Source of the DNA: Nitrospirota bacterium
Lineage (GTDB): Bacteria; Nitrospirota; Thermodesulfovibrionia; Thermodesulfovibrionales; Dissulfurispiraceae
Length of the DNA: 64,000 nucleotides
NCBI GenBank assembly: GCA_963710375.1
Contig: CAVPZX010000003.1
Span: 1-64,000 of the forward strand
Direction of reading: 5' to 3'
Made by a program: the position numbers and the translations under genes. Within the stretch, counting starts at the first letter, position 1; each line of letters begins with the position of its first letter. Under the pieces are notes generated by a model. The model saw nothing but the letters and a program-made list of their open reading frames with translations. It searched no databases and had not been told where the DNA came from. Below, in pieces: positions 1-64,000 of the stretch.

Positions 1-1068
1 CCGCAACACCACCGACTGACCCTCCATGCGGCCCACCATGTAAAACGGCAGGCGCGGTTTACCTCTTAGCGCCATCTCAAGAAGGTTGTCCTGGATGCCC
101 TGCTCGATGGTCTTTCTAAGCTCGCTTTGTATCTCAAAATACCGGTCCGCAGGACACAGGCCGCCGATCCCCTGATGGGGCCTTTTGTGGTTATAATATT
201 TCACCCACTGCCGTATCCGCTCTACTGCATCCTCAAAGCTCCCGAACTGGGCCCGGCTTAGGAACTCCACAAAGATCGTTTTCCAGAACCGCTCGATTTT
301 GCCTAACGTCATAGGATGGTGAGGCCGTGATTTGATGTGATGGATTTTGTCTTTCTTCAACTCCAGCTCAAAGCGGCTGTTGCCGCGCCAGCTCGTGTAC
401 TGCCGCCCATTATCCGTAAGCATCTCTTTCGGAGGGTTGTACTCGGAAGCCGCCCGACGATACACTTCAATTACGTTCTGGGCCGTCTGGCTCCTAAAAA
501 GCTCCAGCCCCGTTATATAACGGGAATAATCGTCGATAAAGCCGATCAGAAACGCATATCGACCCCCAAGGCGAAACGTAAAGATGTCCGTCTGCCAAAG
601 CTGGTTCGGGGTTGAGCGCTCGAAAAACCGGGGGCGGGTGATATTGCGCTGCCGCTTCTTGGGTGGGGCAGTCATTAGGGATTCGGAGTGCAGAGTCTTA
701 CGAACCGTCTCAGGGCTGGCTGTAAGAAAAAACGCTCTCTTTAGAAGTTGCGAAATGCGCTTAATACCGAACAGTGGGTTGGCTTCTTTGAGTTCGACAA
801 TCTTCTGCTTCACAGGAGAGGGAAGTCCGCGCCCATTGCCATTGCGTCTTATTGCAAGGCCAGCCTCACCTTCACTACGATATGCGCGCACCCAGCGTCT
901 TACCGAATTAATGCTAATCCCGCATTCCTGCCGGATCACCTCAATAGGGACGCTCTCCTCAAGGAACTTCTTGACTACTTGAAGCTTAAAGTCGGCTCCG
1001 TAACGCCTGCTTCTGGCTGGAACCTTCTTCTTTGCACTGCCTCTTTGTAAACTCTTAACTTGTTCCAT
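1..1068 (-). CDS. IS481-like DDE transposase (N-terminal HTH + rve core), truncated by window edge
   Basis: Not in ORF track because it has no stop in the window. Read manually from ATG at 1068 (GGAG upstream): MEQVKSLQRGSAKKKVPARSRRYGADFKLQVVKKFL...WQTDIFTF...FIDDYSRYI...MLTDNGRQY...HPMTLGKIERFWKT...YNHKRPHQG, i.e. D-D-E core motifs. Confidence 0.9.
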   Translation of the reverse strand, partial: MEQVKSLQRGSAKKKVPARSRRYGADFKLQVVKKFLEESVPIEVIRQECGISINSVRRWVRAYRSEGEAGLAIRRNGNGRGLPSPVKQKIVELKEANPLFGIKRISQLLKRAFFLTASPETVRKTLHSESLMTAPPKKRQRNITRPRFFERSTPNQLWQTDIFTFRLGGRYAFLIGFIDDYSRYITGLELFRSQTAQNVIEVYRRAASEYNPPKEMLTDNGRQYTSWRGNSRFELELKKDKIHHIKSRPHHPMTLGKIERFWKTIFVEFLSRAQFGSFEDAVERIRQWVKYYNHKRPHQGIGGLCPADRYFEIQSELRKTIEQGIQDNLLEMALRGKPRLPFYMVGRMEGQSVVLR

Positions 1069-1153
1069 CAATGACACTCCTTTCGTTTTCCTAAACTTGG
1101 AGTGTCACCCTATTTCCTCAAATCCTTGGTATCATAAACTGGTCGTTAGCACA
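1..1153 (-). mobile_element. IS481-like insertion sequence, one end visible
   Basis: Minus strand begins TGTGCTAACGACCAGTTTATGATACC at 1153; TGT terminus is typical of IS481 family; other end lies outside the window. Confidence 0.55.
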
Positions 1154-1203
1154 AAATATATGAAATTGGCAGAGGCTCAAATATAAGATAGTGGTGCAGA
1201 AAC

Positions 1204-1243
1204 AAAGGAAATTGGGATGCGTCCCTAATTTCGAATTTCCTTT
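1204..1243. repeat. Short palindromic (REP-like) hairpin
   Basis: AAAGGAAATTGGGA-TGCG-TCCCTAATTTC-GAATTTCCTTT nested inverted repeat. Confidence 0.45.
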
Positions 1244-1445
1244 AACTGTCTTTATCAAGAATATCTTTTTTTTAATAATAAATAGCAGGAGGAATTTTGA
1301 ATAAGAAGATTGTTGATAAAGTTTATCTTATTATTACTGCGCTTACTGGTTATATAATTCTATGGACTTATTCTTTCCTAATGGGTAAAACGACGAACAA
1401 CTTTTCCCCAGGGGTGTACTCATCTTATTACCTCTCGCAGCTCTG

Positions 1446-1748
1446 TCAAACCGGCCTCGTCCTCTTTAGTCTCTTTAAATCATCCGCATTAAATACAATA
1501 TTCTTCCCCAGTCGTTCAGATTTAAGAGTACCTTCTTTGGCCCATCTCCTGACGGTTATCTCAGCGACTTCAAGGTACTCAGCAGCTTCCTTAATAGTGA
1601 ATGGGGACTGCCGTATGTCTCCGAAGACCTCTTCGTGCGTGTAGAGTTTTTTCTCAAAACCCTGCCGTGCGATAACGGCAAACAGCTTCTCCCTTTCGTC
1701 CACAGGCATGTTCACTATCTCTTTATATACCTTCTCCGCGGTTATCAC
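1446..1748 (-). CDS. Excisionase-type HTH DNA-binding protein, probable antitoxin
   Basis: C-terminal FTIKEAAEYLEVAEITVRRWAKEGTLKSERLG = HTH_17-like motif; directly downstream of a RelE/ParE gene. Confidence 0.8.
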   Translation of the reverse strand: MITAEKVYKEIVNMPVDEREKLFAVIARQGFEKKLYTHEEVFGDIRQSPFTIKEAAEYLEVAEITVRRWAKEGTLKSERLGKNIVFNADDLKRLKRTRPV

Positions 1749-1750
1749 AG

Positions 1751-2035
1751 TTATTCCACCTCCCTGACATATCGCTTAAGGTTTTTATAGAAATTCTCAT
1801 GGGTGTCTATCATATACGCGGTAATGGAACCACCCTGTTCCCTATATGCAATTAAATATTCCTGTCTCCTGAAAGTGAATTTATGTACACGGAACCCTGC
1901 CAGGTCTCCACTTTTTTCCTCGCCTATCGTGGGATTCTTATAAATTTTTTCGATCTCATCCTCAATGGCCAGCTGAAACGGCCGTGGCAGCTTTTTCACA
2001 TACTTCCTGATCGCGGCTTTATAGAATAGTTGCAT
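1751..2035 (-). CDS. RelE/ParE-family type II toxin
   Basis: MQLFYKAAIRKYVKKL...NPTIGEEKSGDLAGFRVHKF...YLIAY...THENFYKNLK; ATG at 2035 preferred. Confidence 0.85.
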   Translation of the reverse strand: MQLFYKAAIRKYVKKLPRPFQLAIEDEIEKIYKNPTIGEEKSGDLAGFRVHKFTFRRQEYLIAYREQGGSITAYMIDTHENFYKNLKRYVREVE

Positions 2036-2579
2036 GATTAATAAAATGATAAGATATATTATCATTTAATGTCAAGGCACCAAATTAAAAAAAGTGAATC
2101 TCACCGTATCGGTGCCCGCAATTGCCAAGAATAGTCCAGGATGCACTAATTATTGTTTGTAACCTTCATAGTAGCAATGTTCGCGACGAGTGTTGTTCCT
2201 GTGAGCACTCTGCCATGAGGAATAATTTCATTTTATGCTTAATCCAACATCTGACGGACCAAAATCTACCGGCATTCCTTTAACTGCCACATGGCAGTTT
2301 ATTGAGCGATTCTCTCTTTATTTCACTTCAAACATATCGCTGAACTTCTCTTTTACGACGTGAATTTTTATTGTGGAGAAAGGAATACCATAAATATTCG
2401 GCAGCCGGTTTTCGACGCAGTTGTCTTTCAAATCGTCGGTGAATTCAGCGAGTTGAAACTTTCTTTTTCTTAGATCAGCACTCCCTATTTCCCTCCCACA
2501 ATTTAGTGTAGGGCATGGTATAATTCAATCAATCTTTATGGGGTTGACTTTCAATGGTGAGGATAAAGGTGAGGGATAG

Positions 2580-3431
2580 ATGAAGCGGATCGGGATTATA
2601 TGCAAAACCGGCAAGACGGAACTTGCCGGGATATTGAAGCCGCTTCTCCCATGGCTCGGAAACAAGGGTTATGAAGTGTTTATCGATATTGAAACGGCGG
2701 CGCTCTTTGGGGCTGAGGGACATCCCAGGGCGCAGATACCATCGCTCGTAGATATGGTCCTTGTCTTCGGCGGTGACGGGACCATGCTCGGCGTTACCAG
2801 GCTTATAGGTGATAGAGGGGTGCCGATACTCGGAGTCAACCTGGGAGGTCTTGGTTTTATTACCGAGGTGAACAGGGATGAGCTGTTTGATGTCATCGAT
2901 GAGATATTGTCTGGCAACTGCTCCATCGAAGAGCGTATCATGCTCACGGCCCGTGTCAACCGCAATGGTAAGGTGGCAGCGGATTTTACCGTCTTAAACG
3001 ATGTGGTCTTCAATAAAGGGGCGCTGGCAAGAATTATAGAACTCGAAACATACATAAGCAGCAACTACGTGACAACATTCAAGGCCGATGGGCTTATCAT
3101 AGCCACTCCCACAGGGTCTACCGCTTACTCACTTGCCGCCGGGGGACCGATACTATACCCCACTCTTAACAGTATAGTGCTTACTCCAATATGCTCGCAC
3201 ACACTGACTAACCGGACGATTGTCCTGCCCGACAACGTTACTGTTCTGGTCACGCTCAGGTCGGCGAGTGAGGATGTCTATCTCACAATGGACGGCCAAA
3301 TAGGTTTTTCGCTAAAGAAAGACGACACTGTGGAGATAATGAAGGCTGCTTATACCACCAGACTTCTAATACCCAGCAAGCGGGATTACTTTCAGGTATT
3401 AAGGACAAAATTGAAATGGGGCGAAAGATAG
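2580..3431 (+). CDS. nadK: NAD(+) kinase
   Basis: GGDGT, GVNLGGLGF, LNDVV, ADGLIIATPTGSTAYSLAAGGP motifs. Confidence 0.97.
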   Translation: MKRIGIICKTGKTELAGILKPLLPWLGNKGYEVFIDIETAALFGAEGHPRAQIPSLVDMVLVFGGDGTMLGVTRLIGDRGVPILGVNLGGLGFITEVNRDELFDVIDEILSGNCSIEERIMLTARVNRNGKVAADFTVLNDVVFNKGALARIIELETYISSNYVTTFKADGLIIATPTGSTAYSLAAGGPILYPTLNSIVLTPICSHTLTNRTIVLPDNVTVLVTLRSASEDVYLTMDGQIGFSLKKDDTVEIMKAAYTTRLLIPSKRDYFQVLRTKLKWGER

Positions 3432-3550
3432 GCTTTGTAAGAAATCCATATGCGGCGTTGCGCTGCTTTCTTCGTCACTGCAGCGTACCTGAAGTACGCC
3501 TCATTCCTCAGAACTTGCGCGTCTTGCCTATGGACTTCTTACAAAGCCTA
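3429..3550. mobile_element. MITE-like element family A, copy 1 (divergent ends)
   Basis: Terminal IR TAGGCTTTGTAAGAAATCCATA...TATGGACTTCTTACAAAGCCTA; interior homologous to copies at 49720, 54287, 61168. Confidence 0.85.
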
Positions 3551-3572
3551 AAATTTGTATAAGGAGCATTCG

Positions 3573-4295
3573 ATGTTGAAGAGTTTGCGAATGGTGCTTG
3601 AGTTTTATGGTGAACTCGGGTTTGAGAGGCTGCCGATGAATTATTGCGCCGTACTGCAGGAAGAGTGCATACCCGAAGGACCGGTGCCGGTTACCCCTTG
3701 CCCTGCACCTGAAAGAGAAGCAGCCCTTAAATCATTGCGTGGTCTGATCGGAGATTGCACGCGGTGCAAACTCTCGAAGGGAAGAACAAAAATTGTCTTC
3801 GGCGAGGGCAATGCCAACACCCGCATTATGTTTATCGGCGAGGGACCCGGAAAGGAAGAGGATATACAAGGGAGGCCCTTTGTCGGGGATGCAGGTCAAC
3901 TGCTCACGAGGCTAATTGAAAAAATGGGTCTTAAACGTGAAGATGTCTACATTGCCAATATCGTCAAATGCAGGCCGCCGATGAACCGGGATCCCCAGGA
4001 AGATGAGATTGCAACCTGTTTCCCTTTTCTTGAAAAGCAGATCGAAATTATTGCGCCGAGAGTGATTGTTTCACTCGGGAAAATAGCTGCCTATGTCCTG
4101 TTGGGTATATCAGGCCCTATAACCAAGTTTTTCATAACTAGGATACGGGGAAGTTTCAGCGAGTATAAAGGCATCCCTGTCATGCCCACTTTTCACCCGG
4201 CATACCTGCTCAGGAACCCGCGGGATAAATGGCTGACATGGGAGGATGCTCAGGCGGTCCTGAAAAAACTTGAATCATTGGAAAACGGCTTATGA
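3573..4295 (+). CDS. Uracil-DNA glycosylase, family 4 (Fe-S)
   Basis: CTRCKL, FIGEGPG, GRPFVG, NIVKCRPP, TFHPAYLLR; ATG 3573 after AAGGAG. Confidence 0.95.
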   Translation: MLKSLRMVLEFYGELGFERLPMNYCAVLQEECIPEGPVPVTPCPAPEREAALKSLRGLIGDCTRCKLSKGRTKIVFGEGNANTRIMFIGEGPGKEEDIQGRPFVGDAGQLLTRLIEKMGLKREDVYIANIVKCRPPMNRDPQEDEIATCFPFLEKQIEIIAPRVIVSLGKIAAYVLLGISGPITKFFITRIRGSFSEYKGIPVMPTFHPAYLLRNPRDKWLTWEDAQAVLKKLESLENGL

Positions 4296-4783
4296 AAGCA
4301 CTCTGGGCGCCATGGAGAATGGAGTATATTCTAGGCCCGAAAGGTTCCGAATGCCTGTTTTGTGCAAGGCCCGCGGAACAGAAAGACAGGGAGAACCTTA
4401 TACTTTACAGGGGCAGTCACTCGTACGTGATTATGAATAAATATCCATATAGCAATGGGCATCTTATGGTGGTCCCATATGTCCATACCTCATCCCTTGA
4501 CAACCTCTCTGACGCCGACATGCTCGACATTATGAAACTTGCAAAGCTTTCAACTGATTGCCTGACAAAGGCCTTCCGTCCCGAGGGCTTTAATGTTGGA
4601 ATTAATATAGGCGAGGCTGCCGGCGCGGGAATCGAGGAGCATCTGCACATGCATATTGTACCCAGATGGGCCGGAGATTCGAACTTCATGACGATCACCG
4701 GCGAGATACGGGTCATACCGGAGCATATACTCGACACCTATGACAAACTTTACCCCCTTTTTGCAGCCTGCGGAGAGAAATAA
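4292..4783 (+). CDS. HIT-family nucleotide hydrolase
   Basis: LWAPWRMEYI, CLFC, NKYPYSNGHLM, HLHMHIVPRW. Confidence 0.95.
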   Translation: MKALWAPWRMEYILGPKGSECLFCARPAEQKDRENLILYRGSHSYVIMNKYPYSNGHLMVVPYVHTSSLDNLSDADMLDIMKLAKLSTDCLTKAFRPEGFNVGINIGEAAGAGIEEHLHMHIVPRWAGDSNFMTITGEIRVIPEHILDTYDKLYPLFAACGEK

Positions 4784-5077
4784 GAAAAGAAGCTGAGGCG
4801 TTGATAAATCTATTTCTTCATGTTAGTATTTGCTCAAAAGCATGTCGCCGATGATTTTTCAACTATCCAGCTACTCGTTCAATTTATGGGCAATTCCCGT
4901 TGCCTGTGTCGTGCTCACCCTCGCATTGCTTTCACTGAAACTTTTTTATCAAGGGCGTCTTGAGCGGACCAGATTGACGCTGTTGATTTTCGGATTAATC
5001 CGGCCTAACTTTTCTGATTATTCTGACCCTTTCGTTTTAGCCTGACCCATTGGGGGCATTTCTGCCCCCTGCACAGA

Positions 5078-5887
5078 TCAGATGATTTCTGTTGACGCGA
5101 CACGAACATGGTCTGCGGATACGGCCGTACATTTTTCTGCGGCGGCGGCCACCAGTGACCCACGGGCAAGATTGTTGGCTCTCCTGAGCAGTCCGCCTGA
5201 ACCCTGATGTATTGCCGTGACAGCCTGTTCCGAGAACAGATTCTTTTTGCATCCGGCGATATTCTGATGGTGCTGCAAATAGGTAGCCATATCTTCGGCA
5301 TTAAGAGATTCCATATGGCCCCTTGCTACTACACGTGATGCCAGAGGCCTTGATTGGCGGAACATCAGACTGTCCATGAGATTATTCTGTCCGGCAAGCA
5401 CTACTGGCAGCACGGATTTGGAATCTCCTTCGAACTGTACCAATGTATGCAGCTCCGAGAAGACATCAAGGCGTATAAGTGATGCTTCGTCTATGATAAG
5501 CACGGGTTTCTCTTTCTTATCGACGAGTTCCATAATACAGCTTTTTATAATTCTGCTGAGTATAGCTTTTGAGCTGCCTTTCACTTCTATGTTCAGGGCA
5601 TGGCATATCTGCTTATATAGTTCTGCGATGGTTCCTGATGTGGCCGTAACATATAGCACGCGATATTCCGAAGGGTGCAGCGTTGAGGAGGCAAAACGCA
5701 ATGCTGATGATTTACCGCTGCCTACGTCGCCGGTGATGATTGCTATGGCTCCAAGGTTCACAGCATAAAGGAAGCGCTCTTTTACACCAACGAGACCGGC
5801 ATGTTTCATCATGTCTTCTACTCTTATATCCGGCGAGAAGGGTTCTTTTTTGAAACCGAAGAATACTCTGTAGTGTTCCCTGCTCAT
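5078..5887 (-). CDS. ExeA-like AAA ATPase (transposition helper)
   Basis: Walker A GDVGSGKS, Walker B LIIDEA, VLAGQ, SGGLLRRANNL. Confidence 0.92.
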   Translation of the reverse strand: MSREHYRVFFGFKKEPFSPDIRVEDMMKHAGLVGVKERFLYAVNLGAIAIITGDVGSGKSSALRFASSTLHPSEYRVLYVTATSGTIAELYKQICHALNIEVKGSSKAILSRIIKSCIMELVDKKEKPVLIIDEASLIRLDVFSELHTLVQFEGDSKSVLPVVLAGQNNLMDSLMFRQSRPLASRVVARGHMESLNAEDMATYLQHHQNIAGCKKNLFSEQAVTAIHQGSGGLLRRANNLARGSLVAAAAEKCTAVSADHVRVASTEII

Positions 5888-7212
5888 GATTGTCCCTCCT
5901 CTGTATTGTCTTTTCCGAACAGTTTTCCGCCATCGTACCGGCCAGTAGAGTCGTCGCCGATTTCAAAAGTATCCCTGCCCCTGGTGCCTTTGTCCCTTCT
6001 GACACGATAGTTGACGTTTACATCGAGCATGACTGCAAACCCATATGTCTTACCGTCATGGGTAATCTCCATCCGGGCAGGATCATGTTTATGGTACAAG
6101 AGAGTTACCCGTTTGCCGATGAGGCCGACGGGGACCTCATACAAACGGCCCTCTATCGCAACGGTCCTGTCTTTTGCCACTGTTCGTTTTGCCGTTTTCC
6201 TGAAATGGTCTTCGAGGTTTTTAGGGGCCGGTCGTACACACTCTATATTGCGAATGAATCTCTTGAAGGGTTCTTCTTTCGTGATGCTATGGATTTTTTC
6301 ATTGTAAGATTCAATCCATTGCCGGAGTGATTCATTGAGCCCATCCAAAGTCGTTGCTTTCTGGACACTCAGCAGTTGTTCACGCACTGTACGAAAGATG
6401 CGTTCTACTTTGCCGCGACCTTCAGGCTGATAAGGTTTTGAGTGTATAAGCACAATGCCCAAGGAGGCGCAGGTATGTTCAAGATGATGGCTCCTGAAAG
6501 CAGAGCCGTTGTCTACGTATAGTTTCCTTGGGACCCCTCTTTTCAGCAGCGCCTTTCTGAAACAGTCCAGGAAACATTCCAGTTTTTCGTGCAGGTAAAA
6601 CTCCGCGTGCAAGACCAGCCTGCTCATGTCATCCACAAAACACAGCAAGTAGGCCTTGCGTTGTTTATCTTCAACCGTTACAGATGGGCCATGCATGATG
6701 TCAGACTGCCACAGGTCATTTGGGTTTTCTGCCTCGAATCTCCGGCGGTCCTGCGGGTCACCATCACCGGGAACTTTTTGCAAAAGTCCTTCCGCTAATA
6801 ACAAACGATAAAGCGCCGAATATGTTACCTTCATTCCCGGCAATATAATCTTACGGCCATGTGCCTCTTGCAGGAGAGTCGGCAATAAGACCGCCGGCAT
6901 CTCTTTCCTCAACGCAATCAGTCCCTGCGCCGTCTCCGGATCAATCGCACGTGTCTTGCCGCGATCACAACGCTCTTGAGGATATAATGCTTCAAGCTTG
7001 TTGCCTGCAAGTTTGTACCTGGCTATCCATTCCTTGATCGTAGATTCTCCGATCCGTGTCCGCATACTGCCTGGTATTATCCACCGCCGGGCGCACTTCT
7101 CCCGTATCAGGCGCTCCGTCTCTCCCCGTTCCAACTGCCCGCCCCCTACAAAATCAGCAATGACTCCAAATCTGAACACCGCCACCCGCTGCTTCATCTC
7201 TTCCGTCATCAA
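5884..7212 (-). CDS. DDE transposase with N-terminal HTH and Mu-transposase-like C-terminus
   Basis: LWQSDIMH, FVDDMSR, LYVDNGSAF, PEGRGKVERIF, YNEKIHS, RTVAKDRTVAIEGRLYEVP. Confidence 0.95.
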   Translation of the reverse strand: MMTEEMKQRVAVFRFGVIADFVGGGQLERGETERLIREKCARRWIIPGSMRTRIGESTIKEWIARYKLAGNKLEALYPQERCDRGKTRAIDPETAQGLIALRKEMPAVLLPTLLQEAHGRKIILPGMKVTYSALYRLLLAEGLLQKVPGDGDPQDRRRFEAENPNDLWQSDIMHGPSVTVEDKQRKAYLLCFVDDMSRLVLHAEFYLHEKLECFLDCFRKALLKRGVPRKLYVDNGSAFRSHHLEHTCASLGIVLIHSKPYQPEGRGKVERIFRTVREQLLSVQKATTLDGLNESLRQWIESYNEKIHSITKEEPFKRFIRNIECVRPAPKNLEDHFRKTAKRTVAKDRTVAIEGRLYEVPVGLIGKRVTLLYHKHDPARMEITHDGKTYGFAVMLDVNVNYRVRRDKGTRGRDTFEIGDDSTGRYDGGKLFGKDNTEEGQS

Positions 7213-7312
7213 AAACCTCCTCGTTATTGATGATGAAGATTTACCACAACGAATTCCTCTGCGTCACCGCAACTCTTGGGGGGATTCTTAATAACTTGAA
7301 ACTATTTGCGTT

Positions 7313-7765
7313 TTATCCTGCCCGCGCTACCGGGATCCTGCCCCGATACACCAGTTCATAGAATCCCTCAATATAATCACCTCCAAAATCCATCCCAAGA
7401 TGCGCTTTTATGTTTCTGCTTAAGGCACGAAGCCAGTGCTGGCGGCGTTGCCGGCTCAACAGGCCATTCATCTGCCATATACCATCTTGCATTCGCTGGG
7501 AAACACTGCTTAAAATTGCAACCGCAGAAACCTGGAAACGAGGCCAGTATCCAAAAGGTCGCAATGTGTAAATACAGCCGCAGTCTGCACAGACATATCG
7601 CTTTAGTGGCAAAGCCGAGGAGTAGCCGTCATAAAGTTTATCTTTGAAACCATGCCCCCAGATTCTCGTGCTTCCGCATTGCAAACAAGTCGGCGGGCGC
7701 GGAAAGGGATACTTCTTGCCAAGATCAAATAATTGCTTGATACAAACCATCAGAAAAAGTGACAA
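7313..7765 (-). CDS. Zn-ribbon protein (DUF6431-like) of the transposon
   Basis: CLQCG...IWGHG...RYVCADCG...LRP; first gene inside the element. Confidence 0.75.
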   Translation of the reverse strand: MSLFLMVCIKQLFDLGKKYPFPRPPTCLQCGSTRIWGHGFKDKLYDGYSSALPLKRYVCADCGCIYTLRPFGYWPRFQVSAVAILSSVSQRMQDGIWQMNGLLSRQRRQHWLRALSRNIKAHLGMDFGGDYIEGFYELVYRGRIPVARAG

Positions 7766-10595
7766 TAAATCTCCTTTTGTCCGGGGCTGTGGAGATTCTC
7801 CTCCGTCAAGATGTGAAACTCCCTGCCTCGGGCGCTTTCCTAAATTGTTAATCCGGTTATTTTAAAACGAATAGATTAAAAGGTGGGTTTGATTATTGCG
7901 ATTAAAACGCTGCTAATTGGACTGGCTTAATTCGGAAAACAACAGACGCTCAACCTGCTGACATTCTTTGTCTTGATATGGCAGATCTCATTTTTCTTTA
8001 TGTATAGTGCAGCCAATGCAAACGTTGCTTTTTGGTGGGCAAAAGCAGCCTATCTCGGGGTACCTTTCATTCCCGCCGCTTTTTATTTGTTCGTCATTAC
8101 CTCATTGAACATCTATGAAAAGCATAAACGGCTTAACGCCCTGACCTGGGCAGTATTCTTGTGTTTTTCCATTCTCATGTCAGATACGGACCTGATCGTC
8201 AGCAAGGTAAATCATTTTCCATGGGGGTATTACCCTCATTTCACCTTGTGGAGCATGATGTTCCTGGTCCCTTTCGGGATTGTCATGGGGATGAGCTACC
8301 GCAAACTTCTACTGGCCTATAAGCGAGAAATACACAGCCACAAACAGCGCCTTCGCATCAGGTCATTTCTCCTTGCTTTTGTTATTGGAGGATTGGCGGT
8401 CATTGATTATCTGGCGGCATTTGATCTGGACATATATCCAGCCGGTTACATTGCGGTATTGGTCAGCTTCGTCATTCTCAGGAGGACTGTTGTAAAAAAC
8501 AGGCTTATCGATATAACCCCTACGTTTGCGGCGCAGGGTATTCTCGATACAATGGATGAAGCCCTGATAGCAATTGATGCGGAGGGAATTATCAGGCTGA
8601 TCAATCGTGCAACAACGGTGATGTTGGGACGGTCGCAAAAGGAACTTCTCGGGAGACCGTATTCCGTTATTTTTGGTGAAGGCGTTTTGCCGGCGCTTGA
8701 CGGAAGCGCCTCATCCGATAGCGTAAACTGTTACGAATTATCCTATGCGAGACAAGACGGCGGCCCGCAAATCCTCAGTGTGTCTGCATCGTCGATGAAA
8801 GACGACGGCGGGAGCGTTATAGCCACTGTTTGCACAGTCAGGGACATTACAAAGATCAAACTGATCGAATCACACCTTAGGGATGCGCAAGATATCCTCG
8901 AAAAAAAAATCGAAGAGCGCACCCTCGCGTTAAAGTCGGCCAACGAACAATTGAGCCGCGAAATACAAGAACGGTTATCGGCGGAAGAGGCCTTGCGCAA
9001 GAGCGAGGAGATGTACCGGCTCTTGACAGACATTTCACCTAATGCAATAACTTTTGCGGATCCGTCAGGTATCATACGCATGCGAAATCGCCGCGCCCTC
9101 GAATTGTTTGGAAATGAAGACGATGCCGAGGTGCTTGGCCGGAGCATATTCGACTGGGTAGCTCCTGAGGACCGCAAACGCGCTGCCTCTGCATTGCAGA
9201 CCTTCCTGAAGGACGGCAGTGTTACAAACGTTGAGCTTACTCTTCTAAGGAGGGACGGATCGTCCTTCTCCGGCCTTATCAGCGCCGCATTGCTTCGAGG
9301 TCCTCACGACAATCCTCAGATGTCGATAATCTTGACGACCGATGTTACGCATCAGAAGCTGATGGAGGAGGAGCGACTGAAGTTTCAGAAACTGGAGGCG
9401 ATCGGGACACTGGCCGGAGGGATTGCGCACGATTTCAACAACCTGCTACAAGGGGTGTTCGGGTATATCTCTATGGCCAAGATGGCTTACGACGACAAGG
9501 AACGCTTTCTTGTAATGCTCGAGCAGGCAGAAAAAGCGCTGCATATGTCTGTAAACCTGACCACTCAGCTTTTGACTTTCTCTAAGGGTGGAAAACCGAT
9601 CAAAAAGAAGATTCCTCTCCAGTCAGTGATCGAGAACTCAGTAAAGTTCGCGTTGAGCGGTTCCAGGGCTGATTACCAAATCGAACTAGACGCAGACCTC
9701 TGCCAGGTGGAGGCAGATGAAGGACAGATAGGGCAGGTAATTCAGAACCTCGTGCTCAATGCCGACCAGTCGATGCCCCTGGGAGGCACTATAGTTATCA
9801 CTGCAAAGAATCTGCCTGTGTTGAGAAAGGGAATTCCACAACTGCCGGAAGAAGGGAAATATGTCGAAATCTCTGTCCAGGACAATGGAGTCGGCATTTC
9901 CAGTGAGTACCTGCCGAAAATATTCGATCCATATTTTACGACTAAGGCGAAGGGGAGCGGCCTTGGACTGGCGACGTGCTATGCTATCGTCAAAAACCAT
10001 GGTGGTGTAATTCATGTCTCATCAAAACTGGGCAAGGGCACTACGTTTCATGTTTATCTTCCTGCAGTTGAAGCGGAAAAAGAGGCCGCTGAGGCATCTG
10101 AACTCTCCAACTTTATCCGCAAGGGGAGGATACTGCTTATGGATGACGAGGAACTGATAAGGGATGTCGCAGGAAGAATGATAGAGGTCTTTGGGCATGA
10201 AGTGGACTTCGCTGAACATGGAGAAGCGGCCATTGAGAAATACGAAGCCGCTATGGAGTCAGGCAATCCTTTTGATATTGTCATCCTGGATCTGACTATC
10301 CGGGGTGGGATGGGAGGAAAAGAGACTGTTAAGCATCTACTTGCAGCGGATCCCAAGATCAAGGCTATTGTATCGAGCGGTTATTCGGATGATGCCGTGG
10401 TATCTGATTATCGTAATTATGGTTTTAGTGCTCGTCTGACAAAGCCCTACAAGCTTCGGGAGCTGAGCGATACGCTCAATAACCTGATGAGCCGGTGAAT
10501 GAATCGATTACAATAATCGATACACTGTCGCTCTGGCCCGCTACCCAAGCCTTTTGCGGCTTGACTAGGGCTTTTGACCTATGTAAACTAAACTG

Positions 10596-11180
10596 ATGGA
10601 AAAGAAGATACTCAGGGCATTTGAAGACAGCATTGCGGTGAAGGAAAAATTTGTCAAGGAGTACGCACCGCTGATTGCCGAGGTGTCGAGGCTGATAGCC
10701 GACGCCTTCAATGACGGCAAAAAGGTTTTGATATTCGGTAATGGAGGGAGCGCCTGCGATGCCTCGCACATTGCTGCTGAATTTGTCAACCGGTTTAAAA
10801 GAGACCGCCCCGGACTGCCTGCCATCGCCTTGAATACTGATATGGCTGTGGTGACGTCTATTGCCAATGATTATGATTATTCCGAGATTTTCGCAAGGCA
10901 GGTCAAGACATTGGGTGAGGAAGGGGACATCACTGTTGCCATAAGCACCAGCGGAAGCTCGAAAAATATTCTTAAAGCTGTTGATGCTGCAAAAAAGAAA
11001 GGGCTGAGAACGATTGCCTTTACCGGTTCGAAAGGTGAAAGATTCGCTGCCAAGAATGATTACGCCTTCGTTGTTCCTTCCGAAGACACCCCCCGTATAC
11101 AAGAGGTGCATATAACGCTTGCTCATGTTATGTGCCAGATGGTTGAAGAAATACTTTTTGAAGCTCCAAGGAAAAAATAG
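10596..11180 (+). CDS. gmhA: Phosphoheptose isomerase
   Basis: GNGGSACDASHIAAEF, ANDY, ISTSGSS, TPRIQEVH. Confidence 0.96.
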   Translation: MEKKILRAFEDSIAVKEKFVKEYAPLIAEVSRLIADAFNDGKKVLIFGNGGSACDASHIAAEFVNRFKRDRPGLPAIALNTDMAVVTSIANDYDYSEIFARQVKTLGEEGDITVAISTSGSSKNILKAVDAAKKKGLRTIAFTGSKGERFAAKNDYAFVVPSEDTPRIQEVHITLAHVMCQMVEEILFEAPRKK

Positions 11181-11301
11181 GCAATAGGCTATAGGCATTG
11201 GGCTATAGGTTATAGAATAATAAATGATAAAAACTATTTTCCATCCTGTCCTGTCTTTATATCTTTCCCTATTGCCCATAGCCTATTGCCCATCGCCCGT
11301 T
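11176..11301. repeat. Inverted tandem heptamer repeat (AATAGGC / GCCTATT type)
   Basis: aataggc aataggc tataggc attgggc tataggt ... ccctatt gcccata gcctatt gcccatc; starts at the gmhA stop. Confidence 0.85.
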
Positions 11302-11309
11302 TTTTTTCT

Positions 11310-11822
11310 ATGAAAATCCTCGGCATCGACCCTGGAAGCGTCTATTGCGGGTATGGTTTCATAAAGGCCCCTGACAGAAACGCGCATAATGCAGGCAGCC
11401 GAAAGAACTGGCGGCCTATGTACCTGTCTTCCGGGAGAATCGTTCTCCCCGCTCGCCAGCCGCTCCATATACGGCTGAAAGAGCTTTACACCAACCTAAC
11501 TGAAGTTATTGCGGAATACGGTCCTGACGAAATAGTCATAGAAAAAATGTTTTTTGCAAGGGGTATAAAAGCGGCCATAAGCCTTGGGCATACAAGAGGT
11601 GTTGTTCTCATTGCCGCTGCCCTCACGGGCCTCGACATCTATGAGTATTCTGCCCTTGAAGTCAAGAAGTCGGTGGTAGGTTACGGAAAGGCTGACAAAA
11701 ACCAGGTCCAGAAGATGGTCAAAGAAATCCTGACAATTGGACATCCCCTCTCTCCCGACAGTGCCGATGCGCTGGCATTGGCACTGTGCCATGCCCATAC
11801 CAGAAAGTTCGATTGTCCCTAA
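11310..11822 (+). CDS. ruvC: Holliday junction resolvase RuvC
   Basis: MKILGIDPG, IVIEKMF, EYSALEVKKSVVGYGKADK, DSADALALALCH. Confidence 0.96.
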   Translation: MKILGIDPGSVYCGYGFIKAPDRNAHNAGSRKNWRPMYLSSGRIVLPARQPLHIRLKELYTNLTEVIAEYGPDEIVIEKMFFARGIKAAISLGHTRGVVLIAAALTGLDIYEYSALEVKKSVVGYGKADKNQVQKMVKEILTIGHPLSPDSADALALALCHAHTRKFDCP

Positions 11823-12071
11823 CAATAATCGAGGCCCGTGACATTATGAAGAAACAGGCTGAAGAGTCTGCTTAGTGAAAGTCGGTCTATCTCAACAGCA
11901 TCATGCAGTTCTCTCCTCTGGCTGTAGCTACAACAGAACCCGGCTGAGCGCTCGGTGGAATGACACGTAACTTATCTTTTTTGAATTTCTGTATCGGGAT
12001 TTGCGTTATAATAAACTAATTACCATGAAGCAGAGTTACCTATACGCAAACACCCGTAGCATTGGTCTGTC

Positions 12072-12644
12072 ATGATTGCGTCATTGCGCGGGAAGCTCAT
12101 TTCAAAAAGACCGGACAGGCTGATCGTTGACGTGCATGGCGTAGGTTACAGCGTTCAGGTGCCATTGACACTCATCTCATCTCTTCCTGACGAACACACG
12201 GACATCTTCCTTTATATCCATACGCATGTGAGAGAAGATGCATTACAGCTCTTCGGCTTCCAGGCAGAAGATGAAAAAAGGATATTTACGACGCTGATTG
12301 GGATTTCAGGCATCGGGCCCAGAACAGCGCTTAACCTCCTTTCTACCATCCCACCGGAAAAATTTTATACTGCCATCGATGCCGAAGATGTCGATGTTTT
12401 GTGCAAGGTCCCGGGACTCGGCAAGAAGACGGCGAACCGGTTGATCCTTGAACTGAAAGATAAGCTACCGTCATTCAAAGAGAAAAGGAATACCGTGTAT
12501 GACGACACTCTTTCCGCGCTGGTAAACCTGGGCTATAAAAAGAGCATTGCAGTGGATGCCGTCGATAAGGCGTACGGTACAGGTAAGGGCGACATTGAAA
12601 GTTTGCTTAGGGAGGCTTTAAAATATCTTACGGTGGATAAATGA
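12072..12644 (+). CDS. ruvA: Holliday junction DNA-binding protein RuvA
   Basis: [38 protein letters not shown]. Confidence 0.97.
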
Positions 12645-13663
12645 GGATAGATGACAAAGAGGTTGGGCCTTTGTCTCCTGAAGCTGATCAGGAGGAGATG
12701 ACTTATGAGTCCAACCTGCGGCCCCGCACACTTGATGAGTTTGTAGGACAGCAGCGGACCAAAGATAATCTGAAGGTTTTTATTGCTGCCGCTGCGCTGA
12801 GAAAGGAGCCGCTTGACCACGCGCTTTTTTTCGGCCCTCCCGGTCTCGGCAAAACAACGCTTGCCACTATTATAGCCAACGAGTTGGCGGTGAATATAAA
12901 AAGCACATCTGGCCCAGTCCTCGAAAGACCGGGCGATCTCGCGGCTATATTGACTAATCTTTCCGACCGCGACATTTTGTTCATTGATGAAATTCACCGG
13001 CTTCCCAGGATTGTGGAAGAGGTGCTTTATCCTGCCATGGAGGACTTTAACCTTGACATTATTATAGGCCAGGGTCCCAACGCCAGGACTTTAAAATTGA
13101 ACCTCCCGCGCTTTACTCTGATAGGAGCTACAACACGTACGGGACTTTTGACCTCCCCGCTGCGCGACCGGTTCGGTGTCATATGCAGGCTTGAGTTTTA
13201 CACGCCGGATGAGCTTAAGGAAATAGTGGGACGCTCTGCGCACCTGCTCGAAATGCGGATAAAAGATGATGCCGCTATCGAGATTGCAAAGAGATCACGG
13301 GGCACACCCAGGATCGCAAACCGGCTGCTCAAGAGGATCAGGGATTTTGCCCAGGTTAAGGGGGATGGAAGTATCGATATGGCGATAACCAGACAGGCCC
13401 TGACAGCGCTTGACATCGACCATCTTGGACTTGATGAAATCGACAGAAAGTTGCTTTGGGCCATTATCGACAAATTCGGCGGGGGGCCGGCCGGCGTTGA
13501 TGCTATCGCAGCCTCCATGAGGGAGGACCGGGAAACGATTGAAGATGTATATGAGCCGTATTTGTTGCAGGAGGGCCTTATTGAAAGGACAGCGAGAGGA
13601 AGGCTTGCTACAAGGCTGGCCTACGAGCACTTAGGAAAAAAGCTGCCCCAAGGCCTGTTTTAA
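12641..13663 (+). CDS. ruvB: Holliday junction helicase RuvB
   Basis: [40 protein letters not shown]. Confidence 0.98.
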
Positions 13664-13667
13664 ACTG

Positions 13668-14213
13668 ATGAAGCTGCTGATGCATATCTGTTGTGCAAAC
13701 TGCGCCACCTATCCTATGTCAGTAGTTAAAGAACGAGGGATTACGGTAAAAGGCCTCTGGTTCAATCCTAACATCCACCCATTCACGGAATATAGGAACA
13801 GACTTGAGGCCCTTCAAAAGCTCCAGCAACTATGGGGTTTGGATATTGAGTACATTGATTATTACGGTTTAAAGGAATACCTCAGAAATGTAGTAGGAAA
13901 TGAGGGCAACAGATGCGAATACTGCTATACCGCCAGACTCGAACAGGCCGCACTCAAGGCCCTGGAAGTAAAGGCGGATGCATTTTCAACCACCCTCCTG
14001 GTGAGCCCGTATCAGAAATTTGATATGATTATCGACATCGGTCGCATGATCCAGAAGCGGCACTCTGTAGAATTTTATGGCGAAGATTTCAGGCGCGGCT
14101 TTAGTGAGGGCAGGCAAATGGCTAAAACAATGGACCTCTACCGGCAGAAATACTGCGGATGCATCTATTCTGAAATGGAGAGATATCAAAAAACCGTGAA
14201 TGGTGAAATGTGA
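13668..14213 (+). CDS. queH: Epoxyqueuosine reductase QueH (DUF208)
   Basis: LLMHICCANC, FNPNIHP, RCEYCY, LYRQKYCGC. Confidence 0.92.
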   Translation: MKLLMHICCANCATYPMSVVKERGITVKGLWFNPNIHPFTEYRNRLEALQKLQQLWGLDIEYIDYYGLKEYLRNVVGNEGNRCEYCYTARLEQAALKALEVKADAFSTTLLVSPYQKFDMIIDIGRMIQKRHSVEFYGEDFRRGFSEGRQMAKTMDLYRQKYCGCIYSEMERYQKTVNGEM

Positions 14214-14316
14214 ATAGTGAAAAGGTAGAGGCAAAACAGAAAACAAAAAATGTGCTTTCGACTTTGGTTTTTAACTATTCACTTTTCACCATTCACTATT
14301 CACTTTTTTACGGTTT
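14191..14316. repeat. Inverted tandem heptamer element (GTGAATR / YATTCAC) with conserved core
   Basis: gtgaatg gtgaaat gtgaata gtgaaaa ... tattcac ttttcac cattcac tattcac; core homologous to the 31461 copy. Confidence 0.9.
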
Positions 14317-14325
14317 ACGTTAGTT

Positions 14326-14550
14326 ATGGATGGATTGCATCAAATAGGAAGGTTTTTAATAATTATCGGCATTGTTTGTGCCGCAGTAGGAGGGTTGTTT
14401 CTTTTTTCCGGAAAGGTCCCATGGCTCGGCAGACTTCCGGGTGATATTATTGTCCAAAAGAAAAATTTCACATTTTATTTCCCTCTGGCGACCAGCATTC
14501 TTGTCAGTGTCATATTAAGCCTGCTGCTCTGGTTTTTCGGTAGGCGCTGA
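14326..14550 (+). CDS. DUF2905 small membrane protein
   Basis: WLGRLPGDI...FTFYFPLATSILVS. Confidence 0.92.
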   Translation: MDGLHQIGRFLIIIGIVCAAVGGLFLFSGKVPWLGRLPGDIIVQKKNFTFYFPLATSILVSVILSLLLWFFGRR

Positions 14551-15561
14551 ATGGGTATTTTAAAATACCCAATGCTCTTCCTGGTGGCCCTTGCTTTATG
14601 CCTGGCGGCCCACCCTTCTCTGTCAATTGCAGAGCCGACTATGCGAGTATTGCTCGTTGACGGTAAAAATGCAAAGATACCGCGGAAAGATGAACAGGTC
14701 GAGAAGATCGGCACTGCCAGGGGAGAGGTCATTCTAAGCGGACTGAAATATTTCGGTAATATCGAGGTCTGGAAGGGTGAGGGGGGACTCTATATAATTA
14801 ACGAAATCTCCCTGGAGGATTACGTGAAAGGAGTGGTGGCAGCCGAAGAAGGGAGCAAATGGGATCTTGAGGCACTAAAGGCCCAGGCAGTTGCTGCTCG
14901 CACGTATGCCTTGTACCAGCGCTTGAACAACGTAACATCTAAGATGCGCTACGATCTTACTTCTACAGTTCTGCACCAGGCATTCAAGGGAAATGACATT
15001 CCGGCGAGCATAGTAAAGGCAGTAGATGAAACAAAGGGAGAGGTGCTTATGTATAAGGGAAGCCTGATTATTGCTTACTATCATTCTACAAGCGGGGGAG
15101 TCACTGAGGACCCGGCTGCGGTTTTCGGCAAAAGCTATCCCTATTTAAAATCTATGGAGACAAACTGTGAACTGTCTCCTTATTTCATGTGGGAGAAGAG
15201 AATTCCTGCTGCAGACATTGAGAAGGCAATGAATGTATCAGGTCTAAAAGATATTATTATTGACTCATATACGGTTTCAAACCGGGTCAAGATATTCAGG
15301 CTTGTAACTGAAAAAGGTGAAGTTGAAGTCTCGGGCCCCGAGTTCAGAAAGGATATAGGGTGGGATGAACTGCCAAGCACTTTGATTACAGATATAACCA
15401 GGGACGGAACCACTTATATTATTGAGGGAAGAGGCTATGGCCACGGCGTCGGCATGTGCCAGTGGTCCGCTCTCGAAATGGCGAAAGAGGGAAAGAATTA
15501 CAGGGAGATACTCTCTACGTTTTACCCGGGTACTACTATTGAGCGCTATGAGGACCGCTGA
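14551..15561 (+). CDS. SpoIID/LytB-domain peptidoglycan hydrolase
   Basis: LEDYVKGVVAAE, EALKAQAVAARTY, YHSTSGG, GYGHGVGMCQW. Confidence 0.93.
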   Translation: MGILKYPMLFLVALALCLAAHPSLSIAEPTMRVLLVDGKNAKIPRKDEQVEKIGTARGEVILSGLKYFGNIEVWKGEGGLYIINEISLEDYVKGVVAAEEGSKWDLEALKAQAVAARTYALYQRLNNVTSKMRYDLTSTVLHQAFKGNDIPASIVKAVDETKGEVLMYKGSLIIAYYHSTSGGVTEDPAAVFGKSYPYLKSMETNCELSPYFMWEKRIPAADIEKAMNVSGLKDIIIDSYTVSNRVKIFRLVTEKGEVEVSGPEFRKDIGWDELPSTLITDITRDGTTYIIEGRGYGHGVGMCQWSALEMAKEGKNYREILSTFYPGTTIERYEDR

Positions 15562-16648
15562 TTTCGATTTTGATCTGCCACAGGAATTGATCGCTTCACG
15601 ACCTTCCGACAAGAGAGACTATTCACAGCTGCTGATACTCCATAGGGATGGATCTATTGAGCATAAGCGCTTCTTTAACATTGTAGACTATCTTGAAGAA
15701 GGCGATATGATTTTAATGAACAATACCAAGGTATTTCCCGCACGCATTATCGGCAAAAAGACGGGGGGTCGGACAGTCGATATTCTATTGGTCAGAGAAA
15801 CGGCCGACAAATCAATATGGGAAATATTATGCAAGGGACATTGTGATGGACCCGTAACCGTTTTTGACAATATTAACGCTAAGATCGAAACGCATTATCC
15901 GGGTAACCAAAATGGGACAAAGAGATATCTGAGGATTCCGGAAAACGCTGTTGTTAAGTTGAACGACCTTGTTTGGAAGTATGGTTATATGCCTCTGCCA
16001 CCCTATATTAAGCGCATGCCGGAAGATTCAGACAAGGAACGTTACCAGACTGTCTACGCTGAGAAGCAGGGCTCTATAGCGGCACCTACTGCAGGACTTC
16101 ACTTTACAGATGATCTTATACATAAAATACAAAACAAGGGAGTATTCGTGAGGTTTTTGACCCTTCATGTCGGGACAGGCACATTTAAGCCCGTAAGAGC
16201 CGAATATGTGCAAGACCACAATATGGATTCAGAATATTTTGAAATGGACCAGTCAATAATAGAGGAGTTACAGCAGGTAAAGAAGAGCGGCAGAAGGGTT
16301 GTTGCGGTGGGGACAACAACAACCAGGACATTGGAGGGCATTGCAAGCGGGAAATATAAGATTTTCAATGAGTTGAATACTTCAAGCGGTCCTTTGGTGA
16401 AGAACGGTTTGCCCGACACAGGCACAAGTATGTCTGTAATAAAAGGGGCCACTGACATCTTTATTTGTCCTGGTTACAGCTTCAAGGCGGTTGACTGCCT
16501 CGTCACCAATTTTCATCTGCCACGCTCAACGCCGCTTATGCTTGTATCTGCGCTTTCTGATTTTGGTAAAATATCAAATGCATACAAGGAGGCCATTGCA
16601 AAGGATTATAGATTTTTCTCCTATGGTGATGCTATGCTAATTTTATGA
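15548..16648 (+). CDS. queA: S-adenosylmethionine:tRNA ribosyltransferase-isomerase
   Basis: FDFDLPQELIA, PLPPYI, YQTVYA, AAPTAGLHF, TNFHLPRST, FSYGDAM; start ATG 15548. Confidence 0.97.
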   Translation: MRTADFDFDLPQELIASRPSDKRDYSQLLILHRDGSIEHKRFFNIVDYLEEGDMILMNNTKVFPARIIGKKTGGRTVDILLVRETADKSIWEILCKGHCDGPVTVFDNINAKIETHYPGNQNGTKRYLRIPENAVVKLNDLVWKYGYMPLPPYIKRMPEDSDKERYQTVYAEKQGSIAAPTAGLHFTDDLIHKIQNKGVFVRFLTLHVGTGTFKPVRAEYVQDHNMDSEYFEMDQSIIEELQQVKKSGRRVVAVGTTTTRTLEGIASGKYKIFNELNTSSGPLVKNGLPDTGTSMSVIKGATDIFICPGYSFKAVDCLVTNFHLPRSTPLMLVSALSDFGKISNAYKEAIAKDYRFFSYGDAMLIL

Positions 16649-17448
16649 GGGGTGGGGCGACCGAAAGATCATCAATAATGCTGTTGAGCCGTAATACGGT
16701 GATTATAGGCGCTCTTCTCATCACTGTTGCCAGCTTCGGTATCGGATATTTTTTCGGTTTCAGGGGCGTCGGTTTAACCGGACAAGACAAGCAAACTGTT
16801 GAGAGCACCAAGACAGGTGAAGTTTTACCTTCCGAAGATAAACGTGTCATCGAGCTTCCGGTAAAAGATGTTGCTGGCCAACCTACCGGCGTTCAGTCTT
16901 CTCCGACAAATCAGCCTGAACAGGCCACAGAAGCCTCTGCACAAAAGTCTGCGGGAGCACCGGCAACCCAGGCAAAAGGCGACATGCCAAAGAAACAGGA
17001 TATTATAGAAAAAAACAAAAAGCCCGAACCGCAGAAGAATGAGGTCAGGACTGCCGCAGTTGCTGCAAATCAGGTCCAGGACAATACTTCTGTAAAATCT
17101 GCCCAGCCTGTCCAGCCTGCCGCGGCGGGCCAGCCCGCCCAGGCGGGTGCTTCTAAAACCGGCAGGCATACGGGCGAGAAGGCAAAAAAGAAGGCAAAGA
17201 AGTCCGTCCCATCCGGCAGGCTGTACACAGTGCAAGTGGGAGCATTTCCCAATAAGGAGGGAGCCGATCAGCTTTATCAGAGTCTGAAGGCTAAACACCT
17301 TAATCCTTATATTGTTAGCGCAAACGGAAGCAACGACTATTTCAAAGTCAGGATTGGGACCTTCAAGAATAAAAAAGCTGCAGAAAAAAGCTCGGCAGAG
17401 CTACTGAAGAAGACCGGATTGCAGAATTTCGTAACGGCGTCGCAATAA
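16645..17448 (+). CDS. SPOR-domain membrane-anchored protein
   Basis: N-terminal TM, low-complexity linker, C-terminal YTVQVGAF...FKVRIG. Confidence 0.88.
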   Translation: MRGGATERSSIMLLSRNTVIIGALLITVASFGIGYFFGFRGVGLTGQDKQTVESTKTGEVLPSEDKRVIELPVKDVAGQPTGVQSSPTNQPEQATEASAQKSAGAPATQAKGDMPKKQDIIEKNKKPEPQKNEVRTAAVAANQVQDNTSVKSAQPVQPAAAGQPAQAGASKTGRHTGEKAKKKAKKSVPSGRLYTVQVGAFPNKEGADQLYQSLKAKHLNPYIVSANGSNDYFKVRIGTFKNKKAAEKSSAELLKKTGLQNFVTASQ

Positions 17449-17514
17449 CCGGTCGGAAATGAATATGCAATGCCGCCATCTGAATTTTCATGTCGAAGCA
17501 ATCTCACCACAAAA

Positions 17515-17552
17515 AGCGAATCGAGCGTTCAGCGGGAAGCGTTGAGCGCAAA
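17515..17552 (+). repeat. Degenerate heptamer tract (AGCGTTN)
   Basis: agcgaat..agcgttc agcggga agcgttg agcgcaa just before the phoH ATG. Confidence 0.5.
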
Positions 17553-17554
17553 AA

Positions 17555-18532
17555 ATGGAGACTGTCACGAAAACGATAGAGCTTGAACTTGACGAAGCTG
17601 AAGAGTATCCTTTCCTGCATGGGGGGATCGATAAAACCCTTAAAGTTATCGAAGGGTCCCTGGGCGTTGACATCAGCGTAAGGGGAAACAAACTGATTAT
17701 CAGGGGTGAGGACAGGGAAGCTGCGAGGGCGGAACAGTTGATCGATGAGCTCAGGGTAGTCAACAAGAGCGGCTATGCCCTTAAACCTGAAGATATAAGC
17801 TATGCGGTAAGATCAATGTGCGAAGGCGAGGATATTTCGGTCAAAGAGCTCTTTTCGAATAATATCCCTGTATCATCGAAGAGAAGGTTTATCATACCTA
17901 AAACAGAGACTCAGCGGCTGTATATCAACGCAATACGCATGTATGATATTACATTCGGCATAGGTCCTGCAGGCACCGGTAAGACGTATCTCGCAATGGC
18001 CATGGCCATCAATTCGTTTCTGACAAAACAGGTTTCTAGGATCGTGCTGGTCAGGCCCGCAGTAGAGGCTGGGGAAAAGCTGGGATTCCTGCCCGGCGAC
18101 ATAGCAGAAAAGGTCAGCCCCTATTTGAGGCCTCTTTACGATGCACTGTTCGACATGATGGAAATTGACAAGTCTTCAAAGCTCATTGAGCGGGGCATTA
18201 TAGAAATAGCTCCGCTAGCCTTTATGAGGGGGAGAACGCTGAACGACTCTTTTGTTATACTCGACGAGGCCCAGAACACCACCCCTGAGCAGATGAAGAT
18301 GTATCTGACAAGACTTGGCTTCGGATCAAAAACAGTGGTTACAGGGGATATTACGCAGATTGATCTGCCCCAGGACAGGACATCCGGACTTGTAGAGGCC
18401 ATCAGGATACTGAAAAACATTGAGGACATAAAGATCATTCATTTTTCGGAAAAGGATGTTGTGCGGCACCGGCTGGTGCAGGAAATAGTCAGGGCATACG
18501 AAAAACATGAAAAACGGAACGTCGAAAAGTAG
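17555..18532 (+). CDS. phoH: PhoH-family ATPase
   Basis: GPAGTGKTYLA, RPAVEAGEKLGFLPG, FMRGRTL, LDEAQN, DVVRH. Confidence 0.96.
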   Translation: METVTKTIELELDEAEEYPFLHGGIDKTLKVIEGSLGVDISVRGNKLIIRGEDREAARAEQLIDELRVVNKSGYALKPEDISYAVRSMCEGEDISVKELFSNNIPVSSKRRFIIPKTETQRLYINAIRMYDITFGIGPAGTGKTYLAMAMAINSFLTKQVSRIVLVRPAVEAGEKLGFLPGDIAEKVSPYLRPLYDALFDMMEIDKSSKLIERGIIEIAPLAFMRGRTLNDSFVILDEAQNTTPEQMKMYLTRLGFGSKTVVTGDITQIDLPQDRTSGLVEAIRILKNIEDIKIIHFSEKDVVRHRLVQEIVRAYEKHEKRNVEK

Positions 18533-20135
18533 TACATCCAAGAAGAACAGGACTGTAGCGGAATGGCTCAGGGAATACTGGCAGAAGCATAGGAATGACC
18601 TCTCGAAAATTTATGTGCTGCTGGGATTGAGTCTGGTGTGCGCTTTGGTAATCCAGGAGCGCATCGGCATCGACCATTTCATAGGGAGCTTCCTTATAAC
18701 AGCTATAGTCTTTTTTATATTTTACCGGGACATAAGGCGGTATAAGCCGGTTTACCTCAATGACAAAAAAATGCTGCTGCTGCTGGGTCTGCTCGTTGCC
18801 GGCACACTCATATTAGGACGTATTTCCGAATATTTGCTTTCCGGTCTCCATAGGGGACTTGTCCTGCCGAGGGGCGGGGCTTTTTTATACGGCATACCCA
18901 TTCCTATGGGGGCAATGCTGGTCACGCTCATCTTTGACTTTCACACGGCAATAATTTTCTCCTTTGTCATCAGCATCCTGTCCGGGATATGGCTCAACAA
19001 TCCGTTATATACGGTGTATGCGTTTATCGGAAGTCTGACAGCTGCGTTCAGCGTCATCAGGTGCAAGAGACGGTCTTCGCTTCTAAAGGGAGGCATTTAT
19101 GTGAGCGCTGTTAATGTTTTGACCGTCGGTGTCCTGCTGCTCTTCGAGGGCAACCTCTTTGCCCCCATGGCGCCCCATGCCTTTATATTTGCCGCAATGT
19201 CCGGCATAATGGTTGCTGCTATAGTCTCTCTTTTACTTCCGGTAATCGAATATATATTTGCCGTTACTACCGATATTAGCCTTATTGAGCTGATGGACCT
19301 TGATCAGCCGCTCATGCATAATCTCATGATCGCCGCGCCGGGCACCTACCACCACAGCATTATTGTGGGAAATCTTGCCGAGACGGCGGCTGAGGCGGTG
19401 GGGGCCAATCCGCTTCTGGCACGGGTGACCGCGTGTTACCATGATATTGGAAAGATACGCATGCCTGAATATTACGTCGAGAACCAAACCAATAGTACGA
19501 ACAAGCATGAAAAACTTACACCGCACATGAGCAGCATGATCCTTATTACGCATGTTAAGGACGGGGTGGAACTGGCGCGGCAATACAAGATGCCCAAACA
19601 AATTGTTGATATTATTCAACAGCATCATGGCACAAGCCTGATCACATTTTTTTATCAAAAAGCCCTTGAGCAGACAAAAGATGATCTGCCGCTCCAGGAA
19701 GATTACCGTTACCCCGGGCCTAAACCCCAGACAAGGGTTGCCGCTATTGTCATGATGGCGGATGCAGTTGAGGCTGCCTCACGCTCACTTGCCGAGCCCA
19801 CTCCGGCAAGGATTTCGGCACTGGTGGACAAAATAATCAACCATATATTTCTAGATGGACAGATCGATGAGTGCGAACTTACTCTGAAGGACATCTCTGA
19901 AATAAAGAAACGGTTCACTTACATTCTCACCAGTATCTTCCACAGGAGAATAGAATATCCGGAGATTGCAATGAAAGGCGGGCAGCAAAAGGTCCCGTCT
20001 GAAGCGGTAGTGGCCCGGACTGCCGGTGATAAGGGAGTGACTGGAACATTGCCACAAGGAAATGGAAATAGCAATAAAGAACAACCAAAGGTTGATCAAG
20101 CCAAACTATCGGGCAACAGAGAGGGTGCTCAATAA
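18507..20135 (+). CDS. 7TM-HD (HDIG) phosphohydrolase, PgpH-like
   Basis: Multiple TMs then APGTYHHS, YHDIGK, HHGT, YPGPKP, MMADAVEAASR. Confidence 0.9.
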   Translation: MKNGTSKSSTSKKNRTVAEWLREYWQKHRNDLSKIYVLLGLSLVCALVIQERIGIDHFIGSFLITAIVFFIFYRDIRRYKPVYLNDKKMLLLLGLLVAGTLILGRISEYLLSGLHRGLVLPRGGAFLYGIPIPMGAMLVTLIFDFHTAIIFSFVISILSGIWLNNPLYTVYAFIGSLTAAFSVIRCKRRSSLLKGGIYVSAVNVLTVGVLLLFEGNLFAPMAPHAFIFAAMSGIMVAAIVSLLLPVIEYIFAVTTDISLIELMDLDQPLMHNLMIAAPGTYHHSIIVGNLAETAAEAVGANPLLARVTACYHDIGKIRMPEYYVENQTNSTNKHEKLTPHMSSMILITHVKDGVELARQYKMPKQIVDIIQQHHGTSLITFFYQKALEQTKDDLPLQEDYRYPGPKPQTRVAAIVMMADAVEAASRSLAEPTPARISALVDKIINHIFLDGQIDECELTLKDISEIKKRFTYILTSIFHRRIEYPEIAMKGGQQKVPSEAVVARTAGDKGVTGTLPQGNGNSNKEQPKVDQAKLSGNREGAQ

Positions 20136-20541
20136 GGCCCTTACTCATCTGGCGTATAAAGGGCGCGATACTCTCATCTCCGGCAAGCATATCTTGGAGA
20201 ACCTTGAAGTAAGTGTGCTTTTTGTGAATGATGCCGGAATGAGGAGGCTTAATCACCTGTATCGCGGCATTGACAGGACGACTGATGTGCTTTCTTTCCC
20301 GCTTATAAGTGAGAAGCCCGGCCTGCATGTCAGGCACTTGTTGCTTGGAGATATAGTCATAAGCCTTCCTCAGGCAAAACGGCAGGCTGAGGAATATGGC
20401 GCCACCTTTAACCGGGAGCTCGCGCGCCTGCTCATTCACGGTCTTCTTCATCTGCTGGGTTATGATCACGAAAAAAGCAGCTATAGGGCGGCAAAAATGA
20501 AGCGGCTGGAAGCCGAACTGGCAGAAGCTGTATGCCTTTAA
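20062..20541 (+). CDS. ybeY: rRNA maturation endoribonuclease YbeY
   Basis: TDVLSFP, LGDIVIS, IHGLLHLLGYDH. Confidence 0.96.
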   Translation: MEIAIKNNQRLIKPNYRATERVLNKALTHLAYKGRDTLISGKHILENLEVSVLFVNDAGMRRLNHLYRGIDRTTDVLSFPLISEKPGLHVRHLLLGDIVISLPQAKRQAEEYGATFNRELARLLIHGLLHLLGYDHEKSSYRAAKMKRLEAELAEAVCL

Positions 20542-21230
20542 GGAAGTGGGCCGAGAGTGCCGGGCATGCCATCGAGGGGATACTCTATGCTGCCAAAACC
20601 CAGCGCCACCTGCGCTACCATCTCTATACTGCGGCGTTTGTCCTTGTATTGATTTATATCTTCGGCGTGACCAGGACTGACTTCCTGATCATCGCCATAG
20701 CAGTGGTCCTGGTTCTCCTTGCAGAAATGGTCAATACCTCAATTGAGTATGTAGTTGATTTGTTGTCGCCAGAACACAGTGAGAGTGCCCGGACCGCGAA
20801 AGACGTTGCCGCTGGTGCAGTGCTGATTACCGCTTTCGGTGCAGCCGTTATCGGGTACATCATAATGTTCCCTTATTTCAGCACGGCATTTCAGAAAGGT
20901 ATATACATAGCAAAACATTCGAAGGAAGAGATTTCCCTTATAGCGATTATTCTTATATTGATTACGGTCATTGTGCTGAAATCATATTTCGGCAAAGGGC
21001 ATCCGCTTCGCGGCGGTATGCCCAGCGGCCACGCTGCCATGGCTTTTTCCATCTGGATAGCCATAACCTATAGCACCGAAAGTTTCGCGGCCTCCCTGCT
21101 TTCCGGGGTGTTGGCAGTCCTTATTGCTCAGAGCAGAATCACTGTGAGGGCACACAGCCCTATAGAAGTTATTACCGGCGCTGTATTGGGCGCAGGCATT
21201 ACTCTCCTGCTCTTTTTTATCTTTTATTAA
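20532..21230 (+). CDS. dgkA: DgkA-type lipid kinase fused to PAP2 phosphatase domain
   Basis: AEMVNTSIE...AKDVAAGAV then GGMPSGHA...QSR...HSPIEV. Confidence 0.88.
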   Translation: MPLRKWAESAGHAIEGILYAAKTQRHLRYHLYTAAFVLVLIYIFGVTRTDFLIIAIAVVLVLLAEMVNTSIEYVVDLLSPEHSESARTAKDVAAGAVLITAFGAAVIGYIIMFPYFSTAFQKGIYIAKHSKEEISLIAIILILITVIVLKSYFGKGHPLRGGMPSGHAAMAFSIWIAITYSTESFAASLLSGVLAVLIAQSRITVRAHSPIEVITGAVLGAGITLLLFFIFY

Positions 21231-22960
21231 GGGCCCGCGAAGCAGTCAAGGGCTGGACCCGGAAATGCCGGCTGAGTGCAAATACACGTGCTTTCAAAGT
21301 CGTCACCGGCCGACAGTTTTATCGGCGCATTTTTTTGTAAGCCGGCGCTATCAGCCAACCAGGATTCAAATCGCTCTTGATTTTCGATTACAACCTGATG
21401 GGGGTAACACGCGTAGGCTTGATCAAGATGGAATTTTACCCCTTCGAAATCATTGCGTGCTGCGTCAATACATGCATGTAAATTGTGTACCAGCCCCGGC
21501 AGGAAAAATCCCAGCTCAACTGCCCGCCGCAGGTGGCGCTCGGCTGCATCCGGATTTCCCTCACGAAGGTAGGCGCGACACAAATCCACGTGAACTAAAT
21601 GCATTTCAGGCAGCCGGGCTGAAACCGCCTGATATTCTTCAACGCCGTATCTCCAGAAGTTCTGAATGCCTGCCATGGCGCTGAGAGATTTACGAATTTG
21701 TTTTTCATCATCTTTGCGGCCGGCAAAACAGGTAAGACAAAAAAAATCCCTGGCAAAAAACATTTCGGGCGATACGAATCCCTGTTTTTCAAAAATGTCA
21801 AACTCTTCCGTTCCAGGATAAAGATGGAGCTGTGAAAAGACGAATTGATTGGGTTTAGCCCTGTTGATAAAATCCAGGCTCTGTTGGAATGTCTCCCGAG
21901 TTTCTCCCCGGTTCCCCACCATCATATAGTATCGGATTTGAATGCCGAATTTTTTTGCTGCCAGTGTCACATCGTGAACCTGGTCCAGAGACAGCCTTTT
22001 TTTAATATTTTTCAAAATAATGTTTGAAGCAGATTCCACACCCACGCTGATCCTTGTGCATCCCGAGCGTCGCATCTCGTATAACAGCTCTTCATCCAGA
22101 TAGTCTGCCCTGGTATCGCAGCTCCAGATAAATTCAAGTTGCCGTTTTCTGATCCCCTCACAAATGGCCAGTACCCTGGGCTTGTTTGCAGTGAATGTAT
22201 CATCTTTGAACGAGATAATCCGTTGACCATACCGTTTAATCGCCGTCTCCAACATTTCCAGCACGTAATCCGCTGAGTGGAATCGCACCCGCTTTCCCCA
22301 CATCAGGCTGCTGCTGCAGAATGTGCAGTGCATCGGACACCCGCGGGAGGTAAGAATGGTGCGCAGTTTAAAATAGTCAAATGGTGAGGCCAATGCGTCA
22401 ATATTACGGATCAGCTCTCGATACGGACCGAGTTCATACCCATTCAGACCTCGCCATGCTGTTCCGGGAATCCCCTGGACCGGCTTATTTTCCTGGAGGC
22501 ATCGAATGATGTCCAGGAACGTTTGCTCCCCCTCGCCGATTACTACGGTATCGATAGCCTGAATATGTCGAAGGGTTTCAGCTGGCAACGCCGTGACATG
22601 CGGTCCGCCGACTACAATGTGAGATCCGGGATGAATGTCCCGGATCAACTGCGCCAACATCGCAACCCCGCGCCGGTTCGCTGTCATGCATGAAAGCCCG
22701 AACAGGTCTGCATCCAGACGATTAATAAGGACCTCGATAGCCGGCCAGGAGAAATTGGAAATATTAAATATCAGGACGCTCAGTCCGTTCCTCAATGCTT
22801 GCGCGGCCAGGGACAGCAGCCCGTATGGCGCTTGTATAAAGTCGCCTTCATCGACAGCCGAGGCATCCACATTGTCCGGCGCCCCTTCTCCAGGGGGATA
22901 GGCTGGATAGCCATCCGGCGGAATTTTCCATGGCGGAGCGTATAACAGGACAATCTTCAT
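21227..22960 (-). CDS. Cobalamin-binding radical SAM enzyme with C-terminal TPR-like region
   Basis: IVVGGPHVT, GEGE, SRGCPMHCTFC (CxxxCxxC), GVES. Confidence 0.92.
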   Translation of the reverse strand: MKIVLLYAPPWKIPPDGYPAYPPGEGAPDNVDASAVDEGDFIQAPYGLLSLAAQALRNGLSVLIFNISNFSWPAIEVLINRLDADLFGLSCMTANRRGVAMLAQLIRDIHPGSHIVVGGPHVTALPAETLRHIQAIDTVVIGEGEQTFLDIIRCLQENKPVQGIPGTAWRGLNGYELGPYRELIRNIDALASPFDYFKLRTILTSRGCPMHCTFCSSSLMWGKRVRFHSADYVLEMLETAIKRYGQRIISFKDDTFTANKPRVLAICEGIRKRQLEFIWSCDTRADYLDEELLYEMRRSGCTRISVGVESASNIILKNIKKRLSLDQVHDVTLAAKKFGIQIRYYMMVGNRGETRETFQQSLDFINRAKPNQFVFSQLHLYPGTEEFDIFEKQGFVSPEMFFARDFFCLTCFAGRKDDEKQIRKSLSAMAGIQNFWRYGVEEYQAVSARLPEMHLVHVDLCRAYLREGNPDAAERHLRRAVELGFFLPGLVHNLHACIDAARNDFEGVKFHLDQAYACYPHQVVIENQERFESWLADSAGLQKNAPIKLSAGDDFESTCICTQPAFPGPALDCFAGP

Positions 22961-23015
22961 TGCTGTTTATCCAGCGTCCTAGTAAGGTTCGAATGATTCG
23001 AAATAGCTTTAGGGA

Positions 23016-24131
23016 CTATGTATATCCCCATAAAATATATCGATTCACTTCAATTCCAACATCGGATTGGCCGATGATTTTTTTGATGCGAAACTCCTCC
23101 ATGCGACAATCCCGAAAAAGTGGGTTTGTCCGCGGTGTTCCGGACACACCCACCACACTCTTCAGCACGGGATATTGGACCTCTTCTCCGACTTGAGTAA
23201 CCACGGCAATTTCCCCATTGTTGAGCTCTGCAAAAGTTCCGGGAGGATACATTCCTACTTTTTTAATCAGCAGTTTAACAATACTGCCGTCAATTTTTTG
23301 CGGTGTCTCTAAAAAAAGATTACGAAGCGCATTACTGGGTAAAAGTGGTTTACGATAGCCGCGAGAGGATATTTTCGCACAATATAAATCTCCCATAGCC
23401 ACAACACGCGCAGGCACAGAGATATCATCGCTTTTCAAAGCCCCTGGATATCCGCTCCCATCAAGCCGTTCATGGTGACTAAGCACCGCGTCAAGCCACA
23501 GTTGATCCGTCACCCCTCGCCCCCGCAATATATCGAATCCGCGTGCTGGATGGTTCTGTATTTCCTGTCTTTGCTGCTCACTCAACGGCACCTTCTGAGA
23601 GTGCAAAATTTCCTGCAACTGGTACATGGCTATGTTCATGGTGAGTGCTGCTGCAATTGTCGACATCCGCTCCTCTGGAGGCCATCCAAGGGCTTGCAAA
23701 GTCACCTCGCACATCAATGCAGTATGAACGGAATGTATGAACGGATATTTGTTTTTTTCACAGAAGAGCAATGCGGCCAATGATGCATTGGCATCCTGTT
23801 CGTAAGACTGTTGCAGTATTTTGACTATGTCCCTGATTCCTGGCGAAAAGTTTTTTTCCTCTTCGCCCCTGCAAAAAATAATTTCCAGGCGCTCGTATGC
23901 GTCAGCAAATGCTTCAAACGGACACCTATTCGGATGTTCAACGTCAGTGAAATCCTCCCCTTTTATGCTATGTATATATAGTCCGCGATTAAGAAGGGCG
24001 TTGAGCTGGAACTCCGATTGAAGAATGGAACCCTCTTTTAAGAGTAGCTTGTTATTCGCATCAAAGGCATCCCATTGCAAGGGTTTTCCAATAATGATAT
24101 CTCCATGTTTTACACGTTTCTTCTGCATCAT
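23016..24131 (-). CDS. HD-GYP-domain protein with degenerate HD motif
   Basis: HSVHTA, AALTMNIAM (HD replaced by MN), HHERLDGSGYP, GMYPPG. Confidence 0.85.
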   Translation of the reverse strand: MMQKKRVKHGDIIIGKPLQWDAFDANNKLLLKEGSILQSEFQLNALLNRGLYIHSIKGEDFTDVEHPNRCPFEAFADAYERLEIIFCRGEEEKNFSPGIRDIVKILQQSYEQDANASLAALLFCEKNKYPFIHSVHTALMCEVTLQALGWPPEERMSTIAAALTMNIAMYQLQEILHSQKVPLSEQQRQEIQNHPARGFDILRGRGVTDQLWLDAVLSHHERLDGSGYPGALKSDDISVPARVVAMGDLYCAKISSRGYRKPLLPSNALRNLFLETPQKIDGSIVKLLIKKVGMYPPGTFAELNNGEIAVVTQVGEEVQYPVLKSVVGVSGTPRTNPLFRDCRMEEFRIKKIIGQSDVGIEVNRYILWGYT

Positions 24132-24352
24132 CGCTCTCGAATGTTGCGAAAATTTGAGGCAACATTGCTACCTTGCTGTAATAGCGCATTATCACTTTGC
24201 TGTTTAGGATTTGTCAAGGCAAAGGATATCGGAGAACATCTCATTTCTGAGAAATGCTCATTGCTGCCAATTTGAGGATGTGACTCGCCGTGTATGTTTC
24301 TTATTGCTCCTGGACAGGCTATAATTAGATAAACACTCAAAGGAGGCGACGG

Positions 24353-24736
24353 ATGAACCAGCTTTCGAAATACACCGACCAGGCTTATGCATTAATGCGC
24401 ATCGTAGCGGGGTTTATGTACTCATTTCATGGAGCCCAAAAAATTCTCGGTTTTCTGAGCGATTTCCAGCCTGCGATAGGTTCCCAACTCTGGTTTGGCG
24501 GGCTTATAGAATTGATTTGTGGTCTGCTGGTGGTGGTGGGTTTCCGGACCCGCTGGGCGGCTTTCCTTGCCAGCGGTGAAATGGCTGTAGCTTATTTCCA
24601 GTTTCACTGGAAGCTCCAACTTGGCCCGAATTTTTTTCCGACCATCAACAAAGGCGAACTGGCGGTCCTATATTGTTTCGTATTTCTATTTATCGCTTGC
24701 CGCGGCGGCGCCATCTGGTGCCTGGATAAGAAATAG
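24353..24736 (+). CDS. DoxX-family membrane protein
   Basis: LMRIVAG...HGAQK...GFRTRWAAFLASGEMAVAY...GELAVLYC. Confidence 0.92.
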   Translation: MNQLSKYTDQAYALMRIVAGFMYSFHGAQKILGFLSDFQPAIGSQLWFGGLIELICGLLVVVGFRTRWAAFLASGEMAVAYFQFHWKLQLGPNFFPTINKGELAVLYCFVFLFIACRGGAIWCLDKK

Positions 24737-24762
24737 GGATTGGTATTGTAAATCCAGAGAGC

Positions 24763-24791
24763 TTGCTTTTTTTATAAAACTTTACTATATT
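24763..24791 (+). promoter_or_regulatory. Putative sigma70 promoter giving a leaderless flagellin-like mRNA
   Basis: TTGCTT-17nt-TATATT, ATG 7 nt downstream, no SD. Confidence 0.5.
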
Positions 24792-24797
24792 TAATTT

Positions 24798-25604
24798 ATG
24801 ATTAATTTGGACAATAACAATCCCGTGCAAAATTCTATAAACAATATTTCAAATCAGCTTTTACAATCGATTAATAACATTTCAAGCGGCAATACGCTTT
24901 ATGATTCATCAGCTAATCCTGCCGACTATACAATATCCGAGAGTTTGCTGACACAACTTAACGGTTCTCAACAAGCAGAAAACAATGTTGAAAATGGAAT
25001 GAATCTGTTAAATACCGCTTTTGGTGGAATGTCGGCGGCCACTAATGCCCTCGAAACTATGAACAACCTTGCGATAGAGGCTGGAAACGGCACCCTGAAC
25101 TCTGCCGATCTGAGTGCTATTAATACAGAATATCAACAGATGAACGCAGAAGTTGGTGGTATAGCACAAAACACCGAATTTAATGGAACTCAACTTCTCA
25201 ATGGAACTACTTCATCAGTAAGCCTGCAGTCCGGCGCCGGTGCGGGTAACCAGACCGGTTCGACAACAGGAAATATTACACCGGAAAATCTTGGACTGGC
25301 TGGAACAAACACCGAAACTCAAGCAAATTCACAGTCAGCCATATCTGCAACCGAGAGCGCTTTAGAAAATGTTTCATCGCAGCAGGCAATCATAGGTGCT
25401 GAACAAAATGGGCTTACATCAACTGTTGCAAATCTTAGTAATAGTGCTCTAAATACTGAGAGTACTCTTTCACAGATAAGTGGCTCAAATATTTCGTCAG
25501 AAGCCTCTAATTTGACGGAAAGTGAAATAAAGCTGCAGACTTCGATTTATGCTTTGTATGCCCAAAATCAACAAAAAGGGCAAATCCTGAGTTTACTCGC
25601 TTAA
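24798..25604 (+). CDS. Flagellin-like protein (minimal D0/D1), Arg-free
   Basis: NISSG, ANPA, NVENGMNLLNTAFGGM, LAIEAGNGTL, NTEFNGTQLL, IGAEQN, ILSLL follow the flagellin N- and C-terminal pattern. Confidence 0.85.
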   Translation: MINLDNNNPVQNSINNISNQLLQSINNISSGNTLYDSSANPADYTISESLLTQLNGSQQAENNVENGMNLLNTAFGGMSAATNALETMNNLAIEAGNGTLNSADLSAINTEYQQMNAEVGGIAQNTEFNGTQLLNGTTSSVSLQSGAGAGNQTGSTTGNITPENLGLAGTNTETQANSQSAISATESALENVSSQQAIIGAEQNGLTSTVANLSNSALNTESTLSQISGSNISSEASNLTESEIKLQTSIYALYAQNQQKGQILSLLA

Positions 25605-25704
25605 GATGTAATTGCCGCACAACTTGACCTGACAGACAGTGTACCTAAAGTCCCGTTCTCGCCAGTGCAAGTTTCATTCGGAAATGCTCATAAGGAGAGA
25701 AGCT

Positions 25705-26721
25705 GTGATAGTCGTAATGAAAATTGGGGCAACGGAAGCGGAGTTGAAACTCGTCTGCAAAAAAGCTGAGGAACTGGATTTCGCCACCCACGTAATCTAC
25801 GGTAAGGAGAGAAACGTTGTAGGCCTCATCGGGGTCTCCGGCAACAGGGAAGGGGTAAGCATAATAGAAGAACTGCCGGGCGTTGACAAAGTAGTGCCGA
25901 TTTCAAAACCTTACAAGCTCGCCAGTCGCGAGGTGAAGGAAGATGCCTCGATAGTAGATGTGGCAGGCGTGAAGTTCGGCGGCGAGGATTTCATCGTTAT
26001 TGCCGGCCCATGTTCGGTCGAGAGAGAAGACCAGATTGTGAGCGCTGCAGTAAAAGTAAAGGAAGCGGGAGCCCGGATGCTGAGGGGCGGCGCCTTTAAG
26101 CCCAGGACGAGTCCGTATTCATTTAGGGGTCTGGGAGAGGACGGGTTGAGACTACTTGCCAAAGCCCGTGAGGCTACCGGCTTGCCTATCGTGACCGAGG
26201 TTGTTGATCCAAAAGACATCGACTTAGTCAATAAGTATGCCGATATGTTCCAGGTGGGCGCCCGCAATATCCAGAACTTCGCCCTGCTTTCCCTGCTGGG
26301 GCAGGCACGGAAGCCTATTCTCCTTAAGAGAGGACCTGCGACCACTATTGATGAGTTCCTCATGGCCGCTGAGTACATCCTTTCCGAAAACAACCGTGAC
26401 CTTGTGCTCTGTGAAAGGGGCATCAGGACTTTCGAGACCGCCACAAGAAATACTCTCGATGTAAGCTGCGTGCCGGTGGTGAAGGCAAAATCTCACCTGC
26501 CAATAATTATCGACCCCAGCCATGCGGCCGGCCAGGCGCGCTACGTCCCGGCCCTGTCCAAGGCGGCTGTTGCTGTCGGGGCTGACGGGCTTATTATTGA
26601 GGTGCATCCTGATCCTGAAAAAGCCCTCTGCGATGGCCCTCAGTCTCTGAACCCAACTCAATTTGCTGTCTTAATGCATGAGATGAAGGCTATAGCGGCC
26701 GCGGTGGGAAGGCGGATTTGA
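25705..26721 (+). CDS. aroF: DAHP synthase (type I-beta, N-terminal regulatory domain)
   Basis: IAGPCSVE, GGAFKPRTSPY, QVGARN, LCERGIRTF, IDPSH; GTG 25705 after AAGGAG. Confidence 0.95.
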   Translation: MIVVMKIGATEAELKLVCKKAEELDFATHVIYGKERNVVGLIGVSGNREGVSIIEELPGVDKVVPISKPYKLASREVKEDASIVDVAGVKFGGEDFIVIAGPCSVEREDQIVSAAVKVKEAGARMLRGGAFKPRTSPYSFRGLGEDGLRLLAKAREATGLPIVTEVVDPKDIDLVNKYADMFQVGARNIQNFALLSLLGQARKPILLKRGPATTIDEFLMAAEYILSENNRDLVLCERGIRTFETATRNTLDVSCVPVVKAKSHLPIIIDPSHAAGQARYVPALSKAAVAVGADGLIIEVHPDPEKALCDGPQSLNPTQFAVLMHEMKAIAAAVGRRI

Positions 26722-26729
26722 AAATTCTT

Positions 26730-27005
26730 TCACGGAACTCTAAGCACCACAATCGTAGCACCCCATCCGCCAGCATCGTCGCCGGCAAGTGAAAAAGAAA
26801 CGACCTCCGGCAGCCGTTTGAGAATGGCATGAACAGTCTCCCTCATTGAGCCGCTTCCTTTCCCATGAATAATGCGGATCTGGAGAATGCCTTTCGCCCT
26901 GCAAGCGGCCAGATAGTGTGGAACGAGTTCCTTTACGTCACCTGGCAGAAAGCTGTGCAGGTCCAGCACACCGTCAACGGGGATTTCAACAGGTTCTTGC
27001 TCCAT
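26730..27005 (-). CDS. Smr/MutS2-domain protein
   Basis: LDLH, IIHGKGSG, GGWGAT. Confidence 0.93.
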   Translation of the reverse strand: MEQEPVEIPVDGVLDLHSFLPGDVKELVPHYLAACRAKGILQIRIIHGKGSGSMRETVHAILKRLPEVVSFSLAGDDAGGWGATIVVLRVP

Positions 27006-27020
27006 TGTTCTCTCTCCAGG

Positions 27021-27860
27021 TCAGTTGCTTGATGCCGGCTGGGGGCTGGTTGACGGCGGGACGGTTGCATCCGGACTAGCCGGGGCCGCGGGTGTTTCAT
27101 CCGGATTCTCATTCTGAGCAGGGGTTGTCATGATTTCCTCATACTGCGGGATGACGATGCCCCTTTTCACCATGATATTGTAGATGATCCTCGATCGGTT
27201 TGCGACATAGCGTTGCGTTCCGAGGGGATTAAATTTTATCGGGTTCGGCAGCACGGATGCAAGTCGCGCGGCCTCCTCCGGATCAAGCGCAGAAGCCGGC
27301 TTGCCATAATATGACCTTGAAGCAGCTTCTATACCGAATATCCCCTCTCCCCACTCAGCAATATTCAGGTAGAGTTCCAATATCCGCCGCTTTGTGAGTT
27401 TTTTCTCCATCCTCCATGTAAGAATTGCTTCTCTTATCTTTCGCAGTGGATTTTTTGAGGGGGAGAGGTAGAGATTTTTTGCGAGCTGCTGGCTTATAGT
27501 ACTCGCTCCAAACTTGAATTTTTTCTCCTTGATGTCCTTTTCCGCGGCTTTTTCTATTGCCTCAAAATCAAAGCCTTCATGATGCCAGAATTTGTCATCT
27601 TCGCCAATGAGTACCGCCTTTATTAAGAAAGGAGATATTTGCGATAGAGGTGTCCAGACCTGCCGTATTTTTATTTTCTTTCCCTCCCGCTGCCATTCTC
27701 TTTCCCTGTACTCCATGAAGGCGGTCTTTTTGATATACCCTTTCCTGAGTGCAGCCACATTGGGGAAGAAGAAATAATACGCGATACTCGCCAGCATTGC
27801 AGCCATAGAAAAGAGAAGAAGTTTAACGAGCCAAGTTCTGATATTCTTTTTGCGCCTCAT
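27021..27860 (-). CDS. mtgA: Monofunctional peptidoglycan transglycosylase
   Basis: EDDKFWHHEGFD, GASTISQQLAKNL, RKIRE, LELYLN. Confidence 0.93.
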   Translation of the reverse strand: MRRKKNIRTWLVKLLLFSMAAMLASIAYYFFFPNVAALRKGYIKKTAFMEYREREWQREGKKIKIRQVWTPLSQISPFLIKAVLIGEDDKFWHHEGFDFEAIEKAAEKDIKEKKFKFGASTISQQLAKNLYLSPSKNPLRKIREAILTWRMEKKLTKRRILELYLNIAEWGEGIFGIEAASRSYYGKPASALDPEEAARLASVLPNPIKFNPLGTQRYVANRSRIIYNIMVKRGIVIPQYEEIMTTPAQNENPDETPAAPASPDATVPPSTSPQPASSN

Positions 27861-27878
27861 CGTGAAGTTAATATAAAG

Positions 27879-28032
27879 TGACTGTTTTAATCCGGCAGGG
27901 TATGGTATTTGAGCGGTTTCGGCAGACCAGGTGAAGCCATGGATGGCGCAACGGGCTGCCGCCCTCGGAGACAGGCGGGATGCCTGTCGAGAATGAGCGA
28001 AAATACCATACCCTGCCGGATTAAAATAGTCA
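27879..28032. mobile_element. MITE-like element family B (154 bp)
   Basis: 32-bp near-perfect terminal IR TGACTGTTTTAATCCGGCAGGGTATGGTATTT / AAATACCATACCCTGCCGGATTAAAATAGTCA. Confidence 0.75.
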
Positions 28033-28037
28033 TAGCA

Positions 28038-29846
28038 CTACGTCCTGTCCGGCCTGGGCCTTTTTTGTGCCTCCAGAACTTTTTTCCTGAGCCTGACTGA
28101 TTGTGGAGTGACCTCAACCAACTCATCTTCCTTTATAAATTCGAGGGCCTGTTCCAGATTCAGCACACGGGGGGGGATCAACTGGATCGTATCATCAGCA
28201 CTTGCAGCGCGCATGTTCGTGAGCTTTTTCTCCTTTGTGACATTTACATCCAGATCGCTTTCACGGGCATTTTCTCCGATAATCATCCCCTCGTATACAG
28301 AGGTGTTTTCAGTGATAAAGAGCGTTCCCCTGGGCTGGAGATGAAAGAGGGCATAGGTAGTGGATTTGCCGGTCCTGTCGGCTACAAGGGCGCCTGTCTG
28401 TCTTTTTGAAAGATGGCCGTGCCAGGGCTCATACCCATCGAAGAGATGATTAAGGAGTCCTGTCCCCTTCGTGTCGGTGAGGAACTGGGAGCGGAACCCA
28501 ATGAGTCCCCTGGAAGGTATTCTGAATTCGAGCCGTACCCTGCCGTGGCCGTTATTCTGCATCTTCTGCATTCTCCCTTTTCTCATGCCCACCTGCTGTG
28601 TAACGACGCCTACAAATTCTTCAGGCACGTCAATAACCAGCACTTCCACGGGTTCGTGCAGGACGCCATTGATCATTTTGGTTATGGTTTCGGGCATAGA
28701 TACGGAGAGCTCATAGCCCTCACGCCGCATCATTTCAATAAGGATGGCAAGTTGCAATTCACCGCGTCCCATCACCTTGAAGGAATCGGGCACATCGAAA
28801 TCAACTTTTATCGCCACATTGTAGAGCAATTCTTTTTCGAGGCGCTCCCTGAGATGTCTGGATGTGACGTACGTTCCCTCCCTGCCGCCGAATGGGGAGG
28901 TATTCACTGAAAAGACCATTGATATTGTAGGCTCATCAACTATTATCCTCGGCAGAGGCTTCGGGGTTTCTATACTTGTGATAGTGTCTCCGATATTAAT
29001 TCCTTCGATGCCGGCAAGAGCTACGATCTCGCCAACTGCCGCCTCTTTCGCGTCCTTGCGTTCAAGGCCCTGGAAGGTGTAGAGTGAGGTGACCTTGGTC
29101 CTGATTATCGCGTCGCTGCTATTTACCATCGCAACATAATCTCCAACCCTTACAGTGCCTGAAAACACACGCCCGATTGCAAGCCTTCCGACATAATCAT
29201 TGTAGTCGATATTCGTAACAAGGAGTTGCAAGACGGCAAGTGGATCGCCCCCGGGCGCGGGTATTGTACTGAGGATGAGATCAAAAAGCGGTTTAAGGTT
29301 TTCTCCCTCGCCGTGTACATCGAGTTGGGCTGTACCTCTCTTTGCGTTAGTGTAGACTATTGGAAATTCGAGTTGTGTTTCGCTTGCGTCAAGATCGATG
29401 AAAAGGTCGTACACTTCATTGAGCACTTCCTGTATCCTGGCGTCGGGACGGTCAATCTTGTTAATGACCAGTATCGGCGGCAGATTAAGTTCGAGGGCCT
29501 TCTTGAGGACAAATCGTGTTTGCGGGAGCGGGCCTTCAGAGGCATCGACAAGCAGCAGCACCCCGTCTACCATTTTCAGCGTCCTTTCTACTTCACCTCC
29601 GAAATCAGCATGGCCGGGAGTATCTACAATATTTATTTTTGTGCGGTTATATTCCACGGCGGTATTTTTTGCCATTATTGTAATGCCGCGCTCACGTTCG
29701 AGGTCTATATTGTCCATAACTCTTTCCTGCACCCTCTCGTTCACGCGGAATGTCCCGGCCTGCCTGAGCAGGCCGTCGACAAGGGTGGTCTTGCCATGGT
29801 CAACGTGTGCAATTATAGCAATATTTCTCAGATTATCGTATTCCAT
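28038..29846 (-). CDS. typA: Translational GTPase TypA/BipA
   Basis: [36 protein letters not shown]. Confidence 0.98.
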
Positions 29847-29972
29847 TTGATCCTCACAAAATCTCGTATTTGTCTGATGTCACAGACCGCCAGCCAACGC
29901 TGTACCACTGAATTATGAAATTACTGAAGAAGGAAATCTGGTGGGCTGCAGACTTTATATATTATACTTTAT

Positions 29973-30782
29973 TCAACGTCGTAAATACCATTGCAATATG
30001 ACCTTGCCGAAGAACAATGTTGCCAGTGCGCCAAGCGCAAGGAACGGTCCGAAGGGTATTTTAGACTTCCTCCCTTTTCCTTTTGCGACCATAAGAAAGA
30101 TGCCCACCAGAGAGCCGCTCAGGCTGCCTATAAATGTGGTAAGGAAAATTGCCTTCCACCCCATGAACGCACCTACCATTGCCATCATCTTGATATCACC
30201 GCCTCCCATACCCCCCCTGCTTATGAGGGCGATCAGGTAGAACAGCCCGCCGCCGAGCAGCAGGCCGGTAAGAGCATTAACAAAGCCGACAATTGAATGG
30301 CTGAGGACTGAGGGCTGAAGGCTAAAGGCTGAACGATGGACGCTGAAAGGGTCCGGCAGCACAAATGATGCTGACAGGAGACCTATGACGATGCCGGGCA
30401 GCGTTATCGAATCCGGTATGACTTGAAAATCGAGGTCTATAAACGTTATAACCACCAGCGAAGATACGAGCGCACAAATGAACAGCACATGCCAGCCAAG
30501 GCCGAAGGAGGTTACGACAGACCAGTACAACACCCCGTTGAGCAATTCTACCAGAGGATAACGTAATGATATCGGCCCCCCGCAGCTTCTGCATTTTCCT
30601 CCCAGCAGGATATAACTCACCAGGGGGATATTGTCCCACGGCCTGATCGGCGCATCGCAACCGGGGCAAGCGGAGGGGGGGCTTATAATCGAGAGCGACC
30701 GTGGAATCCGGTAGATGCAAACATTGAGAAATGAGCCGACGATCAGACCGAGGATAAAGAATATAATTTGTGTATGGCTCAC
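29973..30782 (-). CDS. pilD: Prepilin peptidase/N-methyltransferase
   Basis: GSFLNVCIYR, CPGC, CRSC, FIDLD, GMGGGDIK, IPFGPFL. Confidence 0.95.
   Translation of the reverse strand: MSHTQIIFFILGLIVGSFLNVCIYRIPRSLSIISPPSACPGCDAPIRPWDNIPLVSYILLGGKCRSCGGPISLRYPLVELLNGVLYWSVVTSFGLGWHVLFICALVSSLVVITFIDLDFQVIPDSITLPGIVIGLLSASFVLPDPFSVHRSAFSLQPSVLSHSIVGFVNALTGLLLGGGLFYLIALISRGGMGGGDIKMMAMVGAFMGWKAIFLTTFIGSLSGSLVGIFLMVAKGKGRKSKIPFGPFLALGALATLFFGKVILQWYLRR
30294..30349. repeat. In-frame heptamer tract inside pilD
   Basis: ctgagga ctgaggg ctgaagg ctaaagg ctgaacg atggacg ctgaaag; encodes FSVHRSAFSLQPSVLSHS on the minus strand. Confidence 0.8.
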
Positions 30783-31090
30783 GCGTCGAGTTTGCTGAAG
30801 TCGGAAGCCTTTTCGAGTGTTTCCCTGATTTCAGGCTCGATTGATTCCAGTGATTTGATTGCGGCGAGGACCTCTTTATTGCTGTAAACGTTTTTTCCTT
30901 TGTTTCTCATTCCGTATACTTCCTCGCCTATCTGCATCAGCAGTTCATCTCGTTTTTTTTTCAACTCTTCGGATTGGTAAAGGAGTTTAAAAATAGTGAT
31001 CTCGATTCGCACCCTTTCTGAGAACAGCGTGGCAAACCATTTCACTTTTTTTAGACCGCTTTCAAAATCCTTTTTTACTTTGCCCAGCAT
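30779..31090 (-). CDS. Hypothetical coiled-coil protein
   Basis: GGAGG SD, 4-nt overlap with pilD start. Confidence 0.8.
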   Translation of the reverse strand: MLGKVKKDFESGLKKVKWFATLFSERVRIEITIFKLLYQSEELKKKRDELLMQIGEEVYGMRNKGKNVYSNKEVLAAIKSLESIEPEIRETLEKASDFSKLDA

Positions 31091-31142
31091 AACGCCTCCG
31101 CGGTAATGTCACTATACCCTTAGTGGCCGGACCTCCTGCTGC

Positions 31143-31376
31143 TTATTCGGCTTTAATCTTGTTGATTTCTTTCTTGAGTTTATCGAGCATATCAGCAATG
31201 GACATTGTATCCACCTTCATCCTATACATGGTTCGCTCCGCCTCTTCCATTTTTTCCAATCCGTCTTTTAACTCCTTCACGGACTTTTCTATTTCCTCAC
31301 TCCGGCATGTCACGCAAGTCCATGTGCTGCCTATCTCCTGCCAATCTGTCTCAGCACCGCATTCGCACTTTCCCAT
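31143..31376 (-). CDS. Small hypothetical protein (CxC...CxxC + coiled coil)
   Basis: MGKCECG...WTCVTC; AGGAGG SD. Confidence 0.75.
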   Translation of the reverse strand: MGKCECGAETDWQEIGSTWTCVTCRSEEIEKSVKELKDGLEKMEEAERTMYRMKVDTMSIADMLDKLKKEINKIKAE

Positions 31377-31460
31377 TATAGCTTCCTCCTATTAGTATTT
31401 TTAGACATAGCCATTTGCCACTAACAAGTTTACCAGATAGAGACCAAATAGTGAAATACC

Positions 31461-31640
31461 AAAACAGCGTGAATGGTGAATGGTGAATCGTTTAAAGACC
31501 GTGAAACGTGAAAAGTGAATCGTGAATCGTAAAAAACAAAAGTCAACGACAGCACATTTTTTGTTTTGTGTATTGCCATTAACTTTTCACTTTTCACCTT
31601 TCACCATTCACGGTTTTACGATTCACCATTCACGCTGTTT
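31461..31640. repeat. Inverted tandem heptamer element with conserved core
   Basis: AAAACAGCGTGAATGGTGAAT at both termini in inverted orientation; overlaps the recG stop. Confidence 0.9.
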
Positions 31641-33750
31641 TAAAGAGTTCCAGTTTTCTTCCCCAGAAGTCCTCGATAGAACGCCTGAGCTGCGGATAGT
31701 GTTGAAGCTCAGGATCTTCCTCGATAAGCCCGAAAGCGTCCTTTCGGGCCGCTTCCAGCAGTTTTGCATCCCTCACAATATCTGCAACCTTCAGATCAGG
31801 CAATCCTGACTGCTTGGTCCCAAAGAACTCGCCCGGCCCCCTTATGGCGAGGTCTTCCTCTGCTATTTTAAACCCGTCATTGGTCCCTACCATTACCGCA
31901 AGCCTTCTCCTGGCATCTTCAGCCGCCCCGTAGTGCAGGAGAATGCAGTGCGACTGGCTCTCGCCCCTTCCCACGCGTCCGCGAAGCTGGTGGAGCTGTG
32001 CAAGGCCGAACCGCTCGGCATGTATTATGACCATGAGTGACGCATTCGGCACATCTACGCCGACCTCGATAACCGTTGTTGATACTAGTATCTGCAGCGC
32101 GCCGTTTTTAAACTCCCGCATCACTTCCTCTCTCTCTGCAGGTTTCATTCTGCCGTGGATGAGTCCGACTTTGAACTGGGGAAACTTTACTCTCAACGCC
32201 TCCATGCCTGTTATGGCCGCCTTCAGATTAGTTTTATCCGATTCCTCGATAACAGGGTAAACAATATAAACCTGTTTCCCTTTTCTAACCTGTTCCTCTA
32301 TGAGTCGATAAATATATTCTTTCTGCTTCTCGGAAAGCTGCCGCGTAATGACAGGGCTCCGGTTCGGCGGGAGCTCGTCTATGATAGAGTAATCAAGGTC
32401 TCCGTAGAGGGTGAGGGCGAGCGTCCTGGGGATGGGTGTGGCGGTCATTATCAGAGTGTCGGGGTTTGTTCCTTTTTTCCTGAGTGTAGCCCGTTGCATC
32501 ACTCCGAAACGGTGCTGTTCATCTATGACGATAAGCCCCAGATTTTTGAATGAGACCCCTTCCTGTATCAGTGCATGTGTGCCGACCACAATATTGGCAT
32601 CGCCCGACGAGATGGTCTCAATGTTTTTATTCTTTTTGCTTCCGGTCAGCAGATGGATTTTCAATCCCAGGCTTTCGACAAGCGTATGGATATTCAGGTA
32701 ATGTTGTTCGGCGAGTATTTCGGTCGGCGCCATCAGTGCAGCCTGGTAGCCGGACTCGACAGCGGCGAGCATTGCCAGGAGTGCTACTATGGTCTTACCC
32801 GAGCCTACGTCACCCTGAATGAGACGGTTCATAGGGGCCGGTGATTTCATATCACGCAGTATATCAACCAACACACGCTCCTGCGCCCCGGTCAGAGTAA
32901 AAGGCAGTACACTGCGCAAACGGTCAGACAGTATTCCGTCCGGACTGAACGCAATGCCCTTTTCGAGTGCATCGCCCTTTTTTATGATTGTAAGGCCGGC
33001 CTGAAAAGTAAATAGTTCATCAAAAGAAAGACGCTGATGATAAGGGCTTGTTCCGCTGTTAAGCATATCCACAGAAACGGGGGGTTCCGGAAAATGAACG
33101 TTCGCCAGGCTTTCGCGCAGGCCGGGCAGACGGTGCCGGGTGATGATTTCCGGCGGAATGGTGTCCTGTACGGACTGGACAGCGCTATTTACTATCGCAT
33201 ACATGATGTTTCTCAGCTGCTTTTGTGAGAGTCCTTCTGTTAAGCGGTAAACAGGCACGATGCGGCCGGTATGTATTTGGTCAGTCAGTGAGTGGGCAGG
33301 GTCGTCATCACCATCATCGATGATTTCATATTCCGGGTTTGTCATCTCGAAACCCGAACCCCAATAATTCAGTTTAACTATGCCGTATAGGACAACTTCC
33401 TGACCAGGTTTGAAAAGTTTTTTCAGGTATACCTGGTTAAACCATTTTGCTTTCAAAGCACCGCTGCTGTCCGCAATTACCAGTTCGAACAACCGCAGAC
33501 GGGGCCTTCTAGGGTTCGGCGTTACTATTTCTGAGCTGACTACCTTTCCTGATATGGTCTTTGACCCGGCATCCAACTGATAGCGGGCAAGTTCTGCGAT
33601 CTTTATTAAGGTACTTCTGTCCTCGTACCGGTAAGGCAGGTGAAAGAGTGCGTCTCTTATGGTGTTAATTCCGAGGCGCGTAAGAAATCGGGCCCTTTGG
33701 GGCCCGACCCCTTTTACGTATTGGACAGGAGAGGCAAGATCACAACCCAT
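31630..33750 (-). CDS. recG: ATP-dependent DNA helicase RecG
   Basis: RLIQGDVGSGKT, IDEQHRFG, TATPIPRT, QLRGRVGRG, RGPGE. Confidence 0.98.
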   Translation of the reverse strand: MGCDLASPVQYVKGVGPQRARFLTRLGINTIRDALFHLPYRYEDRSTLIKIAELARYQLDAGSKTISGKVVSSEIVTPNPRRPRLRLFELVIADSSGALKAKWFNQVYLKKLFKPGQEVVLYGIVKLNYWGSGFEMTNPEYEIIDDGDDDPAHSLTDQIHTGRIVPVYRLTEGLSQKQLRNIMYAIVNSAVQSVQDTIPPEIITRHRLPGLRESLANVHFPEPPVSVDMLNSGTSPYHQRLSFDELFTFQAGLTIIKKGDALEKGIAFSPDGILSDRLRSVLPFTLTGAQERVLVDILRDMKSPAPMNRLIQGDVGSGKTIVALLAMLAAVESGYQAALMAPTEILAEQHYLNIHTLVESLGLKIHLLTGSKKNKNIETISSGDANIVVGTHALIQEGVSFKNLGLIVIDEQHRFGVMQRATLRKKGTNPDTLIMTATPIPRTLALTLYGDLDYSIIDELPPNRSPVITRQLSEKQKEYIYRLIEEQVRKGKQVYIVYPVIEESDKTNLKAAITGMEALRVKFPQFKVGLIHGRMKPAEREEVMREFKNGALQILVSTTVIEVGVDVPNASLMVIIHAERFGLAQLHQLRGRVGRGESQSHCILLHYGAAEDARRRLAVMVGTNDGFKIAEEDLAIRGPGEFFGTKQSGLPDLKVADIVRDAKLLEAARKDAFGLIEEDPELQHYPQLRRSIEDFWGRKLELFKTA

Positions 33751-34853
33751 TACTCTTTGCTTGCTTTGTCTCTAGCAGAGCTTTATCGAGGGATTTGTCC
33801 GTTTCTTCCAATTTTATTTTGGCATAGTCTGATTCACTTAATATCTCTATCTCCCATCCGGTCAGTTTTGTCGCAAGCTTTATATTTTGCCCGCGTTTTC
33901 CTATGGCCAGAGATAGTTGATGGTCATCAGCTATGACCATGGCAGTTTTTTCATCGTCATTGATGCCTACCCTGTCTACTGTTGCAGGAGTAAGCGCCCT
34001 TGCGATGAATATGCGCGGGTCCTCGCTCCATGGGATTATATCGATCCTCTCCCCCCTCAGTTCCCTCACAATCGACTGTACCCTGGTCCCTTTCATCCCA
34101 ACGCAGGCGCCGACCGCATCTATCGAGCCTGTCTTTCGAAAATACCGCTATTTTTGTCCTGTCTCCGGGTTCCCTGGCTATGCCCTTTATGACAACAACA
34201 CCGTCATTTATTTCAGGCACTTCCATTTTAAAAAGGCCCATGATAAAGTTGGGATCGGTCCTCGAAAGCATAATTGCGGGGCCTTTAGCCGTCTGGCGGA
34301 CTTCCGAGAGGTATGCCTTTACCATGTCTCCTCTCTTTAAAGTCTCGGTGGGCAGGGCCTCGCGCTGGAGCATTACTGCCTCTGTCTTGCCCAGACTAAT
34401 ATAGTAAACGTTTCTCTCTTTTCTCAGTACCGTGCCGCTGATGATTTGGCCGGACTTATCCTTGAATTCGTCGAAGATAATGTCCCGTTCTGCTTCCCTT
34501 ACTCTTTGAAACAGCACCTGCTTTGCTGTTTGGGCTGCTATCCTCCCGAAATCCTGGAGCTGGATAGGCAGTTCAATTTCGTCTCCGATTTTCACATCGG
34601 GAAATGTTTTTGAAGCATCGACCTCGCTTATTTCTTCATCCCTGTTGGTGATTGTGTCGGCTACTTTTTTTGTCTCGTATACCTGAATGTCGCAGGTTTT
34701 ATTATCTATTCTGAGGTTGATATTCGTCCTGCCGCCATATTTCTTTCTGGCAGCCGACAAGAGCGCAGCCTCAAGGACTTTGACGAGTGCCTCACGGGAG
34801 ATACCTTTCTCCCTGCTGATCTGATCTATTACAGAACATAGTTCTTTTGTCAT
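33740..34853 (-). CDS. nusA: Transcription factor NusA (apparent +1 frameshift near 34128)
   Basis: FGRIAAQTAKQ, AREPGDRTK in one frame and IDAVGACVGMKG, LAIGKRGQN in another; total length 3n+1. Confidence 0.93.
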
Positions 34854-34878
34854 GGCCTATCCCTCTGATTATATTTAT

Positions 34879-35376
34879 TTAAAAATCCTTTGGATTATTT
34901 TTTTTCATCTCTATTTCCAGCCGCGCCTTTGAGATATTACCGGATGGGATAAAAATGTCCTTTTCTCCGGTTTTAGCCTCAATTTTTATCCTTACCCAGC
35001 CTTCTCCGACATCGACGATTCTTCCTATGAAGAAAGTCTGTCCATCTATTTTTTCGGACGTAACGATCCTCGCCAGCCTGCCGATATTATTCTCAAAATC
35101 CCTTTGTGTTACCAGAGGCCTGTCAATACCGGGAGACGAAACTTCAAGCACATACGGTCCGTTTATCGGGTCCTCAACGTCGAGAAGCGCTTCAAGGCTC
35201 CTGCTCATCCTTTCACAATCCCCGATAGTCACTCCCCCGCTCTTGTCCACGACCACCCTCAGCAAAAGCCGCCTGCCGCTGCCCAGTAAGTGGGTGCTGA
35301 CAACCTCCAACCCTTCGCCTTCAGCAGCATTACAGGCGAGTTGGTGCACCTTTTGTTTTATCCCATTTGTTTCCAT
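34879..35376 (-). CDS. rimP: Ribosome maturation factor RimP
   Basis: GGVTIGDC, LDVEDPI, YVLEVSSPGIDRPL. Confidence 0.96.
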   Translation of the reverse strand: METNGIKQKVHQLACNAAEGEGLEVVSTHLLGSGRRLLLRVVVDKSGGVTIGDCERMSRSLEALLDVEDPINGPYVLEVSSPGIDRPLVTQRDFENNIGRLARIVTSEKIDGQTFFIGRIVDVGEGWVRIKIEAKTGEKDIFIPSGNISKARLEIEMKKNNPKDF

Positions 35377-35389
35377 AAGTCCCTAAAAC

Positions 35390-35415
35390 AAAAGAGTGGG
35401 GTTCCCCACTCTTTT
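35390..35415 (-). promoter_or_regulatory. rimP leader hairpin
   Basis: AAAAGAGTGGGG-TT-CCCCACTCTTTT just upstream of rimP; matches the conserved rimP-leader pattern. Confidence 0.7.
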
Positions 35416-35469
35416 AATGTAATTCATACAAATATATAGAAAATATAACAGTTTTTCGATGAAAAAAGC

Positions 35470-35506
35470 AACACCATGAGGGCTATTTAGCCCTCATGGT
35501 GTTTTT
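35470..35506. terminator. Intrinsic terminator downstream of the lipoprotein gene
   Basis: AACACCATGAGGGCTA-TT-TAGCCCTCATGGTGTT flanked by A/T runs. Confidence 0.75.
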
Positions 35507-35518
35507 GATATAGATAGA

Positions 35519-35731
35519 CTACTTATTAGGAGCTGGTGCTGGAGCCGGAGCTGGAGCAGGAGCCGGAGCTGGAGCCTCACCCGCCTTTTGCTCAGGAGCT
35601 GGTGCAGGAGCAGGAGCTGGTGCTGGAGCCGGTGCTGGCTCTTCAGCCTTCTTGCAGCTGACTGCAAAGGTAAATGCTACAACAAGCAATAAGGAAAGAA
35701 TTAAAGCTAAAACCTTTTTCAAATTTGTCAC
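35519..35731 (-). CDS. Small Pro-Ala-repeat lipoprotein
   Basis: Signal peptide with lipobox AVSC, then (PA)n tracts; GGAGG SD. Confidence 0.85.
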   Translation of the reverse strand: MTNLKKVLALILSLLLVVAFTFAVSCKKAEEPAPAPAPAPAPAPAPEQKAGEAPAPAPAPAPAPAPAPNK

Positions 35732-35902
35732 CTCCTTCCAAAATTCTTAACCACCATAAAATTAGGGGCATAATCTTAACATCATCATTAATAACATATA
35801 TGCACTTTCTTGTCAAGAATAAAAACGATTTTCTATATTTTTCATCAGTCCTTCAAAGAGCACTAAAAGTGGTCCGACGCCAAGAAATTCGTCCGCCGGC
35901 CA

Positions 35903-36673
35903 TTATTTCCGCCTTTCAAAAACATTGCCCGCTATCATGACAAAAACAATTGAGGAAGAGGCAATAACCGCAATATCGAGACCGAGCGGAAAATCGTGCG
36001 CCACAAGTGTGTTCATGGGGAAGACCATGTATTTCAGAGCGTCGATACCGTATGTCAAGGGATTAATTCTCGTAAATATGCCGAGCACGTGAGGGAGCAG
36101 TTTGACCGGATACATTGCCCCGGACAAAAAGAACATGGGCATGACAATGAAATTCATTATGACGCTGAAACTTTCAAAGCTTTCGTAAAAGCTGGCAATG
36201 AGAATGCCCAATGACGAGAGGCAGAACGCCAGCAGCATTGAAACACACAGAGCCAGTAAGACTTGTGAGAGGCCTAGTCTGAGGCCGAGCAGGGGGAAAA
36301 GCAGCACTATGAGAAGTGCCTGGATGGTAGAAACCGCGGTGCCGCTGAGCGCTTTTCCAACCACTATGGAGAACCTGGATACCGGAGCAGCCAGCATCTC
36401 TTTCATGAAGCCGAATTCCTTGTCCCAAATTATGGATATAGAGGAGAAAATGGAGCTGAAGAGGATGGTCATGCCGATAATACCGGGAAATATGAATTGC
36501 ATATAAGGGACGCCCATAGCCGGGGAAACGACCCTCGACATACCGCCGCCGACAAGAAAAAGCCATATTAACGGACGGGCAAGCGTTGAAACGAGCCTTC
36601 CGCGCTCCCTCACAAATTTTATGAGTTCCCTTGCCACAACGACATATACGGCGTTGAAGTCAGACCGTATCAT
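35903..36673 (-). CDS. ABC-2 type exporter permease
   Basis: FIFPGI, DKEFGFMKEMLAAPV, FFLSGAMYP, NPLTY. Confidence 0.93.
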   Translation of the reverse strand: MIRSDFNAVYVVVARELIKFVRERGRLVSTLARPLIWLFLVGGGMSRVVSPAMGVPYMQFIFPGIIGMTILFSSIFSSISIIWDKEFGFMKEMLAAPVSRFSIVVGKALSGTAVSTIQALLIVLLFPLLGLRLGLSQVLLALCVSMLLAFCLSSLGILIASFYESFESFSVIMNFIVMPMFFLSGAMYPVKLLPHVLGIFTRINPLTYGIDALKYMVFPMNTLVAHDFPLGLDIAVIASSSIVFVMIAGNVFERRK

Positions 36674-37672
36674 TTGTCAAACTTTCTCCTGTATGACCGT
36701 ATGGAGTCCTTGATTTCATTATTGCCTGAAACCGTTTCAGGCCGAATATCTTTACCGGTGAGTTTTAAAAAAACATCATTCAGCGCGGGCCTCTGGAGAC
36801 GGACAGAAATTACGCTGTCATTGAGCGCGCTGATCAGTTTTGGAATACATGCATCGCCGTTCCCAGAAACCGGAATGTAAACTTCCCCGTTAAGCTCTCC
36901 GCCCGCCTGGGCGGGGAGATGGAGCAGAGTTCGTATATCCTGAAGCGCACGTGCATTGTCATGTGTTTTCAGATAAATGACGTCCCCGCCGGCCATTTTT
37001 TTCAGCTCCTCGGGCGAGCCCTGGGCGATAATTTTACCATTATCGATAATAGCAATCCTGCCGCATATTTCAGCCTCTTCCATGTAGTGTGTAGTCATGA
37101 ATATGGTGACTCCCTGCTCTTCCGGCAGCTTTGATATGAATTCCCACAGATTTGTCCTGCTCTGGGGGTCCAGGCCTAGCGTCGGCTCATCAAGGAACAA
37201 TATTTTAGGCTGATGAACAATGCTCCGGGCAACTTCCAGCCGCCTCTTCATTCCCCCCGAGAACTTTTTAACCGGGTCGTCCTTCCTTCCGATCAGGCCC
37301 ACAAATCTCAGCGCGTCTTCTATCCTCTTTTTGCGCCCGCTTTTCGGCACACTGTATAGATACGAGTGAAAGAGCAGGTTCTCGTAAGCCGTGAGCCTCC
37401 TTGTCCAGAGTATTGTCCTGGAATACGATACCTATCTTTTTTCTCACTTCTGCGGAGTCTTTCACGCAGTCCTGTCCATCTATCATTGCGCTGCCGGAAC
37501 TTGGGTATAGGAGCGTGCATAGTATGCTTATAGTAGTGGTTTTCCCTGCACCGTTGGGACCCAGGAAGCCGAAGATAGACCCCTTTTCCACCTCAAAAGA
37601 TATCCCGTCAACAGCAGTTACTGCGCCGAATTTTTTGGTCAGGTCTTTGACTTCGATCATGGCTGTTTGCAT
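36670..37672 (-). CDS. ABC exporter ATPase, DrrA-like (apparent +1 frameshift near 37396)
   Basis: GPNGAGKTT in ORF 37268-37672; FSGGMKRR, LDEPT, TTHY in ORF 36670-37350; joins as LDKE-LTAYEN if one G is removed. Confidence 0.9.
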
Positions 37673-37820
37673 AAGTACTGTCTGTTCAACTCCTTATAGT
37701 GGCCGCAACTATTAAGTATAACCAATCCCACGGCATATTTCTATTTTTGCTTTCAACACGGGCGTCCGGATTTTCAGGGGCAGAATCCTGAGATGTTTTG
37801 AGAAGATTCATGTGGGGACT

Positions 37821-38067
37821 GCAATTCAGACAGTGCAATGAAGGACATGTCTCTTACGCTCAGGCGCTACGTCCTGACAGTTCTAACGGCTTGTTCGCTA
37901 CAGTCGCAAAACTCTTCCGCCACCCCACAAAGTCTTCGACTTTTTGGGGACCCCGGTTCTTCGGGCTCAGACATTGCGCCTGTTAGACGCTTACTTCGCC
38001 GAGAACTGTTACCAGGACTTCGCGATTCGCTTCAGAGACACATCCTTCATTGCACTGTCTGAATTGC
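37821..38067. mobile_element. MITE-like element family C (247 bp)
   Basis: 25-bp perfect IR GCAATTCAGACAGTGCAATGAAGGA / TCCTTCATTGCACTGTCTGAATTGC plus nested internal stems. Confidence 0.8.
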
Positions 38068-38114
38068 GGATGCGGGGATTCTTAGCTTGACGCGGCTATC
38101 ACCATTGATATAGG

Positions 38115-38132
38115 ATACAGACCGGTTGGTAT
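38115..38132. promoter_or_regulatory. Probable TetR operator overlapping promoter
   Basis: ATACAGACCGGTTGGTAT (14/18 palindromic) between TTGATA and the -10 region, upstream of the TetR gene. Confidence 0.6.
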
Positions 38133-38153
38133 ATTATTCATGCTAGAGGAATC

Positions 38154-38777
38154 GTGAAAAACAAGGGTTGTCAAACACGGCAGGTTATCATTGCGAAGGC
38201 CTTGGAGCTTTTTTCGGTCAAAGGATATTTCAATACTTCCATAAATGATATCCTTGAGGCGACTGGGTTGACCAAAGGGGGGCTTTACGGCCATTTTCAA
38301 AGCAAAGAAGCCCTTTGGGATGCTGCTTACGATGAGGCTGTAAAAATATGGAGGGAGATCATCTTCAGGGATATTAAGGAAACTATGAATCCACTCGAAA
38401 GGATAAGGCGCTTGATAAGAAACGATATGTGCAACTATCTTGGGAAAGAGGTTTTCCCGGGAGGGTGCTTTTTCCTGAATATGCTGGTTGAACTCGCCGG
38501 GCAGTCGGAGGAGATGAAAAAACGTATATTGCGGGGTTTTAAGGGGGTTGAACGACTCATAACATCCTGGCTCAAAGAGGCGGAACAGATGGGCATTGTG
38601 GTTCCGGGATTGGATCATGAGGAAATAAGCAACTTTATATTCATCACTTTAAATGGTGCGGCAGCACTTTACGCTGCGACCAGGGATCCTAAGGTCTGGA
38701 GGCGGACCGTCAACCAACTTAGTGTTTATCTCAAGAATTTTGAAACTCAGGAGGTATGCTCTGATGGAAAAGGTTAA
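38154..38777 (+). CDS. TetR/AcrR-family regulator
   Basis: ALELFSVKGYFNTSINDILEATGLTKGGLYGHFQSKEAL. Confidence 0.95.
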   Translation: MKNKGCQTRQVIIAKALELFSVKGYFNTSINDILEATGLTKGGLYGHFQSKEALWDAAYDEAVKIWREIIFRDIKETMNPLERIRRLIRNDMCNYLGKEVFPGGCFFLNMLVELAGQSEEMKKRILRGFKGVERLITSWLKEAEQMGIVVPGLDHEEISNFIFITLNGAAALYAATRDPKVWRRTVNQLSVYLKNFETQEVCSDGKG

Positions 38778-39540
38778 ATATGAGAAGAAGAACCGGATTG
38801 GCTATGTCACTCTAAACCGTCCGGATGTGCTCAACGCACTGGACGACGATCTAAATGATGCTCTATGGCAAGTTTGGTCTGAGTTCAGCGCCGACGATTC
38901 CATTGATGTCGCGATCCTAACAGGGTCTGGCAGATCGTTTTGCGCAGGGGCAGACCTTAAGACCTGGCTGCCAAAGTGGGAGCACGCAAATATGCTCGAC
39001 ATTCGAAAAAATGCGAAAAAAGGCATCGGCGGTGGTATCACAAGAGGACAGCACTGGATTAACAAACCAATCATAGCAGCAATAAATGGCCACGCAATTG
39101 GCGGTGGTTTTGAACTGGCACTGGCTTGCGATATTCGCATAGCCTCCGAGACTGCTCAATTCGGTTCGTTCGAGGTACGTTATGGATTGCATTCAGGAGA
39201 CGGAGGTATCGTACGCCTTGTCGCCATCGCCGGACTTGCCGTCGCTTTGGACTTGGCGCTAACTGGACGCGCAATAACAGCAACTGAGGCGTACCAGTTA
39301 GGGTTAGTAAATAAAGTTGTCCCTCAGGATGAACTAATCCCTACGGCTGAAGTTTACGCCAATATGATATTGGGGAACAGCCAACAGGCTGTCCGGTCAG
39401 CAAAAGAAACCATCCTTGAGATGGTGGGCCGCGCCCTGGACGATGCTTTGAAACTTGAGACAATCAATGCCTATTCGAGCTTGGGCGATTTTAATGAGGT
39501 AAGAGACAGACTGAAAACATTCTACAACAAAGACAAGTGA
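38764..39540 (+). CDS. Enoyl-CoA hydratase/isomerase
   Basis: TLNRPDVLNAL, FCAGADL, AAINGHAIGGGFELALACDIRIA. Confidence 0.95.
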   Translation: MEKVKYEKKNRIGYVTLNRPDVLNALDDDLNDALWQVWSEFSADDSIDVAILTGSGRSFCAGADLKTWLPKWEHANMLDIRKNAKKGIGGGITRGQHWINKPIIAAINGHAIGGGFELALACDIRIASETAQFGSFEVRYGLHSGDGGIVRLVAIAGLAVALDLALTGRAITATEAYQLGLVNKVVPQDELIPTAEVYANMILGNSQQAVRSAKETILEMVGRALDDALKLETINAYSSLGDFNEVRDRLKTFYNKDK

Positions 39541-39573
39541 CATTAGCAATATAAGAGATAGGAAACAAGCAAA

Positions 39574-39993
39574 ATGGAACGTAACATAGAAGTGACGGAG
39601 GAGGAGCTGAAACAAGCTCTATCAGAATCGGCATTTGCCAGAATTTACAATTTCAATCTTCAGTCGTTTGGGAGCGGTGAATGCACACTAATGATACCTT
39701 TTCAGGAGTACCTTGAGCGACTCGGAGGTATCGTTGCCGGTTCGATTTTCATGACAGCAGCAGACGTGACAATGTGGCTGGCGATAATGACGCTACTTGG
39801 AAGAGGAAGGGGCTCTATGACAGTGACTACTGATTTGAAGACGGCCTTTCTCCGCCCGGCAAAACAAGAAGATGTAAAATGCACGGCAAATATTCTCAAG
39901 ATGGGGAAGAGTCTGATTTATGGAGTCGCTGAATGCTGCAATATGGAAGGCAAAATTCTAACGCATCATACGATCACGTACATAAGAAAATGA
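39574..39993 (+). CDS. PaaI-family (hotdog) thioesterase
   Basis: GGIVAG..FMTAAD, TVTTDLKTAFLRPA. Confidence 0.88.
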   Translation: MERNIEVTEEELKQALSESAFARIYNFNLQSFGSGECTLMIPFQEYLERLGGIVAGSIFMTAADVTMWLAIMTLLGRGRGSMTVTTDLKTAFLRPAKQEDVKCTANILKMGKSLIYGVAECCNMEGKILTHHTITYIRK

Positions 39994-40075
39994 TGAGGGC
40001 ATCGGTATGGCTTGACATGTTAAGACATTAAACTGGACAACCGTCCCATTTAATGTTCCTGAATGATGACAATAA

Positions 40076-40143
40076 CCCAAACCAATCGCTTCATGGGATC
40101 GACGGGAAACTGCCTAGCCTCACCATGACCGCAGACATTGGCC
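40076..40143 (+). other. Degenerate attC-like site
   Basis: CCAAACCAATCGCT-TCATGG...CCATGA-CCGCAGAC-ATTGGCC: paired L boxes and outer R-like boxes. Confidence 0.4.
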
Positions 40144-40180
40144 ATAGATAATTAAACGATACTACTGATAAAATAACTGC

Positions 40181-40912
40181 ATGAATCAGCATGAAATCCT
40201 GCAACACCTGCCTGCTCTCAGTGCGAAAGCTGTTGCTCATTACTGGCAAACGCGGTCTATACAACGAAAGAAACAGGAACAGGCTGGAAAGGCTGATCAA
40301 GGGTTGAGAAGCGCTGTGACCGGCGGCGCACAGATGAATGGATTTATTGACTTGTTTACGGAGCTTATTACCCAGAGCGGCATACCTGAGCGATATGTAT
40401 TCCGAAAGAAGGCCATTCAACTTCCGGGTTTCTTTCGCCCCACTAAAGAATGGGACCTTCTCATTGTTAGGGAACGGACATTAATTGCTGCCATTGAAGC
40501 CAAATCCCACGTTGGCCCTTCCTTCGGCAACAACTTCAATAATCGGACAGAGGAAGCAATGGGAAGCGCCCTTGACCTGTGGACAGCCTATCGTGAGCGT
40601 GCATATCTTGACAGTCCTCAACCCTTTCTCGGATATTTTTTTATGCTTGAGGATTGTGAGGCATCAAATAGGCCAGTCAGCGTTAAGGAACCCCATTTCG
40701 AGGTATTCCCTGAATTTCATGGAGCTTCATATATGCGCCGCTATGAACTTTTTTGCCGGAAACTTGTTTTAGAGCGCCATTATTCTGCTTCCGCCTTTAT
40801 AACCTCATCCAGTAACGACGGTCTTAATGGGTTATTCAAAATGCCTGCAGATGATCTGTCAATTGAACGTTTTGCAAAGATTCTCGTCGCCCATGTGACG
40901 ACTTTTGTGTAA
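40181..40912 (+). CDS. Type II restriction endonuclease, PaeR7I/XhoI family
   Basis: DQGLRSAVTGGAQM, LPGFFRPTKEWDL, IEAKSHVGPSFGNNFNNRTEEAMG. Confidence 0.9.
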   Translation: MNQHEILQHLPALSAKAVAHYWQTRSIQRKKQEQAGKADQGLRSAVTGGAQMNGFIDLFTELITQSGIPERYVFRKKAIQLPGFFRPTKEWDLLIVRERTLIAAIEAKSHVGPSFGNNFNNRTEEAMGSALDLWTAYRERAYLDSPQPFLGYFFMLEDCEASNRPVSVKEPHFEVFPEFHGASYMRRYELFCRKLVLERHYSASAFITSSSNDGLNGLFKMPADDLSIERFAKILVAHVTTFV

Positions 40913-41825
40913 ATCGATGCAGTCTACGGCCCACAGATTAATCAATGCTGATTCAAGAGACCTGTCTTTCCTGGCGGACGAGTCAGTGCATCTTGTAGTG
41001 ACGTCGCCTCCATACTGGAATCTCAAGCGTTATAACGAGAACCCGCATCAGCTTGGCCATGTCCAGGACTACGAAGCATTCCTTGCCGAGTTGGAGAAGG
41101 TTTGGAGGCAAATGTTTCGTATTCTTGTGCCTGGAGGGCGCTTAGTTTGTGTTGTTGGAGATGTCTGCGTTGCCCGGCGCACCTTTGGTCGGCATCTCGT
41201 TTTTCCGCTTCATGCAGACATCTGCGTCCTATGCAGGCGCATTGGTTTTGACAACCTTAACCCGATCATCTGGCACAAAATTAGTAATGCATCATATGAG
41301 GTTTCAAATGGATCGAGGTTTCTCGGCAAACCCTACGAACCGAACGCCATTATCAAGAATGATATGGAATTTATTCTTATGCAGAGAAAACCAGGTGGAT
41401 ACAGGAAGCCGACAAACGCACAGCGCGAGGCGAGCAAATTAACGAAAAAGGAGTTTGATCTCTGGTTTCAGCAGATATGGAATATTACAGGAGCTTCAAC
41501 CAAGAACCACCCGGCGCCGTTTCCCATGGAACTTGCCAAACGTTTGGTTCGGATGTTCTCTTTTGTTGGGGATACCGTGCTTGATCCATTTTGCGGATCG
41601 GGTACAACTATGGTTGCAGCACTGCGAACGGGCCGCGACAGTATAGGGGTTGAAATCGATCCTGAATATTGCCGGATGGCGGCCCGTTACCTAAAGGCTG
41701 AAACCGCGGGCCTTTTTTCAAATGCAAAGCTCCTCTTTGAAAGGAGCAGTACGGAGCAAGCGTGCCTTGTCAGGGAAGATCAAGCACTATACGAAGTCAG
41801 ACCAGCAAAAAAGAAATTAGAATAG
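40905..41825 (+). CDS. Beta-class amino-DNA methyltransferase (N4C/N6A)
   Basis: VTSPPY precedes HPAPFP and VLDPFCGSGTT. Confidence 0.93.
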   Translation: MCKSMQSTAHRLINADSRDLSFLADESVHLVVTSPPYWNLKRYNENPHQLGHVQDYEAFLAELEKVWRQMFRILVPGGRLVCVVGDVCVARRTFGRHLVFPLHADICVLCRRIGFDNLNPIIWHKISNASYEVSNGSRFLGKPYEPNAIIKNDMEFILMQRKPGGYRKPTNAQREASKLTKKEFDLWFQQIWNITGASTKNHPAPFPMELAKRLVRMFSFVGDTVLDPFCGSGTTMVAALRTGRDSIGVEIDPEYCRMAARYLKAETAGLFSNAKLLFERSSTEQACLVREDQALYEVRPAKKKLE

Positions 41826-41891
41826 GCCAATAGTTAAGCCTGACCTTATTGCTCTAGACATAACTGGTATATTTATCGTTAAACGGTGATA

Positions 41892-42257
41892 ATGCTGAAA
41901 GAAATAATAATAGTAATTGGGCACGCTCTTGTGGGTTGGGGTCTATGTGGAGCAACGATTGGAATAGGCCGTAATGTAACGTCAATGGAAAATACATTGA
42001 TTATTCATGCAGTAGCGGCCCCGGTTATTTTCGCAGTGATTTCTCTTTTGTATTTTAAGAAAGTGAATCATTATTCTCCTCTTTTTATTGCAACATTCTT
42101 TGTGGGCTTTGTAGTATTTATGGACATCGTTGTTGTGGCGACATTAATTGAGAGAGATTTCTCGATGTTTAAGAGCATCATTGGCACATGGATTCCGTTT
42201 CTCACTATATTCCTATCAGCACTTATAACAGGAAAAATGATAAAAAAAGGCGTCTAA
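41892..42257 (+). CDS. Hypothetical 4-TM membrane protein
   Basis: Hydrophobic, AT-rich ORF bounded by GTTAAAC and GTCTAAC. Confidence 0.8.
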   Translation: MLKEIIIVIGHALVGWGLCGATIGIGRNVTSMENTLIIHAVAAPVIFAVISLLYFKKVNHYSPLFIATFFVGFVVFMDIVVVATLIERDFSMFKSIIGTWIPFLTIFLSALITGKMIKKGV

Positions 42258-42285
42258 CAAGATGCCCCAAGATAGAGGAGGACGA

Positions 42286-42834
42286 GTGAAACCTGCGTTG
42301 GTGTTAGTGGATATTCAGCAAGATTATTTCCCGGGCGGAAGGATGGAAGTTGTCAGGGCAACCGAGGCGAGCATTGTCGCAAGAAGGCTTTTAGAACATT
42401 TTAGAGAAAACGAATTGCCGGTTATTTACATACAGCATATTTCGACGCGGGCAGGAGCTGCTTTTTTCCTGCCGGATACGGAAGGAGTAAACATTCATGA
42501 AAGTGTTGCGCCGTTGCCTGATGAAACTATCATCGAGAAGCATTTTCCGAACAGTTTTCGAAATACCAGGCTACATGAATATCTCGCAGCCAGAGGAATC
42601 AAGGAGCTTGTGTTTTGCGGGATGATGTCGCACATGTGTATTGATGCTACAGTAAGGGCAGCCTTTGATAATGGATACTCCTGTATTGTTGCTCACGATG
42701 CTTGTGCAGCAAGGAATTTAGTTTTCAATGGGACCGATATTCCGGCAACGCATGTGCATGGGGCGTATATGGCTGCGCTAGGAGCAGTTTATGCGAAGGT
42801 GTTAAGCGCTGAAGAAATAATCGGGATGCTGTGA
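42286..42834 (+). CDS. Isochorismatase-family cysteine hydrolase
   Basis: LVLVDIQQDYF, KHFPNSF, GMMSHMCIDATVR. Confidence 0.93.
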   Translation: MKPALVLVDIQQDYFPGGRMEVVRATEASIVARRLLEHFRENELPVIYIQHISTRAGAAFFLPDTEGVNIHESVAPLPDETIIEKHFPNSFRNTRLHEYLAARGIKELVFCGMMSHMCIDATVRAAFDNGYSCIVAHDACAARNLVFNGTDIPATHVHGAYMAALGAVYAKVLSAEEIIGML

Positions 42835-42841
42835 AACACCG

Positions 42842-44488
42842 CTACTGATACCACTCAGCCCGGTTCCTGGGCACATACCAGTGAATGAAATCGTAGTCTA
42901 TGCCCAGAGGGGCCTTTACCACGCCTTTAATGCGTTTGTTCAGTACAGGAAGGGCGTCGGGAACATAGAGGAATGCATATGGCTGTTCTTCGGCAAGTAT
43001 CTGGTGGATCCTGTGGTATATCATTTTTCGTTTCTCCAAAGAGAAGGTGCGCCTGCCTTCGAGCAGCAGCCGGTCCACGGTATCGTTTCTGTATGAGATA
43101 AAATTGAATTCACCCTCTTTGGTTTTTGAAGAATGAAAGATATCGTAAATATCAGGGTCGCGTGAGAGCGCCCACCCCAGAATAACAGCCTCGAAACGTT
43201 TTTTATCAATAAAATCGTGCAGCATTGCCTGCCACTCAAGTACTTTAATTTTTATTTCGATGCCGACCAGTTTGAGTTGTTCTTTCAGTATCTCTGCGGT
43301 TTTGATCCTCTCATCGTTCCCCTGGTTGACGAGAACCGTGAAGGAAAATGTTCTGCCGTCTTTTTCAAGCAGCCCTGAAGAATTCATCTTCCATCCAGCT
43401 TCAGCAAGCATGGCAAGCGCCTTTGCCGGGCTGTAGTCGTAATCTTTTATATCTGGACTATAGGCCCATGATTCAGGGGGGAAAGGGCCGGTGCAGGGAG
43501 TGCCGTATCCTAAGAGGACCCCGGCTATAATCTCTTTTTTGTTGATGGCGTGCGCTATTGCCTGCCTCACCCGCACATCGATGAAAAGCGGATTAAGCAG
43601 ATTGTATCCCATGTAGGTGTATCCGAACGATGGGTACCTGAATTTTTGGAAATATTTATTGAAGAAAGCTGAATTTGCCTGGAGCTTGTATTGAGGAGGG
43701 GTCAATCCCATGAAATCGATGCCGCCGAATTTCAGCTCCAGGAACATTGTTGCAGTATCCGGGATTATGCGATATATGACTTTGTCAATATTCGGTTTCC
43801 CCTCGAAATAGTTGTCGAAGGCATCGAGTACGATTTTTTGTCCGGTCACCCATTCGGTAAGCTTGTAAGGGCCATTTCCGACAGGGTGCCGGTTGATTTC
43901 AGGTGATGAAAGGTCCTTACCCTCAAGCAGGTGCTTTGGCACTATACCCATGCCCCATGATTCAAGCGCAGGGGCAAAAGGTTCTTTGTAGGTAACCTGG
44001 ACTGTATATTTATCGATTGCCTTAACGCTCCTGACAGGCCCGTATATGCTGCTGTACGGTGTAGGCACTTTGGGATCGATTACTTTATTGTAGGTGAAAA
44101 TAACGTCATCAGCAGTGAGTTCCACGCCATCCTGCCATCTGACGCCCTTACGAAGGTGAAAGGTGATACGCAGCCCATCGGTGCTCACTTCCCACGACTT
44201 GGCAATATCGCCGGTCAGCCGTATGTTCTTGTCATACTTTACCAGGCCATGATAAATAAACCCGCTTATTTCTCCTGATGAGCTGTCAGAGGCAAGGAAA
44301 GGAAGCAGCCGTTTGGCATCAGCAAGTGATCCCATCGTAATGTCATTTGGGTATTTGATATCAGGCGCACGTGAACAACCGGGTAAAAACGTGAAAAGCA
44401 AAGACAAAAAAAGTGAAACGTGAAACGTGAATAGTGAATAGTTAAAAGAAAGAAAGGCTGTCTTTTCTTTTATCCTTTCACTCTTCAC
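42842..44488 (-). CDS. Peptide ABC transporter substrate-binding lipoprotein (family 5)
   Basis: Lipobox LPGC; LRKGVRWQDG, PVGNGPY, VRQAIAHAIN. Confidence 0.93.
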   Translation of the reverse strand: MKSERIKEKTAFLSFNYSLFTFHVSLFLSLLFTFLPGCSRAPDIKYPNDITMGSLADAKRLLPFLASDSSSGEISGFIYHGLVKYDKNIRLTGDIAKSWEVSTDGLRITFHLRKGVRWQDGVELTADDVIFTYNKVIDPKVPTPYSSIYGPVRSVKAIDKYTVQVTYKEPFAPALESWGMGIVPKHLLEGKDLSSPEINRHPVGNGPYKLTEWVTGQKIVLDAFDNYFEGKPNIDKVIYRIIPDTATMFLELKFGGIDFMGLTPPQYKLQANSAFFNKYFQKFRYPSFGYTYMGYNLLNPLFIDVRVRQAIAHAINKKEIIAGVLLGYGTPCTGPFPPESWAYSPDIKDYDYSPAKALAMLAEAGWKMNSSGLLEKDGRTFSFTVLVNQGNDERIKTAEILKEQLKLVGIEIKIKVLEWQAMLHDFIDKKRFEAVILGWALSRDPDIYDIFHSSKTKEGEFNFISYRNDTVDRLLLEGRRTFSLEKRKMIYHRIHQILAEEQPYAFLYVPDALPVLNKRIKGVVKAPLGIDYDFIHWYVPRNRAEWYQ

Positions 44489-44509
44489 TATTCACTATTC
44501 ACGTTTCAC
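44383..44509. repeat. Inverted tandem heptamer element spanning the secG stop and the SBP signal peptide
   Basis: gtgaaac gtgaaac gtgaata gtgaata ... ttcactc ttcacta ttcacta ttcacgt ttcact. Confidence 0.88.
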
Positions 44510-44853
44510 TTAGCCGGCTGTGGCGGTTGCTGCGGCAATGGCTGCTGCTGCATTGGCTGTTGTGGCAGTTGTTGAGGAACAGCAGTTCTCTGTTGAGCGG
44601 CTGGGACTTCCTTGATGACGGACGCGTGTTTATTGGCCACCATGGACAAAATCAGGGATGTCAGCATAAATACGATCGCAGAACCTGTTGTGAGTTTGCT
44701 GAGAAACGTGGAGGCTCCCCTGCTTCCAAAGATTGTTTGGCTTGAGCCGCCGAATGCCGCGCCCATTTCCGCGCCTTTGCCGCCCTGCAGCAAGACGATC
44801 GAAATCAAGAACAGGCAGCAAACAACGTGTATAACTACTAAAAGTGTGGCCAT
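44506..44853 (-). CDS. secG: Preprotein translocase subunit SecG
   Basis: VLLQGGKGAEMGAAFGG, FGSRG, LSKLT. Confidence 0.96.
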   Translation of the reverse strand: MATLLVVIHVVCCLFLISIVLLQGGKGAEMGAAFGGSSQTIFGSRGASTFLSKLTTGSAIVFMLTSLILSMVANKHASVIKEVPAAQQRTAVPQQLPQQPMQQQPLPQQPPQPAK

Positions 44854-44885
44854 AAAACAAATCCCTCCGTAAGTTTATAGTTTTT

Positions 44886-45635
44886 TTACAAGATGGTCTT
44901 GAATTTTACAATTCTCGCAAAACTGTCAGCCTTCAGACTGGCGCCGCCTACAAGGGCCCCGTCCACATCGGCACAGTTCATCAGAGCATCTATATTATCG
45001 GGCGTTACGCTGCCGCCGTAAAGAATTCTGATCTCACCTGCGGCTGACCCGTACAGGGCTGCCAGTCTTTCACGTATGTAATGATGGGCATCCTGTGCCT
45101 GTTCCGTTGTTGCGGTCTTGCCGGTGCCGATCGCCCAAATCGGCTCATACGCAACTATTATGCCGTCTGAAGGGACATCTTTCAGCCCTTCCAATATCTC
45201 GCGGTTTAAAACGTCGAATGTCTTTCCAGCCTCACGCTCATCAAGGGACTCTCCTATACAAAAGATGACCTTCAGGTCATGTTTTCTTGCAATCTTTGTC
45301 TTCCGGTTAAGGATTTCATCTGTTTCTTTGAAATACTGGCGTCTTTCCGAATGGCCGATGATAACATGGCTGCACCCGGCATCAGTAAGCATGGATGGAG
45401 CGATCTCTCCGGTATATGCCCCTTTCTCCTCATAGAACATGTTCTGCGCGGCAAGATGTATGGGACTGTTTGCCAGGAGACCCGCAGCAGCGTAAATGGA
45501 GGTGAAGGGAGGAGCGATAACAATGTCGACGTTGTTAGCATGCTCAATTAGCGGAATGAATTCGTTCAGAAACGCCCGGGTTTCCGCGGCGGTCTTGTTC
45601 ATCTTCCAGTTGGCAGCTATACATGGCTTACGCAT
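44886..45635 (-). CDS. tpiA: Triosephosphate isomerase
   Basis: ANWKM, IGHSERR, AYEPIWAIGTG, LVGGASL. Confidence 0.98.
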   Translation of the reverse strand: MRKPCIAANWKMNKTAAETRAFLNEFIPLIEHANNVDIVIAPPFTSIYAAAGLLANSPIHLAAQNMFYEEKGAYTGEIAPSMLTDAGCSHVIIGHSERRQYFKETDEILNRKTKIARKHDLKVIFCIGESLDEREAGKTFDVLNREILEGLKDVPSDGIIVAYEPIWAIGTGKTATTEQAQDAHHYIRERLAALYGSAAGEIRILYGGSVTPDNIDALMNCADVDGALVGGASLKADSFARIVKFKTIL

Positions 45636-45689
45636 CTTTATACTCTAACGAATCGGAAACTACCTGTCAAGGCCGGCATCAATATTCTG

Positions 45690-45858
45690 GTAGTGGGCCA
45701 GTTTGTTTTTGCTCTGTATCACCTGGGTTATCAGCAGTGGGCGAGTAACGCCGAGCCCAAATATATAGGAAGTGGCGACCACAGATTATGCTCAAAACAG
45801 GCCAATGATTGAATTGAACGGCTAATTGATACAGAGCAAAAACAAACTGGCCCACTAC
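45690..45858. mobile_element. MITE-like element family D (169 bp)
   Basis: 32-bp perfect IR GTAGTGGGCCAGTTTGTTTTTGCTCTGTATCA / TGATACAGAGCAAAAACAAACTGGCCCACTAC. Confidence 0.8.
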
Positions 45859-45914
45859 ACAATATGCCCGTCGAATTGACTTGTATTAATTCTGATAAGT
45901 ATAATTAAAATCTT

Positions 45915-47396
45915 ATGGATGAAATTAATGATCTTATAGAACAGCGCCTTAAAAAGTTGGGCGAATTGCGCCTGAGCGGTACCGACCCCTATGATGGCAA
46001 ATTCAATCCCGAAGCCCATGCGGAAGATTTGAAATCGGCACACCGTAATGACACAAAAGAGCATTTCGAAACCGAGGCCGTATACACCTCTGTTGCAGGC
46101 AGGTTGGTGGCAATGCGGGACTTTGGAAAGGCCTCGTTCGCCCATATCCAGGACTCTACCGGAAAGATCCAGATATACCTGAAGAAAGACGTGCTCAATG
46201 AACAATATGCTCTCGTGAAAAAGCTGGACATCGGTGATATAGTAGGAATTTCGGGCAGGGTGTTCAGGACTAAAACTGAAGAACTCACGATTCAGGTGGA
46301 AAAGATTGTTTTGCTGAGCAAGTCACTCAGGCCGCTTCCTGAGAAATGGCACGGGTTGAAGGACATAGAAATGCGCTACCGTCAACGCTACGTCGATCTC
46401 ATCGTCAATCCCGAGGTAAAGGACATCTTTGCGGCGAGGAGCGCCATTATAAAGGCGATCAGGGATTTTCTCGAGCAAAAAGGCTTTATTGAGGTTGAAA
46501 CGCCTATGATGCACCAGATACCCGGCGGCGCAGCTGCGCGTCCTTTCAGTACTCACCATAACGCTCTTGATATGGACCTTTATCTCAGGATCGCTCCCGA
46601 GCTATACCTCAAGCGCCTGCTCGTGGGAGGGTATGAGAAAGTTTTTGAGTTGAACAAAAATTTCAGGAATGAAGGCATATCGACAAGGCATAATCCCGAA
46701 TTTACGATGCTGGAATTCTATATGGCATATAAGGACTACACGTATCTGATGTCCTTTACCGAGGAGTTTTTCTCTTTTGTGGCAAATAAGGCAGTGGGAG
46801 TTTTGAAAATCCCATACGGCGATGTGGTGATCGATTTGACGCCTCCGTGGCCTAGGATTCCCATGCTCGATGCGCTTAAACAGAAGGGTGTGCCTGACGA
46901 CGTCATTACAGACGTCAAAAAAGCTGTCGATTGGGCGCGAGCAAAGAAGCTTGATATTCCTGACGGCGCTTCCCACGGCAAGGTAATCGATGAGATTTTC
47001 AAGGAGTTTGTAGAACCTGAATTGATACAACCTACCTTTATCACCGACTACCCTGTTGAAATCTCTCCGTTAGCCAAGAGAAAGGCTGATAATCCCGAAC
47101 TGGTGGAACGGTTTGAGCTTTTCATTGCTGCCAGGGAGATTGCCAACGCCTTTTCAGAGTTGAACGATCCCATTGACCAGAAAGAGAGGCTTTCAAAACA
47201 GGCGCAGGCAAAGCGGGAAGGGGACGAAGAGGCCCACTGGATGGACGAAGACTTTGTACGGGCACTGGAATACGGCATGCCTCCGGCAGCTGGTGAGGGT
47301 ATAGGCATAGACAGGCTTGTAATGCTTTTTACAGGTTCCCAGTCAATAAGGGATGTTATTCTATTCCCGCAGTTGAAGCCGGAACAGCAACAATAA
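45915..47396 (+). CDS. lysS: Lysine-tRNA ligase (class II)
   Basis: PLPEKWHGL, RYRQRY, FRNEG, HNPEF, GIGIDRL. Confidence 0.98.
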   Translation: MDEINDLIEQRLKKLGELRLSGTDPYDGKFNPEAHAEDLKSAHRNDTKEHFETEAVYTSVAGRLVAMRDFGKASFAHIQDSTGKIQIYLKKDVLNEQYALVKKLDIGDIVGISGRVFRTKTEELTIQVEKIVLLSKSLRPLPEKWHGLKDIEMRYRQRYVDLIVNPEVKDIFAARSAIIKAIRDFLEQKGFIEVETPMMHQIPGGAAARPFSTHHNALDMDLYLRIAPELYLKRLLVGGYEKVFELNKNFRNEGISTRHNPEFTMLEFYMAYKDYTYLMSFTEEFFSFVANKAVGVLKIPYGDVVIDLTPPWPRIPMLDALKQKGVPDDVITDVKKAVDWARAKKLDIPDGASHGKVIDEIFKEFVEPELIQPTFITDYPVEISPLAKRKADNPELVERFELFIAAREIANAFSELNDPIDQKERLSKQAQAKREGDEEAHWMDEDFVRALEYGMPPAAGEGIGIDRLVMLFTGSQSIRDVILFPQLKPEQQQ

Positions 47397-47404
47397 AGAA
47401 CAGG

Positions 47405-48634
47405 ATGAACCTTCCCTATCCGCTCTTTATCGCCTTAAGGTACCTGAGATCCAAGAGACAAAACCGGGGCGTTTCTTTTAATACCATAATCTCCATAAGT
47501 GGGGTCGCCGTGGGTGTCATGGCGCTGCTGGTCGTGCTGTCCGTCATGAGCGGCTTCCGTGAAGACCTCCAGAAAAAAATTCTGGGCGCCAATGCGCATG
47601 CCATTGTCGAGAGTTACCGCGGCCCTATAGATAATTACGCTCCGCTGATCGCAGAACTCAGGCGTGTGCCGCATGTGGTCTCGGTTTCGCCTTTTGTCAT
47701 CGGTCAGGTGATGGTAACGAAGGGCAACAGGGCCCACGGCGTTTTTTTAAGGGGCATAGATCCTGCTACAGAATACGGCACAACAGATATTTTGAAACAT
47801 ATTGTCTCCGGCAGCGCCGGGGATCTCATTGGAAAAGATGGGGTCCCAGGGATCATCATAGGCAGCGAACTATCGTCAATGCTCGGGGTGACTACAGGTG
47901 AGAAGATCAATATTGTTTCACCTGAGGGTCAGATGGGGCCGCTCGGAATGCTGCCTAAAGTAAAGCAGTTCAGGGTTGCAGCTATTTTTGAGATGGGCAT
48001 GTTTGAGTATGATTCGAGCCTTGTACTTACCGGTATGAATGATGCCCGGAATTTCTTCGGCCTCGGAGATTCCATCTCCGGTATAGAACTGCGTCTTGAT
48101 GACATTTACAAGGCCCCGGAAGTCCGGAAATCGGTGGAGGCAATGCTTGGGTTCCCTTACGATGTCAGGGACTGGATGCAGATGAACCGGAACCTGTTTT
48201 CGGCCTTGAATCTCGAGAAATTTGCGATGTTTATCATATTGATACTTATCGTTCTGGTCGCGTCGTTTAATATTGTCAGCACGCTCATGATGAGCGTTAT
48301 GGAAAAGCAGAAGGAGATAGCGATACTAAAGACCATGGGAGCCACTCATCAGGGCGTCATGGCCATATTCATGCTACAGGGACTGCTTATCGGTCTTGTC
48401 GGCACCCTGCTGGGCGTATCCGGCGGTTATATTCTCGGCAGGTTGCTTAACGATTACCAGCTGATAAAACTCCCGGCAGACGTGTACTATCTGAGCAAGC
48501 TGCCGGTAAAGATGAAGCTCATCGATTTTCTGGTTGTTTCCGCGTCAGCCGTCACGATCAGTTTCCTTTCCACGATTTATCCATCGTACTATGCGGCAAA
48601 ATTGGACCCTGCAGAACCTTTGAGGTATGAGTGA
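47405..48634 (+). CDS. lolE: Lipoprotein-releasing ABC permease LolC/E
   Basis: VLSVMSGF, VASFNI, EIAILKTMGA, PAEPLRYE. Confidence 0.93.
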   Translation: MNLPYPLFIALRYLRSKRQNRGVSFNTIISISGVAVGVMALLVVLSVMSGFREDLQKKILGANAHAIVESYRGPIDNYAPLIAELRRVPHVVSVSPFVIGQVMVTKGNRAHGVFLRGIDPATEYGTTDILKHIVSGSAGDLIGKDGVPGIIIGSELSSMLGVTTGEKINIVSPEGQMGPLGMLPKVKQFRVAAIFEMGMFEYDSSLVLTGMNDARNFFGLGDSISGIELRLDDIYKAPEVRKSVEAMLGFPYDVRDWMQMNRNLFSALNLEKFAMFIILILIVLVASFNIVSTLMMSVMEKQKEIAILKTMGATHQGVMAIFMLQGLLIGLVGTLLGVSGGYILGRLLNDYQLIKLPADVYYLSKLPVKMKLIDFLVVSASAVTISFLSTIYPSYYAAKLDPAEPLRYE

Positions 48635-49017
48635 TGTTCAAACTTATTAAAAGAACTATATGTCTTTTGGTTATTGCGGTGATTGTTTTTGTTGTGATCG
48701 CCCTGCGGAGCGGCGGCGAGAAATTCAGATGGTTCGGCGAAAAGTCCGGAGGCGTGATAAAGGAAACCGGTGAGAAGCTCGGTCAAAAGGCGGATGAGCT
48801 CAAGGGAAAAAAGGATGAGGCTGTCAGTACCATAGAAAAAATTACTGGTAGAGACAAAAAAGACACACAAGATGCATCATCTGAGACTTCCAAGGAACAA
48901 GAGAGAAAGCCTGAAACCGGCAGCGCGGAAGAGAACGGAAATAAGACCGCTGGAAATTCACAGCATACGCTGTGGGACAGCATCATGGAAAAGATCAGGG
49001 CACTGACTAAGAGGTAG
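48631..49017 (+). CDS. Hypothetical membrane-anchored protein
   Basis: N-terminal TM, charged tail; sits between lolE and lolD. Confidence 0.75.
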   Translation: MMFKLIKRTICLLVIAVIVFVVIALRSGGEKFRWFGEKSGGVIKETGEKLGQKADELKGKKDEAVSTIEKITGRDKKDTQDASSETSKEQERKPETGSAEENGNKTAGNSQHTLWDSIMEKIRALTKR

Positions 49018-49024
49018 ACGGACG

Positions 49025-49732
49025 ATGCATGAACTGATAACTGTCGCCGGGCTGAAAAAGTCTTTTTATACTCCTGCAGGAGAATTGAGGGTATTAAGAG
49101 GCATAGACACGGTTTTCCATGAGGGGGAAATTGTCAGCATCGTTGGTGTTTCCGGAGTGGGCAAAAGCACTTTTCTCCACATTATGGGCACTCTTGACCG
49201 GCCCACTGAAGGCACCGTTATTTATAATGTTAAAGGAGACGTTGTTGACCCCTTTACACTTGGCAACGGTCAGCTCGCATCATTCCGTAATCGTGTAATA
49301 GGGTTTGTGTTCCAGTTCCACTATCTTTTGCCGGAGTTCAGCGCCCTTGAGAATGTTATGATGCCCGGCTTGCTCATGCAACGCGGGAGTAAACCGACGA
49401 ATGGGACCGGACAGGTGCGGGAACGGGCTGAGAAGTTGTTGGATGATCTCGGTGTTTATGCGCGGCGGGGCCATAAACCCGGGGAATTGTCAGGCGGCGA
49501 GCAGCAGCGAGTGGCAGTTGCAAGGGCACTCTTGCTGGAGCCCAGGGTTGTGCTTGCGGATGAGCCGACCGGCAACCTCGACACCGCTACAGGGGAAGAG
49601 CTTTTCAGGCTTTTAATGGATGTGAACGCGAAAAGCGGTGTCACCTTCATTGTCGTGACTCATAATGAGTCATTGTCGAGAAAGTGTCATAGAACGCTGG
49701 AGATGGTTGACGGCGGGATGACGGTTTCGTAA
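49025..49732 (+). CDS. lolD: Lipoprotein-releasing ABC ATPase LolD
   Basis: GVSGVGKST, GFVFQFH, LSGGEQQR, DEPTGNLD. Confidence 0.94.
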   Translation: MHELITVAGLKKSFYTPAGELRVLRGIDTVFHEGEIVSIVGVSGVGKSTFLHIMGTLDRPTEGTVIYNVKGDVVDPFTLGNGQLASFRNRVIGFVFQFHYLLPEFSALENVMMPGLLMQRGSKPTNGTGQVRERAEKLLDDLGVYARRGHKPGELSGGEQQRVAVARALLLEPRVVLADEPTGNLDTATGEELFRLLMDVNAKSGVTFIVVTHNESLSRKCHRTLEMVDGGMTVS

Positions 49733-49885
49733 AAAGTCCATATGCTGAGTTCCACCCCGTCAAGTCTGCGCCTTGCCAGGGACCCCGGGCGTTGCGCTGC
49801 ATCCTGCGTCACTGCGGCGTACCAAAAGTACGCCTCATTCCTTGGGATTTGTGCGCCTTGCCTATGAACTTTTTACGAAACCGTC
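49720..49885 (+). mobile_element. MITE family A copy 2 with 42-bp internal insert
   Basis: GACGGTTTCGTAAAAAGTCCATA...TATGAACTTTTTACGAAACCGTC; supplies the last lolD codons and stop. Confidence 0.9.
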
Positions 49886-49975
49886 TATTTGTCACTTGAT
49901 TTGGATTTTTTTGATTGAACATAGTGTTGTAAATCGGTTAAGATATTCAGCCTGTTATTGATCGGAGGAGTCGAA

Positions 49976-51869
49976 ATTAAAATTATATTGCCTGACGGTG
50001 CGGAACAAGTAGTAGAGAAGTCCGAGCTGCAGAAACTCATCGAATCATCTCGCGCTATCGCAATCAGCGTCAACGGAAATTTAGTGGACATGGCGTCACT
50101 GGACGCCCTTGCTCCTGAGTCTGTAATAGAACTGGTTAACGCACAATCAAAAGAGGGGAAAGAGATTTACCGCCACAGCACATCTCACATCATGGCCCAC
50201 GCCGTGAAGGAATTGTTTCCCGATGTTAAATTTGCCATAGGCCCTGCCACAGAAGAAGGCTTTTATTATGACTTTGACAGGGCTGAACACTTTGCCCCTG
50301 AGGACCTTGAAAAAATTGAAAAGAGGATGAAGGAGATTATCAAGCAGAACAAGCCCTTTGTAAGGAAAGAGATTGCAAGAGATGAGGCAATAGCACGTTT
50401 CAGGGAAATGGATGAACCATACAAGGTTGAACTGCTTGAGGATATTTCCGATGCCACAGTCTCGCTGTATGAAGAGGGCGGGTTTGTTGACCTTTGCAGA
50501 GGGCCGCATCTGTCCCGGACCGGAAGAGTTAAGGCATTCAAACTCTTGAGTATTGCGGGGGCCTACTGGCGCGGCAGCGAAAAGAACAAAATGCTCCAGA
50601 GGATATACGGAACTGCCTTTGATACAAAAGAGGAGCTCAAGTCATACCTAGATTATCTTGAAGAGGTCAAAAAACGTGATCATCGCAAGCTTGGCAAAGA
50701 ACTGGATCTTTTCAGCATAAGCGACGAAATCGGACCCGGCCTGATTCTCTGGCACCCGAATGGAGCAATAATCAGAAAGACAATAGAGGACTTCTGGAGG
50801 AACGAGCATCTCAAGGCGGACTATAAAATCCTTTTTTCACCGCATATTGCGAGGCTGCATTTATGGCAGGAGAGCGGGCACTGGGACTTTTACAGGGAAA
50901 ACATGTACTCCCCGATGGAAATAGACGAAATTGCCTACGAGTTGAAGCCGATGAATTGTCCTTTCCATATCAACATATATAAAAGTCAGCTCAGGAGCTA
51001 CCGGCACCTGCCGCTGAGGTATGCTGAACTCGGCACGGTATACAGGTACGAAAGGTCCGGCACGCTGCACGGACTTATGCGGGTGAGGGGTTTTACCCAG
51101 GATGATGCGCATATATTCTGCAGGGAGGACCAGATCGAGGAGGAAATCGTGAATATACTCGATTTCACGCTTTTCATTCTCAGGACCTTCGGATTTGACT
51201 CATACGATATATATCTTTCTACCAGACCTGAGAAATATGTGGGCGCCCTTGACAACTGGGAGCATGCGACAAATGCCTTGAAGCAGGCGCTTGAGAAGAA
51301 GGGATTGCCCTACGTTGTAGACCCCGGAGAAGGCGTTTTTTACGGGCCCAAGATAGATATAAAGATAAAGGACTCTCTGAACAGGGCATGGCAGTGCAGC
51401 ACCATACAGGTTCAACTTCAATCTCCCCGAGAGGTTCGATACGGTATACAGGGGTAGTGACGGCAAAGAGCACAGGCCCATTATGATCCATCGCGCATTA
51501 ATGGGATCGCTGGAACGCTTTTTCGGTGTTCTTATCGAGCATTATGCAGGTGTCTTCCCGCTCTGGCTTGCTCCGGTACAGGTGTCGGTTTTGACAATTG
51601 CGGAAAGGCATGACGTCTATGCCCGGCAGGTATATGAGGCGCTCAAACGCGCCGGTATAAGGTCCGAAACAAATACCGACAACGAGAAGATAGGGTACAA
51701 GATCCGTGAAGCCACGATGAGAAAAGTTCCATATTTGATTATAATAGGGGACAAAGAACTCGAGGATCAGAAAGTTACTGTAAGAAAGCGTGATGGTGAA
51801 AATATCGGGCCATTTACAATAGACGAATTTATGTTGATAATAGTAGAAGAAATAAATTCTCGTAAATGA
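49976..51869 (+). CDS. thrS: Threonine-tRNA ligase (apparent +1 frameshift near 51412; possible AUU start)
   Basis: RHSTSH, DLCRGPH, RDHRKLG, KPMNCP, RVRGFTQDD, FYGPK, then FNLPERF...MIHRA in a shifted frame. Confidence 0.95.
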
Positions 51870-51959
51870 GCGAATGAGTAAATGGGCATATGAGTATAAT
51901 TAACTCTTGACCCGTACATGCATATACTCATATACTCATTTATCCATTTACCCATTTAT
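51862..51959. repeat. Inverted tandem octamer repeat
   Basis: gtaaatga gcgaatga gtaaatgg gcatatga ... tcatatac tcatttat ccatttac ccatttat; overlaps the thrS stop. Confidence 0.85.
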
Positions 51960-51979
51960 AAAAACGTGGAGGTGAGAAC

Positions 51980-52480
51980 ATAAGCAAAGATATTAGAGTT
52001 AACGAAGGTATCAGGACAAGAGAAGTGCGGTTGATCGGGGCATCCGGTGAACAGCTGGGAGTTGTAACGATACAGGAAGCACTGAGGATATCAAGAGAAA
52101 GCGGTTACGATCTTGTTGAGGTCGCCCCCAATGTAAGCCCTCCGGTGTGCAGGGTGATGGACTTCGGCAAGTATAAGTATCAGATGAGCAAAAAGCACAC
52201 TGCGAGAAAGACCGCTGACCTTAAAGAAGTGAAGATCAGGCCGCAAATAACCGACCATGATCTCCAGCTCAAGGTCAAAAATATCATGCGGTTTCTTGAA
52301 GAAGGGGACAAGGCGAAGGTCACCATGTTTTTCAGGGGAAGGGAAATCGTCAGACCTGAGATGGGGATGAAAGTATTTGACAGGATTAATGAGCTGCTTA
52401 CCGGTAAATTTAATATTGAACAGCAGCCCAGGCTGGAAGGCAATCATATAACCATGGTGATCACCCCCAGCAGCAAATAA
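51980..52480 (+). CDS. infC: Translation initiation factor IF-3 (AUA start)
   Basis: GGAGGTGAGAAC-ATA AGC AAA GAT ATT AGA GTT AAC GAA = (M)[31 protein letters not shown]. Confidence 0.95.
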
Positions 52481-52499
52481 GATAGAAAGGAGAAATGAA

Positions 52500-52700
52500 A
52501 TGCCTAAGCTTAAAACCCACAGGGGAGCTGCCAAGCGTTTTAAAGTGACCGGCAGCGGGAAGATAAAAAGAAGCAAAGCATTTAAGAGCCATCTGTTGAC
52601 CAGCAAGTCTTCCAAAAGGGGCAGGAGTCTCAGAAAAAGTGCTTTAGTTCCTGATGTGCAATATGACAGCGTGAAGAAGCTTTTGCCGTATGCGTTCTAA
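52500..52700 (+). CDS. rpmI: 50S ribosomal protein L35
   Basis: [21 protein letters not shown]. Confidence 0.98.
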
Positions 52701-52701
52701 G

Positions 52702-52749
52702 ACAGGTAAAGGAATAGGTGTCGCACTCTCTACCTTTACCTGTTTTTTT
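52702..52749 (+). terminator. Putative intrinsic terminator between rpmI and rplT
   Basis: ACAGGTAAAGG...CCTTTACCTGT followed by a T run. Confidence 0.6.
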
Positions 52750-52835
52750 GGCTTGACGCTTTAGTGCCTGATTAATTAAAATGTAAGCTATTAATGTGAG
52801 TTAAGAAGTTTTTTCGGACAGAGAAGGAGGATAAG

Positions 52836-53189
52836 ATGCCGAGGGCGAAAGGTGGTTTTAAGTCCAAACGATACCATAAGAAGGTTCTTGAGAGTTCAAA
52901 GGGTCAATATGGGGCGAGGAGTCGTCTTTACCGCATAGCAACACAGGTTGTCGACAAGGCCCTTATTGCTGCATATAAGGACAGAAGGCTTAAGAAACGG
53001 GAATTCAGGGCACTCTGGATAGCGCGGATCAATGCCGCAGTAAGGTCGCTGAACACCTCATACAGTCAATTTATGAACGGATTAAAGAAGGCCAATGTCA
53101 ATTTAAACAGAAAGGCCCTTGCCGATCTGGCGTGCAATGACTTCGAGACTTTTAGCAAACTTGTCGAGCAAGTAGCAAAAAATAAATAA
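52836..53189 (+). CDS. rplT: 50S ribosomal protein L20
   Basis: [34 protein letters not shown]. Confidence 0.98.
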
Positions 53190-53277
53190 CAGACCGGTTC
53201 AAAGCAACCCGATAGCAGCAGGCATTAAGGCGATGATTATTTGCTGCAGTCTACTTCTGTGTTCGCCATGTTAAATA

Positions 53278-54288
53278 ATGATGATCGAAGATCTGAAACA
53301 GAAATTTCTGAATGAATTAAAGTCTGTTATAAGTACTGCTGATCTGTTTCAGCTTAGAATCAATTATCTGGGCAAAAAGGGACATGTCACAGCTGCCCTG
53401 AAAGCGCTTTCTTCAGCAGCGCCGGAAGACCGGCCGCTGCTCGGCAAGAAGATAAACGATGTAAAACAATTTATCGAAGCCGAGTTAGATGCCAAAGAAG
53501 CCTTCCTCAAAAACCAAGCGCTGAAAAAACAGTTGTCGGCCGGGTTCATTGATATAACTCTGCCCGGCAAATACACTGCTATTGGCATCCAGCACCCTAT
53601 CAATAAAGTTCTTTTCGAAATAGTGGATATTTTTGTCAGGATGGGATTCAGTGTTGAAGAAGGCCCGGAAGTAGAACATGATTATTATAACTTCGAGGCG
53701 CTGAATTTCCCAAGGGAGCATCCTGCGCGTGATATGCAGGACACCTTTTTTGTTAGTGACGATATTGTGCTCAGGACCCATACATCTCCGGTGCAGGTGA
53801 GGGGAATGGAAAAGAGAAAGCCCCCTGTGCGGTTCATTGCCCCCGGAAAGGTGTACAGGTGTGATGCCGATATAACTCATACACCCATGTTCCATCAGGT
53901 CGAGGGGCTTATGGTGGATAAAGATATTACGTTCAGCAATCTGAAAGGTGTCCTAGAGGCATTTCTTCATCAGATATTCGGTCCTGATACACCGGTGCGG
54001 TTCAGGCCGAGCTTTTTCCCTTTCACCGAGCCGTCGGCAGAGGTAGATATAGGCTGTATACTTTGCGGCGGTTCCGGCTGCAGGGTTTGCAAAAATTCGG
54101 GCTGGCTCGAAATCCTCGGCGCCGGTATGGTAAACCCGGCAGTTTTTAAATATGTCGGATATGATCCGGAAGTTTATTCAGGGTTCGCCTTCGGAATGGG
54201 GATTGAAAGAATAGCAATGCTCAAATATTCGATTGACGACATCAGGCTGTTTTACGAGAACGATGTCAGATTCCTGAGGCAGTTTTGA
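53278..54288 (+). CDS. pheS: Phenylalanine-tRNA ligase alpha subunit
   Basis: [37 protein letters not shown]. Confidence 0.98.
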
Positions 54289-54410
54289 CGGTCTCGTAAA
54301 AATCCCATATGCTGCGTTGCGCTGCATCCTTAGTCACTGCGGCGTACGAAAAGTACGCCTCATTCCTGCGGATTTGCGCGCCTTGCCTATGGACTTTTTA
54401 CGAAACCGTC
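54287..54410 (+). mobile_element. MITE family A copy 3 (124 bp)
   Basis: GACGGTCTCGTAAAAATCCCATA...TATGGACTTTTTACGAAACCGTC; overlaps the pheS stop. Confidence 0.9.
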
Positions 54411-54454
54411 GGGTTTAATAGGAAAAATAGGTAAAGGATGGTGTCCCGTTTATC

Positions 54455-56545
54455 ATGAGGGTTTCTCTTGAATGGCTGAGGGAATTTGTTCCGGTCAGCG
54501 AATCTGCCGCAGAAGTGGCACATCGTCTCACTATGCTCGGGCTTGAAGTCGAAGCAATGGAGCAGGTTGACGGGGACACTGTTTTTGAGATCAACGTGAC
54601 CCCTAACAGGCCAGACTGCCTCAGTATGATCGGTGTTGCCCGCGAACTGTCCGCAGCCTACGGTCAGACACTTGGCTTCCCCGAGCATGTGGTCGCGGCA
54701 GAGACAGGAGAACTTGATTTTAATGTAGATATCCATGACCCCGCCCTCTGCCGGCGATACGCAGGGAGGATAGTCAAAGGGCTTAAAATCGGCCCTTCAC
54801 CTGAGTGGCTTAAGCGCAGGCTCGAAAAATGCGGGTTTAGATCAATAAACAATGTGGTCGATGTAACCAATTATGTCCTCATTGAACTGGGACACCCCCT
54901 CCATGCCTTTGACCTGGGCACTATCAAGGGACGCCGCATACAGGTCGGCACATCGAGGAATGTTAAGGGCAAGACCGAAAAGTTGCGTTTCCGTACCCTT
55001 GACGGGAACGAGCAGGAACTGCCCGGGGATGCGCTTCTTATATGGGACGCCGAAGATCCTATAGCGATTGCCGGGATTATGGGCGGACTCGAAACGGAAG
55101 TCAGCGATTCGACTGTCGATATTTTTATTGAGAGCGCCTGGTTCGACCCAGTATCGGTAAGGAAGACCTCAAGGTCAACGTGCCTGAAGACCGAGGCGTC
55201 ATTCAGGTTTGAACGGGGTACGGATATAAAGATGCTTAAGAAGGCCTTGGACAGGGCAGCCTTGCTTATGCACGAGATTGCAGGCGGTACAGTCTACGGA
55301 AAAATAGACATCTACCCTGTAATATACTCACCAAGGGAAATCAGTATCAGCTGCGAAAAGATAAACAGAGTGCTGGGGCTGGATCTGACCGAAGCGAAAA
55401 TTACCCATTACCTGAATGCATTGGGTTTTGGTGTGGATAAGGTAAACAAATATTTTAATATTACACCGCCGGCATATAGGGAGGACGTACAGGGCGGCTT
55501 CGATATTATAGAAGAGGTCGCACGGGCATACGGGTATGAGAGAATCCCGGCGGTCCTGCCGACCGCGGTTGTCGGCATCGAGGCTCAGGACGACGCGCGG
55601 AAATTATTTTCAGGGGCTCTTCTAAAAGAGGTGAAGGAATCTTTTTTAAAGTCGGGATTTACCGAAGTAATCAATTACAGTTTTATGGGAGAACAGGACC
55701 TGGATTTCCTGGGTTTCGATACTGACGATGAACGCAGGAAAATGGTGCGGATAAAGAACCCTCTGCGCACTGAAGATGCCTGCATGCGAACAACACTTGT
55801 TCCTGCCTTGATTAAAAATATCGTGTATAACGTATCACACGATAACAGATCATTCAGGTTTTATGAAATATCCAGGGTCTTTTTAAGCAAGGAGGGGAGC
55901 TCACTCCCTGAAGAAAGAAACCACTTCGCAGCAGCATTATATAAAGAAAAAATACGATCGCTTTACAAGGATGATACCCACGACTTTTTTGTGGTCAAGG
56001 GCGTAATTGAGGCCCTGTTTGATGTTCTCAAAATAAGCAGTTATTCCTTTGCCAGGTCATCGGAACACTTTCTGCACCCCGGGCAATCTGCGGATATATT
56101 GATAGGCGGCGAGAAGATCGGATACGTCGGGGCCTTGTCTCCGGTTATTATCGGTCGTCTTGACATAAAGGCGCATAATCCTTCAATAATCCTTGCAGAG
56201 ATTGATGTTGAACTCATCAGACCTTATTCCATGCAGGCACTCAAATATCATCCATTGCCCAGGTATCCCTATAGTGAAAGGGACACTGCGCTTGTGGTAG
56301 ATGAATCCCTTGAATCAGCGGAGATTGTTGCATTGCTAAAGTCCTATAGTTCTGACCTGATAGAGGACGTTTCGCTATTCGACGTCTATCAGGGGAAGAA
56401 CATCCCTGAAGGAAAAAAGAGCATCGCCTTTTCGATCCGGTACAGGGCGTCAGACCGGACACTGAAAGATGAGGAGGTTGACGTCCTCCACGATCAGATC
56501 ATTGCATTCGTTATCGAAAGAACCAAGGGACAGCTCAGGACTTAG
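54455..56545 (+). CDS. pheT: Phenylalanine-tRNA ligase beta subunit (short form lacking B2 domain)
   Basis: SLEWLRE, TPNRPDCLS, INNVVDVTNY, RFERG, EEVAR, RTLKDEE. Confidence 0.97.
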   Translation: MRVSLEWLREFVPVSESAAEVAHRLTMLGLEVEAMEQVDGDTVFEINVTPNRPDCLSMIGVARELSAAYGQTLGFPEHVVAAETGELDFNVDIHDPALCRRYAGRIVKGLKIGPSPEWLKRRLEKCGFRSINNVVDVTNYVLIELGHPLHAFDLGTIKGRRIQVGTSRNVKGKTEKLRFRTLDGNEQELPGDALLIWDAEDPIAIAGIMGGLETEVSDSTVDIFIESAWFDPVSVRKTSRSTCLKTEASFRFERGTDIKMLKKALDRAALLMHEIAGGTVYGKIDIYPVIYSPREISISCEKINRVLGLDLTEAKITHYLNALGFGVDKVNKYFNITPPAYREDVQGGFDIIEEVARAYGYERIPAVLPTAVVGIEAQDDARKLFSGALLKEVKESFLKSGFTEVINYSFMGEQDLDFLGFDTDDERRKMVRIKNPLRTEDACMRTTLVPALIKNIVYNVSHDNRSFRFYEISRVFLSKEGSSLPEERNHFAAALYKEKIRSLYKDDTHDFFVVKGVIEALFDVLKISSYSFARSSEHFLHPGQSADILIGGEKIGYVGALSPVIIGRLDIKAHNPSIILAEIDVELIRPYSMQALKYHPLPRYPYSERDTALVVDESLESAEIVALLKSYSSDLIEDVSLFDVYQGKNIPEGKKSIAFSIRYRASDRTLKDEEVDVLHDQIIAFVIERTKGQLRT

Positions 56546-56605
56546 GTCTCAGCCTGCAGCATCAACCGTTCCTTTGTGGTATCATTATGTAAGAGAGGAG
56601 GGTTT

Positions 56606-56875
56606 ATGCAGATTAGGACAACTATAGAGCTTTGGCAAAAAGGTAAATGGGTTATCGCTAAAATGCCCGAGCTTGATTTTGTCACACAGGGGCGCACGAT
56701 AGAGGAGGCTAAGTCGAACTTAAAAGAAGTTGTCAGGATACAGTTCGAGGAAATGAAAGAACTCGGGACTCTTGAGGACTACCTTGCTGAGTGCGGTTTC
56801 GAGATCAGAGGAGACAATGTTGAACCGATTAATGAAATGATCGGGTTTGAGAAACAGTTTGTTCAGGTAAATTAA
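56606..56875 (+). CDS. HicB-family antitoxin (short)
   Basis: AKMPELDFVTQGRTIEEAKSNLKEV. Confidence 0.88.
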   Translation: MQIRTTIELWQKGKWVIAKMPELDFVTQGRTIEEAKSNLKEVVRIQFEEMKELGTLEDYLAECGFEIRGDNVEPINEMIGFEKQFVQVN

Positions 56876-57105
56876 TGCCCAAAATATATCCGACTGACTG
56901 GAAGACTCAGCGCCGGATATTTGAGCTGTTCGGTTGTAAATATAAACGTAAAGAAGGTTCTCACCATATTCTAACCTACCCTGGAGCAAAAAGAGCCGTT
57001 GTTATCCCTGAATACGATGAAATCGACATTGACATCATCAAAAGCAATATGCGTACAGTCGGTATGAGCAGGGAGCAATATTTTGAGTTGTTGAAGATGG
57101 TATGA
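56875..57105 (+). CDS. HicA-family toxin
   Basis: FGCKYKRKEGSHHIL...VVIP...IIKSN. Confidence 0.88.
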   Translation: MPKIYPTDWKTQRRIFELFGCKYKRKEGSHHILTYPGAKRAVVIPEYDEIDIDIIKSNMRTVGMSREQYFELLKMV

Positions 57106-57224
57106 ATTTACCGTGCAAGTTTCATTCGGGGAAGCGCATAATGGAGATGATTAGAGTGGAGCTTACTTCACCGACAAGTCCTCGCGAATCAACATACCGC
57201 AATAGTGAAGATTTTCGAGAGAAG

Positions 57225-57410
57225 TCAGTGGTAACGATGGTCCACAGCTTCCAAACGGCCTCCACAAGAACAAAATAACTGAATGATGATGACGATATCT
57301 TGCGAAGGGGCTATATTATAGCCGGAAGAAAGCTCAAATGAGGCAGAGGAGACATGGAATATCTCTATTATGGTAGAGACGGGACTACTTCTAACAAATC
57401 TTCCACACAC
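57225..57410 (-). pseudogene. Truncated SRAP/YedK (abasic-site processing) gene fragment
   Basis: MCGRF...YNIAPSQ N-terminus; similarity lost after about 43 codons. Confidence 0.8.
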
Positions 57411-57628
57411 TTAAGAATTAGATGAGTAAAGAAAAAATGCGACAGAGATAACAGCCGCGATAATGGCAACCCCTACAATCTTCCAGTTGACCTTATAACG
57501 CTTTTCCCCAGGAGAAATTAGCCCCCCGCTGTAGTCAATGCAAGCAAAATGTGGCTGAAGGTTTTATTGTTCCGGTGGGAATTGCGCCAAGCCTGTTGTC
57601 AATGAAGATATTTATTGCCTGTTGTTGT

Positions 57629-57982
57629 TCATGCATGGCCCATTGGGCCATCCGGATTGTTTTGGCGGTATATAGCGGCTGCAGTCGTTCCCACATCCTC
57701 AAGCATTTCCCTGATAACTATATCCAATCTTTTTATCGATATCTTCAGAGTGTCCGCTACCTGCGGCAACGGAATACCCTTCCCGAAATGCATCTCGGCA
57801 ATTAGAACCTTTAGAGCATCATCTTCAATAAAGTGTTTTAATTCGGGATCCTGCACATCAACCATGCTGAATGCCTCGCTGAAGCTTAACCCGTTTTCCA
57901 CGCCCTTTCTGATTTTTATAATGGCTTCGCTATAAATCAAGCGCTCTTCCGGCGTATAGTCCTTGTATTTGAAATCAGCCAT
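57629..57982 (-). CDS. Hypothetical protein
   Basis: 117-aa ORF with AAGGA SD and ordinary composition. Confidence 0.75.
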   Translation of the reverse strand: MADFKYKDYTPEERLIYSEAIIKIRKGVENGLSFSEAFSMVDVQDPELKHFIEDDALKVLIAEMHFGKGIPLPQVADTLKISIKRLDIVIREMLEDVGTTAAAIYRQNNPDGPMGHA

Positions 57983-58116
57983 AAAATTCCTTTCTGTTAA
58001 ATTAGTTGTCTTTCAATTTAGCATAGATACGCTGCTTTTAGCTAATTCTGGGGTAGAGCGCCGGGCAAATGCTCTATCTACTGATATGCACCCTCTTTTC
58101 GTGCTAATCTGCCGTT

Positions 58117-58296
58117 ATGCATAAAAAGCCGTTTCCTTTGAGCTCGTTACCGCTGAAAACCAAAATTACCGGACTGGTGCTGATTCTCTTTTTGTCCAGC
58201 ATCTGGGTCTTAACCAGTGCAATCGATGTGGATCGTAAGTTTGCTGTTTCCTTCGGCGTGAGGGGGGCCTCCTATATAGATTACACCGCAAAGTAG
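58117..58296 (+). pseudogene. Possible N-terminal remnant of a membrane sensor gene
   Basis: ...LPLKTKITGLVLILFLSSIWVLT... resembles TM1 of Cache/PAS sensors; stops after 59 codons. Confidence 0.35.
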
Positions 58297-58624
58297 CTCG
58301 TGAAATGTCAAGATGTCGGGCGGCTGAGCATAATAAGAAGTGATACCAGAGTAATAAAAAATCGTCATGCGTGGAACCGCTACACTGCTTTAGGGCTACA
58401 ACTTATCATTATATGGAACACCCCCTCAGTACTGAATGTACTTAACGCCTAGTAGACTATATTCCCGATAGTACATCGCCCAATTGTTACAATGGCACCC
58501 ACTGAGTATTTGCAGGAAGGAATAAAAGGTATTTGCACAAGCAAAGGCCATGCAGTGTGCGAGCTGGAACTAACACTCGATCTAACATTGCTGATCGATC
58601 TGGTTTTATATTTTACAATTCATC

Positions 58625-58660
58625 AGCGCTCGACTCACGACGCTCGACGCTATCGCGCTA
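58625..58660 (-). repeat. Heptamer tract at the copZ stop
   Basis: Minus strand agcgcg at agcgtcg agcgtcg tgagtcg agcgctg. Confidence 0.5.
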
Positions 58661-58853
58661 TTTTATATCCGGCCTTCTCGATGGCTGAATAGATATCTTC
58701 CATCTTCACTTTTGATTCGTCATACTTGATGCTTGCACTGCCGACCGTAACATTTGCTTCAGTAATGCCTGCAATACCGTTCAGCGCCCTTTTTACTCTC
58801 ATCACGCAATGCTCACAGCTCATGCCCTCGATTTTTATTCCAGTTTCTGCCAT
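58650..58853 (-). CDS. copZ: CopZ-like heavy-metal chaperone (HMA)
   Basis: IEGMSCEHCV...IEKAGY. Confidence 0.92.
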   Translation of the reverse strand: MAETGIKIEGMSCEHCVMRVKRALNGIAGITEANVTVGSASIKYDESKVKMEDIYSAIEKAGYKIAR

Positions 58854-59011
58854 TTAGATTCCTCCTGCGTTCAATTTGTTAAATATCTCCAATCCAGTCA
58901 TTAAAATTATAATTCAATTAGCCTCACTCTTTCCATTGCCTTTAGTGTAAGAGGGTTTGATGGCCGAGGTTGACATTTATATGCATATTAGGTAAGGTTT
59001 CAGAAATTAAT

Positions 59012-60064
59012 ATGACAATTGATCCCTTAGCTATCACATCGGAAATAATAATCCCTCTTGCTATCGTAGCGGGAGGAATCCTCCTTGGTGTCATCGTCGA
59101 GATGGTGATAGTTGGAAAGCTGAAAAGAATGATCGCGAAAGAGAAAAACGATGCCGCCGAAATTGCGCTTCTGGCGGCTCGATACATGATAGTCCTTTCA
59201 ATTGCCATTCTGAGTGTCTACGGCGCAATACATCTCGTCCCCTTGAACAGGCCTCTTTTTCATGTTCTGAAAAAAATCCTTCACGTACTGATGATACTGA
59301 CTGGAACTATCATTGCGTGCAGGTTCACGGTAGCATTCATAAACATTTACATGAAAAAAACAAAAGCTGACATTGCCGCGTTTACTATCTTTATAAATCT
59401 GATAAAACTGGTGGTTTACCTGATCGGTTTCATGATAATACTCGATTCCATCGGGGTATCCATCACGCCCATACTCACTGCACTGGGCGTGGGCGGATTG
59501 GCGGTGGCCCTGGGGCTCCAGAACACCCTTGCCAACCTGTTTTCGGGACTTAACATCATTGCCTCAGGAAAGTTCAGGGTGGGAGATTATATTAAACTGG
59601 GCAGTGGTGAGGAAGGGTACATATCCGATATGACGTGGCGGGAGACGATTGTCAAAACGCCTTCAGATAATATTATCGTAATCCCGAATTCCAAGCTCGC
59701 ATCGGTGAATGTTACAAACTATTCCCTTCCCGACAGCGAGATGTACATGGTCGCTAAAATCGGCGTGAGTTATAATAGCGATTTGAAAAGAGTGGAAGAA
59801 GTGACAGCAGCTGTGGCAAAAGAAGTTATGCGTGAAGTTGCCGGAGGCGTTCCGGAATTCGAACCTTTTATACAATACACCAGGTTTTCTGATTCATGCA
59901 TAGATTTTTCACTAAATATGCGCGTTAAAGACTTCAATAGTCAGGCTGGTGTTCAGCACGAATTGATCATGCGGCTTCATGAAAGGTACAAGCAGGAAGG
60001 GATAGTTATTCCATACCCCATAAGGACGGTGTTCATGAAGGAGCTCCAAAGTAAGGAGACTTAA
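59012..60064 (+). CDS. Small-conductance mechanosensitive channel (MscS family)
   Basis: LGVGGLAVALGLQNTLANLFSG, FRVGD, IPNSKL, GIVIPYP. Confidence 0.94.
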   Translation: MTIDPLAITSEIIIPLAIVAGGILLGVIVEMVIVGKLKRMIAKEKNDAAEIALLAARYMIVLSIAILSVYGAIHLVPLNRPLFHVLKKILHVLMILTGTIIACRFTVAFINIYMKKTKADIAAFTIFINLIKLVVYLIGFMIILDSIGVSITPILTALGVGGLAVALGLQNTLANLFSGLNIIASGKFRVGDYIKLGSGEEGYISDMTWRETIVKTPSDNIIVIPNSKLASVNVTNYSLPDSEMYMVAKIGVSYNSDLKRVEEVTAAVAKEVMREVAGGVPEFEPFIQYTRFSDSCIDFSLNMRVKDFNSQAGVQHELIMRLHERYKQEGIVIPYPIRTVFMKELQSKET

Positions 60065-60158
60065 CAGATAAAACTCATAAGCACTTGACTAATCGAAAAG
60101 ATTGATTTATACATTATCATTGACCAAATAATGCAATATTCATTAAGGAGGATGATTT

Positions 60159-60620
60159 ATGCACGATATCAAACGTATCCTTGTCGTAAGCAGAATGACA
60201 AAACACTGCCGTAAAGCGGTCCATTACGGAATTTCTCTGGCCCGGAGTTACGGGGCTGAACTTTATGTCATTCATGTTGTCTATGATCCTTTGACTTTTG
60301 GGGCATGGAACCTGCCGAAACCATCCCTGGAAGAAGATTACAAAAAAGAGATTAAGCAGTCGAAAGATGACCTCGACGCTATCATACATATTGAGAAGGG
60401 TAAGGGTCTGCATGTAAAAGAAATAATTAAAGAGGGAAATCCTACAGAGGAGATTTTTGCCGCAATCAAAGAAAACAAAATAGATCTCGTGATAATGCTT
60501 GCCCATGAAGAATGGCGGCTGGAACATTTTCTTTTTGGACGGAGCAACGAAGAAATTATTCGGAAGATGCCGTGTTCAGTTCTGCTGCTAAAAGAGGAAC
60601 CCCAGCCCACTGCATTCTGA
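60159..60620 (+). CDS. Universal stress protein
   Basis: IKRILV, AELYVIHV, EGNP, IDLVIM, MPCSVLL. Confidence 0.93.
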   Translation: MHDIKRILVVSRMTKHCRKAVHYGISLARSYGAELYVIHVVYDPLTFGAWNLPKPSLEEDYKKEIKQSKDDLDAIIHIEKGKGLHVKEIIKEGNPTEEIFAAIKENKIDLVIMLAHEEWRLEHFLFGRSNEEIIRKMPCSVLLLKEEPQPTAF

Positions 60621-60790
60621 GAGGCAAGAGGTGAACTTTTTAATATGATATTAACGGTGGACTGGCAACGTCCAGTCCACGTTTCATTTTTTATGACGGG
60701 TACTTCATTTTTTAAGATAGCGTCTTTCACACGTCTTGTCTAAACTCATATTATCTCAATAATTCAATAGCTTCATTTCAGTATTCCACC

Positions 60791-60806
60791 TGGCACTGAA
60801 AATGCT
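60791..60806 (+). promoter_or_regulatory. Putative sigma54 (-24/-12) promoter of the kdp operon
   Basis: TGGCACTGAAAATGCT = GG-N10-GC. Confidence 0.55.
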
Positions 60807-60938
60807 CATGAAATTCGCGTATGAGTATTAAGAAGGCGAGGTTGTGATTCGTAAAAAACCGGTCTACAATTTGAGGAGATTTATGGATATGAACAATATT
60901 TCAAGACATATAATTTTTTTAAATAAGGAGGACACAAT

Positions 60939-61034
60939 ATGAACCTTGCAGTTTGGCTTCCGGGGATGTTCCTGCTGGGCATAGCGGGGATGGGGTTGTG
61001 TTTACTGTTTTTGAAAGCTTGCGAGAAAATATAA
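60939..61034 (+). CDS. 31-aa hydrophobic small protein upstream of kdpF
   Basis: AAGGAGG SD; MNLAVWLPGMFLLGIAGMGLCLLFLKACEKI. Confidence 0.75.
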   Translation: MNLAVWLPGMFLLGIAGMGLCLLFLKACEKI

Positions 61035-61051
61035 AAGTTGAGGTGGCGCAA

Positions 61052-61132
61052 ATGATTTATTTGACGGCAGTTATAGCAGTCTTTTTATTCATTTACCTGG
61101 TTGTGGCCCTTGTGCGGCCGGAATGGTTCTGA
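61052..61132 (+). CDS. kdpF: K+-transporting ATPase subunit F
   Basis: MIYLTAVIAVFLFIYLVVALVRPEWF (YL..AL.RPE.F signature); GAGG SD. Confidence 0.92.
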   Translation: MIYLTAVIAVFLFIYLVVALVRPEWF

Positions 61133-61167
61133 AAATACCGGCAATACACTTAAAAAACCTATATTAA

Positions 61168-61291
61168 GACGGTTTCGTAAAAAGTTCATAGGCAAGGCGC
61201 GCAAATGCTGAGGAATGCGGCGTACTCCCTGTACGCCGCAGTGACGAAGGATGCAGCGCAACGCAGCATATGGACTTTTTACGAAACCGTC
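61168..61291 (-). mobile_element. MITE family A copy 4 (reverse orientation)
   Basis: GACGGTTTCGTAAAAAGTTCATA...TATGGACTTTTTACGAAACCGTC, between kdpF and kdpA. Confidence 0.9.
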
Positions 61292-61309
61292 AATTAAAGG
61301 AGTTAAACA

Positions 61310-63139
61310 ATGTTAATGCAAACGTGGTTACTTCCACTTGCGCTTTTGGCAACTGCGACCTTAGTAGCTATCCCTTTAAGTCGCTATGCCGCGTGGATCA
61401 TGGACGGGAAATACCGGCCTTTGCCCGTCTTTGGATGGTTCGAGAATCGCCTGAACAGCGGTCCGCAGAACTGGAAACAGTATGCAGCCTCCCTGCTGAT
61501 TTTTAACACCTTGTTGTTTGTCTTCGGCTACCTTGTTCTGGCGCTGCAGCCCTGGATGCCGCTCAATCCTGATCACAAGACACTCCTGGCCCCTAGCACC
61601 ATCTTTATGCAGGTTGTATCCTTCATGACAAACACGGACCTGCAGCACTATTCCGGGGATCAGCATTTGTCTAATTTCAGCCAGATTTTTTTCGGCATCG
61701 CCAATCTCTTTATATCGGCTGCAATCGGCTTAAGCGCGCTGGTGGCGATTATCAGGGCTTTGCGCAGCGATTCATCGCTAGGCAATTTTTTTGTGGATAT
61801 GTGGCGTGTAATGGTTTACATGTTCGTGCCGGCAGCCTTTGTCTTCGCGCTCTTCTTTCTATCCCAGGGCAGCCCGATGACCCTGAAAAGCTCCTACCAG
61901 GTTTCGACGCTCGAACCAGCAGCTATGGGGACCACTGACAAAGGCGAAGTCAAGCAGCAGAACATTGTTGTCGGTCCGGTGGCTGGTTTTGAGTCAATGA
62001 AAATGCTCGGCACCAACGGCGGCGGATTCTACGGTATGAATTCCGCGCACCCATTTGAGAATCCGACTGCGGCATCGAACTTTTTTAACACTCTTGCCAT
62101 GATGATCTTCCCATTCGCTCTTGTGCTGATGTACGGCCGCATGCTCGGTCGCATACGACATAGCATTGTCATATTTTCTGTAATGATGATTTTAATGGCA
62201 GGCACTATCGCCTGGTCTATTTATTACGACACGCTGAAACCTAATCCAGGCTTGACGGCGCATCCTGTGGCGCGAACTTATGAAGTTCCGAGCGCCAGAG
62301 CGCCAGGCGGGAAACAGGTGGTGACACTGCCTGCTGTTCCTGGCCTGCCGGTAGACCAGCACCTCGGCAATCTTGAGGGCAAAGAGATGCGCTTCGGCAC
62401 CTCGGCAGGCGCTACTTACGCTGCAGTGACGACAGACGTGACCTGCGGGGCGGTGAATGCAGAAGCAGACAGTCTAAATCCGCTTGCCGCGTTGGCACCG
62501 ATGGTGGGGATGTGGCTGAATTGCATTTTCGGAGGTAAAGGCGTAGGCATGATCAACATGCTGCTTTACATAATCATCGGAATCTTTGTGGCCGGCATGA
62601 TGGTCGGAAGGACACCTGAGTATCTGGGCAAGAAAATCGGGGCGCGGGAAGTAAAACTCGCGATGATTGCCCTGCTGATCCACCCTTTCATGATACTGTT
62701 CCCCACCGGCCTCTTCGCTGCAACGAGTTGGGGACTCAAAGCTGTCAGCAATCCCGGCGCGCATGGCCTTTCACAAATGCTTTACCAGTTCTCCTCTGCT
62801 TCCGCCAACAACGGCTCAGCCTTTGACGGACTGGGGGTCACTTACGGTTTTTGGAATAATCCGAATCCGGCTCCGACCGCCGTAGCATGGGATATCGCGA
62901 CGGGTCTGGTAATGATGTTTAGCCGGTTTATTCCAATTATCGCGCCGATTGCGATGGCCTCATATCTCGGGGAAAAGAAATCGAGCCCTTTTGGCCTGGG
63001 TACCCTGCGGGACGACACTCCCACATTCAGCATCCTACTGCTGGGAACGATCCTTATTATCGGGGCACTGCTCTTTCTGCCTGTTGCCGCGCTTGGACCG
63101 ATAGCAGACCACTTTGGTCCCATGCCGTTCGGAGGCTAA
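61310..63139 (+). CDS. kdpA: K+-transporting ATPase subunit A
   Basis: SFMTNTDLQHYSG, LGTNGGG, NSAHPFENP, GKEMRFG, GRTPEYLGKKI, ANNGSAF. Confidence 0.97.
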   Translation: MLMQTWLLPLALLATATLVAIPLSRYAAWIMDGKYRPLPVFGWFENRLNSGPQNWKQYAASLLIFNTLLFVFGYLVLALQPWMPLNPDHKTLLAPSTIFMQVVSFMTNTDLQHYSGDQHLSNFSQIFFGIANLFISAAIGLSALVAIIRALRSDSSLGNFFVDMWRVMVYMFVPAAFVFALFFLSQGSPMTLKSSYQVSTLEPAAMGTTDKGEVKQQNIVVGPVAGFESMKMLGTNGGGFYGMNSAHPFENPTAASNFFNTLAMMIFPFALVLMYGRMLGRIRHSIVIFSVMMILMAGTIAWSIYYDTLKPNPGLTAHPVARTYEVPSARAPGGKQVVTLPAVPGLPVDQHLGNLEGKEMRFGTSAGATYAAVTTDVTCGAVNAEADSLNPLAALAPMVGMWLNCIFGGKGVGMINMLLYIIIGIFVAGMMVGRTPEYLGKKIGAREVKLAMIALLIHPFMILFPTGLFAATSWGLKAVSNPGAHGLSQMLYQFSSASANNGSAFDGLGVTYGFWNNPNPAPTAVAWDIATGLVMMFSRFIPIIAPIAMASYLGEKKSSPFGLGTLRDDTPTFSILLLGTILIIGALLFLPVAALGPIADHFGPMPFGG

Positions 63140-63180
63140 AATGAATTTAGAGATTAATAAGGAATTTAAAGGAGTGTTAC

Positions 63181-64000
63181 ATGAATAAAACAGATGTGAA
63201 TAAATCCGTTCCGGAGGCTGGTTTGACCCTGGGTCAGCAGAAGCTCCAGCGCCGTAAAAAAGTCCAACGGCTACTGGAGAAAGAGACAGCATTGGCAGCA
63301 CTGAAGCAGGCAATCTTAATGCTGAGGCCGGACAGGCAGTGGAACAATCCGGTTATGTTCGTAGTCGAGGTGGGAGCTTTTTTGACACTGCTTTATATAG
63401 TGGAAGCAGCGATGGGAAAAGGGGTCAGCCAATCACCCATAAGCTATTTCATATGGCTTGACGCATGGCTTTTCATAACCGTGCTGTTTGCAAACTTTGC
63501 GACAGCCCTTGCCGAGGCCCGCGGCAAGGCGCAGGCTGATTCACTCAGGAGGGCACGTTTCGACACGATTGCTTATCGATTTAATACTGTGGGAAACACG
63601 GAGCAGGTGTCTTCTACGGCTTTGAAACCGGGCGATCTGGTCCTTGTGGAAGCCGGGAAAATGATCCCGAACGACGGAGAAATCATCGAGGGAATCGCCT
63701 CCATCGACGAATCAGCTATTACAGGGGAATCGGCCCCCGTGATCCGCGAAGCCGGCGGCGATAGGTCAGGCGTCACAGGCGGCACCTTTGTGCTTTCCGA
63801 CAGGATCGTTGTCCGCATCACCAGCGGCACAGGAGATTCCTTCCTCGACCGTATGATAGCCCTTGTTGAGGGCGCTATCCGTCAGAGGACTCCAAACGAG
63901 ATTGCTCTTACGCTCGTACTTTCGGCTCTTACGCTGGTCTTTCTGATAGTGGTAATGCCGCTTTGGGCAATGGCATGGAATGCCGAGCAATACATGATGG
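63181..64000 (+). CDS. kdpB: K+-transporting ATPase subunit B, truncated by window edge
   Basis: [55 protein letters not shown]. Confidence 0.96.

Follow-up and report, generated by a model that had tools for sequence, protein, structure and literature searches.

We found that the genome of this Nitrospirota bacterium harbours 220 short elements built from units of 6-8 bases, which have a fixed anatomy, are gained, lost and replaced among relatives, and come with one unit family per resident four-helix-bundle gene. Our best explanation, to which we give about an even chance, is that they are short self-complementary insertion elements, non-autonomous kin of the PF05635 cassette, likely spread with the help of the cognate protein and host repair enzymes; it is their mode of spreading that we infer.

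Repeat elements in the window

The window, i.e. the whole stretch of 64,000 nt that was analysed, contains eight tracts at the positions reported by an earlier sequence-only reading. Five are paired and form long hairpins (z between -5.6 and -11.4 relative to shuffles), while the other three are single arms, genuine but without a pairing partner (z ~0). Genes were called with a hexamer model built for this analysis, in which start positions are approximate. The first paired element (11176..11301), of an AGGCAAT-type heptamer family, lies in the gmhA-ruvC gap and includes the gmhA stop (TAG 11178-80) in its first arm. Three others belong to the GTGAATA-type family. The one between queH and a DUF2905 gene (14191..14316) is a member of a sublineage with a shared spacer, and its first arm codes for the final QueH residues and the stop (TGA 14211-13); it can be aligned over 117 nt, at 80% identity, with the double-armed element that begins at the recG stop (31461..31640; TGA 31630-32, minus strand, within the first arm). 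The third (44383..44511) has the secG stop (TGA 44506-08, minus strand) in its first arm, and its second arm falls within the next ORF, where it codes for part of the signal region of an OppA-like ABC substrate-binding lipoprotein, before the lipobox Cys. Finally, an octamer element occupies the thrS-infC gap (51862..51959), with the thrS stop (TGA 51867-69) in its first arm. One arm therefore overlies the upstream stop in all five paired tracts, as had been claimed.

The single arms comprise a decayed purine arm immediately upstream of phoH (17515..17548, plus strand), an arm in frame in a prepilin peptidase A24 gene (30294..30345, minus strand; gene 29973-30782, minus strand) and a decayed arm that extends over the stop of a copZ-like HMA gene (58625..58660, minus strand; gene 58650-58853, minus strand). 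An Rfam search of the window gave no family at gathering score. An assembly artefact is ruled out by short-read contigs of run X3: one crosses the secG element with zero differences, and a second spans the thrS element and differs over 2.3 kb by a single mismatch and a single gap, which is the extra base in thrS.

Genome-wide census and placement

Tandem repeats reported by TRF across the genome amount to 191 rows of period 7, 57 of period 6 and 51 of period 8, against 0, 0 and 1, respectively, in a Markov-simulated genome. A partner arm lies at most 700 bp away for 421 of 508 arms (control, 9), and the purine-rich arm comes first in 397 of these 421 paired arms. The anatomy is fixed: a purine arm of about four units (median 4, and exactly 4 in 201/440 arms) is followed by a spacer that is first A-rich (46%) and then T-rich (44%), and finally by a pyrimidine arm. 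Unsupervised clustering of the elements defines ten or more unit families in this genome, most of them not of G4-type.

The sequence-only reading described the repeats as nucleated at stop codons. Enrichment at stops is indeed strong where space is free (25 of 42 elements versus 4.1 expected), and only slight when all 153 co-oriented cases are counted (123 versus 108), as at tight junctions there is no other place for an element to lie. Nucleation at stops is nevertheless too restrictive a description: the units belong to a small number of families found throughout the genome and do not derive from local sequence, and 39 of the 219 placed elements lie elsewhere, either between divergent genes (25) or in frame inside ORFs (14). 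Peptides encoded by the latter vary with family and frame and are of low complexity, with no conserved peptide. The element stretch in PrmC is 51 aa long here versus 27-28 aa in 8/9 congeners, and an in-frame insert in HypF is missing in G005. In a Mut7-C protein, two arms occupy separate loops on either side of a native segment, and G002 and G003 have just one arm. A gene-less element also fills a loop of the 23S rRNA near its 5' end, where 138 nt replace 6 model positions (about 283-288 of the Rfam model) in both rRNA copies, with no ORF; the comparison excludes the mis-anchored rRNA locus L328.

Variation among relatives

Orthologous sites in two congeners (n=44, scored by eye) are empty in 20 cases, and carry an element of the same family in 10, of another family in 9, and something else in 5, in line with the presence/absence variation that a spreading element had led the sequence-only reading to look for. 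Related metagenome contigs likewise skip seven of the nine elements of one 20-kb block. At the gmhA-ruvC junction, merely 5-9 nt are present in 4/9 congeners, and the same unit family occurs in G008 only; this congener has a full paired element at the phoH junction, where a single decayed arm remains here, and is missing the thrS octamer element. Empty sites contain ~0-60 nt dissimilar to the spacer, so the possibility that the spacer is retained host DNA was rejected, with Mut7-C as the sole exception. Concerning target-site duplication, one clean junction has no shared letters and another a possible 3-nt overlap, the remaining junctions being too diverged.

A function at the RNA level was also considered, as long stems insulating inserts in operon mRNA or, more broadly, as host-selected elements that adjust operon expression by serving as stabilising stems, terminators or RNase III sites. 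The strength of the hairpins (median z -7.6 across the 220 elements), their location after stops and the copy within the 23S rRNA gene are consistent with such a role, as is the observation, in the part of the Xanthomonas study available, that its repeats are mostly transcribed and those of G4-type more often found at transcript ends (PMC4692102). However, the 20 empty sites and the 25 elements between divergent genes argue against it. Moreover, G-U oppositions show no significant excess over A-C ones (206 versus 175, p 0.12), and an element's own arm ranks among the top tenth of its peers in just 11.8% of 212 elements, i.e. own arms pair barely better than those of family members. The insulating role was thus not upheld, and we regard host-selected RNA elements as quite unlikely.

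Unit words and spacers

Each unit consists of an invariant core, 97-100% fixed, and 2-3 free positions with genome-specific usage. Adjacent units are no more alike than independent draws (identity 0.10, 0.26 and 0.12 in the three largest clusters, versus 0.12, 0.25 and 0.13 expected), and free dinucleotides match at near-chance level even in pairs with a spacer similarity of 76-80% or higher (four paralogous and two orthologous pairs). Self-copying of arms fails as an explanation, as 6/8 clusters show no excess of units shared with an element's own other arm. These data bear out the earlier view that simple slippage is not at work, and largely contradict a scenario with no dedicated factor, in which a local seed at the stop codon expands by slippage and the mirror arm then arises by template switching. 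Stop codon identity does often agree with the unit, one arm in G008 is clearly expanded, and own-arm unit sharing in cluster 11 exceeds permutation (0/1000), but fixed cores beside variable positions, and few genome-wide families each matched to a cassette, make this scenario highly improbable. A diversity-generating retroelement was rejected as well: RVT_1 had 0 matches in this 98.8% complete genome, and variation is not limited to adenine, with consensus A and T positions varying to the same extent (0.83 and 0.84) and many of the A positions fixed.

Spacers have a relative at another locus in 45 of 183 cases (null 2-9), leaving about three quarters without a detectable one, which counts against our best explanation; some of those retested retain arm remnants, which inflates the share of same-family pairs (66/71). 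An earlier test on spacers gave a weak result (15 versus 2 of 127), its top pair belonging to the rRNA duplication. Relatives of whole elements occur at unrelated loci, and the asymmetric spacers that unrelated loci have in common require whole-element copying. Such copying is difficult to reconcile with de novo writing, whereby the 3' ends of a break would be extended in a telomerase-like fashion with family-specific degenerate purine units plus an A-rich tail and then rejoined, the four-helix-bundle protein specifying the word. The fixed polarity of the arms, the A-rich then T-rich spacers, the chance-level likeness of neighbouring units, the genome-specific word usage, the fact that arms are not mirror copies of each other, and the Mut7-C arms around a native segment all speak for such writing. 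We nevertheless consider it unlikely, as neither a candidate polymerase nor a template was found.

The spacers that some elements share could also point to ordinary MITEs mobilised by a resident transposase, either the IS481 of the window or the single Y1 transposase, both types being present, and the elements are short, non-autonomous and polymorphic, with inverted ends. But no arms were called within ~3 kb of the Y1 gene or at IS481, the two transposases whose ends were surveyed, and the lone clean junction lacks a duplicated target. The near-identical copies that are a hallmark of MITEs are also not seen, as indicated by the 45/183 spacers with a relative, unlike in a true MITE-like family of the window (at 45689), which has ~20 copies at 89-95% identity. 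We therefore judge a MITE origin most improbable.

Link to four-helix-bundle genes

The sequence-only reading proposed that similar arms flank four-helix-bundle (TIGR02436-like) genes, and this link was supported: the genome has six PF05635 genes, none of them between the arms of the window, and all six are flanked by arms (36/36 by eye), each with its own unit family. The window's elements have no ORF between their arms. Across the genome, 149-176 of the 220 elements agree with a cassette in unit family and polarity: clusters holding 149 match the flanks of resident genes (cosine at least 0.4), or 176 if we add two clusters that best match close relatives of these genes; against kinship with the cassette, 44 elements are in clusters without a resident cognate gene. 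No other cargo was borne out. Ordinary genes in those inspected of 15 long elements reflect separate elements on either side or chance pairings, and GxxExxY (PF13366) cargo numbers 0 in the genome.

Unit family tracks protein clade (18 changes versus 27.4 shuffled, 0/200; labels by eye), and flank words are common to 8/14 non-orthologous pairs with at least 65% identity versus 2/592 pairs below 55% (0/5000 permutations), whereas the overall correlation of protein and flank is not significant (rho 0.084, 213/2000), which counts against kinship with the cassette. Homologous loci across phyla have pairing flanks in 57/80 cases (control, 1.3%), and in Xanthomonas the word flanking four-helix-bundle genes is GGGAATC, as in its heptamer repeats. 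Of the control genomes, Bacteroides thetaiotaomicron alone has the gene family. A further point against kinship is that gene count does not predict element density among 20 relatives (rho 0.33, p 0.15): G010 and G011 have 2-3 four-helix-bundle genes and 0 elements detected in 15-27 kb, and G004 has elements and no such gene found at 81% completeness. The proposal that the elements are empty versions of the cassette holds for the arms, but the spacers do not derive from four-helix-bundle coding sequence (4 matches versus 5 shuffled at score 28), and a simple internal deletion is therefore unsupported.

Co-travel of gene and arms is by itself no demonstration that the protein acts on the arms. 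The nearest solved structure, 2GSC, has five chains, and a pentameric four-helix-bundle protein may recognise, on a hairpin strand, the invariant core that the units of its own family share. New sites would receive a copy of an element in place of 0-44 host bases, and the free positions would be drawn anew or homogenised during or after this step. Gene ends would dominate because, whichever way an element is oriented, its first arm supplies stops; loops in proteins, a loop in rRNA and signal peptides would be other tolerated sites. Against this explanation, the four-helix-bundle protein has no known catalytic activity, and neither a mobilising enzyme nor an RVT_1 reverse transcriptase was identified in the genome.

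Comparison with known repeat systems

Heptameric STRR repeats have been described in cyanobacteria. GGGAATC heptamers in Xanthomonas and GGGGA(C/T)T in Nostoc were reported by Rehm et al. (2015; PMC4692102), and gene-less heptamer pairs at stops are thus already published for Xanthomonas. As far as the available part of that paper goes, these repeats resemble ours in preferring 4 units, forming inverted pairs (70-75) and having a strong stop bias on the coding strand, but differ in using one word per genome, in being read as G-quadruplex candidates and in occupying conserved sites; none of the consensus units of our 11 largest clusters includes a run of three G. That part describes no gene-family link, whereas the ten or more families here vary among relatives and are linked to cassettes. 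TAACTGA repeats of Beggiatoaceae, Cyanobacteria and Bacteroidetes are also intergenic heptamer runs, but were tallied there as direct repeats of a single exact word; forward runs give stops in all three frames and reverse runs are translated in ORFs, with the mechanism left unexplained in the portion available (MacGregor, 2015; PMC4679880). Nowhere does that text use the term 'four helix bundle'. The literature covered, mostly outside subscription journals and including PMC4692102 without the supplements that may list genes between pairs, held no paper linking repeats to four-helix-bundle genes.

Other systems share single features, as described in the parts of the reports available. The Coxiella S23p intervening sequence forms a stem from terminal inverted repeats and has variable-number tandem heptamers ahead of a PF05635-type ORF, but is located in helix 45, from which RNase III excises it, while the 23S element here is near the 5' end, without ORF (PMC4990558). 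REPIN-RAYT systems similarly have many gene-less inverted-repeat elements per single-copy cognate gene, which is however a transposase, and consist of short palindromes instead of tandem arms of degenerate words (PMC3116915, 10.1101/2022.05.22.493013); the Y1 transposase here is not flanked by repeats. Rickettsia palindromic elements are also hairpins in frame in unrelated proteins, but encode a conserved peptide per family, as opposed to the variable low-complexity peptides and mostly intergenic sites found here (PMC10969869).

Implications

Existing catalogues of bacterial heptamer repeats offer no mechanism for them (PMC4679880, PMC4692102), and the available account of 23S intervening sequences leaves their origin open (PMC4990558). 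A bolder reading, which we hold as doubtful, is that the four-helix-bundle (Avd-like) paralogues are the word-specifying factors of an undescribed DNA-writing system, each with a word of 6-8 bases, runs of which would be (re)written into gene ends, protein loops, signal peptides and rRNA. If true, this would account for both the bacterial heptamer excess and the origin of rRNA intervening sequences. The genome offers six candidate protein-word pairs, which makes specificity directly testable. Between close species, these elements remodel the C-termini, loops and export signals of proteins, and as a source of protein variation they are comparable to Rickettsia palindromic elements.

Results and discussion

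All five paired tracts that the sequence-only reading had claimed, and its three single arms as well, were found in the window (the first 64 kb of contig C3), and the upstream stop codon does lie within the first arm of each pair (named here gmhA, queH, recG, secG and thrS, after the upstream gene). The paired tracts fold strongly (z -5.6 to -11.4), while the single arms show no such folding in the same test, and the secG and thrS elements were both recovered in short-read contigs. An apparent frameshift splitting thrS (49958-51869) was rejected as genuine: the surplus base near 51412 is missing from three short-read data sets and is an assembly error, and most close relatives have a single open frame of 634-649 aa.

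Across the genome (3.19 Mb, 98.8% complete) we counted 139, 307 and 62 arrays of period 6, 7 and 8, against 0, 2 and 3 in a simulated-genome control. A reverse-complement partner lies within 700 bp of 421 of the 508 arms (9 in the control), and the purine-rich arm leads in 397 of these 421. Merging yielded 235 elements, typically made of a purine arm, a spacer and a pyrimidine arm, with a median of four units per arm and a spacer running from an A-rich to a T-rich half. We conclude that the feature is genuine and systematic. Of the 220 elements of at most 260 bp, 153 separate co-oriented genes, 27 lie between convergent genes and 25 between divergent ones, 14 are within open reading frames and one is unplaced.

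The suggested enrichment at stop codons held up where at least 60 nt were free (25 of 42 co-oriented elements against 4.1 expected); taken across every co-oriented case the excess is slight (123/153 against 108). Among the 27 convergent elements, 25 touch a stop. The first 30 nt of elements carry stops in a mean of 2.1 frames (1.7 when shuffled), the last 30 nt in 0.8, and because the first arm is stop-rich, tolerance and targeting are inseparable here. The queH arm, which varies by species, codes for the final residues, and the gmhA stop keeps its ancestral position.

Intragenic elements in frame number 14, in hosts including PrmC, HypF, RimO, a DegT-type aminotransferase and Mut7-C. The PrmC stretch measures 27-28 aa in eight of nine congeners, 51 aa here and 68 aa in the relative G001, and the RimO linker varies in unit family with species. 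In Mut7-C a native segment sits between two arms here and in G001, and in G002 and G003 just the second arm is present. Twelve further candidates are N-terminal, among them the lipoprotein downstream of secG, whose open frame contains the second arm ahead of the lipobox; relatives lacking the element have an ordinary signal peptide. Judging from their open frames, such in-frame stretches are probably translated.

Both 23S genes carry, near the 5' end, a 138-nt hexamer element in place of six model positions. Among 13 usable loci, those of G001 and G018 have a loop of 17-18 nt at this place, which elsewhere holds hexamer, heptamer-like or octamer families, the two copies of G003 (6% contaminated) having different ones. 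A gene-less element also lies between tRNA-Ile and tRNA-Ala of an rRNA operon (G000:C2:687130-687196); this site is without an element in G005 and holds a different family in G003.

Presence/absence variation, one of the points on which the earlier reading could have failed, is evident at the gmhA-ruvC junction, which is 5-9 nt long in four of nine congeners and filled in five, only one of them with the unit family seen here. The queH, thrS and secG sites each hold several families across congeners. By eye, 44 orthologous comparisons from 400-kb blocks of G005 and G008 gave 20 empty sites, 10 with the same family, 9 with another and 5 other outcomes; sites are reused by a different family more often than a rough base rate of 7% would give (p 0.003, kin not being independent). 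In one block, related metagenome contigs (likeness threshold 88, best matches only) skip seven of nine elements, with 0-44 other letters where given, among the matches listed; the one clean junction has no letters in common.

Simple slippage was rightly doubted: in each unit 4-5 positions are fixed (mostly 90-100%) and 2-3 free, and in the three largest clusters adjacent units are identical no oftener than independent draws, which together argue against it. Pairing between an element's own two arms is only slightly stronger than with arms of other members (35.3 against 34.3, p 0.02), in a test that by design includes selection on own pairing, and of eight clusters just cluster 11 and marginally cluster 8 share units between own arms; this argues against mirror copying of one arm into the other. 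G-U pairs are not favoured in the arms.

Relatives at other loci exist for 45 of 183 spacers, and 13 elements, picked by hand and spread over six contigs, have an asymmetric spacer in common, those of queH and recG among them; whole elements appear to be copied. Free dinucleotides match at 0.38 in the four closest paralogous pairs (against a background of 0.30 and the 0.68 that spacer divergence would predict) and at 0.30-0.33 in two orthologous pairs with shared spacers, and free-position usage varies between genomes (422, 39 and 16 units). These small numbers point to arms that may be rewritten or homogenised.

The suggested link to four-helix-bundle genes (PF05635/TIGR02436) was borne out. 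The genome has six, each with a different unit family, and clusters holding 149 of the 220 short elements match the flanks of a resident gene (176 on a looser count, 44 unmatched). Unit family follows protein clade among 36 such genes from this genome and its relatives. At loci with unrelated neighbours, flank words agree in 8 of 14 close protein pairs against 2 of 592 distant ones; the overall protein-flank correlation is flat. Flanks pair at 57 of 80 homologous loci across phyla, and in Xanthomonas the genes are flanked by the word that Rehm et al. report (PMC4692102). Against the gene as cause, gene count and element density are uncorrelated in 20 relatives (15-31 kb samples). The nearest solved structure is Xcc0516, of five chains; the related Avd is described in 10.1101/2023.10.23.563531 as a positively charged pentamer binding an RNA stem.

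Five of the six genes lie on contig C5 (G000:C5:205000-330000), several amid sugar-nucleotide and polysaccharide genes, where elements are densest (10.3 per 100 kb). Four relatives' genes (L078, L093, L096, L090) have an internal stop codon and intact arms.

The window also contains a MITE-like element with terminal inverted repeats (45689-45860; about 20 genome copies, 89-95% identity) and, ahead of thrS, a second dispersed repeat (49720-49890) that recurs after tRNA-Ile in the rRNA spacer and shows high contig depth in metagenomes. On the minus strand (5078-7212), a gene with an IS481-like integrase domain and the AAA ATPase gene after it form an IS21-like or Mu-like pair. A six-base tandem repeat (35529-35638) with Ala/Pro/Gly coding potential has no kinship with the paired elements.

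Gene-less inverted heptamer pairs at stop codons are already published for Xanthomonas (PMC4692102). For the system of many unit families, its correspondence with the resident four-helix-bundle genes and the rewriting, a literature search found no published account. We place the elements as a variant within a known kind of repeat, and the mechanism is put forward as a proposal.

What the first reader, a model, noticed from the sequence alone, without database searches (positions are those of the whole stretch)
24763..25604. Orphan flagellin with no arginine or histidine and only two lysines
Seen: 268-aa flagellin-like protein with 0 Arg, 0 His, 0 Cys, 0 Trp and 2 Lys. Normally conserved Arg positions are replaced (RLSSG-RIN to NISSGNTL, LQRMRELA to LETMNNLA, RS.LGA.QNR to QAIIGAEQNG, SRI to SQI). 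The gene is AT-rich, has no flagellar neighbours, no SD, and a sigma70-like rather than sigma28 promoter. Other exported proteins in the window have normal Lys/Arg content. Inference: acquired from an acidophile whose exposed proteins are depleted in basic residues, or a repurposed, possibly trypsin-resistant filament protein.
Basis: partly seen in the sequence, partly recalled or inferred. Interest (0 to 1): 0.7.

Follow-up and report, generated by a model that had tools for sequence, protein, structure and literature searches.

The report
Arginine-free second flagellin in soil bacterium
A flagellated soil bacterium carries a small extra flagellin gene, far from its flagellar cluster, whose protein has no arginine; it is a native, conserved copy that is likely secreted rather than building the main filament, and it is the extreme case of a loss of basic amino acids seen in all the outer flagellar proteins of its genus.

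Summary
Window 24798-25604 encodes an intact 268-aa D0-D1 flagellin with 0 Arg, 0 His and 2 Lys, the lowest basic content of 2290 genome ORFs. The transfer-from-an-acidophile reading is not supported. The genome has a full flagellar cluster on another contig, and its hook, junction, cap and main flagellin are also poor in Arg+Lys (1.3-3.1%, against 5-13% for rod, rings and chaperones). The gene belongs to a stand-alone paralogue clade found in 4 of 10 genomes of the genus and is under purifying selection (dN/dS 0.14-0.23). Its sisters in a neighbouring genus have normal Arg/Lys. A TTG-17-TAnnnT-6-ATG promoter is conserved in every Arg-poor copy examined, which points to a sigma70 leaderless transcript and explains the missing SD. 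Best reading: a FlaC-like accessory flagellin, likely exported through the host's flagellum and not the main filament subunit. Acid adaptation is plausible but unproven: Leptospirillum flagellins keep 12-15 Arg. Verdict: new variant of a known kind, moderate interest.

The parts
24763..24768 (+). Predicted sigma70 -35 hexamer TTGCTT (TTGATT or TTGACA in orthologues)
   Evidence: Sequence; same position in 5 of 5 aligned copies and in L097, L098 and L099
24786..24791 (+). Predicted -10 hexamer TATATT, 17 nt after the -35 and 6 nt before the ATG, so the inferred transcription start is the A of the start codon (leaderless mRNA)
   Evidence: this geometry occurs in 10 of 2281 genome ORFs against 0-5 at each other offset; not mapped experimentally
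24798..25604 (+). 268-aa minimal flagellin paralogue (D0-D1 only), 0 Arg, 0 His, 2 Lys, 21 Asp+Glu
   Evidence: AlphaFold2 mean pLDDT 90.9; Foldseek TM 0.91 to the Roseburia filament flagellin 9hpz
24825..25208 (+). Flagellin_N match (residues 10-137; D0-N and D1-N helices)
25344..25598 (+). Flagellin_C match (residues 183-267; D1-C and a diverged D0-C helix)
   Evidence: keeps 5 of 11 conserved D0-C columns against 11 of 11 in the host FliC

Best explanation
This is a native, stand-alone second flagellin (D0-D1 only) of a flagellated Nitrospirota soil bacterium, likely made from a leaderless sigma70 transcript and likely exported through the cell's own flagellum as a FlaC-like accessory protein that is released outside rather than forming the main filament. 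Shown: flagellin family membership, an intact flagellar cluster elsewhere, a separate paralogue clade with Arg-normal sisters, purifying selection, a conserved promoter geometry, and low Arg+Lys in all external flagellar proteins of the genus that were examined. Predicted: the D0-D1 fold. Inferred: leaderless transcription, which would bypass the FliA/FlgM and CsrA/FliW controls on the main fliC; export, argued from composition; a non-structural role, argued from the diverged D0 and patchy presence; and a surface or biofilm-matrix function, by analogy only. The Arg loss came after the paralogue arose and parallels the host's other outer proteins. The likeliest cause (about even odds) is keeping net charge near zero in a moderately acidic soil or peat habitat.
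For: Host cluster on contig C8 with FlhA, FliS, FliD, FliW, FlgM, a sigma factor, hook, rod and ring genes and a 510-aa FliC. R+K in G000: FlgD 1.3, FlgE 1.7, FliD 1.8, FliC 2.2, FlgK 2.5, FlgL 3.1%, against 5.3-12.8% for rod, rings, FliS and FliW. Neighbouring genus G083: FliC 6.5, FliD 8.7, FlgL 8.1, FlgK 8.3%. Of 19 columns that are basic in other genera, the host FliC keeps 6 and the orphan 0. The orphan clade has 100/99 support, with the Arg-normal P0124 as sister at 100/95. With the g35 paralogues added, the wider clade has 92/94. Union with the host-type FliC is rejected, p-AU 3.8e-5. dN/dS is 0.14-0.23 in the 6 pairs with measurable dS, of 15. The promoter is conserved. The main fliC has a sigma28-like site and four GGA motifs in its leader. 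D0-C columns kept are 5-9 of 11 in orphans and 6-7 in Arg-normal sisters, against 11 of 11 in four genus FliCs. Computed charge at pH 4 is -6 to +6 for six genus flagellins and orphans, against +10 to +24 for ten outside proteins. All five carriers tested for it have fliD.
Against: There are no expression, export or localisation data. The predicted fold matches filament flagellins end to end (TM about 0.9), and minimal D0-D1 flagellins do build filaments. The host FliC has itself lost most conserved basics, so Arg loss alone does not exclude assembly. Flagellins named Leptospirillum, an extreme acidophile by established knowledge, keep 12-15 Arg and 7-14 Lys, so acid does not force this change. 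Run records give soil, peat and freshwater sediment but no pH. A growth-condition study links pH best to extracellular Glu (10.1101/2024.03.22.586313, passages), and Glu is not low here (17 of 268). The wider clade with g35 is not starred (bootstrap 92), and the orphan has odd composition, which can distort trees.
Confidence: 0.45

Rival explanations
1. It is a minor structural flagellin that co-assembles into the filament, for example a smooth hook-proximal segment or an alternative surface against flagellotropic phage.
For: Full-length D0-D1 helices with pLDDT 90.9 and TM 0.91 to a filament flagellin; exact 268-aa length kept in 8 of 8 intact copies; composition shifts in step with the host's axial proteins.
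Against: D0 is more diverged than in genus FliCs. It lacks a sigma28 site. It was not found in 6 of 10 genus genomes, most of them flagellated. Two relatives carry large internal deletions.
Confidence: 0.27
2. It is a cytoplasmic flagellin mimic that binds FliS or FliW and shifts the CsrA/FliW switch, and is not exported.
For: The host has fliW, fliS and a csrA-like ORF. A leaderless sigma70 gene would be outside that feedback loop.
Against: Its composition groups with external proteins: only 14 of 1392 ORFs without a hydrophobic segment have R+K under 5%, and these include the flagellar axial proteins. C. jejuni FlaC does not bind FliW and is secreted (PMC5466977, passages).
Confidence: 0.1
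3. The basic-residue loss is driven by something other than acid: saving energy or nitrogen on proteins lost outside the cell, or avoiding sticking to humic matter and clay, or avoiding trypsin-like proteases. This can hold together with either role above.
For: Mean synthesis cost 18.1-18.6 against 19.0-19.8 in Arg-normal sisters, and 1.23-1.26 against 1.31-1.34 N per residue (cost values recalled from the literature). Leptospirillum keeps its basics.
Against: Asn and Gln, each with two N, make up 64 of 268 residues, so nitrogen saving is small. The shift is genus-specific while all flagella are costly. A relative about 90% identical lies in a peat metagenome.
Confidence: 0.35
4. It was acquired horizontally from an unrelated acidophile, or is a decaying relic.
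For: GC3 0.33; patchy presence; different neighbours in each lineage; a 962-nt promoter-plus-gene unit duplicated in G007; two deleted copies.
Against: The closest relatives found in genomes are in the same genus and family. Orthologue GC3 matches that of neighbours. dN/dS is 0.14-0.23. The host's own proteins show the same depletion.
Confidence: 0.06

Closest known systems
FlaC of Campylobacter jejuni and other Campylobacterales (PMC4863622 and PMC5466977, passages read)
   Same: A short flagellin with D0-D1 but little or no D2-D3, in a cell whose motility flagellin has large outer domains; a second, separate gene.
   Different: Free-living soil Nitrospirota host with no animal host known; complete loss of Arg; conserved leaderless sigma70 promoter. 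Secretion and dispensability for motility are shown for FlaC and only inferred here. Descent from FlaC was not tested.
Flagellin-homologous proteins FlaE/FlaF of Vibrio (PMC6692518, abstract and Discussion read)
   Same: Flagellin paralogues with changed contact residues, proposed here as the model for an extracellular non-filament role.
   Different: flaE shares an operon with flaD, while this gene stands alone. EPS binding is untested here.
Minimal D0-D1 filament flagellins (Roseburia 9hpz, Shewanella FlaA/B 9oxj/9oxk, Kurthia 6t17)
   Same: Same length and predicted fold, TM 0.88-0.91.
   Different: About 28-30% identity; 0 of 11 conserved basic columns and 42 of 69 other conserved columns kept (reference minimum 56); not the cell's main flagellin.
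FlgL (hook-associated protein 3)
   Same: Shares the Flagellin_N domain.
   Different: TIGR02550 score 60.4, under the 127.2 cut-off; the host has its own flgL beside flgK.

Membership tests
Bacterial flagellin family | Flagellin_N and Flagellin_C domains over Pfam cut-offs | tested here: met
Bacterial flagellin family | D0-D1 helical fold | tested here: met
   Predicted model, pLDDT 90.9; TM 0.91 to 9hpz
Canonical motility flagellin (FliC/Hag) | Conserved Arg/Lys columns in D0-D1 | tested here: not met
   0 of 11 and 0 of 19; the host FliC keeps 4 of 11 and 6 of 19
Canonical motility flagellin (FliC/Hag) | Conserved C-terminal D0 | tested here: not met
   5 of 11 columns against 11 of 11 in four genus FliCs
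Canonical motility flagellin (FliC/Hag) | Sigma28 promoter and place in the flagellar regulon | tested here: not met
   A sigma28-like site precedes the C8 fliC, none near this gene; neighbours are non-flagellar
Canonical motility flagellin (FliC/Hag) | Score over an NCBIfam flagellin cut-off | tested here: not met
   Best 134.5 against cut-off 332; none of 25 families passes
Canonical motility flagellin (FliC/Hag) | Polymerises into the filament | not testable with these tools
   Needs filament proteomics or in vitro assembly
FlaC-type non-structural flagellin | D0-D1 without D2-D3, alongside a longer structural flagellin | tested here: met
   268 aa against the 510-aa host FliC
FlaC-type non-structural flagellin | Secreted through the flagellum and dispensable for motility | not testable with these tools
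   Inferred from composition and co-occurrence only
FlaC-type non-structural flagellin | Common descent with Campylobacterales FlaC | not tested
   No FlaC sequence was in the trees
Vibrio flagellin-homologous proteins | Binds exopolysaccharide and strengthens biofilm | not testable with these tools
   Needs binding and biofilm assays
FlgL (HAP3) | TIGR02550 cut-off and flgK-flgL synteny | tested here: not met

The most novel reading that the evidence does not exclude
This lineage has rebuilt the flagellin assembly interface without any of the near-universal arginines. The orphan, on a movable promoter-plus-gene cassette outside the flagellar checkpoints, would self-assemble as an arginine-free, pH-switched filament or matrix fibre that is near neutral at pH 3-4 and strongly negative at pH 7.
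Probability: 0.17. Interest if true: 0.72.

Novelty: new variant of a known kind. Interest (0 to 1): 0.43.

Why it matters
It gives a natural experiment on which conserved flagellin arginines are needed. One family holds Arg-normal sisters (18 Arg), a partly purged main flagellin (9 Arg) and a fully purged paralogue (0 Arg) with the same predicted fold. It extends FlaC-like accessory flagellins to free-living soil Nitrospirota. The sharp split between depleted external and normal internal flagellar parts may be a usable sequence marker of habitat. In practice such proteins give almost no tryptic peptides and would be missed in standard soil metaproteomics.

Tried and rejected
Complex prediction of host FliS with residues 170-268 of the orphan gave no verdict (score 0.04, mark 0.32); it is not used as evidence. 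The sequencing-run search listed no RNA holder, so expression and transcription start could not be checked. The promoter scanner did not list the 24763 site (8 of 12 matches) and found no terminator; the promoter rests on conservation. Three look-ups of earlier findings returned nothing. Eight paper searches listed no description of this paralogue or of Arg-free flagellins; most subscription journals are not in that library, and no supplements were read. A recent duplicate of the host fliC with D2-D3 deleted was rejected (p-AU 3.8e-5). Recent foreign origin inferred from AT-richness was rejected. An assembly artefact or pseudogene was rejected: independent contigs L097 and L098 and run X10 carry the gene beside doxX, and the frame is under purifying selection. 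Cluster look-ups gave no organism names for P0124, P0276 or most low-Arg flagellins.

Full report
Observation. The gene is window 24798-25604 (+), 268 aa, with no Arg, His, Cys or Trp and two Lys. It passes Pfam Flagellin_N and Flagellin_C but none of 25 NCBIfam families reaches its cut-off. AlphaFold2 on a 102-row alignment gives a D0-D1 flagellin with mean pLDDT 90.9, and the best Foldseek match is a filament flagellin at TM 0.91. It has the lowest R+K+H fraction of 2290 crude ORFs of 150 aa or more. Only the Arg loss is unusual: of the 117 non-clade hits listed, none lacks Arg, while 107 lack Cys, 101 Trp and 75 His. Among 439 flagellin-like proteins of 240 aa or more fetched outside the clade, one other has no Arg (P0389).

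Host. The genome (98.8% complete) has three Flagellin_N matches: this gene, a 510-aa FliC and FlgL. Contig C8 carries a full cluster with FlhA, FliS, FliD, FliW, FlgM, FlgK, FlgD, hook, rod and ring genes. The close full-length matches in genome contigs are three loci in records titled Nitrospirae or Nitrospirota bacterium (L030-L032). Runs holding most of the stretch are soil metagenomes of two studies, one run possibly the source. A relative about 90% identical lies in a peat metagenome and fragments lie in freshwater sediment. No pH is given.

The depletion is the host's own. In G000, R+K is 1.3-3.1% in the seven external axial proteins (FlgD, two hook-type proteins, FlgK, FlgL, FliC, FliD) and 5.3-12.8% in nine rod, ring and cytoplasmic ones. 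G007 shows the same (FlgL 3.5, FlgK 3.4%; FliD 7 of 507), whereas G083 of a neighbouring genus has 6.5-8.7%. Seven FliCs from six genomes of the genus have 7-10 Arg; 15 from other genera have 13-26. Of 19 columns basic in at least 60% of 13 outside FliCs, the host FliC keeps 6 and the orphan none. Proteins with a predicted signal segment mostly have normal content (median 12-13%; 17 of 285 under 5%; crude classifier), which is why the window's exported proteins looked normal.

Family. Among 10 genomes of the genus, the paralogue is intact in G000, G009 and G007 (two copies) and internally deleted in G002; it was not found in six, some of them incomplete. Intact copies are all 268 aa with 0-4 Arg. 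Neighbours differ by lineage; G009's copy lies about 7 kb from fliD, the others away from the cluster. A profile search of 1.84 billion representatives added P0122, the deleted P0123 and then P0124, which has 11 Arg and 13 Lys. Searching 390 genomes of the class with P0124 found stand-alone sisters with 18 Arg in G083 and G082, 2 of 3 genomes of genus g35. A search of 401 phylum genomes added no closer member. In a 60-row tree (near-identical, deleted and truncated rows and FlgL left out; bootstrap not fully settled) the orphans form a 100/99 clade with P0124 as sister at 100/95. In a 34-row tree they group with the g35 paralogues, P0124's group and P0276 at 92/94, which is short of starred. 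Forcing them together with the host-type FliC is rejected (p-AU 3.8e-5). dN/dS is 0.14-0.23 in the six pairs with measurable dS; eight of 15 pairs are saturated and one has no synonymous change. GC3 of 0.34 is limited to the G000 subclade; other orthologues have 0.55-0.62, like their neighbours in G007 and G009. So the paralogue is old in this family, and the Arg purge came later, in step with the host's other outer proteins (inference from the tree; unrooted).

Regulation. All five aligned copies, plus L097-L099, have TTGnnn-17 nt-TAnnnT-6 nt-ATG while the rest of the upstream DNA differs between lineages. In G000 this geometry occurs in 10 of 2281 ORFs against 0-5 at other offsets, and only 1 of 75 genes with TAnnnT at that offset has an SD-like motif against 765 of 2281 overall. 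This is the pattern of leaderless genes (established knowledge), and it explains the missing SD. The g35 sisters keep TTGATT-17-TACCCT but have a short leader with an SD-like run. The main fliC has a sigma28-like site about 180 nt upstream and four GGA motifs in its leader (consensus motifs recalled). A leaderless sigma70 gene would escape both FliA/FlgM and CsrA/FliW control (inference).

Role. Of 80 columns conserved in 69 reference flagellins, the orphan keeps 42 and the host FliC 52. In the C-terminal D0, which forms the filament core and carries the main FliS contact (PMC6070490, passages), four genus FliCs keep 11 of 11, orphans 5-9 and Arg-normal sisters 6-7. The D0 divergence therefore predates the Arg loss. 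Together with patchy presence and separate control, this fits a FlaC-like accessory flagellin. FlaC lacks most of D2-D3, is secreted and is not needed for motility (PMC4863622 and PMC5466977, passages; review PMC8306008, passages). Vibrio paralogues are excreted through the flagellum and bind biofilm polysaccharide (PMC6692518, abstract and Discussion). Export is inferred from composition and from all five tested carriers having fliD. A minor filament subunit remains a serious rival, because the fold is complete and the host FliC tolerates much of the same loss.

Cause. Computed net charge at pH 4 is -6 to +6 for six genus proteins and +10 to +24 for ten outside ones, as expected if positive charge is shed where carboxylates become protonated. 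Against this, four flagellins named Leptospirillum keep 12-15 Arg and 7-14 Lys, and a growth-prediction preprint ties pH best to extracellular Glu (10.1101/2024.03.22.586313, passages), which is not low here. Cost saving and avoidance of adsorption to soil colloids stay open. I give acid about even odds.

Verdict. The feature is real and more than chance. It is a flagellin-family member that fails the tests for a canonical motility flagellin and probably works like FlaC, without shown descent from it. Eight literature searches listed no account of it, within the limits of that library. New variant of a known kind; interest 0.43.

Noticed in passing
L024:7534-8481 and L025:7639-8600 (G007:C4): A 962-nt unit holding only the promoter and the paralogue occurs twice, 97.8% identical, about 464 kb apart; the two genes differ at two non-synonymous and no synonymous sites. 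The gene moves as a self-contained cassette.
   Followed up: partly
G000 genome-wide: Leaderless-type promoters are enriched: 19 ORFs with TTG(16-18)TAnnnT six bases before ATG, against 1-6 at most other offsets and 10-12 at adjacent ones.
   Followed up: partly
P0169, P0181, P0203, P0389: A separate clade of short flagellins has lost Arg independently (0-3 Arg; P0389 has none). It is sister to Arg-normal P0005, named from Nitrosomonadales. Hosts unknown.
   Followed up: partly
G000:C6:149951-150760 (-) and G000:C3:292934-293632 (-): Two similar proteins without an obvious signal peptide, rich in Ser/Thr/Gln, with R0 K0 H6 and R4 K1 H6; candidates for further flagellum-exported substrates.
   Followed up: no
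L027:7735-8268 (G002) and P0123: Two relatives carry different in-frame internal deletions (177 and 170 aa) that remove much of D1 but keep both ends; G002 also keeps the promoter.
   Followed up: partly
G006:C17:25711-26121: The main fliC of G006 is interrupted by a TAA stop within the match; phase variation or an assembly error.
   Followed up: no
G000:C8:238773-266543: A long run of sugar-synthesis and radical SAM genes lies next to the main fliC, probably for flagellin glycosylation (labels read from sequence, not HMM-tested).
   Followed up: no
window 24736-24739: A peat-metagenome relative (run X10) has 726 extra bases between doxX and the promoter, so promoter and gene stay together apart from doxX.
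   Followed up: partly
window 5078-7209 (-): A gene pair that looks like an integrase/transposase and an ATPase (labels recalled, not tested).
   Followed up: no
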